This document shows positions 1-64,000 of a DNA stretch of 64,000 nucleotides, piece by piece (position 1 is the stretch's first letter; each line of letters opens with the position of its first letter). The stretch is taken from NCBI GenBank assembly GCA_963664115.2, contig CAXWPJ010000002.1:832001-896000 (forward strand), read 5' to 3'. The position numbers and the translations under genes were made by a program. Origin of the DNA: Terriglobia bacterium. Lineage in GTDB: Bacteria > Acidobacteriota > Terriglobia > 20CM-2-55-15. Under the pieces are notes generated by a model. The model had not been told where the DNA came from. It made no database searches and worked only from the letters and a program-made list of their open reading frames with translations.

Positions 1-414
1 AATGCCGGAGCATCCGTGTGGTTCACCCTGAGCTACGACGGGCGCATAAACTGCGATCCGGCGGAACCGGAAGATGGTAACGTGCGTGAGCTGTTCAATA
101 GACACCAGCTGGGAAACAAGGGCTTCGGTCCGGCACTCGGTCCCAGTGCATCGCGGAGGGCCGCCGAGATTTTTGAGGACTGTGGCTACCGCACCCGCAG
201 TGAGGCGAGCGATTGGCGGGTCAAATGTGCCCACCAGGGGCTGCAGCGGGCCCTGCTCGAGGATTGGTTCGACGCCGCAAGCGAAATCGACCCCGATCGG
301 GCATCCCAGTTGCAGAAGTGGCGTGAGCGACGCCTGGTCCACATCGAGAGCGGCCGATCCGAGTTGATCGTCGGACACGCCGACATGATCGCCTGGCCGA
401 ACCAGAGCTCATGA
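1..414 (+). CDS. C-terminal part of a probable class I SAM-dependent methyltransferase (5' end outside window)
   Basis: Open from window edge; LSYDGR...FNRHQ...GFGPALGP...SDW...LIVGHAD pattern recalled from this methyltransferase subfamily. Confidence 0.55.
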   Translation, partial: NAGASVWFTLSYDGRINCDPAEPEDGNVRELFNRHQLGNKGFGPALGPSASRRAAEIFEDCGYRTRSEASDWRVKCAHQGLQRALLEDWFDAASEIDPDRASQLQKWRERRLVHIESGRSELIVGHADMIAWPNQSS

Positions 415-663
415 CAGAACTCGCAGTCAATCGGGGCGTTTGGCGAGTTCCGCGACTCTCTGCAGATGAAGGCGCAACGCGTTGTTCGGTTTCTCTTGAG
501 AATCCTGCTTCCTCCCATGCGGTGGTCCCTATGTTTTCTGGTTTGCACCTATTGTATTGCGTGCGTCTCGCGACTTTTGTCGTTATGATCGACTACCTGC
601 GGCCATCGTCGGCACTCGTTTCTTGCCGCTTTGCCGGCCTATCCTAATCTGTAAGGAGAAAAG

Positions 664-1167
664 ATGAGCATCATTACTTTGAAGGTGAACGGCGAGGAAC
701 ACACTGTGGATGTCGATACATCGACTCCCTTGCTCTATGTCCTGCGCAATGCACTCGGTTTCGAAGGCCCACGCTTTGGTTGCGGATTGGGGCAATGCGG
801 GTCATGCACTGTGATTGTCGATGGTGAGGCCGTTCGGTCCTGCATCACGCAGACGTCCGTCATGGCCGGAGACCGGGAGATCACCACCCTTGAAGGACTC
901 GCAGAAAACGGAGAGCTGCATCCTGTACAGCAGGCCTGGATTGACGAGCAGGTACCTCAATGCGGCTTCTGTCAGAACGGACAGATGATGACTGCGAAGG
1001 TGCTGCTCGATCGCAATCCCAACCCGAGCGATACGGAGATCCGGGAGTGGATGAACGACACGCTGTGCCGCTGCATGACGTACTACCGGATCCAGGCTGC
1101 GATCAAGCGTGCCGCCAGAGCAATTGCGGCCAATGAATCGGGTTCGAGCAAGGAGGTGGTCGCATGA
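664..1167 (+). CDS. (2Fe-2S)-binding small subunit of xanthine dehydrogenase/isoquinoline oxidoreductase family (CoxS/IorA-like)
   Basis: FGCGLGQCGSCTV, QCGFCQNG and LCRC motifs; SD AAGGAG upstream; ATGA overlap with next gene. Confidence 0.95.
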   Translation: MSIITLKVNGEEHTVDVDTSTPLLYVLRNALGFEGPRFGCGLGQCGSCTVIVDGEAVRSCITQTSVMAGDREITTLEGLAENGELHPVQQAWIDEQVPQCGFCQNGQMMTAKVLLDRNPNPSDTEIREWMNDTLCRCMTYYRIQAAIKRAARAIAANESGSSKEVVA

Positions 1168-3563
1168 CAGCCTTCACAAATGTCCCAAAAGAAGTCGAAG
1201 AAACGTTGGAGCGGACCAAGTCAACGACGTCCCGAAGAAACTTTCTGAAGACTTCGGGCCTGTTTGTCGTGAGCATGAGCACCGTGGCCGTAACGGGTGC
1301 CGGCGGGCTCGCCACTCGGTCCGGCCAGGCTGCGGCCCCACAGGCTGCGGGTCCCTATATCGATCCTGACTTCCACCAACTCGACTCCTGGATTGTCATC
1401 CATGAAGACAGCACGGCGACTTTTTACGTCGGAAAAACGGATGGGGGACAGGGGACCGGTACTGCGCTCAGACAGATGATGTGCGATGAGTTGGATATCG
1501 CGTTTGATCAGACCGACCTCATCATGGGTCAAACCGACTCGACCGTCGATCAGGGTGGGTCGGGTGGTTCCGATGCTATCCAGACTGACGGCTGGCCGAT
1601 GCGGCGGGTGGCCGCCGAAGCCCGTCGAGTCCTGCTGGAGCTGGCCTCCGAGCGCTTTGGAGTGCCAGTGGATCAGCTCGAGGTCAGCGAGGGTGTGATC
1701 ACTGCAGGAGCCGATGCCTCCAGGAGTGTGACCTACGGGGATCTGATTGGCGGCAACCGTTTCAATGTGATGCTGACCGGCGACAGAATTAATGATACGG
1801 CCGGCGTGGCACCGCTGAAGTCGGTGCAGGATTTCAAGATTGTCGGCCAGTCAATGGCACGTTATGACGTCCCTCCCAAAGTAGACGGCACAGGCAAATG
1901 GGCCGTAGGCGTGAGTCTTCCCGGCATGGTTCATGCGCGAAACGTCAGGCCGCCCGTGGTGGGTGCCACGCTTGTCAGCATCGACGAATCATCGGTCGCA
2001 GACATCCCGGGATTCGTCCAGGTCGTGAGCCGGGGCAACTACGTTGCGGTTATCTGTGAAGAGGAACAGGAGGCGATCCTGGCGGCCCGGCGGCTGCAGG
2101 TGACCTGGGAGAACCCGGAGAGCGCGCCGCTTCCGGGGTCGGAAAACCTGTTTAATTACATACGCAACACCGAGCCCTCGTCCCTGACCCAGACCAGGAC
2201 TCCAAATGTAGAAGGGAATCCGGACGAAGCGTTAGCGGGCGCTGCCCAGGTTGTCGAGGCGGCATACGAAGTGCCGTACCAGGGACACACCGCCATCGGT
2301 CCCGCGCATGCTCTCGCCGACCCGTCAAACGGCCAGATGACGATCTATTCCAATGACATGAAAGCCTACGGTCTACGAAACGGTGTCGCTGAATTTCTCG
2401 ATATGCCGCGGGACCAGGTCCGCGTCGTCTGGATGGATGGACCCCAGCTTTACGGTCGTACGGCCGCGGATGATGCGGGTTTTGAGGCGGCTTATCTGGC
2501 CAAGGAGATCGGCCGACCGGTTCGAGTCCAGTGGATGCGGGACGAGGAAACGGCCTGGGATACCAAAGGCCCCGCGTTTACATTCCAACTGCGCGGTGGA
2601 CTGGACGGGGAAGGCAACGTGACCGCGTTGGAATACCGTGCCCGGGTCACTGACTACGCCCACGTGGGTTACAACCAGCCCGACACGGTGCTGATCGCCC
2701 AGCTCATGGGCATCCGGCCTGAGCGGATTGCACCCGGCGGCGCGAACGTGCCCACCGAAATGTACGTCATCCCCAACCGGCGACGCGAAACTCACGTTGT
2801 GCCGCTCCCCGTGTCCTTTGAGACGCCGTTGCGTACCGGAAACCTGAGGGATCCTAATGGGCCGCAGATAACCTTTGCAGGTGAATCCTTCATCGACGAG
2901 CTGGCGATGGCGGCGCAGGCCGATCCAGTCGAATTCCGATTGAAGCTTCTCGCCGATGACACCGAAGACGACGCGTACAGACGGACGCGCTCGATTACCG
3001 TCATTCAAGAGGCCGCGGCCGCTTTTGGTTGGGACACGCGTGTTTCGCCGAAGCCGCTCGGCACCGGAAGGATTCTTACTGGCCGCGGCATCGCGTACTG
3101 TTATCGCAGTTCAACTATCATTGCTGACATCGCCGAGGTCGAGGTTGATCGCGAAACCGGTCACGTTTGGGTGAAACGAATCGTTTGCGCTCATGACTGT
3201 GGACTGGTGATCAATCCCGTCGGTTTGCGTAACACGGTAGAGGGCAACCTTCTTTACGGTTTGAGCCGCGCGCTTTGTGAGGAAGTGCAGTTCGATACGC
3301 AAAAAGTGACCAGCGTGGACTGGATCACGCATCCCACGCTCAGGCACTCGGACGCTCCCGAGCAGATCGACGTCGTCCTTGTGAACGGGGATCCCAACCC
3401 GGACCGGGCTGACATGCCTCACTACGGTGCGGGAGAGGCCTCACTCAAGCCCATGATCGCCGCAGTCGCCAACGCGATTTTCGATGCGACCGGCGTCCGT
3501 GTCCGTCGGGTTCCCTTCAGGGATGCCCGGGTACGGGAAGCGCTGCGGGCGGCGGGGGTTTAA
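1164..3563 (+). CDS. Molybdopterin-binding large subunit (IorB/NicB-like) with twin-arginine signal
   Basis: SRRNFLK Tat motif; GKTDGGQG, LRDPN, AHDCG, GAGE motifs of the xanthine oxidase family. Confidence 0.92.
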   Translation: MTAFTNVPKEVEETLERTKSTTSRRNFLKTSGLFVVSMSTVAVTGAGGLATRSGQAAAPQAAGPYIDPDFHQLDSWIVIHEDSTATFYVGKTDGGQGTGTALRQMMCDELDIAFDQTDLIMGQTDSTVDQGGSGGSDAIQTDGWPMRRVAAEARRVLLELASERFGVPVDQLEVSEGVITAGADASRSVTYGDLIGGNRFNVMLTGDRINDTAGVAPLKSVQDFKIVGQSMARYDVPPKVDGTGKWAVGVSLPGMVHARNVRPPVVGATLVSIDESSVADIPGFVQVVSRGNYVAVICEEEQEAILAARRLQVTWENPESAPLPGSENLFNYIRNTEPSSLTQTRTPNVEGNPDEALAGAAQVVEAAYEVPYQGHTAIGPAHALADPSNGQMTIYSNDMKAYGLRNGVAEFLDMPRDQVRVVWMDGPQLYGRTAADDAGFEAAYLAKEIGRPVRVQWMRDEETAWDTKGPAFTFQLRGGLDGEGNVTALEYRARVTDYAHVGYNQPDTVLIAQLMGIRPERIAPGGANVPTEMYVIPNRRRETHVVPLPVSFETPLRTGNLRDPNGPQITFAGESFIDELAMAAQADPVEFRLKLLADDTEDDAYRRTRSITVIQEAAAAFGWDTRVSPKPLGTGRILTGRGIAYCYRSSTIIADIAEVEVDRETGHVWVKRIVCAHDCGLVINPVGLRNTVEGNLLYGLSRALCEEVQFDTQKVTSVDWITHPTLRHSDAPEQIDVVLVNGDPNPDRADMPHYGAGEASLKPMIAAVANAIFDATGVRVRRVPFRDARVREALRAAGV

Positions 3564-3587
3564 GCGGGGGAACAAAGCCGCAATTAC

Positions 3588-3608
3588 GGCAGCGCCTCAG
3601 TCTGAAAT
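3588..3608. mobile_element. Possible solo degenerate IS1-family-like terminal inverted repeat
   Basis: GGCAGCGCCTCAGTCTGAAAT resembles the GGTAGTGnnTCAGTTTGAAAT end recalled for IS1-like elements; no transposase adjacent. Confidence 0.3.
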
Positions 3609-3905
3609 TCAGTCAGCGACCGGGCGGGGGGATTTCGCTCGGTCGTTCAAACGCCGACCACCTCTGTCGCGTCAAGCGCGTTGGGCCGAACGACAGGCGA
3701 CCCTCACCATCATCCTGATGGCGAGGCCTGTCGGGACAACCGGAACTTCAAAACTGGTCCCAAAAATAACCCGCAGCGGCTCGGCGTTGCGGGTGAACCG
3801 CTTTCAGAGTAAAGACGCGGAGCCGAGGCGTTGAGAGTAAGGAGATGATCCGATCGGATGCGAAAGAAACGGTTAAGCAGCGAACACCTGTTTTAGCACG
3901 CTACC

Positions 3906-4724
3906 TTAACGTCCGCCGACGCGCCGTTCTTCTGCAAGTTTTTCTTCTGCGTTCACCTGGAGTTGACGCATCCATTCGGTGAAGTCGTCCGGAGCTACGA
4001 AGGGATGGGGGTCGCCCGGATTCCGCTCTTCCAACTGTGCCGCTCGTTCGAAGATCCTCGCAGGTCCGGGATGGTTCGTAAGGTTGACTTCGACGCCCTC
4101 CATTGCGCGAACCCTGCCGACGCTGTCCAGATACATTTCGGTCCGGTCTACGCCGCTGAAGTTCAGTCCCATTCCGCCGAACATGAAAGCCTTGTAGCTT
4201 TGGTCTCCGTCCCGCACGTCGAACTCGATCGACACGACACCAGGTGTGTGACCTGGGGTCACATAAAACTGCAGAGTCGTGTCTCCGAGTGTGATCGAGT
4301 CACCGTCTTCGATTACGATGTCCTCCTCGACGCCCCCGACCATTGCCCAATCGCCGGCGGCCATTCCGATGCGCGCACCGGATGCCCGTTGGACCGTCCC
4401 CACACCACCGGCGTGATCGCCGTGGCCGTGCGTTGCGATGACATACTGGACGTCGGCCGGGTCGAAGCCAAGCTTGCGGACGTTCTCGATCGCCCCGTTC
4501 GCAAACGCGCCGTATAGCGAATCCAGCATGATCAGGCCATCGCTCGTGCTTACCAGATAGGCGCTGACCCAGTCCATTCCGATGTAATAGAGGTTGTCGA
4601 AGATCTTGAAGGGTTCGACCATCTGCTGGCTGCCCTGTGCGCCGGCACCTGCGGCGGTTGGGGACAGGAATGGAATCAGCGTGAGGAGCAAACAGAGGGA
4701 GATAACAAGGTTGATAGGCTTCAT
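3906..4724 (-). CDS. Secreted MBL-fold metallo-hydrolase, subclass B3-like
   Basis: Signal peptide; PFKIFDNLYYIG, THGHGDH and TPGHTPG motifs. Confidence 0.88.
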   Translation of the reverse strand: MKPINLVISLCLLLTLIPFLSPTAAGAGAQGSQQMVEPFKIFDNLYYIGMDWVSAYLVSTSDGLIMLDSLYGAFANGAIENVRKLGFDPADVQYVIATHGHGDHAGGVGTVQRASGARIGMAAGDWAMVGGVEEDIVIEDGDSITLGDTTLQFYVTPGHTPGVVSIEFDVRDGDQSYKAFMFGGMGLNFSGVDRTEMYLDSVGRVRAMEGVEVNLTNHPGPARIFERAAQLEERNPGDPHPFVAPDDFTEWMRQLQVNAEEKLAEERRVGGR

Positions 4725-4736
4725 CAGGTCGCTGGG

Positions 4737-5483
4737 TCAGTGCGTCATCGCGTAGACCACGATGTTGATACCCAGGCGCAGGGCTTCGGTCGTGGGGGCA
4801 AGGGGAAATCTCCCGTTGTCGATATGTTCCCAGAAATCCCCCACATCGTTGTTGAAGCAGATGATGACCTGGAGGTTGCCCCACTCGTCTTCGAAGCTGT
4901 AGAACACCGGAGGCGCGCCGTAGTTGTAGGGCGACTGAACATAGAGGCTGTTGATGTCGTAATAGGTGTGGAGCAGGGGGTGGTTGTCTCCCATCACTTG
5001 CATTTCCTGGTCGGGGAAGACACGCTTCATCTGTTCGTACATGATCTGGAAGTGTCGCTGGCCGTCGAAATCGTCGAGCATGACGATTCCGCCTCGGTCG
5101 ACGTACTCGCGGAAGTTATTCACTTCCAGGTCCGTAAGCCACATCGTTCCCGGTTCCGAAATGTATCCGAATGGGTAGTCGAAGATTTCATCGCTTGCGA
5201 TATCTACGATCCGGTAGGACATCGCGTCGACATTCACCCCGGTGGCTTCGCGCATGACCTGATTGATGTGCTCTTCAGCAGCGGGGTAGTCGTGCGCCCA
5301 GCCGCCGTTTCCATCTCGGGGCTGCCACCGCGCGAAGATGAACTCCGTGTCGGGAGGATCGTTCTGGTACAGCCGGAAACCACGAAAACGTCCGCCGAAC
5401 TGGGCGAGGGCGGCTCCCGCGGTGAGGAGCAGGATCAGAAGAAGAACAGACCTGTGGAGCGATCGCATGTGGAACATTCTCAT
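4737..5483 (-). CDS. DUF4159 family secreted protein
   Basis: FIFARW, WAHDYP, YPFGYISEPG, GGIVMLDDF, NNDVGDFWE, YAMTH C-terminus. Confidence 0.85.
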   Translation of the reverse strand: MRMFHMRSLHRSVLLLILLLTAGAALAQFGGRFRGFRLYQNDPPDTEFIFARWQPRDGNGGWAHDYPAAEEHINQVMREATGVNVDAMSYRIVDIASDEIFDYPFGYISEPGTMWLTDLEVNNFREYVDRGGIVMLDDFDGQRHFQIMYEQMKRVFPDQEMQVMGDNHPLLHTYYDINSLYVQSPYNYGAPPVFYSFEDEWGNLQVIICFNNDVGDFWEHIDNGRFPLAPTTEALRLGINIVVYAMTH

Positions 5484-5675
5484 CGGAATTCAAAGTGCAG
5501 TCTAGTCAAATCGAAATGGAGTGGATTGCCCGAGCGTGCGGCTGGAGAGCCAGTCACATATTTATTTTCGAATGCTCGCTAACCTTGGCCCGGGTTCGTT
5601 CAGCGACCCGCCTTTCGGGTCCCTCGGCCACTTCCGCCAGCGTTCGAGAAACCACGCCGTTCGGTGCAATCGCGA

Positions 5676-6392
5676 TCAATGCGTCATCGCGTAGATCAGG
5701 TAGTTCACACCGAGCCGGACGGCTTTGGCTGAGGATTCGAGCGACGCGTCGCCCCTGTCGAGTCCTTCCCAGAACTCACCCAGATCGTTGTTCTGGTTGG
5801 CGACCATTATCAGGCGGCCGCTCTCGTCCCGCATGCTCCAGAACTCGGGGAATCCGCTGAAACGATTATCCGTGTACGGGGGATCCATCTGAAGGGAATC
5901 GATGTCGAAGAACGCACTGAACATCGATTCCAGGATCTCGAGCCGAAACATCTCGCGTCTGGGAAACAGCTTCTTCATCTGCCCCCTCAGGTGGTCGAGG
6001 TCGACGCCCCGGAAGTCGTCGAACATTGCAAATCCGCCCCGCTCGAAGTATTCGCGGAGGTTCGCCTCTTCGGCATCGGTCAGATCCATGAAACCCGGTT
6101 CGGAAAAGTAAAGGAAGGGATAACGAAAAATATCCTCGCTGTCGAGTTGAACGATCTGATACGCCTCAGGCGAGGTTTGAACGCCGGTGTATTCCTCGAC
6201 TAGCCCGAGATAGAGATCCTCAGCATACGGGTAGTCGTGATGCCAGGGCGCTTCGCGATCGAAGATTGCTTCGAAAGTCATGTTGAACTGGACCCGCGCG
6301 AACGTGAACTCGGCGGTCTCGTCCCCTCCGTCGGGCCTGGCCTCGGGGGCGAACACGGCCAGAAGCAGGGCAATCGCAACGAACTTCTTCAC
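5676..6392 (-). CDS. DUF4159 family secreted protein (paralog)
   Basis: FTFARV, WHHDYP, YPFLYFSEPG, NNDLGEFWE, YAMTH; GTG start. Confidence 0.85.
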   Translation of the reverse strand: MKKFVAIALLLAVFAPEARPDGGDETAEFTFARVQFNMTFEAIFDREAPWHHDYPYAEDLYLGLVEEYTGVQTSPEAYQIVQLDSEDIFRYPFLYFSEPGFMDLTDAEEANLREYFERGGFAMFDDFRGVDLDHLRGQMKKLFPRREMFRLEILESMFSAFFDIDSLQMDPPYTDNRFSGFPEFWSMRDESGRLIMVANQNNDLGEFWEGLDRGDASLESSAKAVRLGVNYLIYAMTH

Positions 6393-6546
6393 AATACTGA
6401 AAGTATATATGACGAGTGCCTGTATTCAGGGAAGGGTAGTCAAAATAACTGAAACGACGGCAGGTTCGTTTTTCAGAAGCGTGCCGCCTCGCACCTGGAC
6501 CGGTGGCACTCCCGGGCAGAACCCCCGAGTCTGTTGCCACGCGCAG

Positions 6547-7719
6547 CTAGTCAGGGATTTGAAAGTCCCGTGTTTCGGACTGGAACGCGCCAACGTCGGT
6601 CCCAACCAGATATAGACGGCCCTCGTAAAAGACCGCGCTGGTGGCCCAAGCGGGCAGATCGTCTGCTACGACATTCCACGCGCGCCCCTCACGATTCAAG
6701 AGGTATCCTGCGGGTTGTGCCGGCACCAACAGCATTGTCGTTTGAGCGGGCGTTCCTGAGACAGGTCGGGGGGGGTAGTCCAGAAACCGTTCGTCGGAGT
6801 CCTCCAGAACGACATCGGGCATCTGGCCCGGATCCCAGGCCGAAAGGAGCCGCTTCTGTCCGGTCGATCCGTCAAACCAGAGCGTCATGTCGTCGACGGC
6901 GATCGGTCCGGCTATGGGGCAGGCCTCGATCTGCCATATCGGCGGGCTCACCGGTGTCGGCTCTCCAAACTGTCCGTCAGGACCAGCGACTACTCTGGAG
7001 GGATCGCGGTAGCCCGTTGGGGTTGTATTTCTGAAGGCAACCGCCAGACTGCCGTCGGATGCGACGTTAATGTTGGGAAGACAGCAGCCGCATACGGAAC
7101 TTTCCTGCGATTCGGTGAGGTTCCGTTCAGTGACCACACCGTCTGTGACTCGAGCGTAATAGAGGTCCGCCGGTTCCTCCAGACCTTCTTCTGCAATCCT
7201 CGGATCCAGCCAGACCGCGTGAAGCACACCGTCGGGGCCGAACGCAATATCGGGAAACTCCTGCAGCGCATCCCCCTCATCCTGATTCAAGCGCAGGGAA
7301 GGGGCGAAGCTTTTTCCACCATCGGAAGACGTCGCGACGCGGATGTCGAAGAATTCGTCGGTCCATGCGAGGGCGACCGCTCCATCGGGTCCAAACGCAA
7401 CAGCGGGCCGCATTTCGTCGATCGGAATCGAATGGAGGGGCACGTCAGCGCCATTCACCTGGACGGGTTCGGAGAAGGTGTTGTCCTCGGTCGTGCTGAC
7501 GAAAAGGTCGAAGCCCTCGAAAAAGCCACCCTCCCTTCTCACGGTCCACGCCATGAGCAGTCCGCCATCGGGAGCAGCCGCGATCTGAGGCAACTCGAGC
7601 TCACCCAGTTCCGGAATAGTGACGGGTTCAGTCGGGACCGGTTCCACCGAACTCGCACAGCTCACAAGGGACGTGACGCAAAATGAAAGTAGAAATAATC
7701 CGCACGTGGCTCGCTTCAT
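6547..7719 (-). CDS. BNR/Asp-box (sialidase-like) beta-propeller lipoprotein
   Basis: Lipobox-like LVSC; SSDGGKSF Asp-box; VCGCC and WQIEACPIAGP motifs; ATG at 7719 preferred over TTG 7752. Confidence 0.7.
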   Translation of the reverse strand: MKRATCGLFLLSFCVTSLVSCASSVEPVPTEPVTIPELGELELPQIAAAPDGGLLMAWTVRREGGFFEGFDLFVSTTEDNTFSEPVQVNGADVPLHSIPIDEMRPAVAFGPDGAVALAWTDEFFDIRVATSSDGGKSFAPSLRLNQDEGDALQEFPDIAFGPDGVLHAVWLDPRIAEEGLEEPADLYYARVTDGVVTERNLTESQESSVCGCCLPNINVASDGSLAVAFRNTTPTGYRDPSRVVAGPDGQFGEPTPVSPPIWQIEACPIAGPIAVDDMTLWFDGSTGQKRLLSAWDPGQMPDVVLEDSDERFLDYPPRPVSGTPAQTTMLLVPAQPAGYLLNREGRAWNVVADDLPAWATSAVFYEGRLYLVGTDVGAFQSETRDFQIPD

Positions 7720-7894
7720 GAGAATGGACGCTCCTACCGTGGTTCGGTTCAAAGGCTATTGGCTATTGTCATAACCAAGATATCTCATGCCGTCCCCCAC
7801 CGCCAGTATTCGTACCGATGGGTCTGAATCCAAGTCGGGATTTCTTTCTGATTTCGGCGCACGAGGAGACGTGGATCCTGTGCCGGTTGTGGAG

Positions 7895-9253
7895 CTATGC
7901 CACGGGAACGAACGCTCCCAGTACCCAGGATGCGATCGCAAAATAGATAGCCAGACCGGCAATGTCGGCCACCGAGGTGATCAGCGGACTGCCGGCCACT
8001 GCGGGGTCGATGCCGACCCGGTTGAGCAGAAACGGTACGATGACGCCGATCAGGTTGGACGCGAGAACGATCAGAAACATCGCCAACGCGACCACGACGG
8101 CCACTTCCCCGCCGCCCTGAAACAGGCCGAGCAGCCACGCAGCCACGCTCATGGTTGCCCCGAGTGTCGCGCCAACCGCGACTTCCTTCAGGAGTGTGGG
8201 CAACCATTGGGAGCGATCAAGGTCTCCTGTTGCCAGAGCCCTCACCACGAGCGTAGCCGACTGAGCGCCCGCGTTACCGCCGCTTCCCATCAGCAAGGGT
8301 ATGAAGAAGGCCAGTGAGATCAGTGCCGCAAGAGTGTCTTCGTACGCAGCGATCACGCCGGCCGCTCCGAGGTTGACCACGACCAGCGCCAACAGCCACG
8401 GAATCCGTTTCCTGAAAAGCGAAAGAACCCCGGCTTCCGAATAGCTGATCTTCAGGGGTTCGACCGCGGCGGATAGCTGGAAGTCTTCGGTCGCTTCCTC
8501 TTCGGCAACGTCGAGGACATCATCGGCTGTAACGATGCCGATCAGGACATCGTCCGCACCCACTACCGGCAGCACGAACAAGTCGTACTTGCTCATCTTT
8601 CGAACGGCTTCCTCACGGTCGTCGTACGGGGATAGAGAGACGGCTTCGTGTTCGAGTATCTTTTCGACCGTTTCATCGGGTTCTGCGAGGATCAGTCGCG
8701 GCAGCTCCACCGCGTCGAGAAACTTCCAATGCGTATCCGTGACGTAGATGGTTGTGACCACTTCACGGTCGCGCCCCCGCACCCGGATGTGTCCGAGAGC
8801 CTGCTCAATGGTCCAGTCGGGCCGTATGGCAACGTACTCCGGCGTCATCAGGCGGCCGACGCTTTCATCCGGATAGCTCAGGAGGAGACGCGCAGCCTTG
8901 AGGTCGGCCGGGTTCAACAGGTTGAGCAAACGCTGAACGACGCGGTCCGGTAATTCCTCGAACAGGTGTGTCCGGTCGTCCGGCTCTAGGTTGGTAATCA
9001 GACGCCGAATTTCATCGCTATTGAGTTCTCCCAGAAGGGCGTTCTGGGCTTCGGAATCGAGGTGCGAAAAAACCTCCCCCGAGAGGTTTCGTGTGAGCAA
9101 ACGAAAGAGCAACAGACGGTCAGGGCTGTCCCGTTCCAGAACCAGTTCAGCCAGCTCGGGTGCTGGCCATTCGGCTACGGCGGCCTTGAGCTCGCTCCAT
9201 TGGCGGCTATCGATCAGTTCCTCGATATCGACTCTGACATTGGGGCTCGTCAT
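7895..9253 (-). CDS. mgtE: Magnesium transporter MgtE
   Basis: N domain, YPDESVGRLMTPEY and CBS pair, GSGGNAGAQSATL and DPAVAGSPLITSVADIAG membrane motifs. Confidence 0.96.
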   Translation of the reverse strand: MTSPNVRVDIEELIDSRQWSELKAAVAEWPAPELAELVLERDSPDRLLLFRLLTRNLSGEVFSHLDSEAQNALLGELNSDEIRRLITNLEPDDRTHLFEELPDRVVQRLLNLLNPADLKAARLLLSYPDESVGRLMTPEYVAIRPDWTIEQALGHIRVRGRDREVVTTIYVTDTHWKFLDAVELPRLILAEPDETVEKILEHEAVSLSPYDDREEAVRKMSKYDLFVLPVVGADDVLIGIVTADDVLDVAEEEATEDFQLSAAVEPLKISYSEAGVLSLFRKRIPWLLALVVVNLGAAGVIAAYEDTLAALISLAFFIPLLMGSGGNAGAQSATLVVRALATGDLDRSQWLPTLLKEVAVGATLGATMSVAAWLLGLFQGGGEVAVVVALAMFLIVLASNLIGVIVPFLLNRVGIDPAVAGSPLITSVADIAGLAIYFAIASWVLGAFVPVA

Positions 9254-9431
9254 GCTGTATCGGCCTCATCGCGGGGCACACCGGAGTGTCAGGGCCGGGT
9301 GGGCGTAAAACGGGTAAAACGAAGCTGAATTAAAACATGGAACCCACAGCTCTCCTTCCGGATACTTGCTGCCCACGCCAGCGAATTCAGGAGTGGGCCC
9401 AGCGACACCGGGGACATGCCCACAGGCCTAA

Positions 9432-9737
9432 CTACTGAAGGATGACCTCGAATCCTTCAAATTGAGGGTGACCGAGGTAGGTGCCTTCCGGCGCACGAGC
9501 CTGTCCATGAGCTTTCTTAAAAGCTTCGGAATCGGTCCAGTCCTCGAACGCCTGGTGGGAGTCCCACGTGGAGTGCGACGCATAGAGGGTGGCATTTTCG
9601 TCCGCCGGTCCTTTCAGGAGGCTGAATTCCCGGAAACCAGCAACCTGGTCCAGATACGATTCGCGGTTTTTCCAGAGGTCTTCGAAATCCTGTTCGTGTC
9701 CCGGTGCGATCCGGAAACGGTTCATTGCGATAAACAT
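9432..9737 (-). CDS. Antibiotic-biosynthesis monooxygenase family, IsdG/HmoA-like heme-degrading protein
   Basis: MFIAMNRF...FEDLWKNRESYL...WTDSEAFKKAH...YLGHPQFEGF; SD GAGGAG before ATG 9737. Confidence 0.85.
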   Translation of the reverse strand: MFIAMNRFRIAPGHEQDFEDLWKNRESYLDQVAGFREFSLLKGPADENATLYASHSTWDSHQAFEDWTDSEAFKKAHGQARAPEGTYLGHPQFEGFEVILQ

Positions 9738-10030
9738 AACGGCTGTCTCCTCAGAAAAGGGGACGGACACTTAAGGTTTTAATCCAAGCCCCGGTTTTCC
9801 GATCAGAGTTGATATGTGAAGCGTCCTTCCCCGGAATGGGCAAGCTATTAGAGGAACATTTTTGGGCCTATCATTCAATCTGTTATGGTAACTTTCAATA
9901 TCCTTTGTTCGTATAGGTTTAGAAAAGACGGCCAGACAAAATTCCTTTTACACTCTCTTAACAAACGAGAGGTCCTGGGAAGAGTCAAAGGCTGAGCCCG
10001 GTACCAATTTACCAAGGATTCCCCCGGACC

Positions 10031-11740
10031 ATGAAAACGAGCTTGAAAGTCACAATAAGCGTTCTCCTGGCAGGTGCCGTTCTCGGCACTGTGTTTTTCA
10101 CCCTGTTCGGCGAAGACGACACAGAGTACGAATTCTTCACTGCTGAGGTAGCGCGGGGCGTGATCCAGAACACGGTCAGCGCGACAGGCACCGTCGAGGC
10201 CGTTCTTACCGTGCAGGTGGGATCTCAGGTGTCCGGTCAGATACAGACCTTATACGCCGACTTTAATTCCGTTGTCAGCGCCGGCCAGCTATTGGCCAAG
10301 CTCGACCCGCGGAACTTCGAGGCCCAGCTGGAGAATTCCAAGGCCAGTCTGGTTTCGGCCGAGGCCCGTGTACGCACCGCCGAAGCCGATCTGACCAACG
10401 CCCGCGCCAGTCTTGAGAGTTCGTTGGCGAGTCTCGAAGCATCACGGGTTGAATCTGAAAGAGCTGCAGTCCTCTATGGGCGCTCGGAGGAACTGGCCGA
10501 AACCGACTTGCTTTCGCAGACGGATCTGGAAAATTCCCGGGCGACAGCCCAGGCTGCAGCGGCGCGTCTGGCTCAATCCGCCGCTGCCATCGAGCAGGCC
10601 GAAGCGCAAATAATCTCGCGACAGGCAGGCCTGGAACAGGCTTTCGCTCAGGTGGTCCAGGCTGAAGCCGATGTGAACCGTGCCGAAATCAATCTGGAGT
10701 ACACCGACATCATGTCGCCCGTAGACGGTGTTGTCATTTCTCGCGAAGTCGACGTGGGACAGACTGTTGCGGCGAGCATGTCGGCGCCGACGCTGTTCAT
10801 GATTGCCAACGACCTTGGCCGGATGCGGGTAAACGCCAGCATCGATGAAGCCGATATCGGGAAACTGGCCCAGAGTAACGGAGTGGAATTTACCGTCGAT
10901 GCGTTTCCAAACGAGCGATTTCGTGGGCGGATCGAGGAGATCCGTCTCAATCCGCAGACCGTTCAAAACGTGGTGGCCTACAACGTCATCGTGGGTGTTT
11001 CCAATCAGGATCTGAAATTGAAGCCGGGCATGACGGCGAATATTACTGTAACCGTTGACCGCCGCGAAAACGCCCTGGGTATTTCCAACGCGGCTTTACG
11101 TTACAACCCGCCCGACGTCGATCCCGCCGAACTGCAATTGACGCGTGGTGGTGCTGGCCGAGGCGGGGATGGGGGTCCGGGCCGTGGTTTTGATGTTGTG
11201 GCTAACGTCGTCCCCGTACCCGAGCCTGCCCCTGCTGAAACGGGTCCCTCTGCGGTGGAAGTCACGCCCGGAAGGCGACAGGGTTTCCAGGAAAACCTCG
11301 ACCGTGGTTTTGCCGGTGGCGGGGGCGCCGGTCCCCGAAGCGGCCGTGGCCGTGCGGAAGGACGTGGTAATCAAGGTGGACCGAGCGGTGGTTTTCCGGG
11401 TGGGGGCGCGTCAACTGCGCTGGGGATCGCTGCTCCGGTTGCGGCACCGGGTCAGCTCTGGGATGTGGGCGAGAAGCTTCAGTTCCAGGAAGTTACGCCG
11501 CCCCGCCCACGCCCGGGCCGTGTTTGGGTTTTGAATGCCGAGAGCATTCCCCAGATGCGCAACGTCATGTTGGGAATAACCGACGGGTCCCGGACCGAAG
11601 TTATTGCGGGCGAACTCGAAGTGGGTGACGCCCTGATCATCGGTGATTCATCGCAAGTGGCGGATACGCAAGATAGGCCTCAGACCCGGGGCAGGGGATT
11701 CGGCGGCGGATTTCCGGGCGGCGGATTTCGAATTCGTTAA
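10031..11740 (+). CDS. Efflux periplasmic adaptor subunit (MacA/HlyD-like)
   Basis: VQVGSQVSG, coiled-coil hairpin, SPVDGVVISREVDVGQTVAAS, LKPGMTA. Confidence 0.92.
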   Translation: MKTSLKVTISVLLAGAVLGTVFFTLFGEDDTEYEFFTAEVARGVIQNTVSATGTVEAVLTVQVGSQVSGQIQTLYADFNSVVSAGQLLAKLDPRNFEAQLENSKASLVSAEARVRTAEADLTNARASLESSLASLEASRVESERAAVLYGRSEELAETDLLSQTDLENSRATAQAAAARLAQSAAAIEQAEAQIISRQAGLEQAFAQVVQAEADVNRAEINLEYTDIMSPVDGVVISREVDVGQTVAASMSAPTLFMIANDLGRMRVNASIDEADIGKLAQSNGVEFTVDAFPNERFRGRIEEIRLNPQTVQNVVAYNVIVGVSNQDLKLKPGMTANITVTVDRRENALGISNAALRYNPPDVDPAELQLTRGGAGRGGDGGPGRGFDVVANVVPVPEPAPAETGPSAVEVTPGRRQGFQENLDRGFAGGGGAGPRSGRGRAEGRGNQGGPSGGFPGGGASTALGIAAPVAAPGQLWDVGEKLQFQEVTPPRPRPGRVWVLNAESIPQMRNVMLGITDGSRTEVIAGELEVGDALIIGDSSQVADTQDRPQTRGRGFGGGFPGGGFRIR

Positions 11741-11756
11741 AAGAGGTTTCGGTTAA

Positions 11757-12566
11757 ATGTCGTCTGTTTCAGCACCGGCAGTGGGAAAGGATTCCTTCGA
11801 CAGTAAATCGAAAAACGATGCCGTTATCCGCCTGGACCGAGTCCACAAGGTCTATACGATGGGCGACATCGAGGTCCATGCTTTGCGCGGCGTGTCTCTC
11901 GCGGTCGGGCGTGGGGAGTTCGTCGCAATCATGGGACCGTCGGGTTCCGGCAAATCCACGATGATGAACATCATCGGGTGCTTGGATCATGCGACTCGTG
12001 GATCTTACATGATCGACGGCGTGGACGTCGCCGAAGTCTCCCGGGCCAATCTGGCGGATATCAGAAACCAGAAAGTCGGGTTTGTGTTCCAGAGTTTCAA
12101 TCTGGTGTCCCGCACTTCGGCGATCGAGAACGTCGAACTGCCGTTGATCTATGCGGGGGTGGGGGCTCGCGAGCGGACTGAGCGTGCTCGAGAAGCTCTC
12201 GCGATCGTCGGACTGTCTGACAAAGAAAAGAATCTGCCCAATCAGCTCTCCGGTGGACAGCAGCAGCGTGTGGCTATTGCACGTGCTCTGGTGAATAATC
12301 CTGCGATCATCCTCGCCGACGAGCCGACCGGCGCGTTGGACTCGCGGACTTCGATTGAGTTGATGGCCGTGTTTCAGAAATTGAACGATGAGCGAAGCAT
12401 GACGATCATCCTGGTGACTCATGAGACCGATATTGCCGGTTATGGGAAGCGCGTGCTCTTGTTTCAGGATGGCCGGGTACGTAAAGATTACCCGGTAGAA
12501 AATCGCCGCAATGCGGGGACGGTGTTGCTCGAGCTTCCGGACGACGATGAGGACTTCGAAGAATGA
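11757..12566 (+). CDS. ABC transporter ATP-binding protein (MacB/LolD-type)
   Basis: GPSGSGKST Walker [27 protein letters not shown]. Confidence 0.95.
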
Positions 12567-13789
12567 GATCGATAGCGATAATTCGAATTGCATTCAGGGC
12601 GCTGGGACGCAACAAGATGCGTTCCGCCCTCACGATGCTGGGCATTATCATCGGCGTCGGCGCAGTTATCGCTCTGGTTTCCATCGGACAGGGTGCGCAA
12701 GCCATGGTCCAGGACCAGATGCAGAGCATGGGAACCAACGTCATGTACGTGTTTCCCAGTGGAAATCGCGGCGTCGGAGGCGCTCGGCTCAGTACCGACC
12801 AGGGTGGAAGACTCACTGCTGGGGACGTTAACGCAATTTTGGAGGAGATCCCGATTGTTCAGGCGGCAACTCCGATTGTCAGTGCGAACGGCCAGTTGGT
12901 TTTCGGAAATCAGAACTGGTTTGCCCGCGTGCAGGGTACCAATGAGCAGTACCCGGGGATCCGTGATTGGGCGATCGCCGACGGGGAGTTCTTTACTGAA
13001 GTCGACATCGTTGCTGCTTCCAGGGTCATTGTCATCGGGAAGTCCGTTGCCGACGCTCTCTTTGAAGGAGTGACTCCGATCGGGCAGACTGTGCGTCTGC
13101 GAAATCTTCCGTTCCGCGTAATCGGGGTGCTTGAGGAACGAGGTCAGACCGGGATGGGGCAGGACCAGGACGATACGGTTTTGATGCCTTACACGGCAAC
13201 ACAGAAGAAACTGTTGGGTCAGTCCATCCCCCGGATCAACCAGGTCATGCTCCGGACCGTCAGTCAGAGCGCAGCGCCCGTTGCCGAAACCTTGATCACG
13301 GAACTGCTCCGACAACGCCACAACATCAGGCAGGGGCAGGAAGACGATTTCAGAATCGGCAACCTGACCGAGATCGCGGACGCTGCCGAACAGACCACTT
13401 TGATCATGACGCTGTTGCTGGGAAGTATTGCTGCGATTTCCCTCCTTGTTGGCGGCATCGGGATCATGAACATCATGCTGGTTTCGGTCACCGAGAGAAC
13501 CCGGGAGATTGGTATCCGAATGGCCGTCGGCTCCCGACCGGGATACATCCGGCTTCAGTTTCTGGCCGAGTCCATTATCCTCAGCATGGCCGGCGGCCTG
13601 ATTGGTGTGCTGCTGGGAAGTGGCTTGTCTTACGCCGTTGGCGAATTCCTGGGATGGTCGACCCTCGTGTCCCTGGCTTCGGTATCAATTTCGTTCGGAT
13701 TCGCAGCGGCAGTCGGTGTCTTCTTCGGCTACTACCCGGCACACAAAGCCGCAGGCTTGGACCCGATCGACGCTTTGCGCTACGAGTAA
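12563..13789 (+). CDS. ABC transporter permease (MacB/FtsX-type)
   Basis: RSALTMLGIIIGV, GGIGIMNIMLVSVTERTREIGIRMA, LDPIDALRYE. Confidence 0.95.
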   Translation: MRSIAIIRIAFRALGRNKMRSALTMLGIIIGVGAVIALVSIGQGAQAMVQDQMQSMGTNVMYVFPSGNRGVGGARLSTDQGGRLTAGDVNAILEEIPIVQAATPIVSANGQLVFGNQNWFARVQGTNEQYPGIRDWAIADGEFFTEVDIVAASRVIVIGKSVADALFEGVTPIGQTVRLRNLPFRVIGVLEERGQTGMGQDQDDTVLMPYTATQKKLLGQSIPRINQVMLRTVSQSAAPVAETLITELLRQRHNIRQGQEDDFRIGNLTEIADAAEQTTLIMTLLLGSIAAISLLVGGIGIMNIMLVSVTERTREIGIRMAVGSRPGYIRLQFLAESIILSMAGGLIGVLLGSGLSYAVGEFLGWSTLVSLASVSISFGFAAAVGVFFGYYPAHKAAGLDPIDALRYE

Positions 13790-13869
13790 GAAGTATTTCT
13801 TAAGCCGAATTCTCCCGTTCATTCTATTGATTCGCGTCTTCCGATGTTCGGGCGGGTTAACCTATACCC

Positions 13870-14520
13870 ATGTTTTCGGAACCCCCCTCGTCCCGCCTCG
13901 ACCTGCGCTTCGGTTTCTCGGCAATTCGCGTTCGTGTCCATCCCATGTTTTGGATCATCGTGTTTGCGTTGGGATGGACTCTGCCGCTGGTGGAACAGCT
14001 CCTGTGGGTGGGGGTGGTGTTTGTGTCCATTCTTGTGCATGAGTTGGGGCATGTTTCCAGCGCGCTGTTTTTCGGGCGGCGTTCACGCGTCGTTCTTTAC
14101 AGCATGGGGGGCCTCACGATTCCGGAGACCCACGCTGCACCTCTCACAGGCTGGCGCCACGGGGTCGTCGCTTTCAGCGGTCCCACGGCTGGTTTTCTAT
14201 TGGCTCTGTTGGCCTACTTGACGATTCCACTTATGGGTTCGACTTCGAGCGGTCTGGTTGGAGCGCTTTATTTTCACTTGGTCCAGATCAATGTCGTCTG
14301 GAGTCTGGTTAACCTGTTGCCGATATGGCCTCTCGACGGCGGACAGGTGGCGCGCGATCTTCTCAGCGGTGTTGGTCGTGACCTTGGATACTCCCTGGCG
14401 TCGGGTCTTTCACTCGTGACAGCGGGAATTATTGCGGTGGCTGCGTGGCAGATGAGTCGCCCGATCATCGCAGTGTTTGCAGTCTATTTTGCCCTCAAGG
14501 AATGGCAGCAGTCGGTCTGA
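13870..14520 (+). CDS. Site-2 protease (peptidase M50) family membrane protein
   Basis: HELGH zinc motif and NLLPIWPLDGG. Confidence 0.9.
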   Translation: MFSEPPSSRLDLRFGFSAIRVRVHPMFWIIVFALGWTLPLVEQLLWVGVVFVSILVHELGHVSSALFFGRRSRVVLYSMGGLTIPETHAAPLTGWRHGVVAFSGPTAGFLLALLAYLTIPLMGSTSSGLVGALYFHLVQINVVWSLVNLLPIWPLDGGQVARDLLSGVGRDLGYSLASGLSLVTAGIIAVAAWQMSRPIIAVFAVYFALKEWQQSV

Positions 14521-14534
14521 TACAGAGGAATGCG

Positions 14535-15293
14535 ATGAAAGAACCAGTTGATTCGACACCGAGCAAAGCAAAGTTTGCTATGGATGACCGTGTGTTTCTT
14601 GAGGGCCCGCAGACCCGAACAGGAGAACTGATGTTTGCGCTGCGGGTGCTCTGGGAGTTTATCCGGGGATTCCGCACGCTGCACTTCGTGGGTCCCTGCG
14701 TAACGGTCTTCGGCAGTGCCCGTTTCGAGCCAGACCACCCGTACTATGAAATGGGGCGTCAGGTTGGATCCGGCGTCGTGGGTTTGGGCCTTACCGTCAT
14801 GACGGGTGGAGGACCCGGCATTATGGAAGCGGCCAATCGGGGTGCGGCAGAAGCGGGCGGCCGATCGGTTGGTTGCGAAATCCGTTTACCCGTGGAACAG
14901 GGTGTCAATCCCTACATGAACCGTTCCGTTACTTTCAGATACTTCTTCGTGCGCAAGGTTTTGATGCTGAAGTATTCCTATGCGTTCGTGATCCTCCCGG
15001 GCGGCTTCGGCACGATGGACGAATGCTTCGAAACCCTTACCCTGATCCAGACGGGAAAGATTTTGAATTTTCCCGTTATCGTGATGGGCGTGTCCTATTG
15101 GAGCCGGCTGCGGGACATGCTCGATTCGATGGTCGACGAGGGCACGATCAGTTCGGGCGATTTGGACCTGTTGTGTTTTACTGATTCCGTGGACGAGGCG
15201 ATGGCACACATTCAACAACACGGCTTGGGCAAGTTCCCTCGGAGACGCCAGCTCTCGCCCATGAGGATCCTTGGAGAAAAGGCGCAGTTGTGA
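14535..15293 (+). CDS. LOG family Rossmann-fold nucleotide-binding protein (TIGR00730)
   Basis: VTVFGSAR, TGGGPGIMEAANRGA, YFFVRKV, LPGGFGTMDE; SD GAGG before ATG 14535. Confidence 0.92.
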   Translation: MKEPVDSTPSKAKFAMDDRVFLEGPQTRTGELMFALRVLWEFIRGFRTLHFVGPCVTVFGSARFEPDHPYYEMGRQVGSGVVGLGLTVMTGGGPGIMEAANRGAAEAGGRSVGCEIRLPVEQGVNPYMNRSVTFRYFFVRKVLMLKYSYAFVILPGGFGTMDECFETLTLIQTGKILNFPVIVMGVSYWSRLRDMLDSMVDEGTISSGDLDLLCFTDSVDEAMAHIQQHGLGKFPRRRQLSPMRILGEKAQL

Positions 15294-15296
15294 AGG

Positions 15297-15531
15297 TTTC
15301 ACCATGCGCTCGTCGTGGGCGGTCGCGATTGGACCTCGCCACTTGCGGGTCGCGCCATCCCCGGTGAACGAAGTGGATGGGTATTTCGGTTTACTATGAG
15401 TGTCCCCGATCGCCGATACATCCTACGTTGAGCGGTCGTCCAGGTGGCGCGGTAAAGATCAGGAAACTGCGGAGTTTTGCAGTCCCATATTCGTCGCGAT
15501 GCTGGCGGACCTCAAGAACAAATTGAAGTAA
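15297..15531 (+). pseudogene. C-terminal remnant of an SRPBCC/polyketide-cyclase family gene
   Basis: Frame reads PSPVNEVDGYFGLL*VSPIADTSYVERSSRWRGKDQETAEFCSPIFVAMLADLKNKLK* with internal TGA at 15397-15399; family assignment from recalled motif. Confidence 0.5.
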
Positions 15532-15598
15532 GTTTCTGCGGGTTTGTCCGCCCTGCTGCTGATCCGCATGCCTGCCGACAGCGTGTTAGAATCCGTCC

Positions 15599-16189
15599 AT
15601 GCCGAAGCTGCGTCTTGTCCTGGCGTCGGAATCCCCGCGACGCCAGGAGTTGTTGGGATTGCTGGCCGTTCCTTTCGAAATCGTTTCCTCTAATGTGGAC
15701 GAAACTCCGCGCCCGAGTGAGTCCGACCTGGACTTCGTCACTCGTACGGCTCGAGAGAAGGGTGAAGACATTGCGGGCCAGATTCCGGATGCCGTGGTGC
15801 TCTCAGCCGATACGATCGTGTCTCTGGACGGTAAAATTCTGGGCAAACCCGACGACGTGGATGACGCCCGGCGGATGCTTCGAATGCTGTCTGGTCGCGG
15901 GCATAATGTTTATACCGCTGTGTCGACAGTCCACATGGCCAGGAACACGCGGCATGAAGGGCTGGAAGAAACGCGGGTCTGGTTCAGCGATCTGGATTCG
16001 GAGATGATCGACGACTACATCCTTCGCGAAGAAGTTCTCGACAAAGCCGGAGCTTATGGCATTCAGGGATTCGCTTCCGTTTTCATCCCAAGAATCGAGG
16101 GTAATTACGCGAATGTTATGGGATTGCCCCTGCCGCTGACCTACGATTTGCTGACACGTCACGGAATCATATGCCACACATCATCGTAG
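15599..16189 (+). CDS. maf: Maf family nucleotide pyrophosphatase
   Basis: [41 protein letters not shown]. Confidence 0.95.
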
Positions 16190-18075
16190 GTACGGCCGGG
16201 CATATCGACCACGGTAAGACGGCGCTGGTCCAATGCCTGACAGGTATCGACGCCGACCGCCTCAAAGAAGAGAAGGAACGCGGCATCACCATCGATATCG
16301 GTTTTGCGAATCTCGACCTGGACGAAACGACGCAGGTGGGTTTTGTCGATGTGCCCGGTCACGAAAAATTCATCAAGAACATGCTCGCCGGTATCGGCGG
16401 CATCGATGTCGTGATGCTCGTGGTGGCGGCGGACGAATCCATCATGCCCCAGACCCGGGAGCATATGGACATTTGCTCGTTGCTCCACGTGCCCTGTGGA
16501 CTGACGGTGATTACCAAGGTCGATACTGTTGATAAAGAAATTGCCGATCTCGTGGAACTGGAAGTCCGGGAGTATCTGGAGCACACGTTTCTCGACGGTT
16601 CACCGGTAGTTCGGATGAGTGCGCGTACCGGGGAAGGAAAAACCGAACTGATTGAAACTCTGCGGCAAGTGGCGGCCGAGGTGGGGCCGAAAGACACCTC
16701 ACAGATCTTCCGCCTTCCGGTGGACCGTTGTTTCACGATGAAGGGCTTCGGAACCGTCGTGACCGGAACGCTGATCTCAGGATCGATCCGGAAGGAAGAT
16801 GAAGTCCAGTTGTTGCCGTCCGGTAGCATGGCGCGCATTCGAGGCTTGCAGGTTCATGGCCATGTCGTGGACGCTGCCGAGGCCGGGCAGAGAACTGCGA
16901 TCAATCTTCAGGGTGTCGACGTTCGGGACGTGAATCGTGGCATGGTTTTGACAGAACCGGGCGCGCTTCGGGCGGCCTCGATGTTCGACTGTCATCTCGA
17001 CCTGCTTTCATCGGCCGCAGGACCGATCACCCGAAGGAGACGCATTCGATTTCATGTGGGGACGGCGGAGATCATGGGTTATGTCTCGCTTCTAGAGGGC
17101 GATAGCCTCGAGCCCGGTGGCAACTGCATGGTCCAGATACGACTTGAAGAACCTGTCGCTGCCTTTCCCGGAGACCGTTTTATAGTGCGACAGTATTCGC
17201 CCATGATTACGATCGGAGGCGGTGAAATTCTGGAAGTCGATCCGAAGAAGCATCGGCTGCGAGACATTCGCATTACCGCGCGTTTGGGAACCTTTAAGGA
17301 CGGGACGCTCGAAGATCGACTCATGGTCCTCATTGACGATGCTGGGCTGGGAGCCAGTACGCTTCCGGATCTTGTCAGGAAGGGTGGAATCGCTGCGGTC
17401 ACAATCCGGGAACATCTCGATAGCCTGGCCGTTGCCGGCGCTGTGCGTTTTCTCTCCGACACCCCTCCCACGGTGGTGTCCGGGGCAGCGTTTGACGAAG
17501 TGGCGTCGCAGGTTTTGGCTTTCGTTGCTGAATTTCACAAGGCCCAGCCTCTAGCCCGAGGCGTATCGCGGGAAGAACTGAGGAATCGCCTGTTCAGACG
17601 TGGCTCCAATCTTGTTTTCCAGGCGGTCTTGGAGGACCTCAAGCGCCGCGAGAAAATTACGCTCGCGCAGGAACTCGTCCACGTGTTCGGACGTGTGGTG
17701 ACTCTGGAAGCCGAGGAAATTAAAATTCGCGAGAGTCTGGCCGCCGAATTCCGGCGAAACGGTTTCCAGGTTGCCACTGCCGAAGAGGTCATAGCCAAAC
17801 TCCGCCTGAATTCCCCGAAAGCCTGGAAGATACTGCGTTTGATGATCCAGGATGGGACCTTGGTGAAGGTCAGCGACGACCTGGTTGTCGACCGGGGCGT
17901 GATTGATGAGGTCGTGCGGAAACTGCGCGCCCTTAAGGCATCCAATCCCAGCCTGGGTGTCGGAGAATTTAAAGACCTGATCGGCGTTTCTCGCAAATAT
18001 GCGATTCCCTTATTGGAATATCTGGACAGGGTGCGCGTCACGCGACGTGTTGGAGCGAGTCGGAAGATATTGTAA
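16171..18075 (+). CDS. selB: Selenocysteine-specific translation elongation factor
   Basis: [43 protein letters not shown]-terminal winged helix [13 protein letters not shown]. Confidence 0.96.
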
Positions 18076-18084
18076 CGAGGATGA

Positions 18085-18180
18085 AACGGATTAGAACGGA
18101 TTCCGGAGAGGTCGAAGACAGATAAGTCCGTGTAATCGGTGGTTCAATTCCACGAATACGTGCAATCCGCGCAAAAAAAA
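18085..18180. repeat. REP-like short repeats / probable terminator between convergent selB and tatA
   Basis: AACGGATT twice (18085-18092, 18095-18102), inverted variants TCCGTGTAATCGG and TACGTGCAATCCG, then an A8 run (U8 on minus strand). Confidence 0.4.
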
Positions 18181-18253
18181 GCGATGCGATTGAGCGCCCG
18201 ATTACAACATAAATCCAGTTTAAAGCCAGTGGTAAACTGCAGAGGGTCGCTGC

Positions 18254-18427
18254 CTACGCTTCTGTTTTCGACGGCGGGTCTTCAGAGTCGTCGCCCTTTA
18301 TGGACCTCTTGAAGTTCTTGATGCCTTCGCCGATACCCTTTCCCATTTCCGGCAAGCGTTTCGCGCCGAACAAGAAGAAGATGATGATCAAAAGGACCAC
18401 CAGCTCCGGTAAACCCAATCTAAACAT
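18254..18427 (-). CDS. tatA: Twin-arginine translocase TatA/TatE subunit (57 aa, below ORF-track cut-off)
   Basis: Manual translation MFRLGLPELVVLLIIIFFLFGAKRLPEMGKGIGEGIKNFKRSIKGDDSEDPPSKTEA; FG.KRLPE hinge; SD GGAGG. Confidence 0.95.
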   Translation of the reverse strand: MFRLGLPELVVLLIIIFFLFGAKRLPEMGKGIGEGIKNFKRSIKGDDSEDPPSKTEA

Positions 18428-18520
18428 GGGGATCCTCCGGTTCTATCCTTCAGGCTCCGCAGACCTTGGGGCAGCGTGAATGGACAAGTTAGCTACACGA
18501 AAAAGTATATCGGAAAGCAT

Positions 18521-19021
18521 TCAGTTCGTCCAAACGTAATCCCACAGATAGAGTTGCCGATCGCTCATCGGGGTGTCCGGCACGACGACGTGGTAGCTAC
18601 CCTCAAACTCGGTGACGAGAAGGGCATAGACCTGGCCGTCCGGTTCCCGATAAACCAGAGAATTGTAGGTGCGGGTACTACCTTCCCGGCGCCTTTGATC
18701 AAGTATCCGGCCCCGTTCAAACCTGTCCGTCAACAAGACCTCAATCTCGACTTCTGTCGGTTCTCGCAGATCATCGGAGTCGTCGCCGACACGGATGAGG
18801 ACGTGAGATCGCAGTAGCTCACGGCTCTGGGCCTCCATTGCGTCCATAAAAATTTCGGCGGCGATCAGGGGAGGGCTGTACACATAGTAATAATAAAAAC
18901 CAAGCGCCGTCGATCCTGCGACCAGGATGCCGACAAATAACAGAACCGACAGACGAAGCGGTCGCCTTGTGACAGGAACCGCCGAATCTTCGGGTTGGGG
19001 CTGTGAGTGGTCTGTGTCCAT
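18521..19021 (-). CDS. Hypothetical single-pass membrane protein
   Basis: One N-terminal hydrophobic helix; co-oriented between NFACT gene and tatA. Confidence 0.65.
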   Translation of the reverse strand: MDTDHSQPQPEDSAVPVTRRPLRLSVLLFVGILVAGSTALGFYYYYVYSPPLIAAEIFMDAMEAQSRELLRSHVLIRVGDDSDDLREPTEVEIEVLLTDRFERGRILDQRRREGSTRTYNSLVYREPDGQVYALLVTEFEGSYHVVVPDTPMSDRQLYLWDYVWTN

Positions 19022-19034
19022 CGTGTGTGGTCCC

Positions 19035-20798
19035 TTACTCTTTCACCCCCACAGCCGGGACGTCTCCGGAGTCTGGAATGACGTGAGTCCAATTGCGAGG
19101 TTCAACAGTGACGGTCTTGAATTCTCGCAGTCGCACGAGGCCCGGTTTCGCCTTCTTGGGTTTCGACACGAACTTGCGCCGCGTGTAGTGTACCTCCACT
19201 TTGTTGGAGTTCCGCGCTTGTGAGTAGTATGCCGCTAACTGCGCGGCGCGAATTAGAATCGACGATTCCAGTTCGGTGTCTTTGGCTGGGTTCCTGACGA
19301 TGACGTGGGAGCCCGTGTAGCCGGCGACATGGAACCAGAAATCATCTCCAGTCGCGACTTTGAACGTCAATTCGTCGTTCTCGCGGCTGTTGCGCCCGAC
19401 GAGAACTTCGTGGCCGTCCATCTGTATCGCGCGTCGCCTGCGGGCGCCCGGGCGAGGAGCCTTCTTTGAACCCGGGCCTGATCGAGGCGCATCCGCTCCG
19501 CCAGTCAATGCTGTCAATGCGTCCCAGGTACCCACCGACTGCAATCGGTCGGCTTCGGCTTCGAGCCGCGCTTTGGTGACTTCCAGTTTCGACAATTGCA
19601 TGCGGACCATCTCCATGCCGCGTCCGGCCTTCTTATGCCGTTTGAACAACTTGTTGACGTTCTCGCGTAGCGTTTTGGAGGGATCGAGTTCGATAGTCCG
19701 CGATTGGGGGTCGTCGCCGAAGTAGTCGGTAACTTCAACGCTTTCGTGATGGCGATCCATATCGCCGCCGCTGGCCACCAGCATCTGGGCGCGGGTCCGA
19801 AGTTCTTCGGCCTCGCTGTAGAGCCGTTGTCGATCAAGCAGTCGTTCGTGCTTTTGCCCCAGACGCCGCAGGCTATCTCGAATCCGTCTTTTCCGCGGTG
19901 ACTTCGCCTGTTCCATCAGAATCCGTGACTCCAGTTCATCCGAGACGATCCGTGTGGCCTCCAGCATGCCGGGATAGGTCTGGACCCCGTGGGTTTTTCG
20001 CGCCAGGGATTCCAGTTCGATCGGACTGAGGATTACCCTTCGCAACGCTTCGACGTCGTTGCGCTCCAGGATGACACTGAGGGGTTTCAGAGAGTAAGCC
20101 CATGCCGTCGATGCCGGTTTGAGGAGATCTTCGATCATAGCTTTCAATTCTTCGGGTAATGCGTTCTTCGAAGCAGCCTGGCGATGGAGGATTTCCGCCG
20201 CTAATAGCGGTCCGATTCCTGCAACGTTACGAATGAGCCAGTTCTTCGGATCCTTCGCAAAGTCAGTTTCGTTAAACCAGGAACACTCGTCTTCACGCGT
20301 TAAGGCGAGATCCGTCTTGTCGGTTTTCGGATAAGCGTACTCGTCATATTCACCCATTCCACGCTGGGAACGCGGAGCGAGGGCAGAACCCAGAATGTTG
20401 CGGGCCCGGTCCAGGAGGAAAAGGTTAGGGGAATTCGGCAGCAGTTCTGCGACAAGATAGACAATTTGCAGTTCCTGGGCCGGGAGGGCCGTTTTAAACT
20501 TCAATTCAACAATGCGTTCAGATAATGGCTTGTCTATTTCAAGAAGCTGAGCCGTAACCAGGTGCTTCCGAAGAATCATAAGGAAATCCGTCGTGACTGC
20601 TTCGACCGGTGGGCGTTCTCCGGAAACATAAATAATAGGATTTCGCGCATCGATTGACAGTTTCAACGCCGGTATCCTGACGGACCGGGTCTGCAGCAGG
20701 AACACGTTGCGGTGGTGTTGTACGATACGCCGTATGACCATCCCGTCCGTTACGGTTTTTAGTTCCTCGACCAGCGCTATGAGCGCGAAGTTTTCCAT
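19035..20798 (-). CDS. rqcH: NFACT/Rqc2 family ribosome quality-control protein (FbpA/PavA-like)
   Basis: FLMILRKHL, ERIVEL, LDPSKTLRENVNKLFKRHKK, LVGRNSRENDELT, WFHVAGYTGSHV, AAQLAAYYS. Confidence 0.88.
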   Translation of the reverse strand: MENFALIALVEELKTVTDGMVIRRIVQHHRNVFLLQTRSVRIPALKLSIDARNPIIYVSGERPPVEAVTTDFLMILRKHLVTAQLLEIDKPLSERIVELKFKTALPAQELQIVYLVAELLPNSPNLFLLDRARNILGSALAPRSQRGMGEYDEYAYPKTDKTDLALTREDECSWFNETDFAKDPKNWLIRNVAGIGPLLAAEILHRQAASKNALPEELKAMIEDLLKPASTAWAYSLKPLSVILERNDVEALRRVILSPIELESLARKTHGVQTYPGMLEATRIVSDELESRILMEQAKSPRKRRIRDSLRRLGQKHERLLDRQRLYSEAEELRTRAQMLVASGGDMDRHHESVEVTDYFGDDPQSRTIELDPSKTLRENVNKLFKRHKKAGRGMEMVRMQLSKLEVTKARLEAEADRLQSVGTWDALTALTGGADAPRSGPGSKKAPRPGARRRRAIQMDGHEVLVGRNSRENDELTFKVATGDDFWFHVAGYTGSHVIVRNPAKDTELESSILIRAAQLAAYYSQARNSNKVEVHYTRRKFVSKPKKAKPGLVRLREFKTVTVEPRNWTHVIPDSGDVPAVGVKE

Positions 20799-20820
20799 CT
20801 GCTTATTTTAACCGAGGCAG

Positions 20821-21333
20821 TCAGATGCGTTTGACGAAGGTGGTAGAGACCTTGTCGGCCCACGTCAGGTGTTCGGGGTCGATGAACGCCCACAGAAATC
20901 CGAAAAGGAGCGGAACGACTGAAATCAGGTAACCGAAGCTTCTAAGAAATGCTTCGGTGGGGTCCAAGCGGTCCCCGTTACGGTTGACCGCGACCAGACC
21001 GTGGATGCGCATGCCAGTCGTCTGGCTCATACTCAACATGAACAGGAAGAAGTAGACAACCAGAAAGATCAAGTAGGCGGTACAAAAGATTCCCAGGATT
21101 CGGCGGTTCAGGGGAGTCGACGCCGGCATTTCAGAGGCAGTCGAGATCAGGAAGATCAGGTAGAGCCCGAAAACAATCACCAGATCGATCAGCATCGCGT
21201 AAGTTCGGGAGAGGAGCAGACCGCGTTGGTATTCGGGGAGGGTGAATTCGGCGGCGTAGTTTTTGTCATCGAAGTCCAGTCCAGGCTGGATCTTAGATAG
21301 GTCGATGACCGTCCTGCCACCTTTCCGTTGCAT
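20821..21333 (-). CDS. RDD family membrane protein
   Basis: RTYAMLIDL, QTTGMRIHGL, FLRSFGY, WADKVSTTFV; start uncertain. Confidence 0.85.
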   Translation of the reverse strand: MQRKGGRTVIDLSKIQPGLDFDDKNYAAEFTLPEYQRGLLLSRTYAMLIDLVIVFGLYLIFLISTASEMPASTPLNRRILGIFCTAYLIFLVVYFFLFMLSMSQTTGMRIHGLVAVNRNGDRLDPTEAFLRSFGYLISVVPLLFGFLWAFIDPEHLTWADKVSTTFVKRI

Positions 21334-21390
21334 TCGGCTGAATTTTATCACGGTTCTTGCGACAGGCAGTCGAATGTGATTTAACTGAGA

Positions 21391-21437
21391 GGGACGTACA
21401 CTTCAGAATCGGGAAGCAATTCTGAAGTGTACGTCCC
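21391..21437. repeat. Perfect 19-bp inverted repeat (REP-like) between divergent RDD and lptD genes
   Basis: GGGACGTACACTTCAGAAT - 9 nt loop - ATTCTGAAGTGTACGTCCC. Confidence 0.85.
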
Positions 21438-21446
21438 CTTTAAGCA

Positions 21447-23519
21447 ATGCATGTATGGATATTAGCCGTTCTTCTGATCGCACCTCAGCAGGACGAACTC
21501 GTCGTTAGTGCCGATAGACTCGATCGCACAGGCAGCGTCGTGACCTATGCCGGTGATGTCGTCGTCACGTTCCGGGATATGCGGGTAGAGGCGGATACGA
21601 TCGTTTACGACGAGTCCACTCAGATGCTGGAAGCCTCAGACGGCGTGACATTCGTGCGTGGCGAGGAAAGACTGGCCGGTCGGCATCTTGAAATCAATAT
21701 GGACACGATGGCGGGTGTCTTGACTGAAGCTACGGGTGAACTGGGTCCCAGTTACCTGATTCAGGCGGCTGAGGCTCACCGCTTGGAAGACGGCCGGTAT
21801 GAGCTTTTCGATGCGACCGTTACCACATGCGACGACGAAGGGAATCCTGGATGGGAGTTCCACACACCGCGGACGACGATCGACCCGGATTCAAACGTGA
21901 AGGCCGTCAATTCGGTGTTGAGAATTAAGGGTGTTCCGGTCTTTTATATGCCTTACCTTAGCGCGCCTGTGGCAAGCCAGCCGCGTTCCTCCGGTTTCCT
22001 CACACCTCAGACTTCCACCTCGACAACGAAAGGACGGAGCGTCAGTGAGTCATTTTATTATGTCATCAACCGCAGTGCCGACCTCACTGTGACCGGCGAG
22101 TATTTCACCTTGCGTGGTCTGGCCGGCGCAGCTCGGTTTCGCGCGGTTCCCAACGAGCGATCCCGGATTGAGATCGACGGCTTTTTTGCCGATGACCGCA
22201 AAGACCAGGGTGGGAAGAGTGCCCGGATTCTGGCCTATACCGAACGTAACGACTTGCGCGTCGTCGCTGATCTGAACCTCGTCAGTTCCTTCGTGTTCCG
22301 CCAGGTATTTGAGGAAGGATTTGATGTGATCTCCTCTCCAACGGAGCGCTCGCGTGCGTTCGCTACCTACAACACCTCCGGCGTAACTTACAACTTTCTT
22401 TATGCGCGGCAGGGAACCTTCTTTGTTGACCAGCCCACGGCGATTATTCGCAAGCTCCCCTCGCTGGAGATGGCCGTGCATGCCCGTCCGGTAGGGAATC
22501 TACCGTTGTACTTCAGCTTTGACGGCAGCGTGTCGGGTTTGCATCGTCGCGATGCAGCGGTCACGAGCTCGGCGTTAGTCGGACGTGTGGACATCCACCC
22601 GAGAGTTGAAGTGCCGATCTTGCGTGGTGCGGCGTTTAGTTGGAGCCACCAACTTGGCATTCGAGAAACGTTCTATTCAGACAAGCGGAACGTTGGGGAT
22701 CAACGCGACGCCCTGAATCGCCTTGCTGTCGACTACGGTTTCGTGTTTAGTGGGCCGCAATTGGAAAAGCGATACGGCAATTGGATGCATGTGATCGAGC
22801 CTCATGTCGAGTATCGCTACGTCAGCGGTGTCGACGATTTTGGCAATACGCTGTTGATTGACGACACGGATTTGTTTGTCGATACGAACGAAGTTCGCTA
22901 TGGAATTTCCAATCGGTTTTTCACGAACCGAGAGGTTCTCAGCTGGACTTTGACGCAGAAATATTATGCCAACCCGACCTTTGGGGGCGCGCTGGTGCCG
23001 GGGCGTGACACCGCTCTGGAACCGCTTCTGGATTTGACGGGTTTTGGTTTTGCAGACGAAGCACGGCGATTTTCTCCTCTGGTATCCCTGCTCCGTTTTT
23101 CGCCGCGCGCCGGAACCAGTACGGATCTGCAAATCGACTACGACACTGTTCGGAGGCAGTTTCGAAGTGCCGGTGTTATCGGGCGCTACCAGGCGGGTCC
23201 CTCGTTCTACAACGTCGCTTATTTTTTTACTCGAAGAAGTCTGGTTCAGTTGCCGAATAATCAGATCCGAGCGACCGTGGGATTCGGTGATTCGAATCGT
23301 TTGGGGTTAAACGGCGCTGTCAGCTTCGCTTACAATGTCGACCAATCAATTTTGCAGGCCTCGACTGCACAGCTTAGCTATAATACCGACTGCTACGGAT
23401 TGCACCTTGCGTTCATGCAGTTCGACCTGGGTCCTCGCCGGGAAAGTCGTTTCCGGTTTTCTTTTTCCCTGAAAGATCTTGGAGCAATAGGCAATCTTGG
23501 ACAGGACAGCCTGTTCTAA
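21447..23519 (+). CDS. lptD: LPS-assembly protein LptD
   Basis: N-terminal OstA-like beta-jellyroll, VTTCD, GVPVFYMPY, RSSGFLTP, beta-barrel ending YNTDCYG...FRFSFSL. Confidence 0.85.
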   Translation: MHVWILAVLLIAPQQDELVVSADRLDRTGSVVTYAGDVVVTFRDMRVEADTIVYDESTQMLEASDGVTFVRGEERLAGRHLEINMDTMAGVLTEATGELGPSYLIQAAEAHRLEDGRYELFDATVTTCDDEGNPGWEFHTPRTTIDPDSNVKAVNSVLRIKGVPVFYMPYLSAPVASQPRSSGFLTPQTSTSTTKGRSVSESFYYVINRSADLTVTGEYFTLRGLAGAARFRAVPNERSRIEIDGFFADDRKDQGGKSARILAYTERNDLRVVADLNLVSSFVFRQVFEEGFDVISSPTERSRAFATYNTSGVTYNFLYARQGTFFVDQPTAIIRKLPSLEMAVHARPVGNLPLYFSFDGSVSGLHRRDAAVTSSALVGRVDIHPRVEVPILRGAAFSWSHQLGIRETFYSDKRNVGDQRDALNRLAVDYGFVFSGPQLEKRYGNWMHVIEPHVEYRYVSGVDDFGNTLLIDDTDLFVDTNEVRYGISNRFFTNREVLSWTLTQKYYANPTFGGALVPGRDTALEPLLDLTGFGFADEARRFSPLVSLLRFSPRAGTSTDLQIDYDTVRRQFRSAGVIGRYQAGPSFYNVAYFFTRRSLVQLPNNQIRATVGFGDSNRLGLNGAVSFAYNVDQSILQASTAQLSYNTDCYGLHLAFMQFDLGPRRESRFRFSFSLKDLGAIGNLGQDSLF

Positions 23520-23534
23520 GAGCCACGATCAACC

Positions 23535-24512
23535 ATGCCGTTTCCCCTTCATCGCATGCGCCGGTTGAGGCGCAAGGATCGCCTGCGGTCTCTGGTTCAG
23601 GAAACACGACTGAGCCCGGAGGAACTCATCTATCCCATTTTTGTTTGTCCGGGTACAGGTGTGCGGAACGAAATTCCGTCGATGCCGGGTCAGTACAACG
23701 TGTCGGTTGATCAAGCGGTGGAAATTGCACGCGAGGTGGAGCAGTCAGGAATTGGCGGCCTCATGCTCTTCGGGATTCCGGAGTCCAAGGACGCTGTCGG
23801 GGGCGGGGCCTACGACGAGAACGGGATCGTACAGCAGGCGCTCAGAGAGATCAGAAAAAGCGTCGAAGAACTCATTCTTGTCGGGGATGTGTGCTTGTGT
23901 GAGTACACGGACCACGGCCACTGCGGTGTTATTCGTGACGGGGTTGTGGAAAACGACGCCTCCCTCGAACTGCTGGCGAAAACGGCGCTGAGCCAAGTCC
24001 GTGCTGGGGCCGACATGGTCGCGCCTTCCGACATGATGGACGGCAGGGTGGGGGCGATTCGGTCTAAATTGGATGGGGCCCAACTCGATCACATCCCGAT
24101 CATGTCCTACGCGGCCAAGTACTGTTCGGCCTTCTATGGCCCCTTCCGTGAAGCCGCGGGTTCCACGCCGCAGTTCGGTGACCGGCGCGGTTACCAGATG
24201 GACCCTCCGAACGTCCGGGAGGCACTTCGGGAAATTGAGATGGATCTCGAAGAGGGCGCGGACATCGTCATGGTCAAACCGGCTATGGCTTACCTCGATG
24301 TCATCCACCGTGCGCGGAATGCTTTCAACGCGCCCATCGCAGCGTTTCAAGTGAGCGGTGAATATTCGATGATTGAAGCGGCTGCTGCAAACGGCTGGAT
24401 CGATCGCGAAAAAATCATCCTGGAATCCATCACCGCAATCAAACGCGCGGGGGCAGACGTCATCATCACGTATTACGCGGCGGAACTTGCCGGAATGTTG
24501 GGAGGGAAGTGA
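23535..24512 (+). CDS. hemB: Porphobilinogen synthase
   Basis: [20 protein letters not shown] zinc site, [16 protein letters not shown]. Confidence 0.98.
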
Positions 24513-24621
24513 TGTGTGACGCCGAGGTGCCAGGAAATTCTTAACTCTCAACTTCTGCACGCTGCCTCCAAGCCTCTGTGCTTAGAATTCTCTGTCGAAA
24601 CTATCGAAGATAATTAATGAA

Positions 24622-25893
24622 ATGAGCAAATCCGAAACACTGTTCAAACGGGCGGAACGCGTGATACCCGGAGGCGTCAATTCACCGGTTCGGGCGTTCA
24701 AGGCCGTTGGCGGCAATCCTGTTTTTATTCAGAAAGGGGAAGGCTCCCGTATTTGGGATGTCGACGGTCGATCCTATATCGACTACATCGGGTCCTGGGG
24801 CCCGCTGATCGACGGGCACCGGTCCAAGGCGGTTACTGAACGTCTCCGACGGGTCATCGATGAGATGGGCACGTCATTCGGTGCGCCCACGGAGCTGGAG
24901 GTGGAGCTGGCCGAGCTGATCTGCGGCATGTTTCCGTCGATCGAAAAGGTGCGGCTCGTCAATTCAGGAACCGAAGCAACGATGAGTGCGATCCGCCTCG
25001 CGCGGGGATTTACCGGGAGAGACAAGATTCTGAAGTTCGAAGGGTGCTACCACGGACATGGCGACAGCCTGCTGGTGAAAGCCGGCTCCGGTGTCCTGAC
25101 CCTGGGGTTGCCGGACAGTCCCGGCGTTCCTGCCGCATTGGCTGAATTGACACTGGTTGGGGCATACAACGACCCCAGCGGTATCAAGGACCTGTTTGGA
25201 CGTGTGGGCGACGAGATCGCGTGCGTGATCGTAGAACCGGTTGCGGGCAATATGGGCTGTGTGCCACCGGCGAATGGTTTTCTTGAGCTGCTTCGGGAAC
25301 TCACGACAGCCTCGGGCACAATCCTTATTTTTGATGAGGTCATGACGGGTTTCCGCTTGTCGCCAGGTGGTGCGCAGAACCTTTACGGCATCCGGCCGGA
25401 TCTGACGACGCTCGGGAAGATCATCGGTGGGGGCTTGCCCGTCGGAGCCTACGGTGGCCGTGAGGACATCATGAATCGGGTGGCGCCGGTGGGACCCGTC
25501 TACCAGGCTGGAACGCTGTCGGGTAACCCCCTGGCGGTTGCCGCCGGACTGGAGACCTTGCGCGGTCTGGGATCCGGAGACTCCTATGAGAAATTGGAAT
25601 CGCTGGGTTCTCGCCTGGAACGCGGCATTAACGCAACCTCGGTCGAACGGGGCGCGCGCGTCCAGGTGAATCGCGTGGGTTCCATGCTGACGCTCTTCTT
25701 CGCAGACCAGGCGGTAAGCGATTTCCCCTCGGCCAGTGCCGCCGACACGAGCCGCTTCGAGGTATTCTTCCGCAAGATGCTGGTCGAAGGCATCTATTGG
25801 CCCCCCTCACAATTTGAAGCGGCATTCATCTCGACCGTCCACACCGAGGCCGACATCGACGAAACGATCGCCGCCATCACCCGCTCTATCTGA
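24622..25893 (+). CDS. hemL: Glutamate-1-semialdehyde 2,1-aminomutase
   Basis: [60 protein letters not shown]. Confidence 0.98.
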
Positions 25894-25930
25894 ATAGGGG
25901 TCAGAGCCCTATATTCCCATTTATGACGTT

Positions 25931-26014
25931 GACGGCTCCACAAGTGACATCGACGGCTCCACAAGCGACATCGACGGCTCCACAAGTGTCATCTACGGCT
26001 CCACAAGTGTCGCC
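25931..26014. repeat. Four tandem copies of a 21-bp unit
   Basis: GACGGCTCCACAAGTGACATC / ..GCGACATC / ..GTGTCATC / TACGGCTCCACAAGTGTCGCC, contiguous, no spacers. Confidence 0.9.
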
Positions 26015-26262
26015 GTTCTCCTTTGGCTTTCCCTTGCCGAAATCCGGTTTGGGGACTTAGATTTCACCCGAAATCGAAGAAATGAATGGCTCCTTACGGC
26101 ACGGGCACCCATTTTCCTTGTCACAGTCCATCTGGCGGGATTATCCTGCCTGAGATTCACGGTCCCGTACCTTTGCCGTATTATCTGGCGCTCAGGCGAA
26201 CCCGGTGGACCGGGAGAGACAACGGCGCGTCGCTGATCTTCCCGAATTTCGGAGGGGTGCTG

Positions 26263-26652
26263 ATGAAAATGAAAGTTGTGGGAATCATACTGTTTGGAAT
26301 ATTTGCCGGAGGTGTCCCCGTTAACGGACACCACTCTTTTGCTGCGGTATTTGATGCCAACGACCCGATTAATCTGACTGGGACCGTGACCAAGGTCGAG
26401 TGGATGAACCCCCACATCTGGTTCTACATTGACGTTGAGAACGAGCGTGGCGAGATCGAAAACTGGGGTTTGGAGATGGGTGGCCCCAACGGTTTGATGC
26501 GTCAAGGTTGGAACCGCAACACACTGCAGGTAGGCGACGTGGTTACCGTAGTCGGCTCCCGAGCAAGGAATGGCAGCTTCAACGGGGCTGGCCAGACCGT
26601 CACGCTTTCGACGGGTCAAACTCTATTTGCCGGCCAAAACCCAAACAACTAG
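26263..26652 (+). CDS. DUF6152 family secreted protein
   Basis: Signal peptide then HHSFAAVFD; WMNPH; WGLE; SD GGAGG before ATG 26263. Confidence 0.85.
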   Translation: MKMKVVGIILFGIFAGGVPVNGHHSFAAVFDANDPINLTGTVTKVEWMNPHIWFYIDVENERGEIENWGLEMGGPNGLMRQGWNRNTLQVGDVVTVVGSRARNGSFNGAGQTVTLSTGQTLFAGQNPNN

Positions 26653-26820
26653 CGGGTTCGGCACTGGCCGCATTCTAAGAACGCTCTCCACAAGACGTAC
26701 ACTGAAGAGAAACAACTCCGCTTGGTCAAGTGCCGGGAACTCCTGTCGAGAATTTTCACGCACCTGACGAATTTGTAGTTCAGCATGATTTCGAATTGAG
26801 CCGCTCGTTGCGGCCAAGGA

Positions 26821-27645
26821 GTGACGATGATGCGACTATCTCCAAGTGCTCGTAGACGTTTGAGAGCGCAGACGATGGTGGCAGTGATCCTGGTCATGGC
26901 GTGGCCGATCGGCCTTTCTGCTCAGTGGATCAGTCTCCCCCTGCCGGACACGCCCCGCACCTCTGACGGGGCACCAGATCTGACGGCCCCGGCGCCGACC
27001 ACCGATGGCGGCCGACCTGATCTGACCGGCATTTGGAGGAGAGTCCGGGGTATCAACACGCCGCTCGAAAACCCGGCGCGCCTTCCTGGTCGAATGGAGT
27101 ATTTCCTGCCGCAGGACGAGGAGATCCCCTTGCGACCTGAAGGGGCCGCCCTTTATCAGGAACGCACGGATAACCTGGGAGGTGGAAGGCCATCCGAGCG
27201 GTGCCTGCCCCATGGGATCCCGGATGCGATGTTGTACGGCGGACCTATGAAGATCGTGCAAACTGAGAACCTCGCTATCATTCTCTTCGAGGCATTCACC
27301 AACTACAGACAGATTCATACGGACGGCCGATCCTTTCCTCAGAACGATCCGCAGCCGACCTGGTTCGGCTATTCCCTGGGGCGCTGGGACGGTGACACTT
27401 TTGTTGTCGAGACGATGGGCTTCAACGACAGGACATGGATGGACGATAGCGGCTTGCCTCACAGTGAGTCGTTGAAGACGACGGAGCGGTTTCGGCGTCG
27501 GGACTTCGGGCACATGGATCTCGAAATCACGTTCGACGATCCCGAATTGTACACAAGACCGTGGTTGGTCAATTTGGCCTTTGACCTTTGGCCTGATACA
27601 GAGTTGATTGAAAATATTTGTGAAAACGAGAAAGACGCAGGGTGA
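26821..27645 (+). CDS. Secreted hypothetical protein (DUF6152-partner family)
   Basis: PDLTGIW, RCLPHG, GYSLGRWDGDTFVVET, TERFRR, ENICENEKD; start uncertain. Confidence 0.8.
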   Translation: MTMMRLSPSARRRLRAQTMVAVILVMAWPIGLSAQWISLPLPDTPRTSDGAPDLTAPAPTTDGGRPDLTGIWRRVRGINTPLENPARLPGRMEYFLPQDEEIPLRPEGAALYQERTDNLGGGRPSERCLPHGIPDAMLYGGPMKIVQTENLAIILFEAFTNYRQIHTDGRSFPQNDPQPTWFGYSLGRWDGDTFVVETMGFNDRTWMDDSGLPHSESLKTTERFRRRDFGHMDLEITFDDPELYTRPWLVNLAFDLWPDTELIENICENEKDAG

Positions 27646-27678
27646 CCGCCCGATGGCCAGCTGCGACAGGTCTCGTCT

Positions 27679-28431
27679 TTATGGTTCGGGTTCCGCGCCA
27701 GCGGCCATCAATATGTCTACGATATCGTCGTAGTATCTCTCGTCGGCGAAACCCAAAGCGGTCCGGCCATTGTTGAGTCGTGCGTTCACATCAGCCCCTG
27801 CATCGAGCAAAGCTTGCAGGGTTTCGGTATAACCGCCACCTGCCGCATTCATCAAGGCTGTCGCGCCACTATTGCCTGTTGCATTCACGTCGACCCCGGC
27901 ATCGAGCAGAGCTTGAACGGTTTCGGTGTGACCGCCACCTACCGCATCCATCAAGGCTGTCGCCCCCGTGTTGCCTGTTGCATTCACGTCGGCTCCCGCA
28001 CCGAGCAGGGCTTGGAGGGTTTCAGTGTGACCGCCAGCTGCCGCGTTCATCAAGACGGTCATTTCCAGGCCGACTCTCGCATTCACATCGGCCCCGGAAT
28101 CGAGCAGGGCTTGGAGGGTTTCGGTGTGACCGCCACCTGCCGCATTCGTCAAGGCTGTCACGCCATTGTCGCTTCTCGCATTCGCGTCGGCCCCGGCATC
28201 GAGCAAGGTCTGGAGGGTTTCGGTGTGACCGCCAAGCGCAGCAAACATTAATGTTGTCACGCCATTTTCGCTTCTCGCATTCACGTCGGCCCCGGCATCG
28301 AGCAGGGCCTGGACAGCGTTCGTGTCGCCATTTTCAGCAGCTCTGAACAACCCAATACCGGGATCATCCGCACAGGCTGTAAGCGAAAGCAGGAGGGACG
28401 TTATCAATACAGTTTTGGGCAGTCGTAGCAT
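27679..28431 (-). CDS. Ankyrin-repeat lipoprotein
   Basis: Lipobox LTAC; about six 33-aa G.TALM.AA.GGHTETLQALLDAGADVNA repeats; SD AAGGAGAGG before ATG 28431. Confidence 0.92.
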   Translation of the reverse strand: MLRLPKTVLITSLLLSLTACADDPGIGLFRAAENGDTNAVQALLDAGADVNARSENGVTTLMFAALGGHTETLQTLLDAGADANARSDNGVTALTNAAGGGHTETLQALLDSGADVNARVGLEMTVLMNAAAGGHTETLQALLGAGADVNATGNTGATALMDAVGGGHTETVQALLDAGVDVNATGNSGATALMNAAGGGYTETLQALLDAGADVNARLNNGRTALGFADERYYDDIVDILMAAGAEPEP

Positions 28432-29122
28432 GAGGCCTCTCCTTAGCAGCCGGGGATATGAAATTCGCGCAAATTCTAAAGATCCAATACCTGGCCAACC
28501 GATCCCATCACGTCCATTAACTTCAAAGAACGCGCGGGTGGCCGGTGGTTCAGTCAGCTCACAGCCTGGGTCCCACGCTCTATCCGGCCCCGACGCTGAG
28601 GGTCTGCGCCCGGACGCTTGGAGAGTTCCCGATAGAGACTTCACGACCGGGTTTCGTGTCCTTTGCCGTTCGCCTTTCTCCCATGCCACTCTTTCCGCGG
28701 TTAGGACTGCGTCTCGTCATGTCCGAGTCTGGTACCGGATTCCGGTCGTTATAGTGCGTGTCGAAAGCAACTGTGAAAATCAGGCTAAATCTAACTACAG
28801 ATGGGATTTATACGCAAGAAAAGTCTCAATAATTGTATTTGATCCATGGTTATCCCAGCCCTTGCTTCGGTGCTTCAAATCAGACCTGCACGATGTTGAC
28901 TTTGTGCGAGCGCAAAGTGTCTCCAGTTTGAATCCATGCCGCCGGCCCAAAGGCCGGCATTTGTCGACCGCCGAGTGTTGGGCCTTAGTTGCGCCATTGG
29001 TTGGGATGTTCGCTTCCCCCTGCACACGAGGCGCCGAACGCCATGCCAGGTTCCTACGCTGCAATTTTTTGAACGTGTTAGATTCGCTTAAAGAACAACT
29101 CCAGTCCCGAGGGAAATGGATC

Positions 29123-30115
29123 ATGAGATTGATATTGCCGCTTATCGCCGTGAACATTCTGTGCGCCTTTTCTGCATCTGCGCATCACAGCCCTGCAAGT
29201 TTTAATATGGCATCAGTCGTGGCCATCCAGGGCAGGGTGAGTCGAGTCGACTGGGGAAACCCGCACGTCTATTTCGGCGTCGAGATCACGAACGATGCGG
29301 GTGAAGCACTGGAGTGGCTCGTTGAAACAGATCCAACGTCAATCTTGATCCGGAATGGTTGGACTGCGGAATCGTTGACGCCTGGGGACCGGATCACCTT
29401 GCGTGCCCATCCCGACAGGAATGCTCAACGGAACCATGCCTTACTCATATCCGTGGCAACTGAAAATGGTGTCGTCTTGACACCACGATCAAGCGGCGTA
29501 GAAACTGCGTCACCTGCCTCCAGTCTCTCGGGCGTGTGGGACGCCATGCGGGGATTCAGCCGAAGGCCGGCCATTGATGGCGTGTTGACCGAAAAGGGCA
29601 GGGTCGCGGATGCAGCCTTTAGCGAATTGGACAGCCCGGCAGCAAACTGTGTCCCGCACCCAGCGCCGTTTCTTCATGTCTTACCTTATTTGAACGAAAT
29701 CGAAGTGGGCGACGATACCGTGACAATTCGGAGTGAGTTCTTCAGGGTCGACCGGGTCGTGTATATGGACGGACGCGGACATCCCGCCAACGGCGTGCGT
29801 AGCAACCAGGGCCATTCGATCGGCTGGTGGGAGGACGACGTACTCGTCGTTGACACGACGCTTTTTGAGGACCATCGGACAGGCAATCGGACAGCCAATC
29901 TTCCGGGTGCACCCTCCGGAGCGCAGAAGCATGTCATTGAAAGATATGAGCTGAGCCCAGACGCGACTCGGCTTACCCTCACCTTCTCTGTTGAGGATCC
30001 TGAGTACCTGGCGGAACCGATGACCGGTAGTGTGGAATGGGACTATGCGCCGGGGTTCGAGTTATTGCGGTTCGACTGCGATCCTGAGATAGCGAGCCGC
30101 TATAGGTTTCAGTGA
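29123..30115 (+). CDS. Fusion of DUF6152 domain and its partner domain, secreted
   Basis: Signal ASA then HHSPASF, WGNPH, WLVE; followed by LSGVW, NCVP, GHSIGWWEDDVLVVDT, IERYEL, FDCDPE; the ORF-track extension to 28322 looks spurious. Confidence 0.82.
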   Translation: MRLILPLIAVNILCAFSASAHHSPASFNMASVVAIQGRVSRVDWGNPHVYFGVEITNDAGEALEWLVETDPTSILIRNGWTAESLTPGDRITLRAHPDRNAQRNHALLISVATENGVVLTPRSSGVETASPASSLSGVWDAMRGFSRRPAIDGVLTEKGRVADAAFSELDSPAANCVPHPAPFLHVLPYLNEIEVGDDTVTIRSEFFRVDRVVYMDGRGHPANGVRSNQGHSIGWWEDDVLVVDTTLFEDHRTGNRTANLPGAPSGAQKHVIERYELSPDATRLTLTFSVEDPEYLAEPMTGSVEWDYAPGFELLRFDCDPEIASRYRFQ

Positions 30116-30300
30116 TACTCGCCAGGCAACTTCAATACGTATTGGCACTTTTTAAGTCTTTCATTCCCGCCGGATGTTACCCCGCCCTACCCCAGAGGCA
30201 TTCAGCCAACACAAAGGCCACATCTCAAAAACATTTAGATCATTTTTTGATGAATGAAATAAGCGCTGAAATGGCTAAGCCGTATGTCACTGTTGCGCAC

Positions 30301-30540
30301 TCAGTTCACCCGATAATCGAGTTGTGGCGGCCGATCGCCGAGTAACGGACTATAGATAAAATCCGGGCTGACCCTCTGCCGATATTCGGATGTGGCACGT
30401 TCCAGAAGTGTCGAGTCCTCGAACAGATCGATGGCCGTCAGCGTCAGCGTCTTCGCTGCTACGAGCATGCCCTTGACTCCGATGCTGGTTCCTCCGGCAG
30501 CGATTGCTTGTCAGGAATGGGCAGCCGTGCCGGGGACCCA
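30301..30540 (-). pseudogene. C-terminal remnant of an M20 amidohydrolase (AbgB-like)
   Basis: WVPGTAAHS*QAIAAGGTSIGVKGMLVAAKTLTLTAIDLF...YSPLLGDRPPQLDYRVN*; internal TGA at 30511-30513 where Trp is expected; no N-terminus. Confidence 0.7.
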
Positions 30541-30692
30541 TAAACCTTGTCTGAACTTGAGAATCAGTCGCCCAACCCAGGCCCACTCAAGCTGTAATCG
30601 ACGTTCTCCAAATTGAACGACGTTCGTATGCAGCTAAATCGCCGGACAAAGCCTTGAGCGCGAATTTCCGGTCTCGACTGTGACAACCCGCC

Positions 30693-32864
30693 TTATTTGG
30701 CGAGTGGGTCGGGACGAAGCTGGAAGTGCATCACTTTGCTCGTCGTCCCTTTGCCGCCCTCCATGTGGAAGGGTGTCCGGGTGCTCACGGTCGACCAGAG
30801 TCCCTTGCCTTTCCAGCCGATGTTCGGATCGTCGATACGCCCATCCATCCATTTTGTATAGAACCCTAAGGGATAAGGGACGCGAAGAATGACCCATTCG
30901 CCGTCCTTGAGCGCCAGTAGTCCTCCGGACGCATTGCCCGTGTTGATCGGCACGTTTGCGCCCAGCCCGAGCGTATCGAACTGATCGACCCAGGTGTAAT
31001 AGCTGGACTCGGCGCTCCCGGAATCCGTGACCCCCTTCATTTGCGGTAGAGGCTCCGTATAGAAGGTCCACCCTTCCGGACAGTGTTGCCCGGTCGCCGC
31101 CGGCCCGTTTAGCGGTCCCTCGCATTTGCGACGATCAAAACTGGCAAGATGTCCGCTGGCCAGAGCGGCCCAATAGACACCGTTGCGGTCCACGTCTCCT
31201 CCACGGGGTGAAAATCCCTGAACGGGGACTTCCGGGCTGTCCAGGGGCAGCTCGTACACTTCCGCGAGCGCGGTCTCCGGCGGGTTCGTCCCCGGATCCA
31301 GCCGTACGACAGCGCCTGGAAAGTCGAGGGCCGTTCCCCAGACCGAGCCGTCGGGTGCCGGGGAAACGGCGTAGAAGGCCCGGCCGAATCGCGTGTCCTT
31401 GGCGGGATCGGGCGCTTCGTCGGGTTCTACATACGCGTCTCTCCGGCCGTTGCCGTTCGTGTCCATGATCAGGGCGGTCCAGCCCTGCGACCTCTGCTCA
31501 TCGCCGGTCTCCTCGAACATCCGGGTGTTCAACCAACCGACGACCTGGCCGCCACCGCTGGTCCAGAGCGTGTTGTCGGCGTCCTCGGCGAACATCAGGT
31601 GGTGTGTGCCGAAACAAGTACTGATATGGGTGAGCTGTTCAGTTTCCTGGTTGTACATGGCGAGGTGCCGTCGGGCGCCCTCGAGCGGGAACAACTCGGC
31701 CGACGGATGATCCGATCCTTCCCTGCAAAAGTCCGGATTATCGGAGGGGCGCACCGACGAGGTGATCCAGACCTGGCCTTTCTCGTCGATCATCGGATTG
31801 TGGACGTTGTTCTTGCTGTCCCAGAGAACCTCATCGCCCCAGTACGGCGAAGGCTCAGGCATCCTTGGCGATGTCGCCGGTGTCTCCGGGTCGCGGACTG
31901 TCAAGGCCGCCCGGCTTGCAGTGTGGGTCACCGGATCCAGAATGGGGAGATAGTCCGCGCTGAGTTCAAGCGCTCCGTATATGGGTCCGTAGGCATTGAC
32001 CGTGGGGTTACGCCTGTCGGTCGCGACCTGGTCATGGAGGTAGTCGGTCGGGTCGGCCCAGTCCCACTGAGTGATGACGATGTTGCGTTCCTCGCCTTGG
32101 GGTCGGGGTGGTTGGGTGGGCAGCTCGCCGGCCCCGATGCGGTCGGTCCAGTCCGCGAACATCTCGAGCGCCCGCCCTCGGCCAAGCCGGTTAACGCCGT
32201 TGTTCATCCCGCCGCCAGCCTGTCCGGACTGTATACGCCGGTCCCAAGCGGCCACTGAGGAATCAAAAGTGCCGAGGCTGTCCGGTATCTCGCGGGTCGC
32301 CTTGTTGCCCAGTTGATGACAGGCCATGCAGCCACCCGACTTCACATACCTAAGCCATTCGGCCTGGCTTCTGATATTCATCGAAATGCCGTTGCCATCG
32401 GGCCCGGTGCCGGGGAACTCGCTCTTGTCCGGCGGCTGGAGCAGAGAAAACCAGTAACCGGCCGGATAGTATTCCGCCGCCGCACGAGCATCCGGCGCCT
32501 GCACCGAGGTCAGGTTCACGATCCGGCCCGGCGCGGTCTGAATCTTTGGCGAATCCACCAAGCCGTAGCCACGTACCCAGACGCTGTAATCCGCATTCGG
32601 AAGGTCAGGCAACAGGTAGCGACCCTGGTCATCGGTGACCACGATCTTGACGAACTTGGTGGGTAGATCCATGGTTTCCGCGATCACCCACACACCCGCT
32701 TCCGGCCCGTTCGCGCCCGTGACAACGCCACCGAGGTCGTCATTGTCGATGTCGACCGCCTGGGGCGTGACTTGGCCAGCGCTCATCCCGACCGGCGATG
32801 CAGCCACCAGCACCGCGCCGAGGACGGCTACAATGCCGAAACCCACCATTGTTCTCATCGTCAT
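30693..32864 (-). CDS. Secreted carboxypeptidase-regulatory-like domain + monoheme c (CxxCH) + beta-propeller protein
   Basis: GPEAGVWVIAET, VVTDDQGRYLLPDLP, VWVRGYGLVDS, CMACHQLG, C-terminal FQLRPDPLAK; SD AAGGAG before ATG 32864. Confidence 0.85.
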   Translation of the reverse strand: MTMRTMVGFGIVAVLGAVLVAASPVGMSAGQVTPQAVDIDNDDLGGVVTGANGPEAGVWVIAETMDLPTKFVKIVVTDDQGRYLLPDLPNADYSVWVRGYGLVDSPKIQTAPGRIVNLTSVQAPDARAAAEYYPAGYWFSLLQPPDKSEFPGTGPDGNGISMNIRSQAEWLRYVKSGGCMACHQLGNKATREIPDSLGTFDSSVAAWDRRIQSGQAGGGMNNGVNRLGRGRALEMFADWTDRIGAGELPTQPPRPQGEERNIVITQWDWADPTDYLHDQVATDRRNPTVNAYGPIYGALELSADYLPILDPVTHTASRAALTVRDPETPATSPRMPEPSPYWGDEVLWDSKNNVHNPMIDEKGQVWITSSVRPSDNPDFCREGSDHPSAELFPLEGARRHLAMYNQETEQLTHISTCFGTHHLMFAEDADNTLWTSGGGQVVGWLNTRMFEETGDEQRSQGWTALIMDTNGNGRRDAYVEPDEAPDPAKDTRFGRAFYAVSPAPDGSVWGTALDFPGAVVRLDPGTNPPETALAEVYELPLDSPEVPVQGFSPRGGDVDRNGVYWAALASGHLASFDRRKCEGPLNGPAATGQHCPEGWTFYTEPLPQMKGVTDSGSAESSYYTWVDQFDTLGLGANVPINTGNASGGLLALKDGEWVILRVPYPLGFYTKWMDGRIDDPNIGWKGKGLWSTVSTRTPFHMEGGKGTTSKVMHFQLRPDPLAK

Positions 32865-33179
32865 GTCAGATCTCCTTTTTGCTGTCGCCCCGCTGGGCCA
32901 AGGTACATCGATCCAGCTGTTTCGGGGGAGCAAGTCACGTGTCTGTTGCGGGCGTCACTTCTCCCCTGCCCCGAATCGAGTGCGTCGGTTCAGTTACTGG
33001 GGACGAGTGTTGTGCCTTTCGCAAGGGCCAGAACTCTCCACCCCACGGCTCTCGTTCGTAAAGTGAGAAACTGGAGAAAGTTTATAGAACGAGCGGGTTG
33101 GAAGCAACGATTCGTCGACTCCCGACCAGGGGATTTATTAGCTCACGGAGCATCGCTGGCGCTGCACACACAGGCCCCG

Positions 33180-34109
33180 TCAGCGGCCCGCCTCGGCGCG
33201 TTCCCTGGCAAGCTGTGCTTGAAAATCGCGTTCCCGTTGTTCGAGACTCTCCCGGCATTCTTGCGGCGCATAGAAGGGATTCGGTTGCTCGCCCTCGAGC
33301 AGGCGGTTCATCTTGTCAATTAATCCAAAGCCTTCCGTGTGTCCCTCTGTGAAGAAATCGCAGGACAGTTGCCTCGCTCTCCGCAGCGTGTCGGCATAGT
33401 CTTCGGCGATGGTGGGCCAGTCGGCGTTGTTCACGAATGGCTGCCGGACTCCTCCAATGCCGCCCCAGAACACGAAGGTGTAGTCCTGGCCGCCATCTTC
33501 CACCATCATTGTCCACGTTGTTGCGCCGCGGGTGTGGCCGGGAAAGACGTGAGCCGTCAGGGTCGTGCCGCCGAGCGTCACTGTGTCACCGGTGCGGATG
33601 ATGCGATCCGGTTGCACCGGCTGGTAGCGCGTTCTTCCATCGGTGCCCACCCCGCCGCCTTCGGCCAGAGTTGCGCCGTCGGCTTCCGACATCACCACCT
33701 GCGCGCCGGTGAGTTCTTTCATCAGGACATGCGCTTCAATGTGGTCCGCGTGAGCGTGGGAGTTCAGCATAATTTCGATGTCGCTCATGTTGAAACCCAA
33801 CTCTTCCACATTCTGACGGATCCAGGGAGCGTCCCGCTCGTAGGTGCTGTCGATCAGAATGTGACCTTCGGGCGTCGTGATCAGGAACACTGTCATATCC
33901 GTCCCACCGACGTAATGAATGTTTCCGACGATCTTGAAAGGCGTCACTTTTTCGCTGATACGCCGTCCATCGGGGCCCCGCTCCCCGCCCTGGGCGAACC
34001 CCAGCACGGCAGAGAACGCCAGCGGTATGAAAAGCACTGCCCGAAATAAGGTCCGGGACCGCCTCGTACTACGATTGTTTCGAATCTCATAACGTTTCGA
34101 ATACACCAT
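33180..34109 (-). CDS. Subclass B3-like MBL-fold metallo-hydrolase
   Basis: PFKIVGNIHYVG, LITTPEGHILID, SHAHADH, PGHTRGATTW. Confidence 0.9.
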   Translation of the reverse strand: MVYSKRYEIRNNRSTRRSRTLFRAVLFIPLAFSAVLGFAQGGERGPDGRRISEKVTPFKIVGNIHYVGGTDMTVFLITTPEGHILIDSTYERDAPWIRQNVEELGFNMSDIEIMLNSHAHADHIEAHVLMKELTGAQVVMSEADGATLAEGGGVGTDGRTRYQPVQPDRIIRTGDTVTLGGTTLTAHVFPGHTRGATTWTMMVEDGGQDYTFVFWGGIGGVRQPFVNNADWPTIAEDYADTLRRARQLSCDFFTEGHTEGFGLIDKMNRLLEGEQPNPFYAPQECRESLEQRERDFQAQLARERAEAGR

Positions 34110-34165
34110 TCACCTCCTGAAACTCACTCATTTCGCGAGGGGTCGCACACAGCGCCCTTAACCAT

Positions 34166-34195
34166 GTCGATTTAGTCTCCGTCGATTTAGTCTCC
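34166..34195. repeat. 15-bp tandem duplication spanning the stop codon of the upstream MBL gene
   Basis: GTCGATTTAGTCTCC x2. Confidence 0.8.
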
Positions 34196-35713
34196 GCCAA
34201 CGATCCTCATGAAGTCCGTGTGATTTCCTGCCTGCCCGTGTATGCCGACATGACGCTCCACATCCAGATTCAGACGCTGGATGTTCTCATACAGACTCCG
34301 CATGTTCGCGTTGGCGGACGGAGGCTGCGCCCCCGGTGCCGGCGGCGAGTAAAGGTCTGCGTTCACTACAATCTTCTCCGTCGGGAGATAGGCAATCAAC
34401 ATGTTTGCGTTGTGATCGAGACCCTGCATGGCGTAAAGGTCCATCGTCCGTGTTCCGTCGCTCAACACGTACTTGTCCGTCACCGTTTGCAGAGTGGCCG
34501 ATCCTCCAAATGTGGTTCGTATCGGGTACAGGGCCAACCTGTCGGGTTCCAGCGTCCGAGGTGACGGATAGAAGACCACTTTTTCGTAGTATTCACGATT
34601 GCCCTCGTGCGTTACGACGGTCGCGGCTTCGGTCAAGTAGGTGCGAAGTCCACCCGAATGGTCAGCGTGGTGGTGTGTATTCACGACGTAGCGAATCGAC
34701 TTGTCGGGAACGAGCCTGTTCACTTCCGCGATCACCGCGAGAGATCGTCCCTCGTTCAGGGGAGCCTCGACAACGACCACGAAATCGCTGAACTCGACGG
34801 CCACGCTGTTGTGCGATCCACCGCCAACCAACCAGACGCCGTCCGCCAAGAGTCGCGATTCTACGCGGACAGGTGGGACGGTGGCCTGGGCCACCCCGTC
34901 AGGGATCGTGAGAGCGGCCACGCTTGGGTTCACCTGCACGTTGCTCACATCGACCTCGTAAAAATCATGGCCGTCATCCAGATATCGATTCCCTCGGTGC
35001 ACATGAATGTCAGCGGGAAATTTCACGCCATCGTAATCCCGGTAATCGCGGTAGCGGTGTTCGTACAGCATGTCCCCGAGGACGGGATCGGGAATCCATG
35101 TTTGCACGTTTTCAACGAGATTCTCGTCATTGATCTGGCCACTGACCCGGTACTTTCCGAGCGCTGTAAAGGAAACAATGGTCATTTTCCGGCTGACACC
35201 AGTCACCCCATCAAATTCCGTTCGTGAAATTGCGCTTGCGTTTCCAGCTGCCATCGCTGCTTTGAGAAAACCGTGGGGTGTGAGCCAGATGTCGAGTTGC
35301 CGAATCTCCGCAGCCCCTGGTGCAGGATTCGAATTGCTGCCCTGCATGTCCCAGGCATAGTTGCCGCTGATCACGGATGTCCGCTGCCGTTCTCCCTGGA
35401 TCGGCATTCGCCCGCCACCGCGGGCTGGATAGTCCCCCTGGATCACAGTGACTTCCTCTTTTGAGGACGGTGCTTCGTAGTCAATGGTTCGCATGTAGCG
35501 GGTCAGCTCAACCCGCGGGTAGTTCTCCCCCGGTGCGAAACTCTGGCCCACTGCTCCGACCCATCCGTCAGTCCCAGAGTACTGGATGGAATTCAGATTA
35601 CCCGCGCCCATAGCCGCTGACGCGGCCTCCAGGGCTTGGGTGGCATCCTGGGCCGATGCGGGCAGGACCATGAGGGTCGATAAAATAATCAGGAATAATA
35701 GACTTCGTGCCAT
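34187..35713 (-). CDS. Secreted MBL-fold hydrolase with N-terminal extension
   Basis: Signal peptide; GGSHNSVAVEF, VVEAP, NTHHHADHSGG; SD GGAGG before ATG 35713. Confidence 0.88.
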   Translation of the reverse strand: MARSLLFLIILSTLMVLPASAQDATQALEAASAAMGAGNLNSIQYSGTDGWVGAVGQSFAPGENYPRVELTRYMRTIDYEAPSSKEEVTVIQGDYPARGGGRMPIQGERQRTSVISGNYAWDMQGSNSNPAPGAAEIRQLDIWLTPHGFLKAAMAAGNASAISRTEFDGVTGVSRKMTIVSFTALGKYRVSGQINDENLVENVQTWIPDPVLGDMLYEHRYRDYRDYDGVKFPADIHVHRGNRYLDDGHDFYEVDVSNVQVNPSVAALTIPDGVAQATVPPVRVESRLLADGVWLVGGGSHNSVAVEFSDFVVVVEAPLNEGRSLAVIAEVNRLVPDKSIRYVVNTHHHADHSGGLRTYLTEAATVVTHEGNREYYEKVVFYPSPRTLEPDRLALYPIRTTFGGSATLQTVTDKYVLSDGTRTMDLYAMQGLDHNANMLIAYLPTEKIVVNADLYSPPAPGAQPPSANANMRSLYENIQRLNLDVERHVGIHGQAGNHTDFMRIVGGD

Positions 35714-36067
35714 AGCACCCTCCAAAAAAGTTCTGACTCCTGCCAGAACGTCTCGGCTCCTGGCAGCATTTCCAAACTGTTGTTCGACCTCGCAGTCACC
35801 GACCCGACATCTCCGCAACCCATAGTGCTGGATTCGATCGAATTGGTCTGTCTAAACGGAACGTGAAATAGGTTGGAGAGAGTCTATATAACGAACGGGC
35901 CGGGAAGCAATGAAATGTCAACGCCCGACACGATGATATGTCAGGGCTTTAAAATCATTTTCAGGGTCGAGACCGACCGCCTGCTAGGATAAGATCGACG
36001 GTAGCCGATTTTTCTTTACGATCCAATATCCACATGTCTATGCTCTTTTGAAGCCCCTTTGAAGCCG

Positions 36068-36766
36068 ATGAAAGCCACGATCACATCCATAGCACTGGCC
36101 TTGTTCCTCCCTGTAAGCACGCTGTCTGTTCATGCTCAGAATCAGACACGAATGGAAAGGAACGCTGCCGCTAGGCAACAGAGAATCCGGGAAATGGAAC
36201 GCATGGCTGACTTAAACGTAGCCGCACGAATTTTTGCGGAGATGGACCTGGAGGCTGTTGCCCGCCTGGGAGGAATCAGTCCATTCGGTAGAAGAAACGG
36301 GCTGGATTACGAAGATACTTCAGTGGACAGAGGGTTCAATCTGACTTTCAATTATTGGTTCACACCCGCTGGAAGGGCCCGGTATGCACAGCTTCAACAA
36401 GAGCGTTTTGAGGAAAACGTAGAGAAGTTTTCAGAACTCGGGAAAGAAGACTGGATTGGTCAGTATGATTCGGTTTCAGACCGATCGGTGCGCCGAGAAT
36501 TTGAGAAGCGGGCGGATGATTTGGAGAATGTTACCGACGACATGATCAAGTTCTTGAAGTGGAAGTTTGACACGGAACCAATCGAGGTTGCAGAAGCGGC
36601 CGAGGAAACTGTAAGACGCAGGTTAGTGCAGATCAAACCGATGGCGGAACAGATATTGGGAACAATATTGACGGTTACAGATGGCAGCATTCCAATCGAC
36701 GAGTTCGTTAGAATGCAGGAGAACTTAGCAGAAATCCACGCACTCAGTCGAATCTTGCAGGACTGA
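36068..36766 (+). CDS. Secreted, mostly helical hypothetical protein
   Basis: Signal peptide ending VHA-Q; long ORF with charged helical composition; no recognisable motif. Confidence 0.65.
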   Translation: MKATITSIALALFLPVSTLSVHAQNQTRMERNAAARQQRIREMERMADLNVAARIFAEMDLEAVARLGGISPFGRRNGLDYEDTSVDRGFNLTFNYWFTPAGRARYAQLQQERFEENVEKFSELGKEDWIGQYDSVSDRSVRREFEKRADDLENVTDDMIKFLKWKFDTEPIEVAEAAEETVRRRLVQIKPMAEQILGTILTVTDGSIPIDEFVRMQENLAEIHALSRILQD

Positions 36767-37132
36767 GAGTCCTCGACCCGACCCGATAATCGCAGAACTC
36801 GGCTCTGGCCCGAGCATCATTGAAACTCGTCTTTTTCTCAAATTCCGTTATCGAAATTGTCGCGGTAGGAACACTTCTCAAGTCCTGCCCAGTTTCGCGC
36901 CGCGCCGATTCCGATCAACGCTAACGATTTTTCATTTATCTCTACAATTATCACTAAATGTTCTGAGTCGGTCGACCGATAAAAAAAGTACAGACGGTTA
37001 GACAGGGCCACAGAAACCCGTCGGTATTAAAAAAGAGGACCAACATTTCGAAGCGGTAGTGTGCTCCTACCGTTTTTCCTTTGGTCGCCATCCGGATGAG
37101 CCCATTTCCAATCAATTTAGGTTGAGGAAACT

Positions 37133-38287
37133 ATGGCCAACGAAAAACATCTCGAAGTTCTGAAACAAGGAGTCGGGGCTTTGAATAGGTGGCGGTGGAA
37201 GCATCCGGGGGGTCTGCTGAACCTCAGGGACGCGAACCTCTTCAAGGCGAAGCTATATCGCGCAAACCTCAGTCACGCGAACCTCAGCCGCGCGAATCTC
37301 GAAGCAGCGAAGCTGCACCACGCGAACCTCAGCGAAGCGAAGCTCAATGCGGCGAAGCTATACGACGCGGACCTCAGCGACGCGGACCTCAGTCGCGCCA
37401 ACCTCGAAGCAGCGAAGCTGTACCACGCGAACCTCACCGGCGCGGACCTCAGTCGCGCGGATCTCACCGGCGCGAACCTCACCGGCGCCAACCTGGTCGA
37501 TACGAAGCTGGTAGGGGCAGACCTGTGCGGGACGAAACTGGAATACGCACTTCTGGGGGAAACGATCTTCAGCAATACCCGGCTGGTGGACACGGAAGGT
37601 CTGAGTGCGTGTAAGCATGTTTTTCCTTGCACGTTGGATCACAGGACCCTCATTAAATCAGGCGAATTGCCGACGGAGTTTACCCGCGGTTGTGGCCTTC
37701 ACGACTGGCAGGTCGAGTCGGCGAAGTTGCTGAACCCAAAGTTGACGCCACGGGAAATCACAGAGATCGTCTTTCGAGTCGACGCACTGCGTTCGGAATC
37801 GCGGATAATCCCTACAAACTTGTTCATTTCCTATTCGCACTGGGACGCAAAATTCGCAGACCATCTTCAGGATTCATTCAAAGAGAGACGGATTCTGTCT
37901 TGGCGGGACGCACACGAAGAGCCAGCAGGCCCACTCGACAAGATCGTTAGTCGAGCTATGCGAGACAATCCCACGGTTCTGCTCGTTCTTTCAGAACGCT
38001 CCGTGGAAAAGGATTGGGTGAAAATTGAAGCCAGGAAGGCACGGGAGTTGGAAAAAGACTTGGGTCGGCACGTCTTGTATCCGATCGCGTTGGACGATTC
38101 CTGGAAGACCTCTGCGTGGTCTTCAGTGATGCGCGGTCAGGTCAAGAAGGCCAACGTTCTGAATTTCTCGCAATGGGAAAAACCCGAGGCGTTCTGTGAG
38201 GTGTTGAACAGGCTACTGTCTGGGATTGAGGTGTACAACTCGGAGAATGATGGGGACGCTATCATCCCACCAACGTGTGCTGCATAA
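37133..38287 (+). CDS. Pentapeptide-repeat + TIR domain protein
   Basis: A(N/D)LxxA(N/K)L repeats; C-terminal LFISYSH...LLVLSERSVEKDWVKIE...LYPIALDD TIR_2 motifs; SD GAGG. Confidence 0.9.
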   Translation: MANEKHLEVLKQGVGALNRWRWKHPGGLLNLRDANLFKAKLYRANLSHANLSRANLEAAKLHHANLSEAKLNAAKLYDADLSDADLSRANLEAAKLYHANLTGADLSRADLTGANLTGANLVDTKLVGADLCGTKLEYALLGETIFSNTRLVDTEGLSACKHVFPCTLDHRTLIKSGELPTEFTRGCGLHDWQVESAKLLNPKLTPREITEIVFRVDALRSESRIIPTNLFISYSHWDAKFADHLQDSFKERRILSWRDAHEEPAGPLDKIVSRAMRDNPTVLLVLSERSVEKDWVKIEARKARELEKDLGRHVLYPIALDDSWKTSAWSSVMRGQVKKANVLNFSQWEKPEAFCEVLNRLLSGIEVYNSENDGDAIIPPTCAA

Positions 38288-38336
38288 TCTCCCGAAAGCA
38301 CTTTTCTCAGTTTTCTTCACGAAACTTTGCCTCCTT

Positions 38337-38372
38337 TTGAGGACCCTTCTCAAGTTGAGGACCCTTCTCAAG
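38337..38372. repeat. Two tandem 18-bp units, each an internal palindrome TTGAG-N7-CTCAA
   Basis: TTGAGGACCCTTCTCAAG x2. Confidence 0.8.
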
Positions 38373-38534
38373 CTGTCCGGAAGATCCCTCCCGGGCATCA
38401 TAAAGCGCCATATTTTTTAAATCAAAGAAAGAACGAACTATGTTGCCCCCCCAAAGCGGACTCGTCGCCGTCTGCTGGGTGCTTCCTCGCCAAATTCAAC
38501 GAATACGGAACTGAAATCAACAGGCATATCCAAA

Positions 38535-38726
38535 TATATGGCCGATTATTTGGAAATCGCCGACAGTCGCTTGTTTCCTTTCTGGGCAGGGCTCACCCAG
38601 ACCTTGTAGACCGGCCGTCCCCAGAACGAGGACAAAGGTTCGGGTCCGCAGATATTCGACAAGCCACATCGCGACCCTGATCATCTGGAGCAGTACATGC
38701 GGGCGATGAGTGCCTGGAACTTCGGA
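38535..38726 (+). pseudogene. Internal remnant of an O-methyltransferase (Methyltransf_2-like) gene
   Basis: YMADYLEIADSRLFPFWAGLTQTL*TGRPQNEDKG...DPDHLEQYMRAM; TAG at 38607-38609; matches recalled RLYPFWxxLTEALRTGxPQNE motif. Confidence 0.6.
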
Positions 38727-38956
38727 CGGGCAACTCTCCGAACCCCCACTCATAACGGATTGATTGACCTCAACGCCAGCCCTTTCGTGATTCCAGTTCT
38801 GATGGACGTTAACTGAGCGCCTCGATACGAATGGATACGAAATTGTCGGATTCGTAGCGACGTCACACATTCCTGTCGGTTCAAACCGTTCCGTTGTAAC
38901 TGTACGAATCGCGCCCTGCCCTTGAGATCCAATCACTTGCAGTAGTTCCCGCTCAG

Positions 38957-38972
38957 TGGCATGCCCCTTGCA
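38957..38972 (+). promoter_or_regulatory. Sigma54 (-24/-12) promoter of the nitrate assimilation operon
   Basis: TGGCATGCCCCTTGCA = GG-N10-GC, near consensus TGGCAC-N5-TTGCW, 13 nt before nasA ATG. Confidence 0.85.
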
Positions 38973-38985
38973 TTAGCTAAGGGTC

Positions 38986-41157
38986 ATGACGACTCACGTC
39001 AGCCCCGCACCAACCACGGACAATGAAGACCCGATACCGTGGATTGCTACGCACTGTCCCTACTGTGCATTGCAGTGTGGGATGCACTTAGGCGCGGCCG
39101 GGCCCGGCCCGGAGATTCGCGGGAACGATCATTTCCCAGTCAACAATGGAGCGCTTTGCATTAAAGGATGGACCGCCGCAGAGACCCTGGCCCACCCCGA
39201 CAGGCTCAAAACCCCTCTGGCCCGGAATCGTCAGGGCGACCTTGTACCCGTTTCCTGGGAGAACGCTCTGGGCCTTGTGGTTGAAGCAATCCGTGACACG
39301 CAGAGACGATACGGACCTGATGCTGTGGGCATCTTGGGCGGCGGCTCGCTGACCAATGAGAAGGCCTATCTTCTTGGGAAATTTGCCCGCGTGGGGCTGG
39401 GAACCGCCAATATTGATTATAACGGACGTTTTTCTTCCGCTGCTGCGGCGTCAAATCGCGCCTTTGGCATTGACCGCGGTCTTCCGTTTCCCGTTCAGGA
39501 CATCGCCAAAGCCGACGTTATCCTTTTGGCCGGTTCGAATCTGGCCGAGACGATGCCGCCGATCATGCAGTATTTCGAGGCGCAGCTGGGCAACGGTGGC
39601 CGACTGATCGTTTCCGATCCCCGCAAAACGCCGACGGCTGAAACGGCAACGCTGCATCTGAAGAACGTTCCCGGAACCGACGCGGCTCTTGCAAACGGCC
39701 TGCTGCATCTCCTGATTCGGAATCGAACGATCGACGTTGGTTATATCGAAGACCGCACCGAAGGCTTCGACGATGTGAAGGCGTCGGTGGCGGCTTACTG
39801 GCCCGAGCATGTCGAGCGCGTCACCGGAGTCCCCGAAGCACATCTCATTGAAGCTGCCGACATGTTGGGTTCAGCCGGGACTGTGATGGTACTGACAGGC
39901 CGCGGGATCGAGCAGCAGTCTCAGGGCGTGAACAACACGCTGGCGTTTATTAACATCGCCTTGGCTTTGGGACAGGTCGGAAAACCCAACGGTGGCTACG
40001 GGTGTCTCACCGGTCAGGGTAACGGGCAGGGTGGACGCGAGCACGGTCAAAAAGCTGACCAACTTCCCGGCTATCGCAACATCAGCGATCCCACAGCCCG
40101 ACGGCACATGGCGTCGGTGTGGGGCGTTGCCGAGGACACGATTCCCGGTGCGGGTGTCTCCGCCTACGAAATGTTGGACCAGGCCGGAACTGATGACGGG
40201 GTGCGGATGCTGATGGTCATCGGCACCAATCCTGCAGTGTCCGCACCAAACGGCCTGCACGTGGAAGAGCGCCTGAAGTCTCTCAACTTCATGGCCGTCT
40301 CCGATTTCTTTGTTTCCGAGACTGCGTCAATGGCGAACGTCGTGCTCCCCACCACTCAGTGGGCTGAAGAAGAAGGAACGATGACCAACCTCGAAGGGCG
40401 CGTCATCTTACGGCAGCAAGGGGCACGAGTTCCCGACGGTGTGTTGAGCGACACCGACATTGTTTGCGAACTGGCACGCAGGTTGGGTAAGGGCCGCTAC
40501 TTTGAATACACCGATACCGAAGCTATCTTCTCCGAATTGCGGCGCGCCAGTTCCGGGGGTATCGCTGACTACAGCGGCATCACTTACGAGAAGATTCGAA
40601 TTAATGCAGGCATCTACTGGCCATGCCCTTCCGAGAGTCATCCCGGAACGCCTCGGCTCTTCGGAAACGCGGTCGTCGACGGTGACAGTTTCCTACCGCC
40701 TCCGGGATTCTTCACGGTTTCCGGCCGCGCCCGCTTTCACGCCATACGCCACCGCTCTCCGGCCGAAGTGCCAGATGCGGAGTACCCCATTTACCTGACG
40801 ACCGGCCGCGTGATGGCGCACTACCAGAGCGGCACCCAGACCCGTCGCCAGACCCGGCTTGTGGAAATGGAGCCTGTGGCAACACTCGAACTCCATCCCA
40901 TTCTCGCCCTTCGCTATCACATATCGGATGGTGAAAGGGTCCAGGTCGCAACGCGTCGGGGTTGTGCGACGTTCCGCGCAAAGCTGTCGACCGCGATCCG
41001 AGAAGATACGATCTTCGCACCCTTCCATTGGGCCGACACAGAGTCCGCGAACCGTCTGACCAATCCAGCGCTCGACCGCACGAGCCGCATGCCCGAATTC
41101 AAAATCTGTGCCGCTCGTATCGAGGGGCTTCCGGAAAGGACCGATCATGAAGCCTAA
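38986..41157 (+). CDS. nasA: Assimilatory nitrate reductase catalytic subunit (NasA/NasC-type), missing the canonical Mo-ligand Cys-Met
   Basis: THCPYCALQCG...LCIKG [4Fe-4S]; LTNEKAYLLGKFAR; TGQGNGQGGREHGQKADQLPG; LTTGR; MPEFK; first gene before nirBD-narK. Confidence 0.9.
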   Translation: MTTHVSPAPTTDNEDPIPWIATHCPYCALQCGMHLGAAGPGPEIRGNDHFPVNNGALCIKGWTAAETLAHPDRLKTPLARNRQGDLVPVSWENALGLVVEAIRDTQRRYGPDAVGILGGGSLTNEKAYLLGKFARVGLGTANIDYNGRFSSAAAASNRAFGIDRGLPFPVQDIAKADVILLAGSNLAETMPPIMQYFEAQLGNGGRLIVSDPRKTPTAETATLHLKNVPGTDAALANGLLHLLIRNRTIDVGYIEDRTEGFDDVKASVAAYWPEHVERVTGVPEAHLIEAADMLGSAGTVMVLTGRGIEQQSQGVNNTLAFINIALALGQVGKPNGGYGCLTGQGNGQGGREHGQKADQLPGYRNISDPTARRHMASVWGVAEDTIPGAGVSAYEMLDQAGTDDGVRMLMVIGTNPAVSAPNGLHVEERLKSLNFMAVSDFFVSETASMANVVLPTTQWAEEEGTMTNLEGRVILRQQGARVPDGVLSDTDIVCELARRLGKGRYFEYTDTEAIFSELRRASSGGIADYSGITYEKIRINAGIYWPCPSESHPGTPRLFGNAVVDGDSFLPPPGFFTVSGRARFHAIRHRSPAEVPDAEYPIYLTTGRVMAHYQSGTQTRRQTRLVEMEPVATLELHPILALRYHISDGERVQVATRRGCATFRAKLSTAIREDTIFAPFHWADTESANRLTNPALDRTSRMPEFKICAARIEGLPERTDHEA

Positions 41158-43609
41158 AGAAAGAGTCGTCGTAATCGGAAACGGAATGGGGGGGGCGCGA
41201 TTTGTGGAGGAACTTCTCGCCTGTAACGGTGACGCACGCTACGACATCGTCATGTTCGGCGACGAGCCTTACGGTAACTACAACCGAATCCTGCTTTCGA
41301 ACGTTCTCGCGGGCACGCACGAGCCCAAGGACATTTTCATGAATCCGCTTCGATGGTACGCGGAAAACAACATCCGGTTGCATGCCGGAGTCCGTGTGGA
41401 GTCGATAGCCAGGGAATCGAAAACAGTGTCTGGAGCCGGCGGAATCGAGGAAGCATACGATCACCTCGTGTTTGCTACCGGTTCGCGACCGTTCATTCCG
41501 CCAACACAGGGGATAGCCAGCGATACCGGTGTGTTCAAAGAGGGTGTCTTTGTCTTCCGGACCCTGGACGACTCTCTGGAAATAATGAAGTTCGCCAAGA
41601 CGGCAAAGAGGGCCGTCGTGATTGGTGGTGGTTTGCTCGGATTGGAAGCGGCTCGCGGTCTCCTGAACCTCGGTCTTGAAGTGCACGTGGTCGAACTTGC
41701 TCCCCACCCCATGGCGGTTCAGCTGGATGCCGGGGCCGGCGCCATACTGACACGAACTCTTGAGGAAATCGGAATTCATGTTCACGCCGGGATCTCGGTC
41801 AGCATGGCTCTGGGTGATGGACACGTTGAAGGCGTGGTTCTCAGCGACGGCAACGTTGAACCCTGCGACATGCTGGTGATCAGTGCCGGCATCCGGTCAA
41901 ACACGCAACTCGCCGCTCGGGCGGACCTCGCAGTCGAACGTGGAATCGTAGTGGGTGACGACCTGGCTTCGGTGACGGACCCTGCGATTTACGCGATTGG
42001 CGAGTGTGCCCAGCACCGGGGAAAGACCTATGGACTCGTCGCTCCGACCTGGGAACAGGCGGCAATCCTGGCCGCCCGTCTCGGCGGATCGAATCCGACG
42101 GCCACATACGAAGGCTCCTCTACCTCCACCAAGTTGAAAGTCATGGGAGTGGATCTGCTGGCCATTGGAGAAAAAGAGGCCGCCAGCGAAAGCGATGAGG
42201 TCCTTACGTTTTCGAACCCCACCGCCGGGGTATACAAGAAGGTCGTTGTCCGGGACGGAAAGCTCGTCGGCGCGATTCTTCTGGGTGACTCTCTCGGCAG
42301 TCCACGGCTTCTGGAGGCGTTTCACCGCGCGGGTGAACTTCCCGAAGAGCGGGCCGATCTGCTGTTTCCAGCCGCGGCTGAAACTCCTGGGATTGCTAAG
42401 GTCGAGGATGTGCCCGATTCGTTCCAGATTTGTAACTGCAACGGTGTGTCTAAAGGCGCGATCCTGGAGGCTGTCAAGTCTGGCCACAACTCCCTCGGTG
42501 CGGTCTGCGATACCACCAAAGCCGGAACCGGATGCGGTTCTTGCAAGACGCAGGTGCAGGCTCTTCTCGAAGCGGCATCGGACGCTCCCCTTACGGAAGA
42601 CCCTTCGGTTCATTACTACGTTCCAGCCATTGCTCTCGGTAAGCCCGATTTGATTCAAGCCATCAGAAAAGGAAACCTCCGGAGTGTATCTGCCGTTCTA
42701 GATGCGCTTGCCGGGGGTGGAGGTGATGCCAAGAGCAAGATTGGACTGGCATCGTTGCTGAAGATCGTCTGGGGTACCGGATACGACGACGAACGTGATG
42801 CGCGTTTTATCAACGATCGTGTCCACGCAAACATTCAGAACGACGGGATGTTCAGTGTAGTCCCGAGAATCCTGGGTGGCGTCGTCACGCCCAGCCAGCT
42901 CCGGACCATTGCCGACGTTGCCGAAAAGTATGCGGTCCCCATGGTGAAGATCACCGGCGGACAACGCATCGACCTGCTCGGCGTTTCGAAGGCGCAGCTC
43001 CCCGACGTTTGGCGAGACCTGGGCATGCGGTCGGGTCATGCGTATACGAAGGCAGTTCGAACCGTGAAAACGTGTGTGGGCGAGGAGTTTTGCCGCTTCG
43101 GCCTTGGAAACAGCACGAAACTTGGGATAGAGATCGAAAGAAAGTTTCAGGGCATGGAGACACCCCACAAGGTCAAGATGGCGGCGTCGGCGTGTCCGCG
43201 CAACTGCGCCGAGTCGACGACCAAGGACCTGGGTGTGGTCGCCATCGAGGGAGGGCGCTGGGAGATCTATGTCGGTGGTGCGGCTGGCTCGAGCGTTCGC
43301 AAGGGCGATCTCCTGTGCGTCGTCGACAATCATGAGGATGTTTTGAAATATACGGGACGCTTTCTCCAGTACTACCGCGAAAACGCCAAATATCTGGAAC
43401 GGACTTATGGCTTTGTTGAAAGGATTGGCATCGAAGCACTGCGGCGGATTTTGATCAACGACGACGAGGCCATAGCAGAGCGCCTGGATCGGGATATCGA
43501 CGCGGCTGCCGCGGCCTACACCGACCCATGGGCCGAAGGCGCGGATCCGGTTCACCCCCTGCAGTTTTCTGAAGAGCTGGTATCCATCGAAGCGGGGGTG
43601 GCCTTATGA
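41147..43609 (+). CDS. nirB: NAD(P)H-dependent siroheme nitrite reductase large subunit
   Basis: VIGNGMGG, YNRILLS, GGGLLGLEAA, CNCNGV/CGSC, KTCVGEEFCRFG, SACPRNCAE; SD AAGGA before ATG 41147. Confidence 0.95.
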   Translation: MKPKERVVVIGNGMGGARFVEELLACNGDARYDIVMFGDEPYGNYNRILLSNVLAGTHEPKDIFMNPLRWYAENNIRLHAGVRVESIARESKTVSGAGGIEEAYDHLVFATGSRPFIPPTQGIASDTGVFKEGVFVFRTLDDSLEIMKFAKTAKRAVVIGGGLLGLEAARGLLNLGLEVHVVELAPHPMAVQLDAGAGAILTRTLEEIGIHVHAGISVSMALGDGHVEGVVLSDGNVEPCDMLVISAGIRSNTQLAARADLAVERGIVVGDDLASVTDPAIYAIGECAQHRGKTYGLVAPTWEQAAILAARLGGSNPTATYEGSSTSTKLKVMGVDLLAIGEKEAASESDEVLTFSNPTAGVYKKVVVRDGKLVGAILLGDSLGSPRLLEAFHRAGELPEERADLLFPAAAETPGIAKVEDVPDSFQICNCNGVSKGAILEAVKSGHNSLGAVCDTTKAGTGCGSCKTQVQALLEAASDAPLTEDPSVHYYVPAIALGKPDLIQAIRKGNLRSVSAVLDALAGGGGDAKSKIGLASLLKIVWGTGYDDERDARFINDRVHANIQNDGMFSVVPRILGGVVTPSQLRTIADVAEKYAVPMVKITGGQRIDLLGVSKAQLPDVWRDLGMRSGHAYTKAVRTVKTCVGEEFCRFGLGNSTKLGIEIERKFQGMETPHKVKMAASACPRNCAESTTKDLGVVAIEGGRWEIYVGGAAGSSVRKGDLLCVVDNHEDVLKYTGRFLQYYRENAKYLERTYGFVERIGIEALRRILINDDEAIAERLDRDIDAAAAAYTDPWAEGADPVHPLQFSEELVSIEAGVAL

Positions 43610-43944
43610 AAATAACGGCGCCAACGCCTGGAAACTTGGTCCTCAACCTCGGACCTGCCGCGCGGATTCCGCCGGGTGAAGGCCGGTCTGTTCGGTTTGG
43701 CGATCTGTCGATTGCCGTCTTTCGAGTGCGTAACGGTGACGTGTTCGTGACGGATGCCAGATGTCCCCACAAGAGTGGACCCCTCGCCGACGGAACCATC
43801 GGCAACCGGACCATCGTCTGCCCGCTCCACGCCTGTGGCTTCGACCTGGAAACAGGGGCGGGGGTTGGACACGGTTGCGGCCGAGTGAAGTCATTCCCTG
43901 TAGAGATCAACAACGACGGCGACATTTTGGTTGGCGTGGACTAG
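43606..43944 (+). CDS. nirD: Nitrite reductase small subunit (Rieske-type)
   Basis: IPPGEGR, RCPHKSGPLADG, VCPLH; ATGA overlap with nirB. Confidence 0.9.
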   Translation: MKITAPTPGNLVLNLGPAARIPPGEGRSVRFGDLSIAVFRVRNGDVFVTDARCPHKSGPLADGTIGNRTIVCPLHACGFDLETGAGVGHGCGRVKSFPVEINNDGDILVGVD

Positions 43945-43954
43945 AGACACCTCG

Positions 43955-45289
43955 GTGGATTTCAAGAACAAGGCGACGCGAATAGATTTGTTCGGCTTCG
44001 GTACGATCCCGATGCGGACTTTTCATATGACCTGGCTCGCGTTCTTTCTGTGTTTCTTCGGTTGGTTCGGCATTGCCCCGCTCATGGCCGTTGTCCGGGA
44101 AGACCTGAACCTGACGCGGGAGCAGGTCGGCAATACGGTCATCGCGTCCGTCTTGATAACGGTATTCGGCCGGATTTTTATGGGATGGCTGTGCGACAAG
44201 ATCGGGCCTCGGAAAGCGTACACCTACCTTCTGGTGTTGGGATCGATTCCCGTTATGGGCATTGGGTTGTCCAATAGCTACGAATCGTTTTTGTTGTTCC
44301 GCCTCGCAATTGGCGCGATTGGAGCATCGTTTGTGATCACCCAGTACCACACGTCGGTAATGTTTGCACCAAATGTCGTGGGCACAGCCAACGCGACGAC
44401 CGCCGGATGGGGCAACCTCGGGGCCGGCTTCACGCAAGCGCTTATGCCGCTGATCCTGTCGATAACCCTGACGTTTGTGGCGGCAGAATCTGCCGGCTGG
44501 CGGATTGCAATGATAATTCCGGGCATGACGCTCCTCATCGCCGCAGTCTTCTACTGGAAGCTCACATCGGATTCACCCGATGGAAACTACGCCGACCTGC
44601 GGGCACGCAAGCGAATGGCGCCTTCGAGCTCAGCCAACAGTACCTTTTGGCAAGCTGCAAGGGACACTCGTGTTTGGGCACTGTTTGCGATCTACGGAGC
44701 GTGTTTCGGAGTCGAGCTGACAATGAGCAACATCGCGGCCCTCTATTATTTTGACTACTTCGGCCTGAGCCTCCAGAACGCCGGACTCGTCGCCGCACTG
44801 TTCGGCGGGATGAACATCTTCACGCGGACGCTGGGTGGATTTATCGGAGACAAGTGTGGCGGCCGCTGGGGCTTGAAGGGGCGCGTTCGATTCATGGGCG
44901 TCATTCTCTTCATGGAAGGTTTGGCGCTAATCCTGTTCTCTCGAATGACATTGCTTCCGCTGGCAGTGGGCGCCATGGTCTTGACGGCCCTCTGTGTACA
45001 GATGTCGAATGGCGCAACATACTCGGTCGTACCTTTCGTCAACAAGCGCGCTCTGGGTTCGGTCGCCGGTATAGTCGGTGCGGGAGGCAACGCGGGCGCG
45101 GTGGCCGCAGGATTCCTGTTCCGGAACCCGAATCTGGCCTGGCCGACGGCCATGCTGATTCTGGGCGCCAGCGTCGCCCTTGTTTCGACGCTGTCGCTGT
45201 GGGTACGATTCAGCGAAGCAGATGAAGTGGCTGTCCGGAAGGAAATAGCAGCGCGGCTCGATATCGTTTCGGCAGGTGCAGAGGCGTAA
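43955..45289 (+). CDS. narK: NarK/NRT2 family nitrate/nitrite MFS transporter
   Basis: MRTFHMTWLAFFLCFFGWF, GTANATTAGWGNLG, YGACFGVEL, GIVGAGGNAG; GTG start inferred. Confidence 0.93.
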   Translation: MDFKNKATRIDLFGFGTIPMRTFHMTWLAFFLCFFGWFGIAPLMAVVREDLNLTREQVGNTVIASVLITVFGRIFMGWLCDKIGPRKAYTYLLVLGSIPVMGIGLSNSYESFLLFRLAIGAIGASFVITQYHTSVMFAPNVVGTANATTAGWGNLGAGFTQALMPLILSITLTFVAAESAGWRIAMIIPGMTLLIAAVFYWKLTSDSPDGNYADLRARKRMAPSSSANSTFWQAARDTRVWALFAIYGACFGVELTMSNIAALYYFDYFGLSLQNAGLVAALFGGMNIFTRTLGGFIGDKCGGRWGLKGRVRFMGVILFMEGLALILFSRMTLLPLAVGAMVLTALCVQMSNGATYSVVPFVNKRALGSVAGIVGAGGNAGAVAAGFLFRNPNLAWPTAMLILGASVALVSTLSLWVRFSEADEVAVRKEIAARLDIVSAGAEA

Positions 45290-45339
45290 TGCCCTGGACA
45301 GATCGCCGCCGCGGATTCTAGGCGAGCGAATAGATGGCG

Positions 45340-45369
45340 TTGACAACGTTCGGGCATCGACCGGATAAT
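45340..45369 (+). promoter_or_regulatory. Sigma70-type promoter upstream of the NifA-like activator
   Basis: TTGACA (45340-45345), 18 nt, GATAAT (45364-45369). Confidence 0.6.
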
Positions 45370-45417
45370 GTAAGTCGTTTATTGAGAGGGTTGGTGTGAC
45401 AGCGGTGGTCGCACTAC

Positions 45418-45454
45418 TTGGCATCGGGGCCGGCTCTCTCGGACATTGTCGTCC
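45418..45454 (+). promoter_or_regulatory. ANTAR-target dual hexaloop RNA motif
   Basis: GGC-ATCGGG-GCC and GGAC-ATTGTC-GTCC: two short stems with 6-nt loops having A1 and G4, 9-nt linker; second stem overlaps terminator. Confidence 0.72.
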
Positions 45455-45495
45455 ATGGTGCGTAGTTTCTTGACGCGCCCTGGGCGTTTTTTTTT
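45450..45495 (+). terminator. Intrinsic terminator/attenuator before the NifA-like gene
   Basis: CGTCCATGGTGCGT-loop-ACGCGCCCTGGGCG stem followed by T9. Confidence 0.8.
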
Positions 45496-45506
45496 GCTGT
45501 TTTCGT

Positions 45507-47084
45507 ATGCGGGATCAGGATTTGAGTACACGTTTGTCGGACGGTAGAACGATGGGTCGATCGGGCGCTGAACAGCTCGAAGCGCTCGTCGAGATTGGAG
45601 ATGCGCTTTCTGCGGCGCTGTCCCCGGCGAGGGCTTTCGAGGGTGTTCTGGAGGTTCTGGAACGCAGGCGAGGCGCCATGCGTGGCGCGGTCACGCTCTT
45701 AAACAGTAAGTCCGGCGAGATTCAGATTGAGGCCTCAAGTGGCCTGAGTGCCGCAGGGAGGGCGGCGCGATACCGGCTGGGCGAGGGGATCATGGGACGC
45801 GTGGTTGAAAGCGGGAAGCCTATCGTGGTTCCCCAAGTGAGTCGCGAGCCTACCTTTTTAAACCGGGCAGGTCAACGCCAGGATCTGCACAAGAAGGAAC
45901 TCACCTATCTGTGTGTCCCAATTTTCGTCAACGGACGTTCCGTTGGCGCGCTCGGTGTGGACCTGAAGTATGCCGAAAGCCGGGATTACGACTCAGAGTT
46001 GAACTGTCTTAAAGTGGCGGCGGCGATGATGGCTCAGGCGATCAAAGCCGATCACCTGGTCGATGAAGAGCGCCGTCGTTTGAAGGACGAGAATACTCAC
46101 CTGCTTGAGGAACTGAAAGAGAAATACGAATTCTCGGGGATCATTGGCACGACCGGCGCGATGCGCCAGGTGTATGAACAAGTGGCCCAGGTCGCGCATA
46201 CAAAAACCACGGTCGTGATTCGGGGAGAGTCCGGCACCGGCAAGGAACTGATCGCGCACGCGATTCACTACAACTCCCCTCGGGCGGAAAAGCCCTTCAT
46301 CAAAGTCAATTGCGCAGCTCTGCCTGAAACTTTGATCGAGTCCGAGTTATTTGGTTACGAGCGAGGCGCATTTACCGGCGCCTCCGCGCGCAAGAAGGGC
46401 CGCTTCGAACTTGCCGAGGGCGGCACACTTTTCCTGGACGAAATCGGTGAAATTAAAGTCGCAACACAGGTGAAACTGCTGCGGGCGCTGCAGGAACGGG
46501 AATTTGAGCGCCTGGGTGGTACCGAAACGATTCGGGTCAATGTCCGGCTCATTGCGGCGACGAATAAAGATCTTGAGCAGGCGATCGCAGACGGCACGTT
46601 CCGCGAAGATCTCTACTATCGGCTTAACGTTTTTTCAATCGCTGTGCCTCCCTTACGGGAACGTAAGACCGATCTGTTGTTGTTGGCGGATCACTTTCTG
46701 CAAAAATGTTCCAAGGACCACAAGAAAGGGATTCGCCGCATATCGACTGCGGCCATCGACATGTTCATGAGCTATCACTGGCCTGGAAACGTCAGGGAAT
46801 TGGAGAACGTGATCGAGCGCGCCGTTTTGGTTTGCGGCGACGGCGGCGTCATTCATGGCCATCACCTGCCGCCGACGCTGCAGACCGCGCAGGCTTCGGG
46901 AACAATGCCAAGTCTTTCGCTATCCGAAGCTGTGGAGGCCTATGAGAGGGACATTCTTCTGGATTCGCTGAAGTCGACGCAAGGAAACCGCGCTCAGGCC
47001 GCGCGGCTTCTCGGCACAACCGCCCGCATCCTCAACTACAAGGTTCGCAAATACGGAATCGACAACCGACGATTTGCCCGATAA
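45507..47084 (+). CDS. NifA-like GAF-AAA+-HTH sigma54 enhancer-binding protein
   Basis: GAF domain (YRLGEGIMGRV, FLNR, LCVPI); GESGTGKE, ESELFGYERGAFTGA, WPGNVRELEN; Fis-type HTH. Confidence 0.93.
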   Translation: MRDQDLSTRLSDGRTMGRSGAEQLEALVEIGDALSAALSPARAFEGVLEVLERRRGAMRGAVTLLNSKSGEIQIEASSGLSAAGRAARYRLGEGIMGRVVESGKPIVVPQVSREPTFLNRAGQRQDLHKKELTYLCVPIFVNGRSVGALGVDLKYAESRDYDSELNCLKVAAAMMAQAIKADHLVDEERRRLKDENTHLLEELKEKYEFSGIIGTTGAMRQVYEQVAQVAHTKTTVVIRGESGTGKELIAHAIHYNSPRAEKPFIKVNCAALPETLIESELFGYERGAFTGASARKKGRFELAEGGTLFLDEIGEIKVATQVKLLRALQEREFERLGGTETIRVNVRLIAATNKDLEQAIADGTFREDLYYRLNVFSIAVPPLRERKTDLLLLADHFLQKCSKDHKKGIRRISTAAIDMFMSYHWPGNVRELENVIERAVLVCGDGGVIHGHHLPPTLQTAQASGTMPSLSLSEAVEAYERDILLDSLKSTQGNRAQAARLLGTTARILNYKVRKYGIDNRRFAR

Positions 47085-47197
47085 TCGCCAGGCAGGCCAC
47101 TATTCCTCATCCATCGCCTTTCTGATTAGGATCCAGTGTCGTCTCGAAGGCGGTTGTGGGACCGGCGTTCACAATCCCGATTCAGACCGCCCGCACT

Positions 47198-49399
47198 CTA
47201 CCAGTAGAACCGGTACGTCGTCTTGATCTGGACGGCTTGATCTCTTTCGACGAGTCCCAATCCGCGATTCCGGTGTTGGTCGGTAAAGACCACGAACAGA
47301 TTGCTGTCGAGTCCGTAGATCAGATGGAATCGGATCTGGGTACTGAGCTCCTTGTCGCCCTGCTGGGTCAAGTCGTTCCATTGGAAAAAGGCTTCGGCAG
47401 TGGCGCGGGCGGTGAATGGCACTTTGAGCCGGGCCCGCCACAGGTGGGCGGCGAAAGCCCCTTCCGGCAGGGAGATGTCGTTGAACTCGTAGTCCCCCTG
47501 TATTTCGAGGTGAGGCGAGGCGCGCCATACTCCTGAAAGGCCCAGTGCAGTCCGATTGCCTCCGTAGAACTCTCCCCGTGCAAATTCAACGCCCGGCACC
47601 AGCGCGCGGCCATCGAAGCCCTGGTATCCAATGCCCCATCGGTTGAAGTTGTAGTCGCCGGGAGGAACCACCACGTTATCCCGGGCATTGAGGACGAAGG
47701 TTCCGTCCTCGGCGAGGATCCGCTCGAAGTCGCGCGAAACCCGAAAGCGAATCACGTCGCCTGAGTCCAGCTCATTGGATGTTTCAAACAGCCATCGACG
47801 CGTGTCCAGTACGTTTTCCTGATCGGTCAGGTAGCTCAGGTCGGTGGAGAAATTCACCTTCCGGGCCCAGCTCCGGTTCAAGCGCCAGCTGCGTCGCAAC
47901 CTCCCTGTTTGCCGCCGAATGTTGTCCCGGCGAACAAAGCCCATGGCGGGATCGAAGCCTTCTTCCACCGAAAGCGTGCGGAAGCTGGCCTCCCACAGGT
48001 CCTGGTCGTAGGTCAGGGCGCCGGAGAAGGAGACCGGCCGTTCGTCCTTTTTCTCATCGTCGACAACAGCGATAAAACCTTCGGCCCGAAGATTGTTTCC
48101 CAACCAGATAAGAGCGTCCTGGCCGAATGCGCGGTTGGACCCGATATCGGAAGAAGCCGAGGTGAACATACCTCCGATGTAGGACCGAGCGCCTATGTTC
48201 CAGCGGATGCGTCCGGTGCTCAGATTCGCGCTGGGAGATGCTGGGTGGTTCTCTGTTTGCGTAGTGAGCACGCCCACGTCGAAAGCCCCGACCTTCCCAC
48301 TGAGACGGGCCCCGCCCAAAATCGGGATGGCCTGCCCGTTTACAAGCCCGATACGGCGGCTGAAGAAAAGCTGGGTATCCTGATTGAGCCCGAAATTGAA
48401 CAGCTGCGCGTTCTCCAGGAAGAACTCCCGTTTTTCCGGAAGGAACAGGGAGAAACGCGTCAGGTTGACCTGCTGGTCGTCGACCTCCACTTGAGCGAAA
48501 TTTGTGTTGTAGGTCAGATCGAGCGATAGAGAGGAACTGACTGACATTTTCAGATCCGCTCCTCCCTCCAGCTCGGACTCCGCACCGTTGACGCCCCTCG
48601 ATCGGGTGCCCCCGATCAAGCCGTAGGGAATAACTTGTATGTTGCGAGCGGCCCCAATCCCGGACATTCCGTCAAGATGGCCGTAGGTATCTGCGCGGGT
48701 GAGAGAAAAACTGGGAGGCATCGGCGCCCAACTCGATGTCTCGTTCTTGCGTTGGATCACCCTCTGAATGTTGAAACCCCAGGTGCCTCCGCCCCCGGCT
48801 GGAAACCGAAAAGCACGGAACGGAATGCGGAATTCCACGCTCCATCCGTCTGCGTGAATCTGGGTTCGAACGTCGGTTACCGCATCCCAGCTCTGATTCC
48901 ACGTGTTGTTGTCGATCTGCGTGTCCTGCTTGGTTCCGAGCGGGTTGATCGAAAACACATAGGCTCGCCGGTGATCGTGAAACGTATCCAAAGCAATACG
49001 GACGGCGTCGTCTTTCCTGTACACGTCATCGTCCCTGTAGCCCAGGGTGTTTCGGACGATCCCGTCGGGATCGGAATCGTAACAGTAGACGCTGATATAA
49101 AGAGACTCCGAGTCGTAGACGAGGCGCACCTCGGTCCGCTCCGTGGATGGAGCGCCCGAATCGGGTTCCAGCTGTGTAAATTGTCCCATGACGTCTGCCT
49201 GCTCCCAGGCAGGATCGGACAGGTCGCCGTCGACGGTGGGAGGAGTCTCGACAAATGTCACAGGGTAACGATATTCATTGTTCTGTCCCGGGTTCTCTTG
49301 CGCTCTCACCGTCAGCGGGTTCGAACCCAACAGGAGTGCGATGAGCGTCGACAAGAGAACATGGGCGGTTCGATGGGATCGTCCGGGCGGCTTCGTCAT
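47198..49399 (-). CDS. CBM9-like sugar-binding domain + DUF5916 outer-membrane protein
   Basis: PPTVDGDLSDPAW, TERTEVR, WSVEFRIPF, NFAQVEVDDQQVNLTRFSLFLPEKREFFLEN, LFFSRRIG. Confidence 0.88.
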   Translation of the reverse strand: MTKPPGRSHRTAHVLLSTLIALLLGSNPLTVRAQENPGQNNEYRYPVTFVETPPTVDGDLSDPAWEQADVMGQFTQLEPDSGAPSTERTEVRLVYDSESLYISVYCYDSDPDGIVRNTLGYRDDDVYRKDDAVRIALDTFHDHRRAYVFSINPLGTKQDTQIDNNTWNQSWDAVTDVRTQIHADGWSVEFRIPFRAFRFPAGGGGTWGFNIQRVIQRKNETSSWAPMPPSFSLTRADTYGHLDGMSGIGAARNIQVIPYGLIGGTRSRGVNGAESELEGGADLKMSVSSSLSLDLTYNTNFAQVEVDDQQVNLTRFSLFLPEKREFFLENAQLFNFGLNQDTQLFFSRRIGLVNGQAIPILGGARLSGKVGAFDVGVLTTQTENHPASPSANLSTGRIRWNIGARSYIGGMFTSASSDIGSNRAFGQDALIWLGNNLRAEGFIAVVDDEKKDERPVSFSGALTYDQDLWEASFRTLSVEEGFDPAMGFVRRDNIRRQTGRLRRSWRLNRSWARKVNFSTDLSYLTDQENVLDTRRWLFETSNELDSGDVIRFRVSRDFERILAEDGTFVLNARDNVVVPPGDYNFNRWGIGYQGFDGRALVPGVEFARGEFYGGNRTALGLSGVWRASPHLEIQGDYEFNDISLPEGAFAAHLWRARLKVPFTARATAEAFFQWNDLTQQGDKELSTQIRFHLIYGLDSNLFVVFTDQHRNRGLGLVERDQAVQIKTTYRFYW

Positions 49400-49743
49400 A
49401 ATGGGTTCCGGCGCGTTCTGCCCGGGACGACCATCGTACCATCCCTCAACTTGAAAAAGAGTGAAGCTGCCATCAACAGATGGGTGTCGAGGAAGGCGAA
49501 ATTCCGCAGCCTGCCTTTTCCTTCCGATGTGATATTTCGATCACGCACAAAGCCCATCGACGGGTGGAGGCCTCCCGTGCCTTGATCGAGGCTGGCGAGG
49601 CATCGCTTGTGGCTGCGGGCGACCGGCACGTGGAAAGAATATTCGACCTGAGTGAGGACATCCTGGCACCCTGCACGGGTTGCCACGAGTTGTATCTGCT
49701 TGCGGATTGATTCGAGCTTTCGCCCGCGGGAACGGTCTACCAA
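49396..49743 (-). pseudogene. Probable 5'-truncated hypothetical gene coupled to the DUF5916 gene
   Basis: TGA overlaps next ATG (ATGA); protein-like 3' part; no good start or SD; frame closes near 49806. Confidence 0.35.
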
Positions 49744-49853
49744 CCGATCGTCGCTTGGGGACAGTGAAGTCAGCCTTGGCTCCGGTCCGGTTGGTTTCTG
49801 GTGACCTCAGCCACGTAACGTAAGCAGAGGCCTAAAGGACAGTGGCCCGAGCG

Positions 49854-50483
49854 CTAGAAAATGCCGTAATCGATGATGTCATCGTAGAAACCTTCAACGG
49901 TGAGTGTGACCGTCACTGGAGATTCAGTGAGGTTGACCCAATACCAGCCGTGCTCGCCATCGAAGGGCGCGACCAGGGAACCGGCGTGACCCGAGCCTTC
50001 CTGGTGCTCTCTGTAACGCACCCAGAACTGGTTGCCTACCGCGGGGTCGTGACCATGAAAATCTGAATAAACCGAGCCCTGATCGACCTGCCACGAATAC
50101 GTGATCACTTTCCCCGCCCGCAGCACAGTCTTGATCTCGGTTTCCCCTTCTGGCGGGATTACGACAGCGAGGGTATCGGTATTTGAAGGTCCCTCTTCAT
50201 CCTGGTGAATCCCAGGGTTGGGCAGCGGGACCGGGTCTCCGAAATCGGGTATTTCAACTTCCCGAACGCTTTCGTTACCGCCTGTTACATCGATAATCTC
50301 CAGGGTTCGTACGGGTTGGTTCAGCACTGTCAGTCCGAACGCTTCCCCGATCCCGGTCGGATCGATGCCGTATTCGGCCGGCAATACGGTGGTGACCAAA
50401 ACAAGCACAGCAACGATGGCGGCACCGAGAGTCCCCTGCGCGATGCGTTTGCGTGATGCAGTTTGTGGGTTTGACTCAGACAT
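49854..50483 (-). CDS. Membrane-anchored protein of the family usually paired with HupE/UreJ proteins
   Basis: VLPAEYGIDPTGIG, YSDFHGH, GSLVAPFDGEHGWYW; SD AGGAGG. Confidence 0.8.
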   Translation of the reverse strand: MSESNPQTASRKRIAQGTLGAAIVAVLVLVTTVLPAEYGIDPTGIGEAFGLTVLNQPVRTLEIIDVTGGNESVREVEIPDFGDPVPLPNPGIHQDEEGPSNTDTLAVVIPPEGETEIKTVLRAGKVITYSWQVDQGSVYSDFHGHDPAVGNQFWVRYREHQEGSGHAGSLVAPFDGEHGWYWVNLTESPVTVTLTVEGFYDDIIDYGIF

Positions 50484-50953
50484 TGAACTCGACCTCCTGG
50501 GTTCGGGTTCGTTTACGGGAATACGATAACACTATCAGAGTTGAGGTATCTCTGAAGTTTTCGTCATTCCAGACGGTCCAAAGGGCATCGGGTCACCGAA
50601 TTCGCGTTTGATATAATCGGGCGACCCCCATCCTTTTGTCAGCTCCGATGAGGTCTGGCGTCACCTCACGGTCATTAGCGAATGCAAAGAGTCCGCATTG
50701 GGGTGGCTGACCCAGGCGCGCCGTGACGGCATTTCGATGAGACACTCGATCGAGAGTGGTTTGCGTTAGTCGGAGGGCAGACTCGCATTCCGGCCTCGGG
50801 TGTGGCGGCGATCTCCAATCAGCTACAATAGCGCCTGGTCTAAACTGAGCGAGGTCGATTGAGTCTGACTGTGATCGGAGCCGCCCCGCCGCTCCGACCT
50901 GTTCGCTCGACCTGAAAACTGTAAACAGCGCGTGAGATCAACGGAGGGTTGCT

Positions 50954-51487
50954 ATGTCTCGAATGTCGTTTTCCTCGACTGTCATTCCCATTCTGGTGTC
51001 GGTCATTCTTACCACAGTGTCTTTTGTCGTGGCGTCTGCTCCCGCACATGCCCAGGCCCTGATGCAACGAAATATCTCGGCGGCCCAAGCGATGGCCGTC
51101 GTTGAGGGAGTGCTCGCGTCGTGCGGGCGTGACGGCACTCTGGTCGTCGTTACAGTTGCGGTCGTCGATCGTGGGGGCCAGCCTCGCTTGATGCTCGCTG
51201 GCGATACGGCCTCGCCTCACAATCTCGATCTGGCCCGGCGCAAGGCCTATACGGCGCGCACCTTCCGGCGGCCGTCCCTGGAATGGGCAGCTCGGACGGC
51301 CGGTGATTCTACCCGAGCCGGCCAGCGTGAACTGGCGGACGTGATTCCCCTGGGCGGTGGCGTGCCGATCATGATCGGTGAGGAACCCATCGGTGCGGTC
51401 GGCGTGTCTGGTGCGGTCGGCGGTCAGCCTGCCGACGAAGCCTGCGCCATGGCCGGTGTGGCGGCAATCGCCGATCAATTGCAGTAG
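50954..51487 (+). CDS. GlcG/HbpS family heme-binding protein, secreted
   Basis: VTVAVVDRGG, ARRKAYTA, GGGVPI, GAVGVSGA, DEACA; SD GGAGG. Confidence 0.9.
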   Translation: MSRMSFSSTVIPILVSVILTTVSFVVASAPAHAQALMQRNISAAQAMAVVEGVLASCGRDGTLVVVTVAVVDRGGQPRLMLAGDTASPHNLDLARRKAYTARTFRRPSLEWAARTAGDSTRAGQRELADVIPLGGGVPIMIGEEPIGAVGVSGAVGGQPADEACAMAGVAAIADQLQ

Positions 51488-51708
51488 GGCTGTGGCCCGA
51501 GCCATTCCGGGTGAAGCCAAGAATGTCAGTTGAGGCAGGCATGGAAGGCACTCCGGGTTCGTTTGCCACACACTACCAGGACACGTGATGTACGGTGACA
51601 GCCCGGAGCGATTGATTCTTCCCGGTCAAGCGGTCCCACAAGGACTGCCGCTCATAATCCTGGTGACCGGTGTCGTTCGGTTATCGACGAAGACTCTCCT
51701 GACGTTCG

Positions 51709-51819
51709 TCTGTTTGGGCTATTGAAGAGGTCGTTTCGTTGCTCAAAGCAACTGAAGTTCCAAAAAAGCGACGAAGGTACAAGAACCGTGCTAGTTAGAT
51801 TTCGAAAGACGCCAGTACC
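51709..51819 (+). mobile_element. Right-end remnant of an IS1-family-like element
   Basis: VWAIEEVVSLLKATEVPKKRRRYKNRAS* followed by ATTTCGAAAGACGCCAGTACC, resembling recalled WSIEE...KKRGPYKK tail and ATTTCAAACTGAnnCACTACC end. Confidence 0.45.
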
Positions 51820-51958
51820 CCCGGGCGGGTGGCGACATAGTCCTGCGATGCACCCCCGGACTCGAGCTTTTCGAGCGTGGGGAGCAAGGTAAGGCGGGCG
51901 ATTTTCAGAGCCGGTGGACTTTGTCTGGGCAGGAACAGACCTGAACAGCTGGGGCCCC

Positions 51959-54112
51959 TCACTTCGCCAGAGGGTTCGGGCGCAGTCGAAATTGCACGAT
52001 ACCGGCCCGCGTTCCCTGTCCGGTTTCTGCAAGCCAGGAAGCCCGTGTTCCGTTCACCGCCCACAGCCCGCGTCCCTTCCAACCCGCCTCCGGATCGTCA
52101 ATCCGACCGTCGAGACCCCGCGGGTTGAATCCGTTCAGAGGGTATGGAACCTGTAACGTGATCCACTCTCCTGTATCGGGCCGTAGGACCTGGATCGAGT
52201 CTGACGCGGAACCCGCCGCGAACTGCGTGTTTTCTCCGAGACCGAAAACATTTTTCTGGTCCGACCAGTTGTAGTAAAAAAAATCTGCTTTACCGGTTGC
52301 ATCCCCTTTGAGTCTGGGGCCTGGCGCGGGATATAGCGTCCAGCCTTCGGGGCAGTGTCGCCCCGCCGCCGCCGCCTCGCCAGTCAGCACGTTGCACTTG
52401 TTCCGGTCGAAGCTGGCGAGGTGACCACTCACCAGAGCTGTCCAGATCAGTCCGTTCGTGTCGGCATCGATGCCACGAGGGAAATAGCTGTGTTTTTCTG
52501 GGGCGCTGGGCTCGTCAAAAGGAAGTTCATAGACTTCTGCGGTGCAGGACTCCGGTACATCCTTATCACGAATGTTGAAGCGGAATATCTTCCCTGGAAT
52601 TCCGGGTGCTGCAGCCCAAATCGTCCCGTCTACCGGATTTTCAATGACGCTGTAGAGGCTCCCCCGGAGTTTCACATCAACGCTGGGATCGGTTCGCCCA
52701 TCACCGTTGATGTCAAAGTAAGCCTGGCACCAACCTTGGGCCTGCTGGGAGTCACCTGTTTCGTCCAGAAGTCGCGTGTTGATCCAACCGATCGTGGCGT
52801 CCTGATCACCGAGACCATTGAAATAGGCTGTGTTGTCTGCGTCATCGGCGAATCGAACGTGATGGGTGCGGAAACAAGTACCGATGGGCGTGATTGTTTC
52901 CGTGTCAGGGTCATAGTATGCGGCGTGCCGGGTGCTGGCTTCGAGAGGGAAGAGCTGAGCGAATGCGTTATCGGAGCCTTCACGACACCATGCGGGATTC
53001 TGCCTGCCGCGAACGGCAGTGGCCATCCAAACCCTTCCGTTCTGATCCAGCATAAGGTTGTTTGGGTTCTGGTGGTCCGCGAAAAGCACTTCGTCGCCCC
53101 AATAGGGTGAAGGCGTATCCATCTCCAGGGGCGTGAAGGTTCTCATTTCGCTTGTGTCCACGAGCGTCGGAATCGTCATCGATTCCCAGGTATGTTCATT
53201 GGGGTCGAGGATTACGAGTGTGCCATGGTGGAAATCAACCCCATAAACCATTCCCTGACCGTTCACCTGAGGATTCCGTTTGTCGGTCGTGGCGATGTCG
53301 TGCATGAACGGCGTCTCGGTTGAGACTTCCCACATCGAGAGCACCACGTTCCGTTCCAGTCCCTGCGGTCGCGGTGGGATGGGCGGGAGCTCACCCCCTG
53401 CGATTCGGTCCGTCCAGTCCGAAAACATCTTTAACCCCAACTCCCGGCCAAAACCATCGAACTGCCCCCCCATTCGTGAACCGATCTGCCCCGATCTGAC
53501 GCGCCTGTCCCATGCAGCCAGGGACGTTTCATGCTCCGCAAGCAACTGAGGCGAAAGCTTGCGGATGCTGGCAGCGCCCAGGGCGTGACAGGTGTTGCAC
53601 TGTTTGACGGCCGAAACCCATTCGGCCTAGTTCTCATGCTCACCCAGCGGGAACGTGTATTCTGGAGGAACCTGGATCAGGGAAAACCAATAGTGGGGTG
53701 GATAGTACTCAGCCGCAGCTTGAGGGTCCGGTGCCAGTACCGCGGTCAGTGCTAATGTCTCACCGGGCCTTGCCTCGACCGGTTCCGAATCCACGAGTCC
53801 GTATCCACGCACCCAGATCCTGTAAGTTGCGTCTGGCAGATCTGGAAGCAGATACCGTCCTTGATCGTCGGTGACCACGATCTCCCGGAACAACGTCTCT
53901 AGATCCGTCGTTTCAGCGATGACCCAAACACCGGCCTCGGGTCCCGTCGCTCCCAGGACGCCGCCGCCAACATCATCCGCGTCAATCCCGACCTCAGACC
54001 CAAGCTGGGAGGAGATACTCCATCGCGGGATCAACCCGACGCAAGCCATCACGACCAGACACGGTAGCGCTTTCTTCAGCCACCCAACCCTTCCCTGTAA
54101 GCCGTTCTTCAT
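51959..54112 (-). pseudogene. Paralog of the 30693-32864 CxxCH/beta-propeller gene interrupted by one in-frame TAG
   Basis: ORFs 53627-54118 and 51959-53545 share a frame; junction reads GEHEN*AEWVSAVKQCNTCHALG versus paralog IRSQAEWLRYVKSGGCMACHQLG. Confidence 0.85.
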
Positions 54113-54204
54113 GATCACGTGTCCTCAAGCAGCGGTTTCGGGTGCGGATTGACCGTCCGACCGCCGAATAAAAATCGTCATGAAATACTTTTGAGAAATG
54201 CGGG

Positions 54205-55050
54205 CTAAGGATCCACGCCAAGGCTTCCAGGAAGCAAGAATCGGGTATTGTGATCATCCACTTCGTTCATCGGTGCGCAGATCGATTCCCAGACGCCAGA
54301 GAACAACCCCGACCATCCAAAGAACGTCACGTCCTCGGGAGGCATTCGCGAGAAGGTCTTGCGGTTACCCACCCAGGGTGCGGTATACAGTGCCGGATCA
54401 TGAAGCGTCAGTTGAACCTCCAGCGTATCGGCGTCGATCCGCTCCCATCGCTCTTCGATCCGTGTTTGCAAACTCACAGGATGACCCTGACCATCGAGCC
54501 ACGCTCTATCGTCAAGACCCACTGTATTGACGACAAGGATCTCTCCTTCCCATTCGGCAACGGAGTGCCCGTACCAAGCCGGCCCAAGATTGTCGAGGTT
54601 CTCGCCTGTAGGGAGATCGCGTCCGTCCAGCCAGACTTCGCGCAGGACCCGTTCCCACTGAAACAGTTGCAGTATCCTCCCCTCAAGGTGGGCGAATTCA
54701 AAGGGGTAGGTGCCGGTGTAAAGGATCCGTGGAAAACCACTCGGATTGCACCGGTATTTCGGGTCGTTCGAATACACCGGCAAAGGGACGTCACCGGTGC
54801 CCACACGCCCGCTCATTTTTTCAATACCTTCCCTCGTCAGGGGTGGCATACCCGGTGACGGGCCTATCCCCCCACCGCCTCCAGTCCTGACCCAGAGTCC
54901 GGACAGATCATGTGTGTCGCTTTGTATCGCAGCTGTTTCACGAGGCGCGGGTTCGGTTTTCGAAAGCGGGACGGCTCTCCCAAACCCTGCCGACAAAAAG
55001 AATAGCGCGGCCCCTACGGCAGTCATTGAGCTTGTCGAACGAATTCGCAT
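54205..55050 (-). CDS. Secreted hypothetical protein (DUF6152-partner family)
   Basis: HDLSGLW, RCNPSGFPR, GHSVAEWEGEILVVNT, EERWER, ESICAP; SD AAGGAG. Confidence 0.82.
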   Translation of the reverse strand: MRIRSTSSMTAVGAALFFLSAGFGRAVPLSKTEPAPRETAAIQSDTHDLSGLWVRTGGGGGIGPSPGMPPLTREGIEKMSGRVGTGDVPLPVYSNDPKYRCNPSGFPRILYTGTYPFEFAHLEGRILQLFQWERVLREVWLDGRDLPTGENLDNLGPAWYGHSVAEWEGEILVVNTVGLDDRAWLDGQGHPVSLQTRIEERWERIDADTLEVQLTLHDPALYTAPWVGNRKTFSRMPPEDVTFFGWSGLFSGVWESICAPMNEVDDHNTRFLLPGSLGVDP

Positions 55051-55148
55051 CTTTGAAGCTCCTTGTCCGATCCGACCTCACCGCACTCATCCGGTTTCTG
55101 GATCGCGGTTCGTGAGATCACGAGTGGGTGTTCTTTGAACCGTCTGAA

Positions 55149-55550
55149 CTAATCGACGGGGTTTTCCCCGCTGCGGCGGGACATTATTTCTGTGCCGTCT
55201 TCAAGAATAACGACCACCACAATGCCCAAAGGCGCGCCTGCAGCCGAGGGATTCACGATTGCGGTTATGTCCTGTCCTATCTTCAGCGTATTCCTGTTGT
55301 AGCCCTCACGGGCCAGCGTGCTGACGCTGGCGTTTTCGAATCCCCAGGTGACCACTTCACCGTTATCGCCCACCACGTCCATATAGATGACGACGTGCGG
55401 ATTGCGCCAACCCACTTCCGACACCCTTCCCGTCAAGGTGACCTCGTGCTGCATGTCAAACATCTGCCCCCTGCCGTGATGCGCGAACAGCGGAGGGGAG
55501 CTGATCAACAGCACCCACAGCAACATACATAATGGAAGCGCTCTCTTCAT
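55149..55550 (-). CDS. DUF6152 family secreted protein
   Basis: Signal ending LFA then HHGRGQMFD; WRNPH; WGFE; SD AGGAGG. Confidence 0.85.
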   Translation of the reverse strand: MKRALPLCMLLWVLLISSPPLFAHHGRGQMFDMQHEVTLTGRVSEVGWRNPHVVIYMDVVGDNGEVVTWGFENASVSTLAREGYNRNTLKIGQDITAIVNPSAAGAPLGIVVVVILEDGTEIMSRRSGENPVD

Positions 55551-55600
55551 GGGAACCTCCTGATCTTAAAGTTTCAGTACCTTTTCATTTCTCTACCGGC

Positions 55601-56548
55601 TCACCGGTACCAGGACCTCAAGCGAACCTCCACGTCTTCGCTACTGAGAGCATCTACAAATTCCTGGAGATCCTGACTGATGTAATGATATGGGTACACG
55701 GTGGCCGGTCCAAAAGCTTTGACACATTCGGCCGACGCCGGGGCAGTCATCGTGGAGAACGGATCCGCGGGCAGGAAAGCGATGTCAATATCCTGGAGCT
55801 GCCTGATTTCAGGGACGCATTCGGTATCTCCCGACACGAAAACCCGGGTATCTGCAAATGTCAGGACATATCCGTTCCCGCGACCACGGGGATGCATGAG
55901 CCGGGCTTGCGGACCGGTCTGCAGGTTGTAAGCCGCAACGGCTTCGATTCCGATATCAATTCCCTGAAGATCCACCCTTATCGAGTCGCCGTTCGCCAGG
56001 ACCTGAACGTCTTCGATCGTGGCTGCTTCATTCTCCCGTCGATCGATCACGACGGCATTTCCTCCCGCGGCGCCGGCCGCTATCCTGCGGGCCACTGCCT
56101 CAGGCGCCACGATTACTGTAGCTTCCTTATAAAGATCGGCCACCGTCAATGGCCCGAAGTGATCGCCGTGAGTATCGGTGATCAGGATCAGGTCCGCCTT
56201 TCTCATCCCGGAATAATCACCCGTCGGATCCACGTGGATCGTCCTGCCGCAGAACTCCAGCATCAGGCTGGCGTGGATGATAGGCGTAATCGTCAATACC
56301 CCTGTTGAAGTCGTCACCGCGTCCGACTCCGTCGGGTTATGCGTAGTGGTTTGAGCGCTCCCTGTGACCCGACTCGGCGCTGCCATAGCCACCAGATCCC
56401 TGTCCGAAAACGTGGCGTCGCACAGCGGTGCCTGCCCAGGTGCCGGCATCGCCGACAGGTCGGAAGCCGAGAGCAATACGCTTAAGAACGCTCCCCACAT
56501 AAAAAACGTCCTAAGAGACGACAGGCTACTTTTCAAATTAGCTTCCAT
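55601..56548 (-). CDS. Secreted MBL-fold metallo-hydrolase (UlaG/Lactamase_B_3-like)
   Basis: HASLML, HVDP, LITDTHGDH, AYN...HPRGRGNGYVL, SGDTE, VYPYHY. Confidence 0.85.
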   Translation of the reverse strand: MEANLKSSLSSLRTFFMWGAFLSVLLSASDLSAMPAPGQAPLCDATFSDRDLVAMAAPSRVTGSAQTTTHNPTESDAVTTSTGVLTITPIIHASLMLEFCGRTIHVDPTGDYSGMRKADLILITDTHGDHFGPLTVADLYKEATVIVAPEAVARRIAAGAAGGNAVVIDRRENEAATIEDVQVLANGDSIRVDLQGIDIGIEAVAAYNLQTGPQARLMHPRGRGNGYVLTFADTRVFVSGDTECVPEIRQLQDIDIAFLPADPFSTMTAPASAECVKAFGPATVYPYHYISQDLQEFVDALSSEDVEVRLRSWYR

Positions 56549-56759
56549 TGGTTTTCTCCTGCGTTCGCCTACTATACATCCCATCCACTATGAAAGAGCG
56601 ATAAGGGAAACGGCTCCACGCTCACGAATCCCGGCATCGCCGACTTATGGCGGCGACCAGGGGGGACCGACCGAAGGACCCTACCCTTAAATGCCAAGAT
56701 GTGCTGTGAAACGCCAAGAAATGCCCGCAGCTGAAGTTGGAGAACGTGGAACAGCGAAA

Positions 56760-57638
56760 CTAAGGATCCACACCAAAGCTTCCAGGCACCATGAATCGGG
56801 TGGTGTGATCGTCCACCTCGTTCATCGGTGCGCAGATTGATTCCCAAACACCGGAAAACAAACCATACCATCCAAAAAAGGTCGCGTCTTCGCGCGACAT
56901 TCGCGTGTAGGTTTTGCGGTCACCCACCCACGGCGCGGTATACATTGTCGAATCATGAAGGGTCAACTGAACCTCGAGGGTATCGGCGTCAATCCGATCC
57001 CATCGCTCTTCGATCCGTGTTTGCAAACTCAAAGGATGACCCTGACCATCGAGCCACGCTCTATCATCCAGGCCAACCGTGTTGACGACAAGGGTGTCGC
57101 CTTCCCACTCGGCAACGGAGTGTCCATACCATGCCGGCCCAAGATTATCGAGGTTCTCACCTGAGGGCAGGTCGCGCCCGTCCATCCAGACTTCACGCAG
57201 GACCCGCTCCCACTGAAACAGTTGCAACAGCCTCCCCTCGAGCCCGGCGAATTCGAATGGGTAGGCACTGGTGTAGAGGATCCGGGGAAAGCCACTCGGA
57301 TTGCACTTAAACTTCGGATCGTTTGAAAACACCGGCAGGGGGAGATCGTTTGTTCCCACACGCCCGCCCATTTTTGCCACGCCCTCTGGGGTCAGGGGAG
57401 GCATACTCGCTGCCGGGCCGATCCAATCCGTGCGGAAACGCCCTCGAACCGCGGCAGTAGCGTCCGGGTCGGTCCTTACCCAGAGTCCAGTCAAATCGTG
57501 CGGATCAAATTGTTGTGCAAGGGCTTCCGGACCCGCGGATTCCTTTTCTGAAAGCGACATGGCCTCCCCGAACCCTGCCAACAAAAAGAACAGCGCAGCG
57601 AATACGGGAGCGATTGAGCTTGTAGAACGAATTTGCAT
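56760..57638 (-). CDS. Secreted hypothetical protein (DUF6152-partner family), close paralog of 54205-55050
   Basis: Long near-identical stretches, e.g. QLFQWERVLREVW, ENLDNLGPAWYGHSVAEWEG, GLFSGVWESICAPMNEVDDH. Confidence 0.85.
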   Translation of the reverse strand: MQIRSTSSIAPVFAALFFLLAGFGEAMSLSEKESAGPEALAQQFDPHDLTGLWVRTDPDATAAVRGRFRTDWIGPAASMPPLTPEGVAKMGGRVGTNDLPLPVFSNDPKFKCNPSGFPRILYTSAYPFEFAGLEGRLLQLFQWERVLREVWMDGRDLPSGENLDNLGPAWYGHSVAEWEGDTLVVNTVGLDDRAWLDGQGHPLSLQTRIEERWDRIDADTLEVQLTLHDSTMYTAPWVGDRKTYTRMSREDATFFGWYGLFSGVWESICAPMNEVDDHTTRFMVPGSFGVDP

Positions 57639-57789
57639 TATTGAAGCTCCTTACCCGATCCGATTGTCAGGACTCATCCGGTTCGAGGATCGCGGATCGT
57701 GTTCTTTGAAATGCCTGGTCTCGCCGAAAGGGTTTTCAACTTTCACTCTGGGGATCAATCGGGAGTTGAGCTCGCACAAGCGGGGAAGC

Positions 57790-59559
57790 CTATCCCGCTG
57801 GCACCCCTTCCTGGAGTTCCTCAAACCAGTTCCCGATGACGTTGATCTGGTCTGCCTGTGCCTCGATGTCTGAGCTTGTGGCGTCCTGGATCATCACAAA
57901 TCGCTCACCGTCTGGGGCCGGGTTGTAGGAAGCAACGTTCCCTGTGCTGGGTCGGAAACGGTCTTCAAATAGACGCCTCGGAGTGCCCGCGCTGAAGTCG
58001 GGATCTGTCTCGATGTTCACCGCCATCAACTGGTTGTCATTCATGTAAAACAATTCCCGTCCGTTTTGTGCCCAGATGGGGCCACCACCACCTTCGGTCG
58101 AGATCTGCCATTTGTTCCCGGGGCCGGGAAACGGCCGCACAAAGATTTCGTTGGAGCCAGTCTCGTTTGAGACATACGCCAGCCAGCCCCCGTCAGGCGA
58201 AAAGTTCGGCGCTGCTTCATTGAATGGCGTTTGAAGGATGGGGCGGGGTTCCCGATTGCCATCCAGTGGCATGACCCAGAGGTCACGATCCCCCGATCCG
58301 CCGACGCCGGGAATTTGATAAAAGGCCAGAAGCTGGCCGTCTCGTGACCAGGATGAGGGGTTCTGCTGCGTGAAGTCTCCCCGTGTCAACTGCTCCTCAG
58401 CGCCGCTCCCGTCCGCCCTTGTCCAGAACATGTTCCCGGTGCCTTCCCGTATTGATCGATAGCTTGCGTATTGTCCGTCCGACGACCAGATCGGTAGATT
58501 CGCCCTCGCCCCAAGAGTCACGCGGTCAAGTTCCCGCCGGTCTATATCGAACAACCAGAGGTCATCACCAATGCGGACGAGCACGCTGTTCCCATTCGGC
58601 GACACGCGGGGAAATGAGTAATTACGCGCCGGTGTTCCGAGCGGTTCCACGTTCCCCTGTCGGTCCACCCAGACAAGCGTGTTTCCACCCCCTACCCGAC
58701 CTGGAACAAACGCCAGTGCTCCGGAGTCTGATACTGCGTATTGCGGCGGTCCTGGCCGCACACCGTCGACGATCACCACGGGAGCTCCCGCAACTTCCAT
58801 GGTGATCAGATCGAACGCCACCGCGAACAGCACATCATCGACGGCATAGACAATGTGTCCGGTGGAGACATACCGGGGGCCTGTGCCTGGGAACAAGAGC
58901 TTCCTGTCCCCGGATTCGAGCGATTGGATCGCAACCTGTCCTGCATCCGCGTCGCCCACATGAAAAAGCACCGATTCTCCATCGGGCAGAATCTGGGGGT
59001 TTATAAGGTCGCTCTCCCCCCCGATCAGCACCTCCGGAGTACCGCCATTCACGGAAACTCTCATGATGCCCTCGCCCTGCCCCCACACGATCGTGTCATC
59101 GCTTCCCCAAACCGGAGCACCGAAATAAGGCTCCTCTGCACCCGAGATCGTCACAGAGGTGCCACCGCTGACGGCAATCTTCTTGAGCTGGCGATCAATT
59201 CCAGACCAATAGCCGATCCAGTCACCATCCGGCGAGAAAAATGGGACCCTCGGAAGGTCGTCCGTTCCCGAAATCGGGTTTGACCCGACACCATCCGTCG
59301 TTTTGAGGTACAGCTGTTGATTGGCGACGTACACGATTCTGGAACCGTCAGGAGAGAGGGCCACAACGGGACGGTCTGTGAACGTGAACCCCTGTCCTTC
59401 GGGCAGCACATGTTCAAAGAGGACGGGAGCAAGAGGCGCGTCTTGATTCTGGGTGCAGCCTGCGACACCGGTGATGATGGCGAGAACGACAGCCGCAAGC
59501 CGCCACACGCCGGATTGGCGGGAAGAAATCTCGTAGTAGGCACGTTTGTGTTTAATCAT
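57790..59559 (-). CDS. PD40/TolB-like double beta-propeller, probable lipoprotein
   Basis: Lipobox-like VAGC; repeated (L/F)SPDG motifs; FSPDGGWLAYVSNETG, KWQISTEGG. Confidence 0.85.
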   Translation of the reverse strand: MIKHKRAYYEISSRQSGVWRLAAVVLAIITGVAGCTQNQDAPLAPVLFEHVLPEGQGFTFTDRPVVALSPDGSRIVYVANQQLYLKTTDGVGSNPISGTDDLPRVPFFSPDGDWIGYWSGIDRQLKKIAVSGGTSVTISGAEEPYFGAPVWGSDDTIVWGQGEGIMRVSVNGGTPEVLIGGESDLINPQILPDGESVLFHVGDADAGQVAIQSLESGDRKLLFPGTGPRYVSTGHIVYAVDDVLFAVAFDLITMEVAGAPVVIVDGVRPGPPQYAVSDSGALAFVPGRVGGGNTLVWVDRQGNVEPLGTPARNYSFPRVSPNGNSVLVRIGDDLWLFDIDRRELDRVTLGARANLPIWSSDGQYASYRSIREGTGNMFWTRADGSGAEEQLTRGDFTQQNPSSWSRDGQLLAFYQIPGVGGSGDRDLWVMPLDGNREPRPILQTPFNEAAPNFSPDGGWLAYVSNETGSNEIFVRPFPGPGNKWQISTEGGGGPIWAQNGRELFYMNDNQLMAVNIETDPDFSAGTPRRLFEDRFRPSTGNVASYNPAPDGERFVMIQDATSSDIEAQADQINVIGNWFEELQEGVPAG

Positions 59560-59721
59560 GATTCGTAGCTTCCGCAGGTGTGGTCTATGACCGCACAGCT
59601 TCTGCTATTTTTGCGCTCACGCCCGAGAGGACCCGTCGAGCGCCGGTAGGCTCCATGCTAATAAATAGCCGCACCGGCGCAGTTGGGGAAAATTTACAGT
59701 GAGTTGTAGGGGTCGCAGGAA

Positions 59722-60114
59722 CTAGTCCCACTGCCTCTCGACACCGTGGCCGCGTTCCGTGTCACCGTGCATGGGCGTCACGAAGCCCAGGAGACAGCCG
59801 GGGGAACCGTCCCTGAGTTTATGACATCGCACTCGGACCGCATCACCCGAACGGAGGTCCTCGCGGCCGACTCCGCCTTCCAAGATCCCGTTAGGACCAC
59901 CGGCTTCCAGAGCCCACACTGTGGTCTCCCCTTCATCGTTCTCCATCTCCATATAGATCCAGGAATGCGGGTTGATCAAGTGTATTTCCTGAATGGTGCC
60001 CTCATAAGTAGTCCACGCCGACTGGTCGTAGGCGTTGTGGGAATGGTGTGCCGCAGCAGGTACGGCCAAGATCATGGCGCCGATCGCTATCCGGCTTAAG
60101 CATTTGAGCTGCAT
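59722..60114 (-). CDS. DUF6152 family secreted protein
   Basis: Signal ending AAA then HHSHNAYD; LINPHSW; WALE; additional Cys pair. Confidence 0.82.
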   Translation of the reverse strand: MQLKCLSRIAIGAMILAVPAAAHHSHNAYDQSAWTTYEGTIQEIHLINPHSWIYMEMENDEGETTVWALEAGGPNGILEGGVGREDLRSGDAVRVRCHKLRDGSPGCLLGFVTPMHGDTERGHGVERQWD

Positions 60115-60202
60115 CCTCACCTCATATGTGTTCGAAATCATGGTTTAAACATCATCCTAAAGAATCAAGCATCATATCGCTGTCGAGTCTCCCGGCCGAC
60201 CC

Positions 60203-60847
60203 TTATCGGGCACGTGGGGGTGCGGGAAATCCGTTGGTGTATGGGGACTCGTATCGAACTCCATTGCCCTCCTCATCAATGAATCCCAGGGATTGCTGGA
60301 ACAGCATCGGCGGGGCTGAACCCGCGGGCACGGTGCCCTCCAGGATATAGAGACGGTCTTCGTGCATATTGATCGAAGCGTAGGTTCGGGACCCATCGGT
60401 GTTGGTGAGCTGCAACGCTTGTCCTTCAACGCGGTCCGCCTGATAGTACGACAAATGCGTAACCTCGCCATCCCTTTGAAAAAAAGGCCAGGTCACATAG
60501 ACGATCGCGGCCCGCAAATCAGTGCTCCAGCGGTTGACGCAAAGGTCCCCATCGCCTCCCTCAGCCCGGCATTTTGCGGCTCGCTCGGCATGCTTCGCTT
60601 CGAGGTCGGTGTAATCGATCACGGTGATCGAGTAGCGAGTCGAGCCATTCTCGTGGCTATAAACGCGGCCCGGCAAGGAGATGGAATACTCCGATTCGAA
60701 GGTGATATCGCGCACTTCCGGTTCACCCGGAAAATTGACGGTGAAGAAGTCCTGCTGATTGACATACCCCGTCCAGCTCTGCGCGAAGGAAGAGTAGGGC
60801 ATTAGCAGGCTGAACGCCACCGCGATGATTGGAATCAGGCGCGTCAT
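60203..60847 (-). CDS. Secreted hypothetical protein
   Basis: Signal ending SFA-Q; FTVNFPGEP, RLYILEG, FQQSLGF; SD AGGAGG before ATG 60847. Confidence 0.75.
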   Translation of the reverse strand: MTRLIPIIAVAFSLLMPYSSFAQSWTGYVNQQDFFTVNFPGEPEVRDITFESEYSISLPGRVYSHENGSTRYSITVIDYTDLEAKHAERAAKCRAEGGDGDLCVNRWSTDLRAAIVYVTWPFFQRDGEVTHLSYYQADRVEGQALQLTNTDGSRTYASINMHEDRLYILEGTVPAGSAPPMLFQQSLGFIDEEGNGVRYESPYTNGFPAPPRAR

Positions 60848-61132
60848 TGCTATCCTCCTGGTGATTCTCCCAAAATCGATATCCGTCATGATAACGGAGC
60901 TCTGGTTTGTTTGGCTTTCCAGCTAACACGCCCATGTTATACCGACAATTCCATTGCAGTCAGCTTTTTCTGGCACTCAAAATCTCGAGGTGCGGCATGA
61001 GACATCGATGTTGAAAAGTCCAGTGGGCTCAATTGTCTGACGGACGCGCTTGTGCGTGTATCCGGCATCACAGTCGAAGCACCTGGGAGTGTTTCGCTTG
61101 AACCCTGCGTTGATTCGTAACAGAATACGGCC

Positions 61133-61924
61133 ATGCTCACTTTGCGCCGACGGTTTGGGGTTCTTATTGCTATTGCCGTTCTTGCCGCTGTTTCCGTTGG
61201 CCCCCTTGCATATGGCCGCTTCAGTCAGGGCGGTCGCCGCTTCAGAGGTTTCAACTTCATCCAGCAGAACGAGCCACCCCAGACAGAGTTCATCTTCGCC
61301 CGCTGGCGTTATGGGAACGGGCCTTACCGTGGAGACGGTTGGTCCCATGACTATCCCGTCGCCGAGCAGCATATCCTTCAGGTCATGAAGGAAACCTCGC
61401 TGATCGATGTCGAAAACACTTCCTATCGAATCGTCGAGCTCGGTAGTCCCGAGATATTCCAGTATCCCTTCAGCTATGTCTCTGAACCCGGCGAGATGTT
61501 GCTGACCGACGCGGAGGTTCTGAACTTGCGGGCATACATCGACCGCGGCGGATTCGTCATGGTGGACGATTTCGGCGGACAGGGTCAGGGGCCTCGTGAG
61601 TTCGAGAATCTCAGGTCGAACCTCCGGCGGGTATTTCCGGACCGGGAGATTGTCAACCTCGATAATAGCCATACGATTTTCCACACGCTCTACGACATCA
61701 ACAGCCTCAACGCGGTTCATCCGATGACCGGGGTCAAATCGATATTCTTTGGCTTTCCCGATGGCCGGGGGGGACTGTCAATGATCATCTGCTACAACAA
61801 CGACGTGGGTGATTTCTGGGAGTTCATCGACAACGCCCGGTATCCGGTCGAGCCGTCGGCCGAAGCGCTCAAACTCGGCCTCGACTTCGTTCTCTATGCG
61901 ATGACTCGCAGTGGCGCTTTGTGA
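61133..61924 (+). CDS. DUF4159 family secreted protein (third paralog)
   Basis: TEFIFARW, WSHDYP, YPFSYVSEPG, NNDVGDFWE, YAMT. Confidence 0.85.
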   Translation: MLTLRRRFGVLIAIAVLAAVSVGPLAYGRFSQGGRRFRGFNFIQQNEPPQTEFIFARWRYGNGPYRGDGWSHDYPVAEQHILQVMKETSLIDVENTSYRIVELGSPEIFQYPFSYVSEPGEMLLTDAEVLNLRAYIDRGGFVMVDDFGGQGQGPREFENLRSNLRRVFPDREIVNLDNSHTIFHTLYDINSLNAVHPMTGVKSIFFGFPDGRGGLSMIICYNNDVGDFWEFIDNARYPVEPSAEALKLGLDFVLYAMTRSGAL

Positions 61925-62108
61925 TGGTTTCCAGTTCAGAAGCGGATTCGGCTGGCGATTCAGCGGGTCAATAGCTATCTCCCCAATGATCCTGACCTTC
62001 GTCGTTCATGGGCGTGTGTGAGCCTGTGAATCGAGCCGTGTTTCGGATTTGTCGAGTTCCAGATCGTTACTTGACCCGATTGCAACTTTCTCCAGATTGG
62101 ATGAATCC

Positions 62109-62576
62109 ATGGCACAAGTGATTTCAAAGCGTGTAACGGCCAATATTGAGGGTGACTTCGTCGTATTCCTGATTGGCATGAGGATCAACAAGCCATGGAA
62201 GCTGCACAAGTGGCTTCCAATGTTGAAGAGCATGCCGAGGATGATTCACGAACTTGAGCAACGCCCCGAGTCGGGTTTCCTCGGGCATATCGCGAGTTTC
62301 GGTGTCATCGTGCAGTATTGGCGATCCTTTGCGCATCTTGAGGCCTATGCTCGGGATCGGGACCAGCATCATTGGCCTGCCTGGGTTGATTTTAACAAGC
62401 GTGTCGGCGGTAGTCGCGGGGATATGGGCATTTGGCACGAGACGTACCAGGTGCGCGCTGGCGAGTACGAGTGCGTATACAGCGGCATGCCACCGTTCGG
62501 CCTGGCCAAAGCGAGTGCGACAGTGGACGCAGCAGGTCAGCTCGAATCGACACGGGGGAGGCTCGAAGCCACGTAA
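62109..62576 (+). CDS. DUF4188 family (monooxygenase/dehydratase-like) protein
   Basis: [43 protein letters not shown]. Confidence 0.88.
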
Positions 62577-62715
62577 CACCAAAGTCAGCCAAGCTGACAG
62601 GCGGCTGACCCTGAGCGATGGCAAAACTCAATCGGTTTAGAATATCCACGTCATATGATGAGTCGGTACTGAGCCCGAGCACAAAGCGGGTTGTCGCGAA
62701 AACAGGAGAGCATCA

Positions 62716-63588
62716 ATGGAATGGATAGAGACCCTGAACCAGATCCTGAATTTTCAGGTCGTCGTGATTGGTGGGAGCGCTATAACGGCGAAGCATATCC
62801 TCCTTTTTACGCTCACTCTCCTGATTACCCGCTACGCTTCGCGGAGTACGCGTCGCCTTCTCAGCGAGCACGTTTTGACGAGCGTCGAACCGGCACCGCG
62901 ATACGTGATTCTTCGAATTACCGGGTACGCGGTGTGGGTGATTGGAATAATCGTTGCGCTGGACCTGCTCAACATCGATCTGACGGCTCTGGCGGTCGTT
63001 GCCGGCGGACTCGGCATCGGCATCGGATTCGGTCTTCAGAACGTCGTTTCCAACTTCGTGTCTGGACTTGTGCTCTTGCTCGAACAGCCCATCCGCATCC
63101 ACGACCGCATTACCGTCGAGAACGTCGAGGGAAACGTCGCCGACATCCATTTTCGATCCACCACCATCGTAACGAACGACAACATTGCGATCATTGTTCC
63201 CAATTCCCAGTTCATCAATCAGACGGTCACCAACTGGTCGTACGGTGATCCCACCATCAGAGTTCATGTGCCGGTGGGCGTGGCTTATGGTTCCGACGTG
63301 GAACGGGTCACCCGCATTCTTGAAGAGGTTGCCGCCAGTACCGACCATGTCCTGAAGCATCCGGCACCGGAAGTCCGATTCAACGAGTTTGGGGATTCCT
63401 CGTTGAACTTCGAGCTGTTGGTTTGGAGCGACGACCCTCCGGGACACTTGAAGCTCAGAAGCGAGCTCAACTATGCGATTGACGCCGAGTTTCGTCGGAA
63501 CCAAGTCGAGATTCCCTTCCCCCAGCGCGTCGTTCACATCGAGGGCGGTGAGAAAAATGTGGCGTCAGACCCAGTTCCCGGCAGTTAA
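62716..63588 (+). CDS. mscS: Small-conductance mechanosensitive channel
   Basis: GIGIGFGLQNVVSNFVSG, IIVPNS, VGVAYGSD, FGDSSLNF, IPFPQR. Confidence 0.92.
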   Translation: MEWIETLNQILNFQVVVIGGSAITAKHILLFTLTLLITRYASRSTRRLLSEHVLTSVEPAPRYVILRITGYAVWVIGIIVALDLLNIDLTALAVVAGGLGIGIGFGLQNVVSNFVSGLVLLLEQPIRIHDRITVENVEGNVADIHFRSTTIVTNDNIAIIVPNSQFINQTVTNWSYGDPTIRVHVPVGVAYGSDVERVTRILEEVAASTDHVLKHPAPEVRFNEFGDSSLNFELLVWSDDPPGHLKLRSELNYAIDAEFRRNQVEIPFPQRVVHIEGGEKNVASDPVPGS

Positions 63589-63706
63589 CCCAGTCGGGTA
63601 GACGCTAATCCGAAGGTAGGGTTATGAGCCTGCCGATTCTGCCTACCGGGCACGTTTTGCCCGTCCTCTTGAAACGGAAGTGATTGAGCGTAAGTCTGTT
63701 TCGATT

Positions 63707-63722
63707 TGGCGAAGGATGTGCA
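63707..63722 (+). promoter_or_regulatory. Possible sigma54 promoter of the GGDEF gene
   Basis: TGGCGAAGGATGTGCA = GG-N10-GC, upstream of SD GGAGG and ATG 63759. Confidence 0.4.
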
Positions 63723-63758
63723 TTCCTAAGGTAGCCAGATCATGGAGGCTGCGTTCGA

Positions 63759-64000
63759 ATGAGTCTAGCGGGTACAAACAGGGAAACGGGGGATCAGGTC
63801 AGACTCGCTGAACTGGAACGCAAGAACCAACTCCTTGAGGCCGAGGTTGAGCAGCTCCGCGTATATAAGGATTATGCCTATACCGATGTACTGACCGAGA
63901 TCCCTAACCGGCGGTTTTATCACGAGCGTCTCCTCCAGGAGATGGCACGGGCTCGCCGGAGCCAGCAGCCGCTCGGTCTGTCGCTGGTTGATTTGGATTA
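63759..64000 (+). CDS. Diguanylate cyclase (coiled coil + GGDEF), truncated by window end
   Basis: Manual translation ...AYTDVLTEIPNRRFYHERLLQEMARARRSQQPLGLSLVDLD: D.LT...NRR motif and first GGDEF strand. Confidence 0.88.
   Translation, partial: MSLAGTNRETGDQVRLAELERKNQLLEAEVEQLRVYKDYAYTDVLTEIPNRRFYHERLLQEMARARRSQQPLGLSLVDLD

Follow-up and report, generated by a model that had tools for sequence, protein, structure and literature searches.

Repeated Secreted Pairs of DUF6152 and a Barrel Partner in a Terriglobia Bacterium: a Likely New Family of Metal-Dependent Redox Enzymes

Introduction

The stretch of DNA analysed here (the window, 64,000 nucleotides from a Terriglobia bacterium) contains four copies each of DUF6152 and of an unnamed partner domain, with one pair fused in a single gene. 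DUF6152 is named in no paper found in the literature, and the locus raises the question of what such a repeated two-part module does. The evidence set out below describes an uncharacterised module that probably represents a new and large enzyme family with metal-dependent redox activity.

Module Genes in the Window

On the forward strand, a stand-alone DUF6152 gene (26263..26652) encodes a 22-residue signal peptide, a mature protein starting with HHSF (His1 codon at 26329), the NPH histidine (His29) and Glu49 of the WxxE motif; its predicted OB fold is taken from the model of the fusion described next. It lies 168 nt upstream of a partner gene (26821..27645, with ATG 26827 favoured by the ribosome-binding site as the likely start), whose product carries the family-invariant Cys pair and is predicted to form a calycin/FABP-like barrel that docks on the His face of DUF6152. 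On the same strand, 29123..30115 encodes a DUF6152-barrel fusion of 330 residues (His1 codon at 29183). On the reverse strand, a stand-alone DUF6152 gene (55149..55550, mature start HHGR) is followed 98 nt downstream by a barrel partner (54205..55050), which is 78% identical to a further reverse-strand barrel partner (56760..57638). The context gene 55601..56584, also on the reverse strand and encoding a metallo-beta-lactamase (MBL)-fold hydrolase, sits between two same-strand module genes. The last DUF6152 gene (59722..60114, reverse strand) belongs to the HHSH subtype, with an extra His4 and an RCH...GC Cys pair, and adjoins a reverse-strand gene of a second partner family, T (60203..60889, likely start ATG 60847).

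All eight domains of the original prediction are present where it had placed them, and so are their motifs: xxNPH and WxxE in each of the four DUF6152 copies (mature starts HHSF, HHSP, HHGR and HHSH), and L(S/T)GxW, CxP, GxSxxxW, ER and a C-terminal Cys in each of the four partners. The proposed gene order, with DUF6152 directly upstream of a partner at two loci and first in the fusion, is likewise confirmed. Three of the four DUF6152 copies are paired with or fused to a barrel partner; that the copy at 59722..60114 has no barrel neighbour and adjoins a different partner had escaped the original prediction.

The four DUF6152 domains match Pfam PF19649 with E values from 3e-32 to 6e-25 (111, 88.6, 87.8 and 94.3 bits, all above the gathering cut-off of 27 bits). 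At E 0.01, Pfam assigns no family to the three stand-alone barrel partners; the T gene has no Pfam family either, and the fusion is matched through its DUF6152 half only. None of the seven module reading frames matches NCBIfam at E 1, and the profiles of LPMO, CopC and YcnI are unmatched by these module genes, for which Pfam returns DUF6152 only and NCBIfam nothing.

Expansion and Gene Linkage

The 4.9-Mb genome holds 125 DUF6152 and 146 partner genes; its module genes number 263, or about one gene in twenty (about 5%) of this bacterium. A same-strand partner lies within 400 nt of 85 of the 117 stand-alone DUF6152 genes, against a null mean of 2.2 (maximum 8, 1000 draws) and, when the null is drawn near DUF6152 loci, of 4.3 (maximum 12); the adjacency is therefore not due to chance. 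No adjacent partner is present for 20 of the 125 DUF6152. Eight fusions occur in the genome, all with DUF6152 first. Among 150 barrel representatives, DUF6152 follows a barrel only in one record (P0461), where it stands after its own signal-like stretch. DUF6152 as an internal domain was considered for the same representatives and discarded; their C-terminal extensions are a second barrel or DUF3471-like, a label drawn from an ESM Atlas row and from sequence appearance.

The two halves of the module co-diversify (Mantel rho 0.46 for 86 pairs, null maximum 0.14), and duplication and divergence have acted on each pair as a whole; the correlation would also follow from joint duplication alone. 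The barrel family comprises 20,932 clusters at 50% identity, and the carriers of the module are abundant Acidobacteriota and some Gammaproteobacteria. In the ESM Atlas, the barrel partner and T match only unnamed clusters, and Pfam searches with 120 partner sequences give single weak matches only. Collectively, copy numbers, adjacency and the signal rule discussed below support the earlier description of a secreted, expanded and uncharacterised two-part module, and the gene-neighbourhood statistics bear out its linkage.

The DUF6152 Subunit

The (-3,-1) signal-peptidase rule places a cleavage site exactly before His1 in 119 of 125 DUF6152 proteins, at -2 in 52 and at +1 to +4 in none, and a hydrophobic stretch is found in 123 of the 125. 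This fits a mature N-terminus at His1 after rule-predicted cleavage, as originally proposed. Across paralogues with a mean identity of ~33%, His1 is conserved in 123/124 rows, and His2 and the NPH histidine in 124/124. The WxxE motif, complete in the window, is only semi-conserved genome-wide, where Glu49 is retained in 98/123 sequences.

The model of residues 5-96 (pLDDT about 90) matches SSB with Z 8.7 and rmsd 2.9 over 83 aligned residues, and Foldseek returns the LysRS OB domain; an OB fold is thus predicted. Periplasmic OB proteins such as CusF and CcmE are not among the fold matches listed. By sequence, DUF6152 gives no match better than E 0.5 among solved structures (PDB), and profiles built from DUF6152, from the partner and from DUF6644 retrieve nothing credible there (best E 0.54, none, 1, 0.7 and 0.086).

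LPMOs, CopC and YcnI adopt an immunoglobulin-like beta-sandwich. In contrast to these His-brace proteins, DUF6152 is predicted to be an OB fold, with an extra invariant histidine (His2) and a putative metal site that a second subunit is predicted to cover, and it occurs at 125 copies per genome; the precedent of LPMOs, CopC and YcnI cited in the original prediction does not extend to the predicted fold. The likeness to His-brace proteins (LPMOs AA9-AA17, CopC, PmoF1, YcnI, X325/Bim1) lies in a signal peptide ending before a near-invariant His1 and in a further invariant His that could complete a brace, as defined in the accessible part of PMC10952591. The candidates for a T-shaped N3 brace are His2 and His29, both invariant and both located in the interface of the pair model, which was computed without His1.

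Signal strapping has found other N-terminal-His metalloproteins, namely DUF4198 (Ni), DUF6702 with a predicted three-His site, Ang-1 and Ang-2, according to the available sections of PMC12537917. These are likewise secreted bacterial proteins with a conserved His1, but DUF6152 is a different family, absent from the text and five supplementary files of that paper, and the sections available describe no barrel partner for them. These families show that a conserved His1 need not mean copper.

The Barrel Partner and the Predicted Complex

Among the paralogues, the two partner cysteines are conserved in 141/143 and 128/128 sequences, and in the GxW motif Gly is found in 136/141 and Trp in 121/151 rows. 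The partner model matches FABP-like chains with Z 9.1, 8.9 and 8.8 over 111-119 residues, including 2qo4 (Z 9.1, rmsd 3.7, 111 aligned) and 5b0u (Z 8.8, rmsd 3.7, 119 aligned), and 3ia8 with Z 8.1 (rmsd 3.3, 120 aligned). The partner is consequently predicted to be a calycin/FABP-like up-and-down beta-barrel, with GxW in its first strand and a lid insertion. According to the model, this fold is shared with FABP/CRABP, tardigrade SAHS proteins, nitrobindin and the 19-kDa subunit of Oplophorus luciferase (nanoKAZ), in which a calycin-type barrel supports oxygenase chemistry. Unlike these barrels, to which it is 11-17% identical, the barrel partner is interrupted by long insertions, carries an invariant Cys pair and has an OB-fold protein dedicated to it. 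Nitrobindin binds haem through an invariant histidine in the barrel, whereas the partner has no such residue: no His column reaches 55% among 146 barrel paralogues.

The DUF6152-barrel pair, modelled together with Zn and with DUF6152 lacking His1, passes with a score of 0.74 against 0.47 for the best control; the pass mark of this procedure is reached by 116 of 157 solved pairs and 2 of 215 mismatched pairs. At least 74% of contacts are shared between runs, the partner has a pLDDT of 91 or more, and the fusion model has a pTM of 0.86. The predicted interface (residues renumbered by +1) contains His2, Asn27-Pro28-His29 and partner Cys233, with semi-conserved acids nearby (DUF6152 Glu49; partner Glu123, Glu230 and Glu236). 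On the partner side of the interface, the positions surrounding the invariant residues are highly variable. Inter-chain coupling is weak: three of the top ten pairs fall in the predicted interface (0.2 expected; 1 and 0 in two shuffles), and the top z of 5.9 is no higher than in the shuffles (6.4 and 5.8). Together with the co-diversification, the models support the periplasmic heterodimer that had been postulated, with His2 and the NPH histidine in its predicted interface.

The HHSH Subtype and Its Putative Partner T

One DUF6152 clade sits beside T instead of the barrel, and all 13 genome copies of T lie within 1.5 kb of a DUF6152 gene. The T model matches PsbP (2vu4) with a Foldseek E of 1.7e-5 and a TM of 0.47, so that the likeness to PsbP/Mog1/DcrB proteins is one of predicted fold. 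T is only 8-13% identical to PsbP chains and differs from them in a helical insert with Cys residues and in its linkage to one DUF6152 clade.

Proposed Function

The pair is read here, tentatively and with a little less than even confidence, as an exported periplasmic heterodimer that works as a metal-dependent interface enzyme, most likely a redox one. Sec export followed by the rule-predicted cleavage would expose His1 at the N-terminus of the small OB-fold subunit. A single transition metal, most likely copper on the grounds of conservation and of N-terminal-His precedent, would then be coordinated by His1, His2 and the NPH histidine. The lid, one beta-turn and the C-terminal Cys strand of the barrel, which is probably stapled by its invariant Cys pair, are predicted to clamp over this His face. 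This clamping face is, by FABP topology, presumably the mouth of the barrel, which would therefore supply a variable substrate pocket. Duplication and diversification of the pairs as units would give about a hundred specificities. The HHSH-type clade would pair with T, a putative binding suggested by the observed gene linkage. Two shared partners, the DUF6644 membrane pair and a di-haem cytochrome c that is secreted, would supply electrons, as deduced from gene linkage, which supports the redox reading indirectly.

A bolder form of this reading is rather unlikely to hold in full. It takes DUF6152 as an exchangeable copper-site subunit whose OB-borne His1-His2-His29 site would be buried against interchangeable pocket subunits, either the calycin barrel or the PsbP-fold protein, the latter with a five-His HHSH/RCH variant; with electrons from the di-haem cytochrome and a haem-binding DUF6644 pair, this would constitute a P450-like periplasmic oxygenase superfamily for dissolved organic molecules, spanning over 20,000 barrel clusters and taking up about 5% of the genes in some Acidobacteriota. 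With 263 genes here, the module makes up a very large set of unannotated proteins. If copper sits under the pocket subunit, N-terminal-histidine chemistry would reach a new fold and small-molecule substrates, with about a hundred candidate biocatalysts per genome, and the module could explain the attack of these uncultured bacteria on diverse organic matter.

Neighbouring Genes and Alternative Readings

The recurrent companions of the module are the DUF6644 membrane pair and the di-haem cytochrome c. DUF6644 forms a tandem pair of proteins of about 160 residues, with about one pair per ten DUF6152 in the genome, and lies within 3 kb of only 10 of the 125 DUF6152. Its invariant His and Lys occur in 25/25 rows. 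Its matches to DUF2214, CopD (3/23, best E 0.0018) and HemJ-type UPF0093 (1/23, E 0.064) are weak and all below the cut-off. HemJ is a haem b membrane protein that binds haem through His/Lys; none was found in 61 genomes. Of the five full-length copies of the di-haem cytochrome c in the genome, four are found no more than 1.5 kb from a module gene, although only 12% of the genome is this close. It also occurs at 12 of 79 foreign loci, which are related and were picked with one DUF6152 subtype. In a single-copy genome (G025) it opens the operon, 1 nt before the barrel gene. Among relatives, it is present in 4/15 genomes without the module and not found in 4/15 with it. COX1 is present in 30/30 relatives, and a comparison by aerobic metabolism is therefore uninformative.

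These companions also bear on the most serious alternative, capture and relay of a metal (copper or nickel) as in CopC/CopD or YcnI/YcnJ, in which DUF6152 would chelate the ion through His1 and DUF6644 would import it, with the barrel either shielding the ion or taking it over on the Cys pair. We consider this unlikely, although, if true, it would reveal a new uptake system. The module stands beside the DUF6644 pair, or within about 4 kb of it, in both single-copy genomes examined, and the two co-occur almost perfectly (DUF6644 in 14/15 module-bearing relatives and in 1/15 others). As in CopC/CopD (YobA/YebZ) and YcnI/YcnJ, a His1 protein is thus genetically tied to a weakly CopD-like membrane protein, here with an invariant His. 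The genome has no match to CopC, CopD or PCuAC, for which the module could therefore stand in. According to the accessible parts of PMC10952591 and PMC12537917, metal capture is the role given to most non-LPMO proteins with an N-terminal His that have been studied. The former links non-LPMO brace proteins mainly to copper transport and notes no convincing redox activity for them, a point against the redox reading. However, 125 diversified, partner-matched copies are unneeded for one ion, and the pair model covers the His face. The module also differs from those systems in its tandem DUF6644, found once per ten DUF6152, and in its extra barrel, PsbP-fold and cytochrome partners. Furthermore, copper-handling genes are not enriched near it: in this one genome, only one of four (two SCO matches, a multicopper oxidase and a P-type ATPase) is located 5 kb or less from a module gene, as expected by chance (25.5%).

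Nitrile hydratase closes one active site between two subunits. By analogy with this layout, the pair might be an interface metallo-enzyme without redox chemistry, acting as a hydrolase, hydratase or lyase at a 3-His/Glu site for Zn, Co, Mn or Fe. The interface and the diversification would fit equally well, the semi-conserved acids lie near the site, and the neighbours enriched in the genome include two MBL-fold-like enzyme families (fold by sequence appearance), besides amidohydrolase-like neighbours. This reading is nevertheless improbable, as it leaves the cytochrome and DUF6644 linkage unexplained and the candidate general-base Glu is not invariant. NHL/PAL-like lyases (family by sequence appearance) were dropped as dedicated partners, with 2/23 adjoining a module gene (p 0.19).

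More doubtful still are periplasmic binding proteins or receptors for organic ligands or metal chelates, with the ligand in the barrel, its metal or polar head at the His site and no turnover: calycin barrels are mostly carriers, the best structural matches bind bile acids, lipids or retinoids, no invariant pocket residue is identified and a TonB-receptor-like gene follows DUF6152 in G025, but none of the 20 genes of a TonB-receptor-like family (named by sequence appearance) adjoins a module gene in this genome. The families enriched beside the module here include no transporters, kinases or sigma factors, and among 67 neighbours scanned at foreign loci none of these classes appears more than twice.

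Transcription

A promoter and terminator scan gives no signal above shuffles. In two metatranscriptome runs, short, low-depth identical contigs fall on 26334-26652, 29699-29923, 59651-59857 and 60392-60549; one of these also covers intergenic DNA.

Module Genes and Their Linkage

The seven module ORFs of the window are present as originally described, with DUF6152 (PF19649) at 26263, 29123-30115, 55149-55550 and 59722-60114 and the stand-alone barrel partners at 26821, 54205 and 56760. All four DUF6152 domains exceed the Pfam cut-off, and the stand-alone partner ORFs give neither a Pfam nor an NCBIfam match. Every motif claimed for the two families is seen in the alignments, and the order DUF6152 followed by partner is the same in both stand-alone pairs and in the fusion at 29123-30115. 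The nearest named relative by window protein is a Terriglobia (Acidobacteriota) record with 90% identity.

The expansion suspected from the window is borne out by iterated profile searches of the source genome (4.89 Mb, 97% complete), in which every six-frame ORF of 60 aa or more was scanned. These retrieve 125 DUF6152 and 146 partner ORFs, including 8 fusions (three being near-identical copies), amounting to 263 of ~4,800 approximated genes. Neighborhood statistics, likewise proposed, reveal a linkage: 85 of 117 stand-alone DUF6152 have a partner on the same strand at 400 nt or less, against a null mean of 2.2 and a local null of 4.3. The two halves also diversify together, as their identity matrices correlate (rho 0.46 for 86 de-duplicated pairs out of 94, where 500 permutations give at most 0.14), which joint duplication alone can explain.

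Among 30 relatives, which are kin and hence not independent samples, 15 have DUF6152 above the cut-off, and the partner turns up in exactly these; 12 of these carry dozens to more than 100 copies among the matches listed and 3 carry 1-3 DUF6152. Furthermore, 69 of 79 foreign loci (Acidobacteriota, Gammaproteobacteria and a few others) contain a partner match, and the barrel family comprises 20,932 representatives at 50% identity (E up to 0.001).

Conserved Residues and Export

Mean paralogue identity is ~33% for DUF6152 and ~28% for the partner, and the His site is almost invariant: with gapped rows excluded, His1 is kept in 123/124 paralogues, His2 and the NPH His in 124/124 each, and the WxxE Glu in 98/123. 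The two partner cysteines are retained in 141/143 and 128/128 rows, counted in the same way. The proposed signal peptide ending right before HH agrees with the signal-peptidase rule, which fits exactly before His1 in 119/125 sequences, also at -2 in 52/125, and after His1 in none of the 125. In each of the 8 fusions DUF6152 comes first, an order that would suit a need for a free His1 amine; of 150 barrel representatives, a single record has it behind the barrel, after its own signal-like stretch. Since N-terminal signals are present (a hydrophobic stretch in 130/138 stand-alone partners) and Tat-like motifs are few or none (5/125 DUF6152, no partner), folding and metal loading of both halves probably occur in the periplasm.

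Predicted Folds and Pair Model

The model of the mature fusion (pLDDT 90.4, pTM 0.86) predicts an OB-like fold for residues 5-96 (SSB, Z 8.7, rmsd 2.9, 83 aligned) and an FABP-like barrel for residues 113-289 (Z 9.1, rmsd 3.7, 111 aligned), nanoKAZ luciferase and nitrobindin matching the latter equally or almost as well. Identity to these fold matches is 5-20%, and a sequence search of solved structures returns no relative of the module proteins.

An interface between separate chains, as anticipated, is predicted for 26263 and 26821 with Zn (score 0.74 vs 0.47 for the best control); the mark used, reached by 116/157 solved and 2/215 mismatched pairs, is only roughly calibrated here, own alignments and a ligand having been used. 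At least 74% of contacts are common to the runs, and partner pLDDT is at least 91. The modeled DUF6152 chain starts at His2, without His1; in mature numbering, the predicted interface contains the His face and comprises residues 2-6, 8, 10-11, 24, 26-29, 31, 53-55, 57-58, 60, 77 and 103 of DUF6152 and residues 3, 51-55, 84-89, 91-92, 123-125, 175 and 229-237 of the partner, the latter presumably on the barrel lid and open face, judging from FABP topology. Asn27 and Pro28 of DUF6152 contact the strand carrying the invariant Cys233 in this model. Partner interface columns are highly variable, except for Cys233 and position 123, which is mostly occupied by an acid or an amide.

Mean-field coupling analysis (298 of 304 pairs, effective number 181, 119 being fusions) places 3 of the 10 top inter-chain pairs in the predicted interface, vs 1 and 0 in two shuffles. 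One of the three, Pro53-Asn231, is also listed in the pair model. This support is weak, because both shuffles reached equal top scores.

Many barrels carry a C-terminal domain of ~100 aa resembling DUF3471. Such domains or tandem barrel-barrel fusions occur in representatives P0362, P0368, P0386, P0390, P0431, P0455, P0462, P0482, P0489 and P0505 and in the source genome at G000:C2:333464-335074, and together they suggest barrel dimers or higher assemblies.

A Second Partner Family

No barrel gene adjoins the DUF6152 at 59722-60114, which instead lies after 60203-60889 (- strand), a member of a second family, T, whose model (pLDDT 93.9) resembles the PsbP/Mog1/DcrB fold. The genome has 13 copies of T, each with a DUF6152 no more than 1.5 kb away, and a barrel gene is near 1 of them. 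Eleven DUF6152 adjoin T; 10 of them, 9 starting with HHSH, share a Cys pair and fall together in a single clade (SH-aLRT 98, quick tree). Two Cys occur in only 4/86 barrel-adjacent DUF6152. In fetched loci with a T gene, 27/30 (4 loci from this genome) have an adjacent DUF6152, of the two-Cys HHSH/HHSP type in 26/27, with RCH in 25 of these 26 sequences. By gene linkage, T is a second partner class for DUF6152.

A small unnamed secreted family (~115 aa mature, start QVGHP), possibly a further partner, immediately precedes DUF6152 in six proteobacterial loci (L008:4403-4903, L010:50-499, L014:1338-2024, L020:4187-4750, L035:3156-3659, L079:233-724). Partial matches occur in more loci, and the family's one homologue in this genome has a module gene nearby.

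DUF6644, Cytochromes and Copper Genes

DUF6644, mostly in tandem pairs, is matched 18 times by Pfam in this genome (12 above cut-off) and 21 times by a purpose-built profile, and a module gene lies no more than 1.5 kb from 14 of the 21. It is found in 14/15 module-bearing relatives vs 1/15 others. His, Arg, Lys, Trp and Arg are invariant (25/25 rows). Some DUF6644 ORFs, of 321-326 aa (G000:C12:260207, C5:120716 and C2:349875 regions), have an extra N-terminal half of ~170 aa, unmatched by the profile.

Gene order was read in two relatives that have a single DUF6152. In G018, barrel-barrel-DUF6152 stands opposite a DUF6644 pair; in G025 the order is di-haem cytochrome-barrel-barrel-barrel-DUF6152-TonB-receptor-like gene, and ~3 kb past the cytochrome lies a DUF6644 pair. 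An unnamed secreted protein in G025 (L147:12612-13091; predicted mature HEGH, CxxxC), divergent from the DUF6644 pair, is a His1 candidate. The secreted di-haem cytochrome recurs in 12/79 foreign loci, in three of them directly behind DUF6152 with no barrel nearby, and in 11/15 module-bearing vs 4/15 other relatives. In the source genome, a module gene is no more than 1.5 kb away from 4 of 5 full-length copies, a distance that covers 12% of that genome. For CxxCH ORFs as a whole, enrichment is twofold up to 3 kb from module genes (p 0.0065), and none is seen inside 400 nt (p 0.5).

Weak matches among 23 DUF6644 include CopD (3/23) beside DUF2214 (8/23) and HemJ (1/23). Searches of this genome for CopC, CopD and PCuAC find none, and its copper genes are not enriched near the module (1/4 within 5 kb). 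A substrate-diversified redox enzyme, although tentative, fits best, because it would account for an invariant site beneath a variable partner, the hundredfold copy number and the cytochrome association. The His site would bind metal, with copper proposed, the barrel would supply the substrate pocket, and electrons would be supplied to the module. A CopC/CopD-like relay is a less likely reading, a non-redox metallo-enzyme less likely again and a binding protein the least likely.

The module resembles N-terminal-His metalloproteins but belongs to none of the LPMO, CopC and YcnI families. The available part of PMC10952591 defines the histidine brace and ties non-LPMO variants mostly to copper transport; that of PMC12537917 reports four His1 families, one nickel-binding, and does not name DUF6152, five supplementary files included. 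Full-text literature, covering few subscription papers, yields no mention of DUF6152, DUF6644, PF19649, PF20349 or IPR046150 and no paper joining histidine brace with OB-fold, copper and periplasmic; N-terminal His-His is not found among the literature matches listed. The module is a real, very large, unstudied system.

Neighboring Genes

The genome has three genes for secreted mono-haem c (CxxCH) proteins that start with a carboxypeptidase-regulatory-like domain and look like beta-propellers in sequence; two of the three flank the modules, at 30693-32933 and 51959-54118 (both - strand). The latter is broken into two ORFs, 53627-54118 and 51959-53545; relative to the window, DNA of a different sample shows two indels here, of 13 nt near 53650 and of 1 nt at 52276. 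A secreted-looking ankyrin-repeat protein (27679-28689, - strand) lies between two module loci, and in L010 one likewise follows a module.

On the + strand, a pentapeptide-repeat protein fused to a TIR domain (37133-38287; TIR_2 E 3.5e-13) is possibly defense-related, and a molybdopterin oxidoreductase, an NAD(P)H nitrite-reductase-like protein, an MFS transporter and a GAF/sigma-54 activator (38986-47084) look like an assimilatory nitrate/nitrite cluster. Named by sequence appearance, other expanded secreted families of the genome are MBL-fold-like (30, 19, 13 and 12), NHL-repeat-like (23) and amidohydrolase-like (18 and 12), and transposase-like families are numerous.
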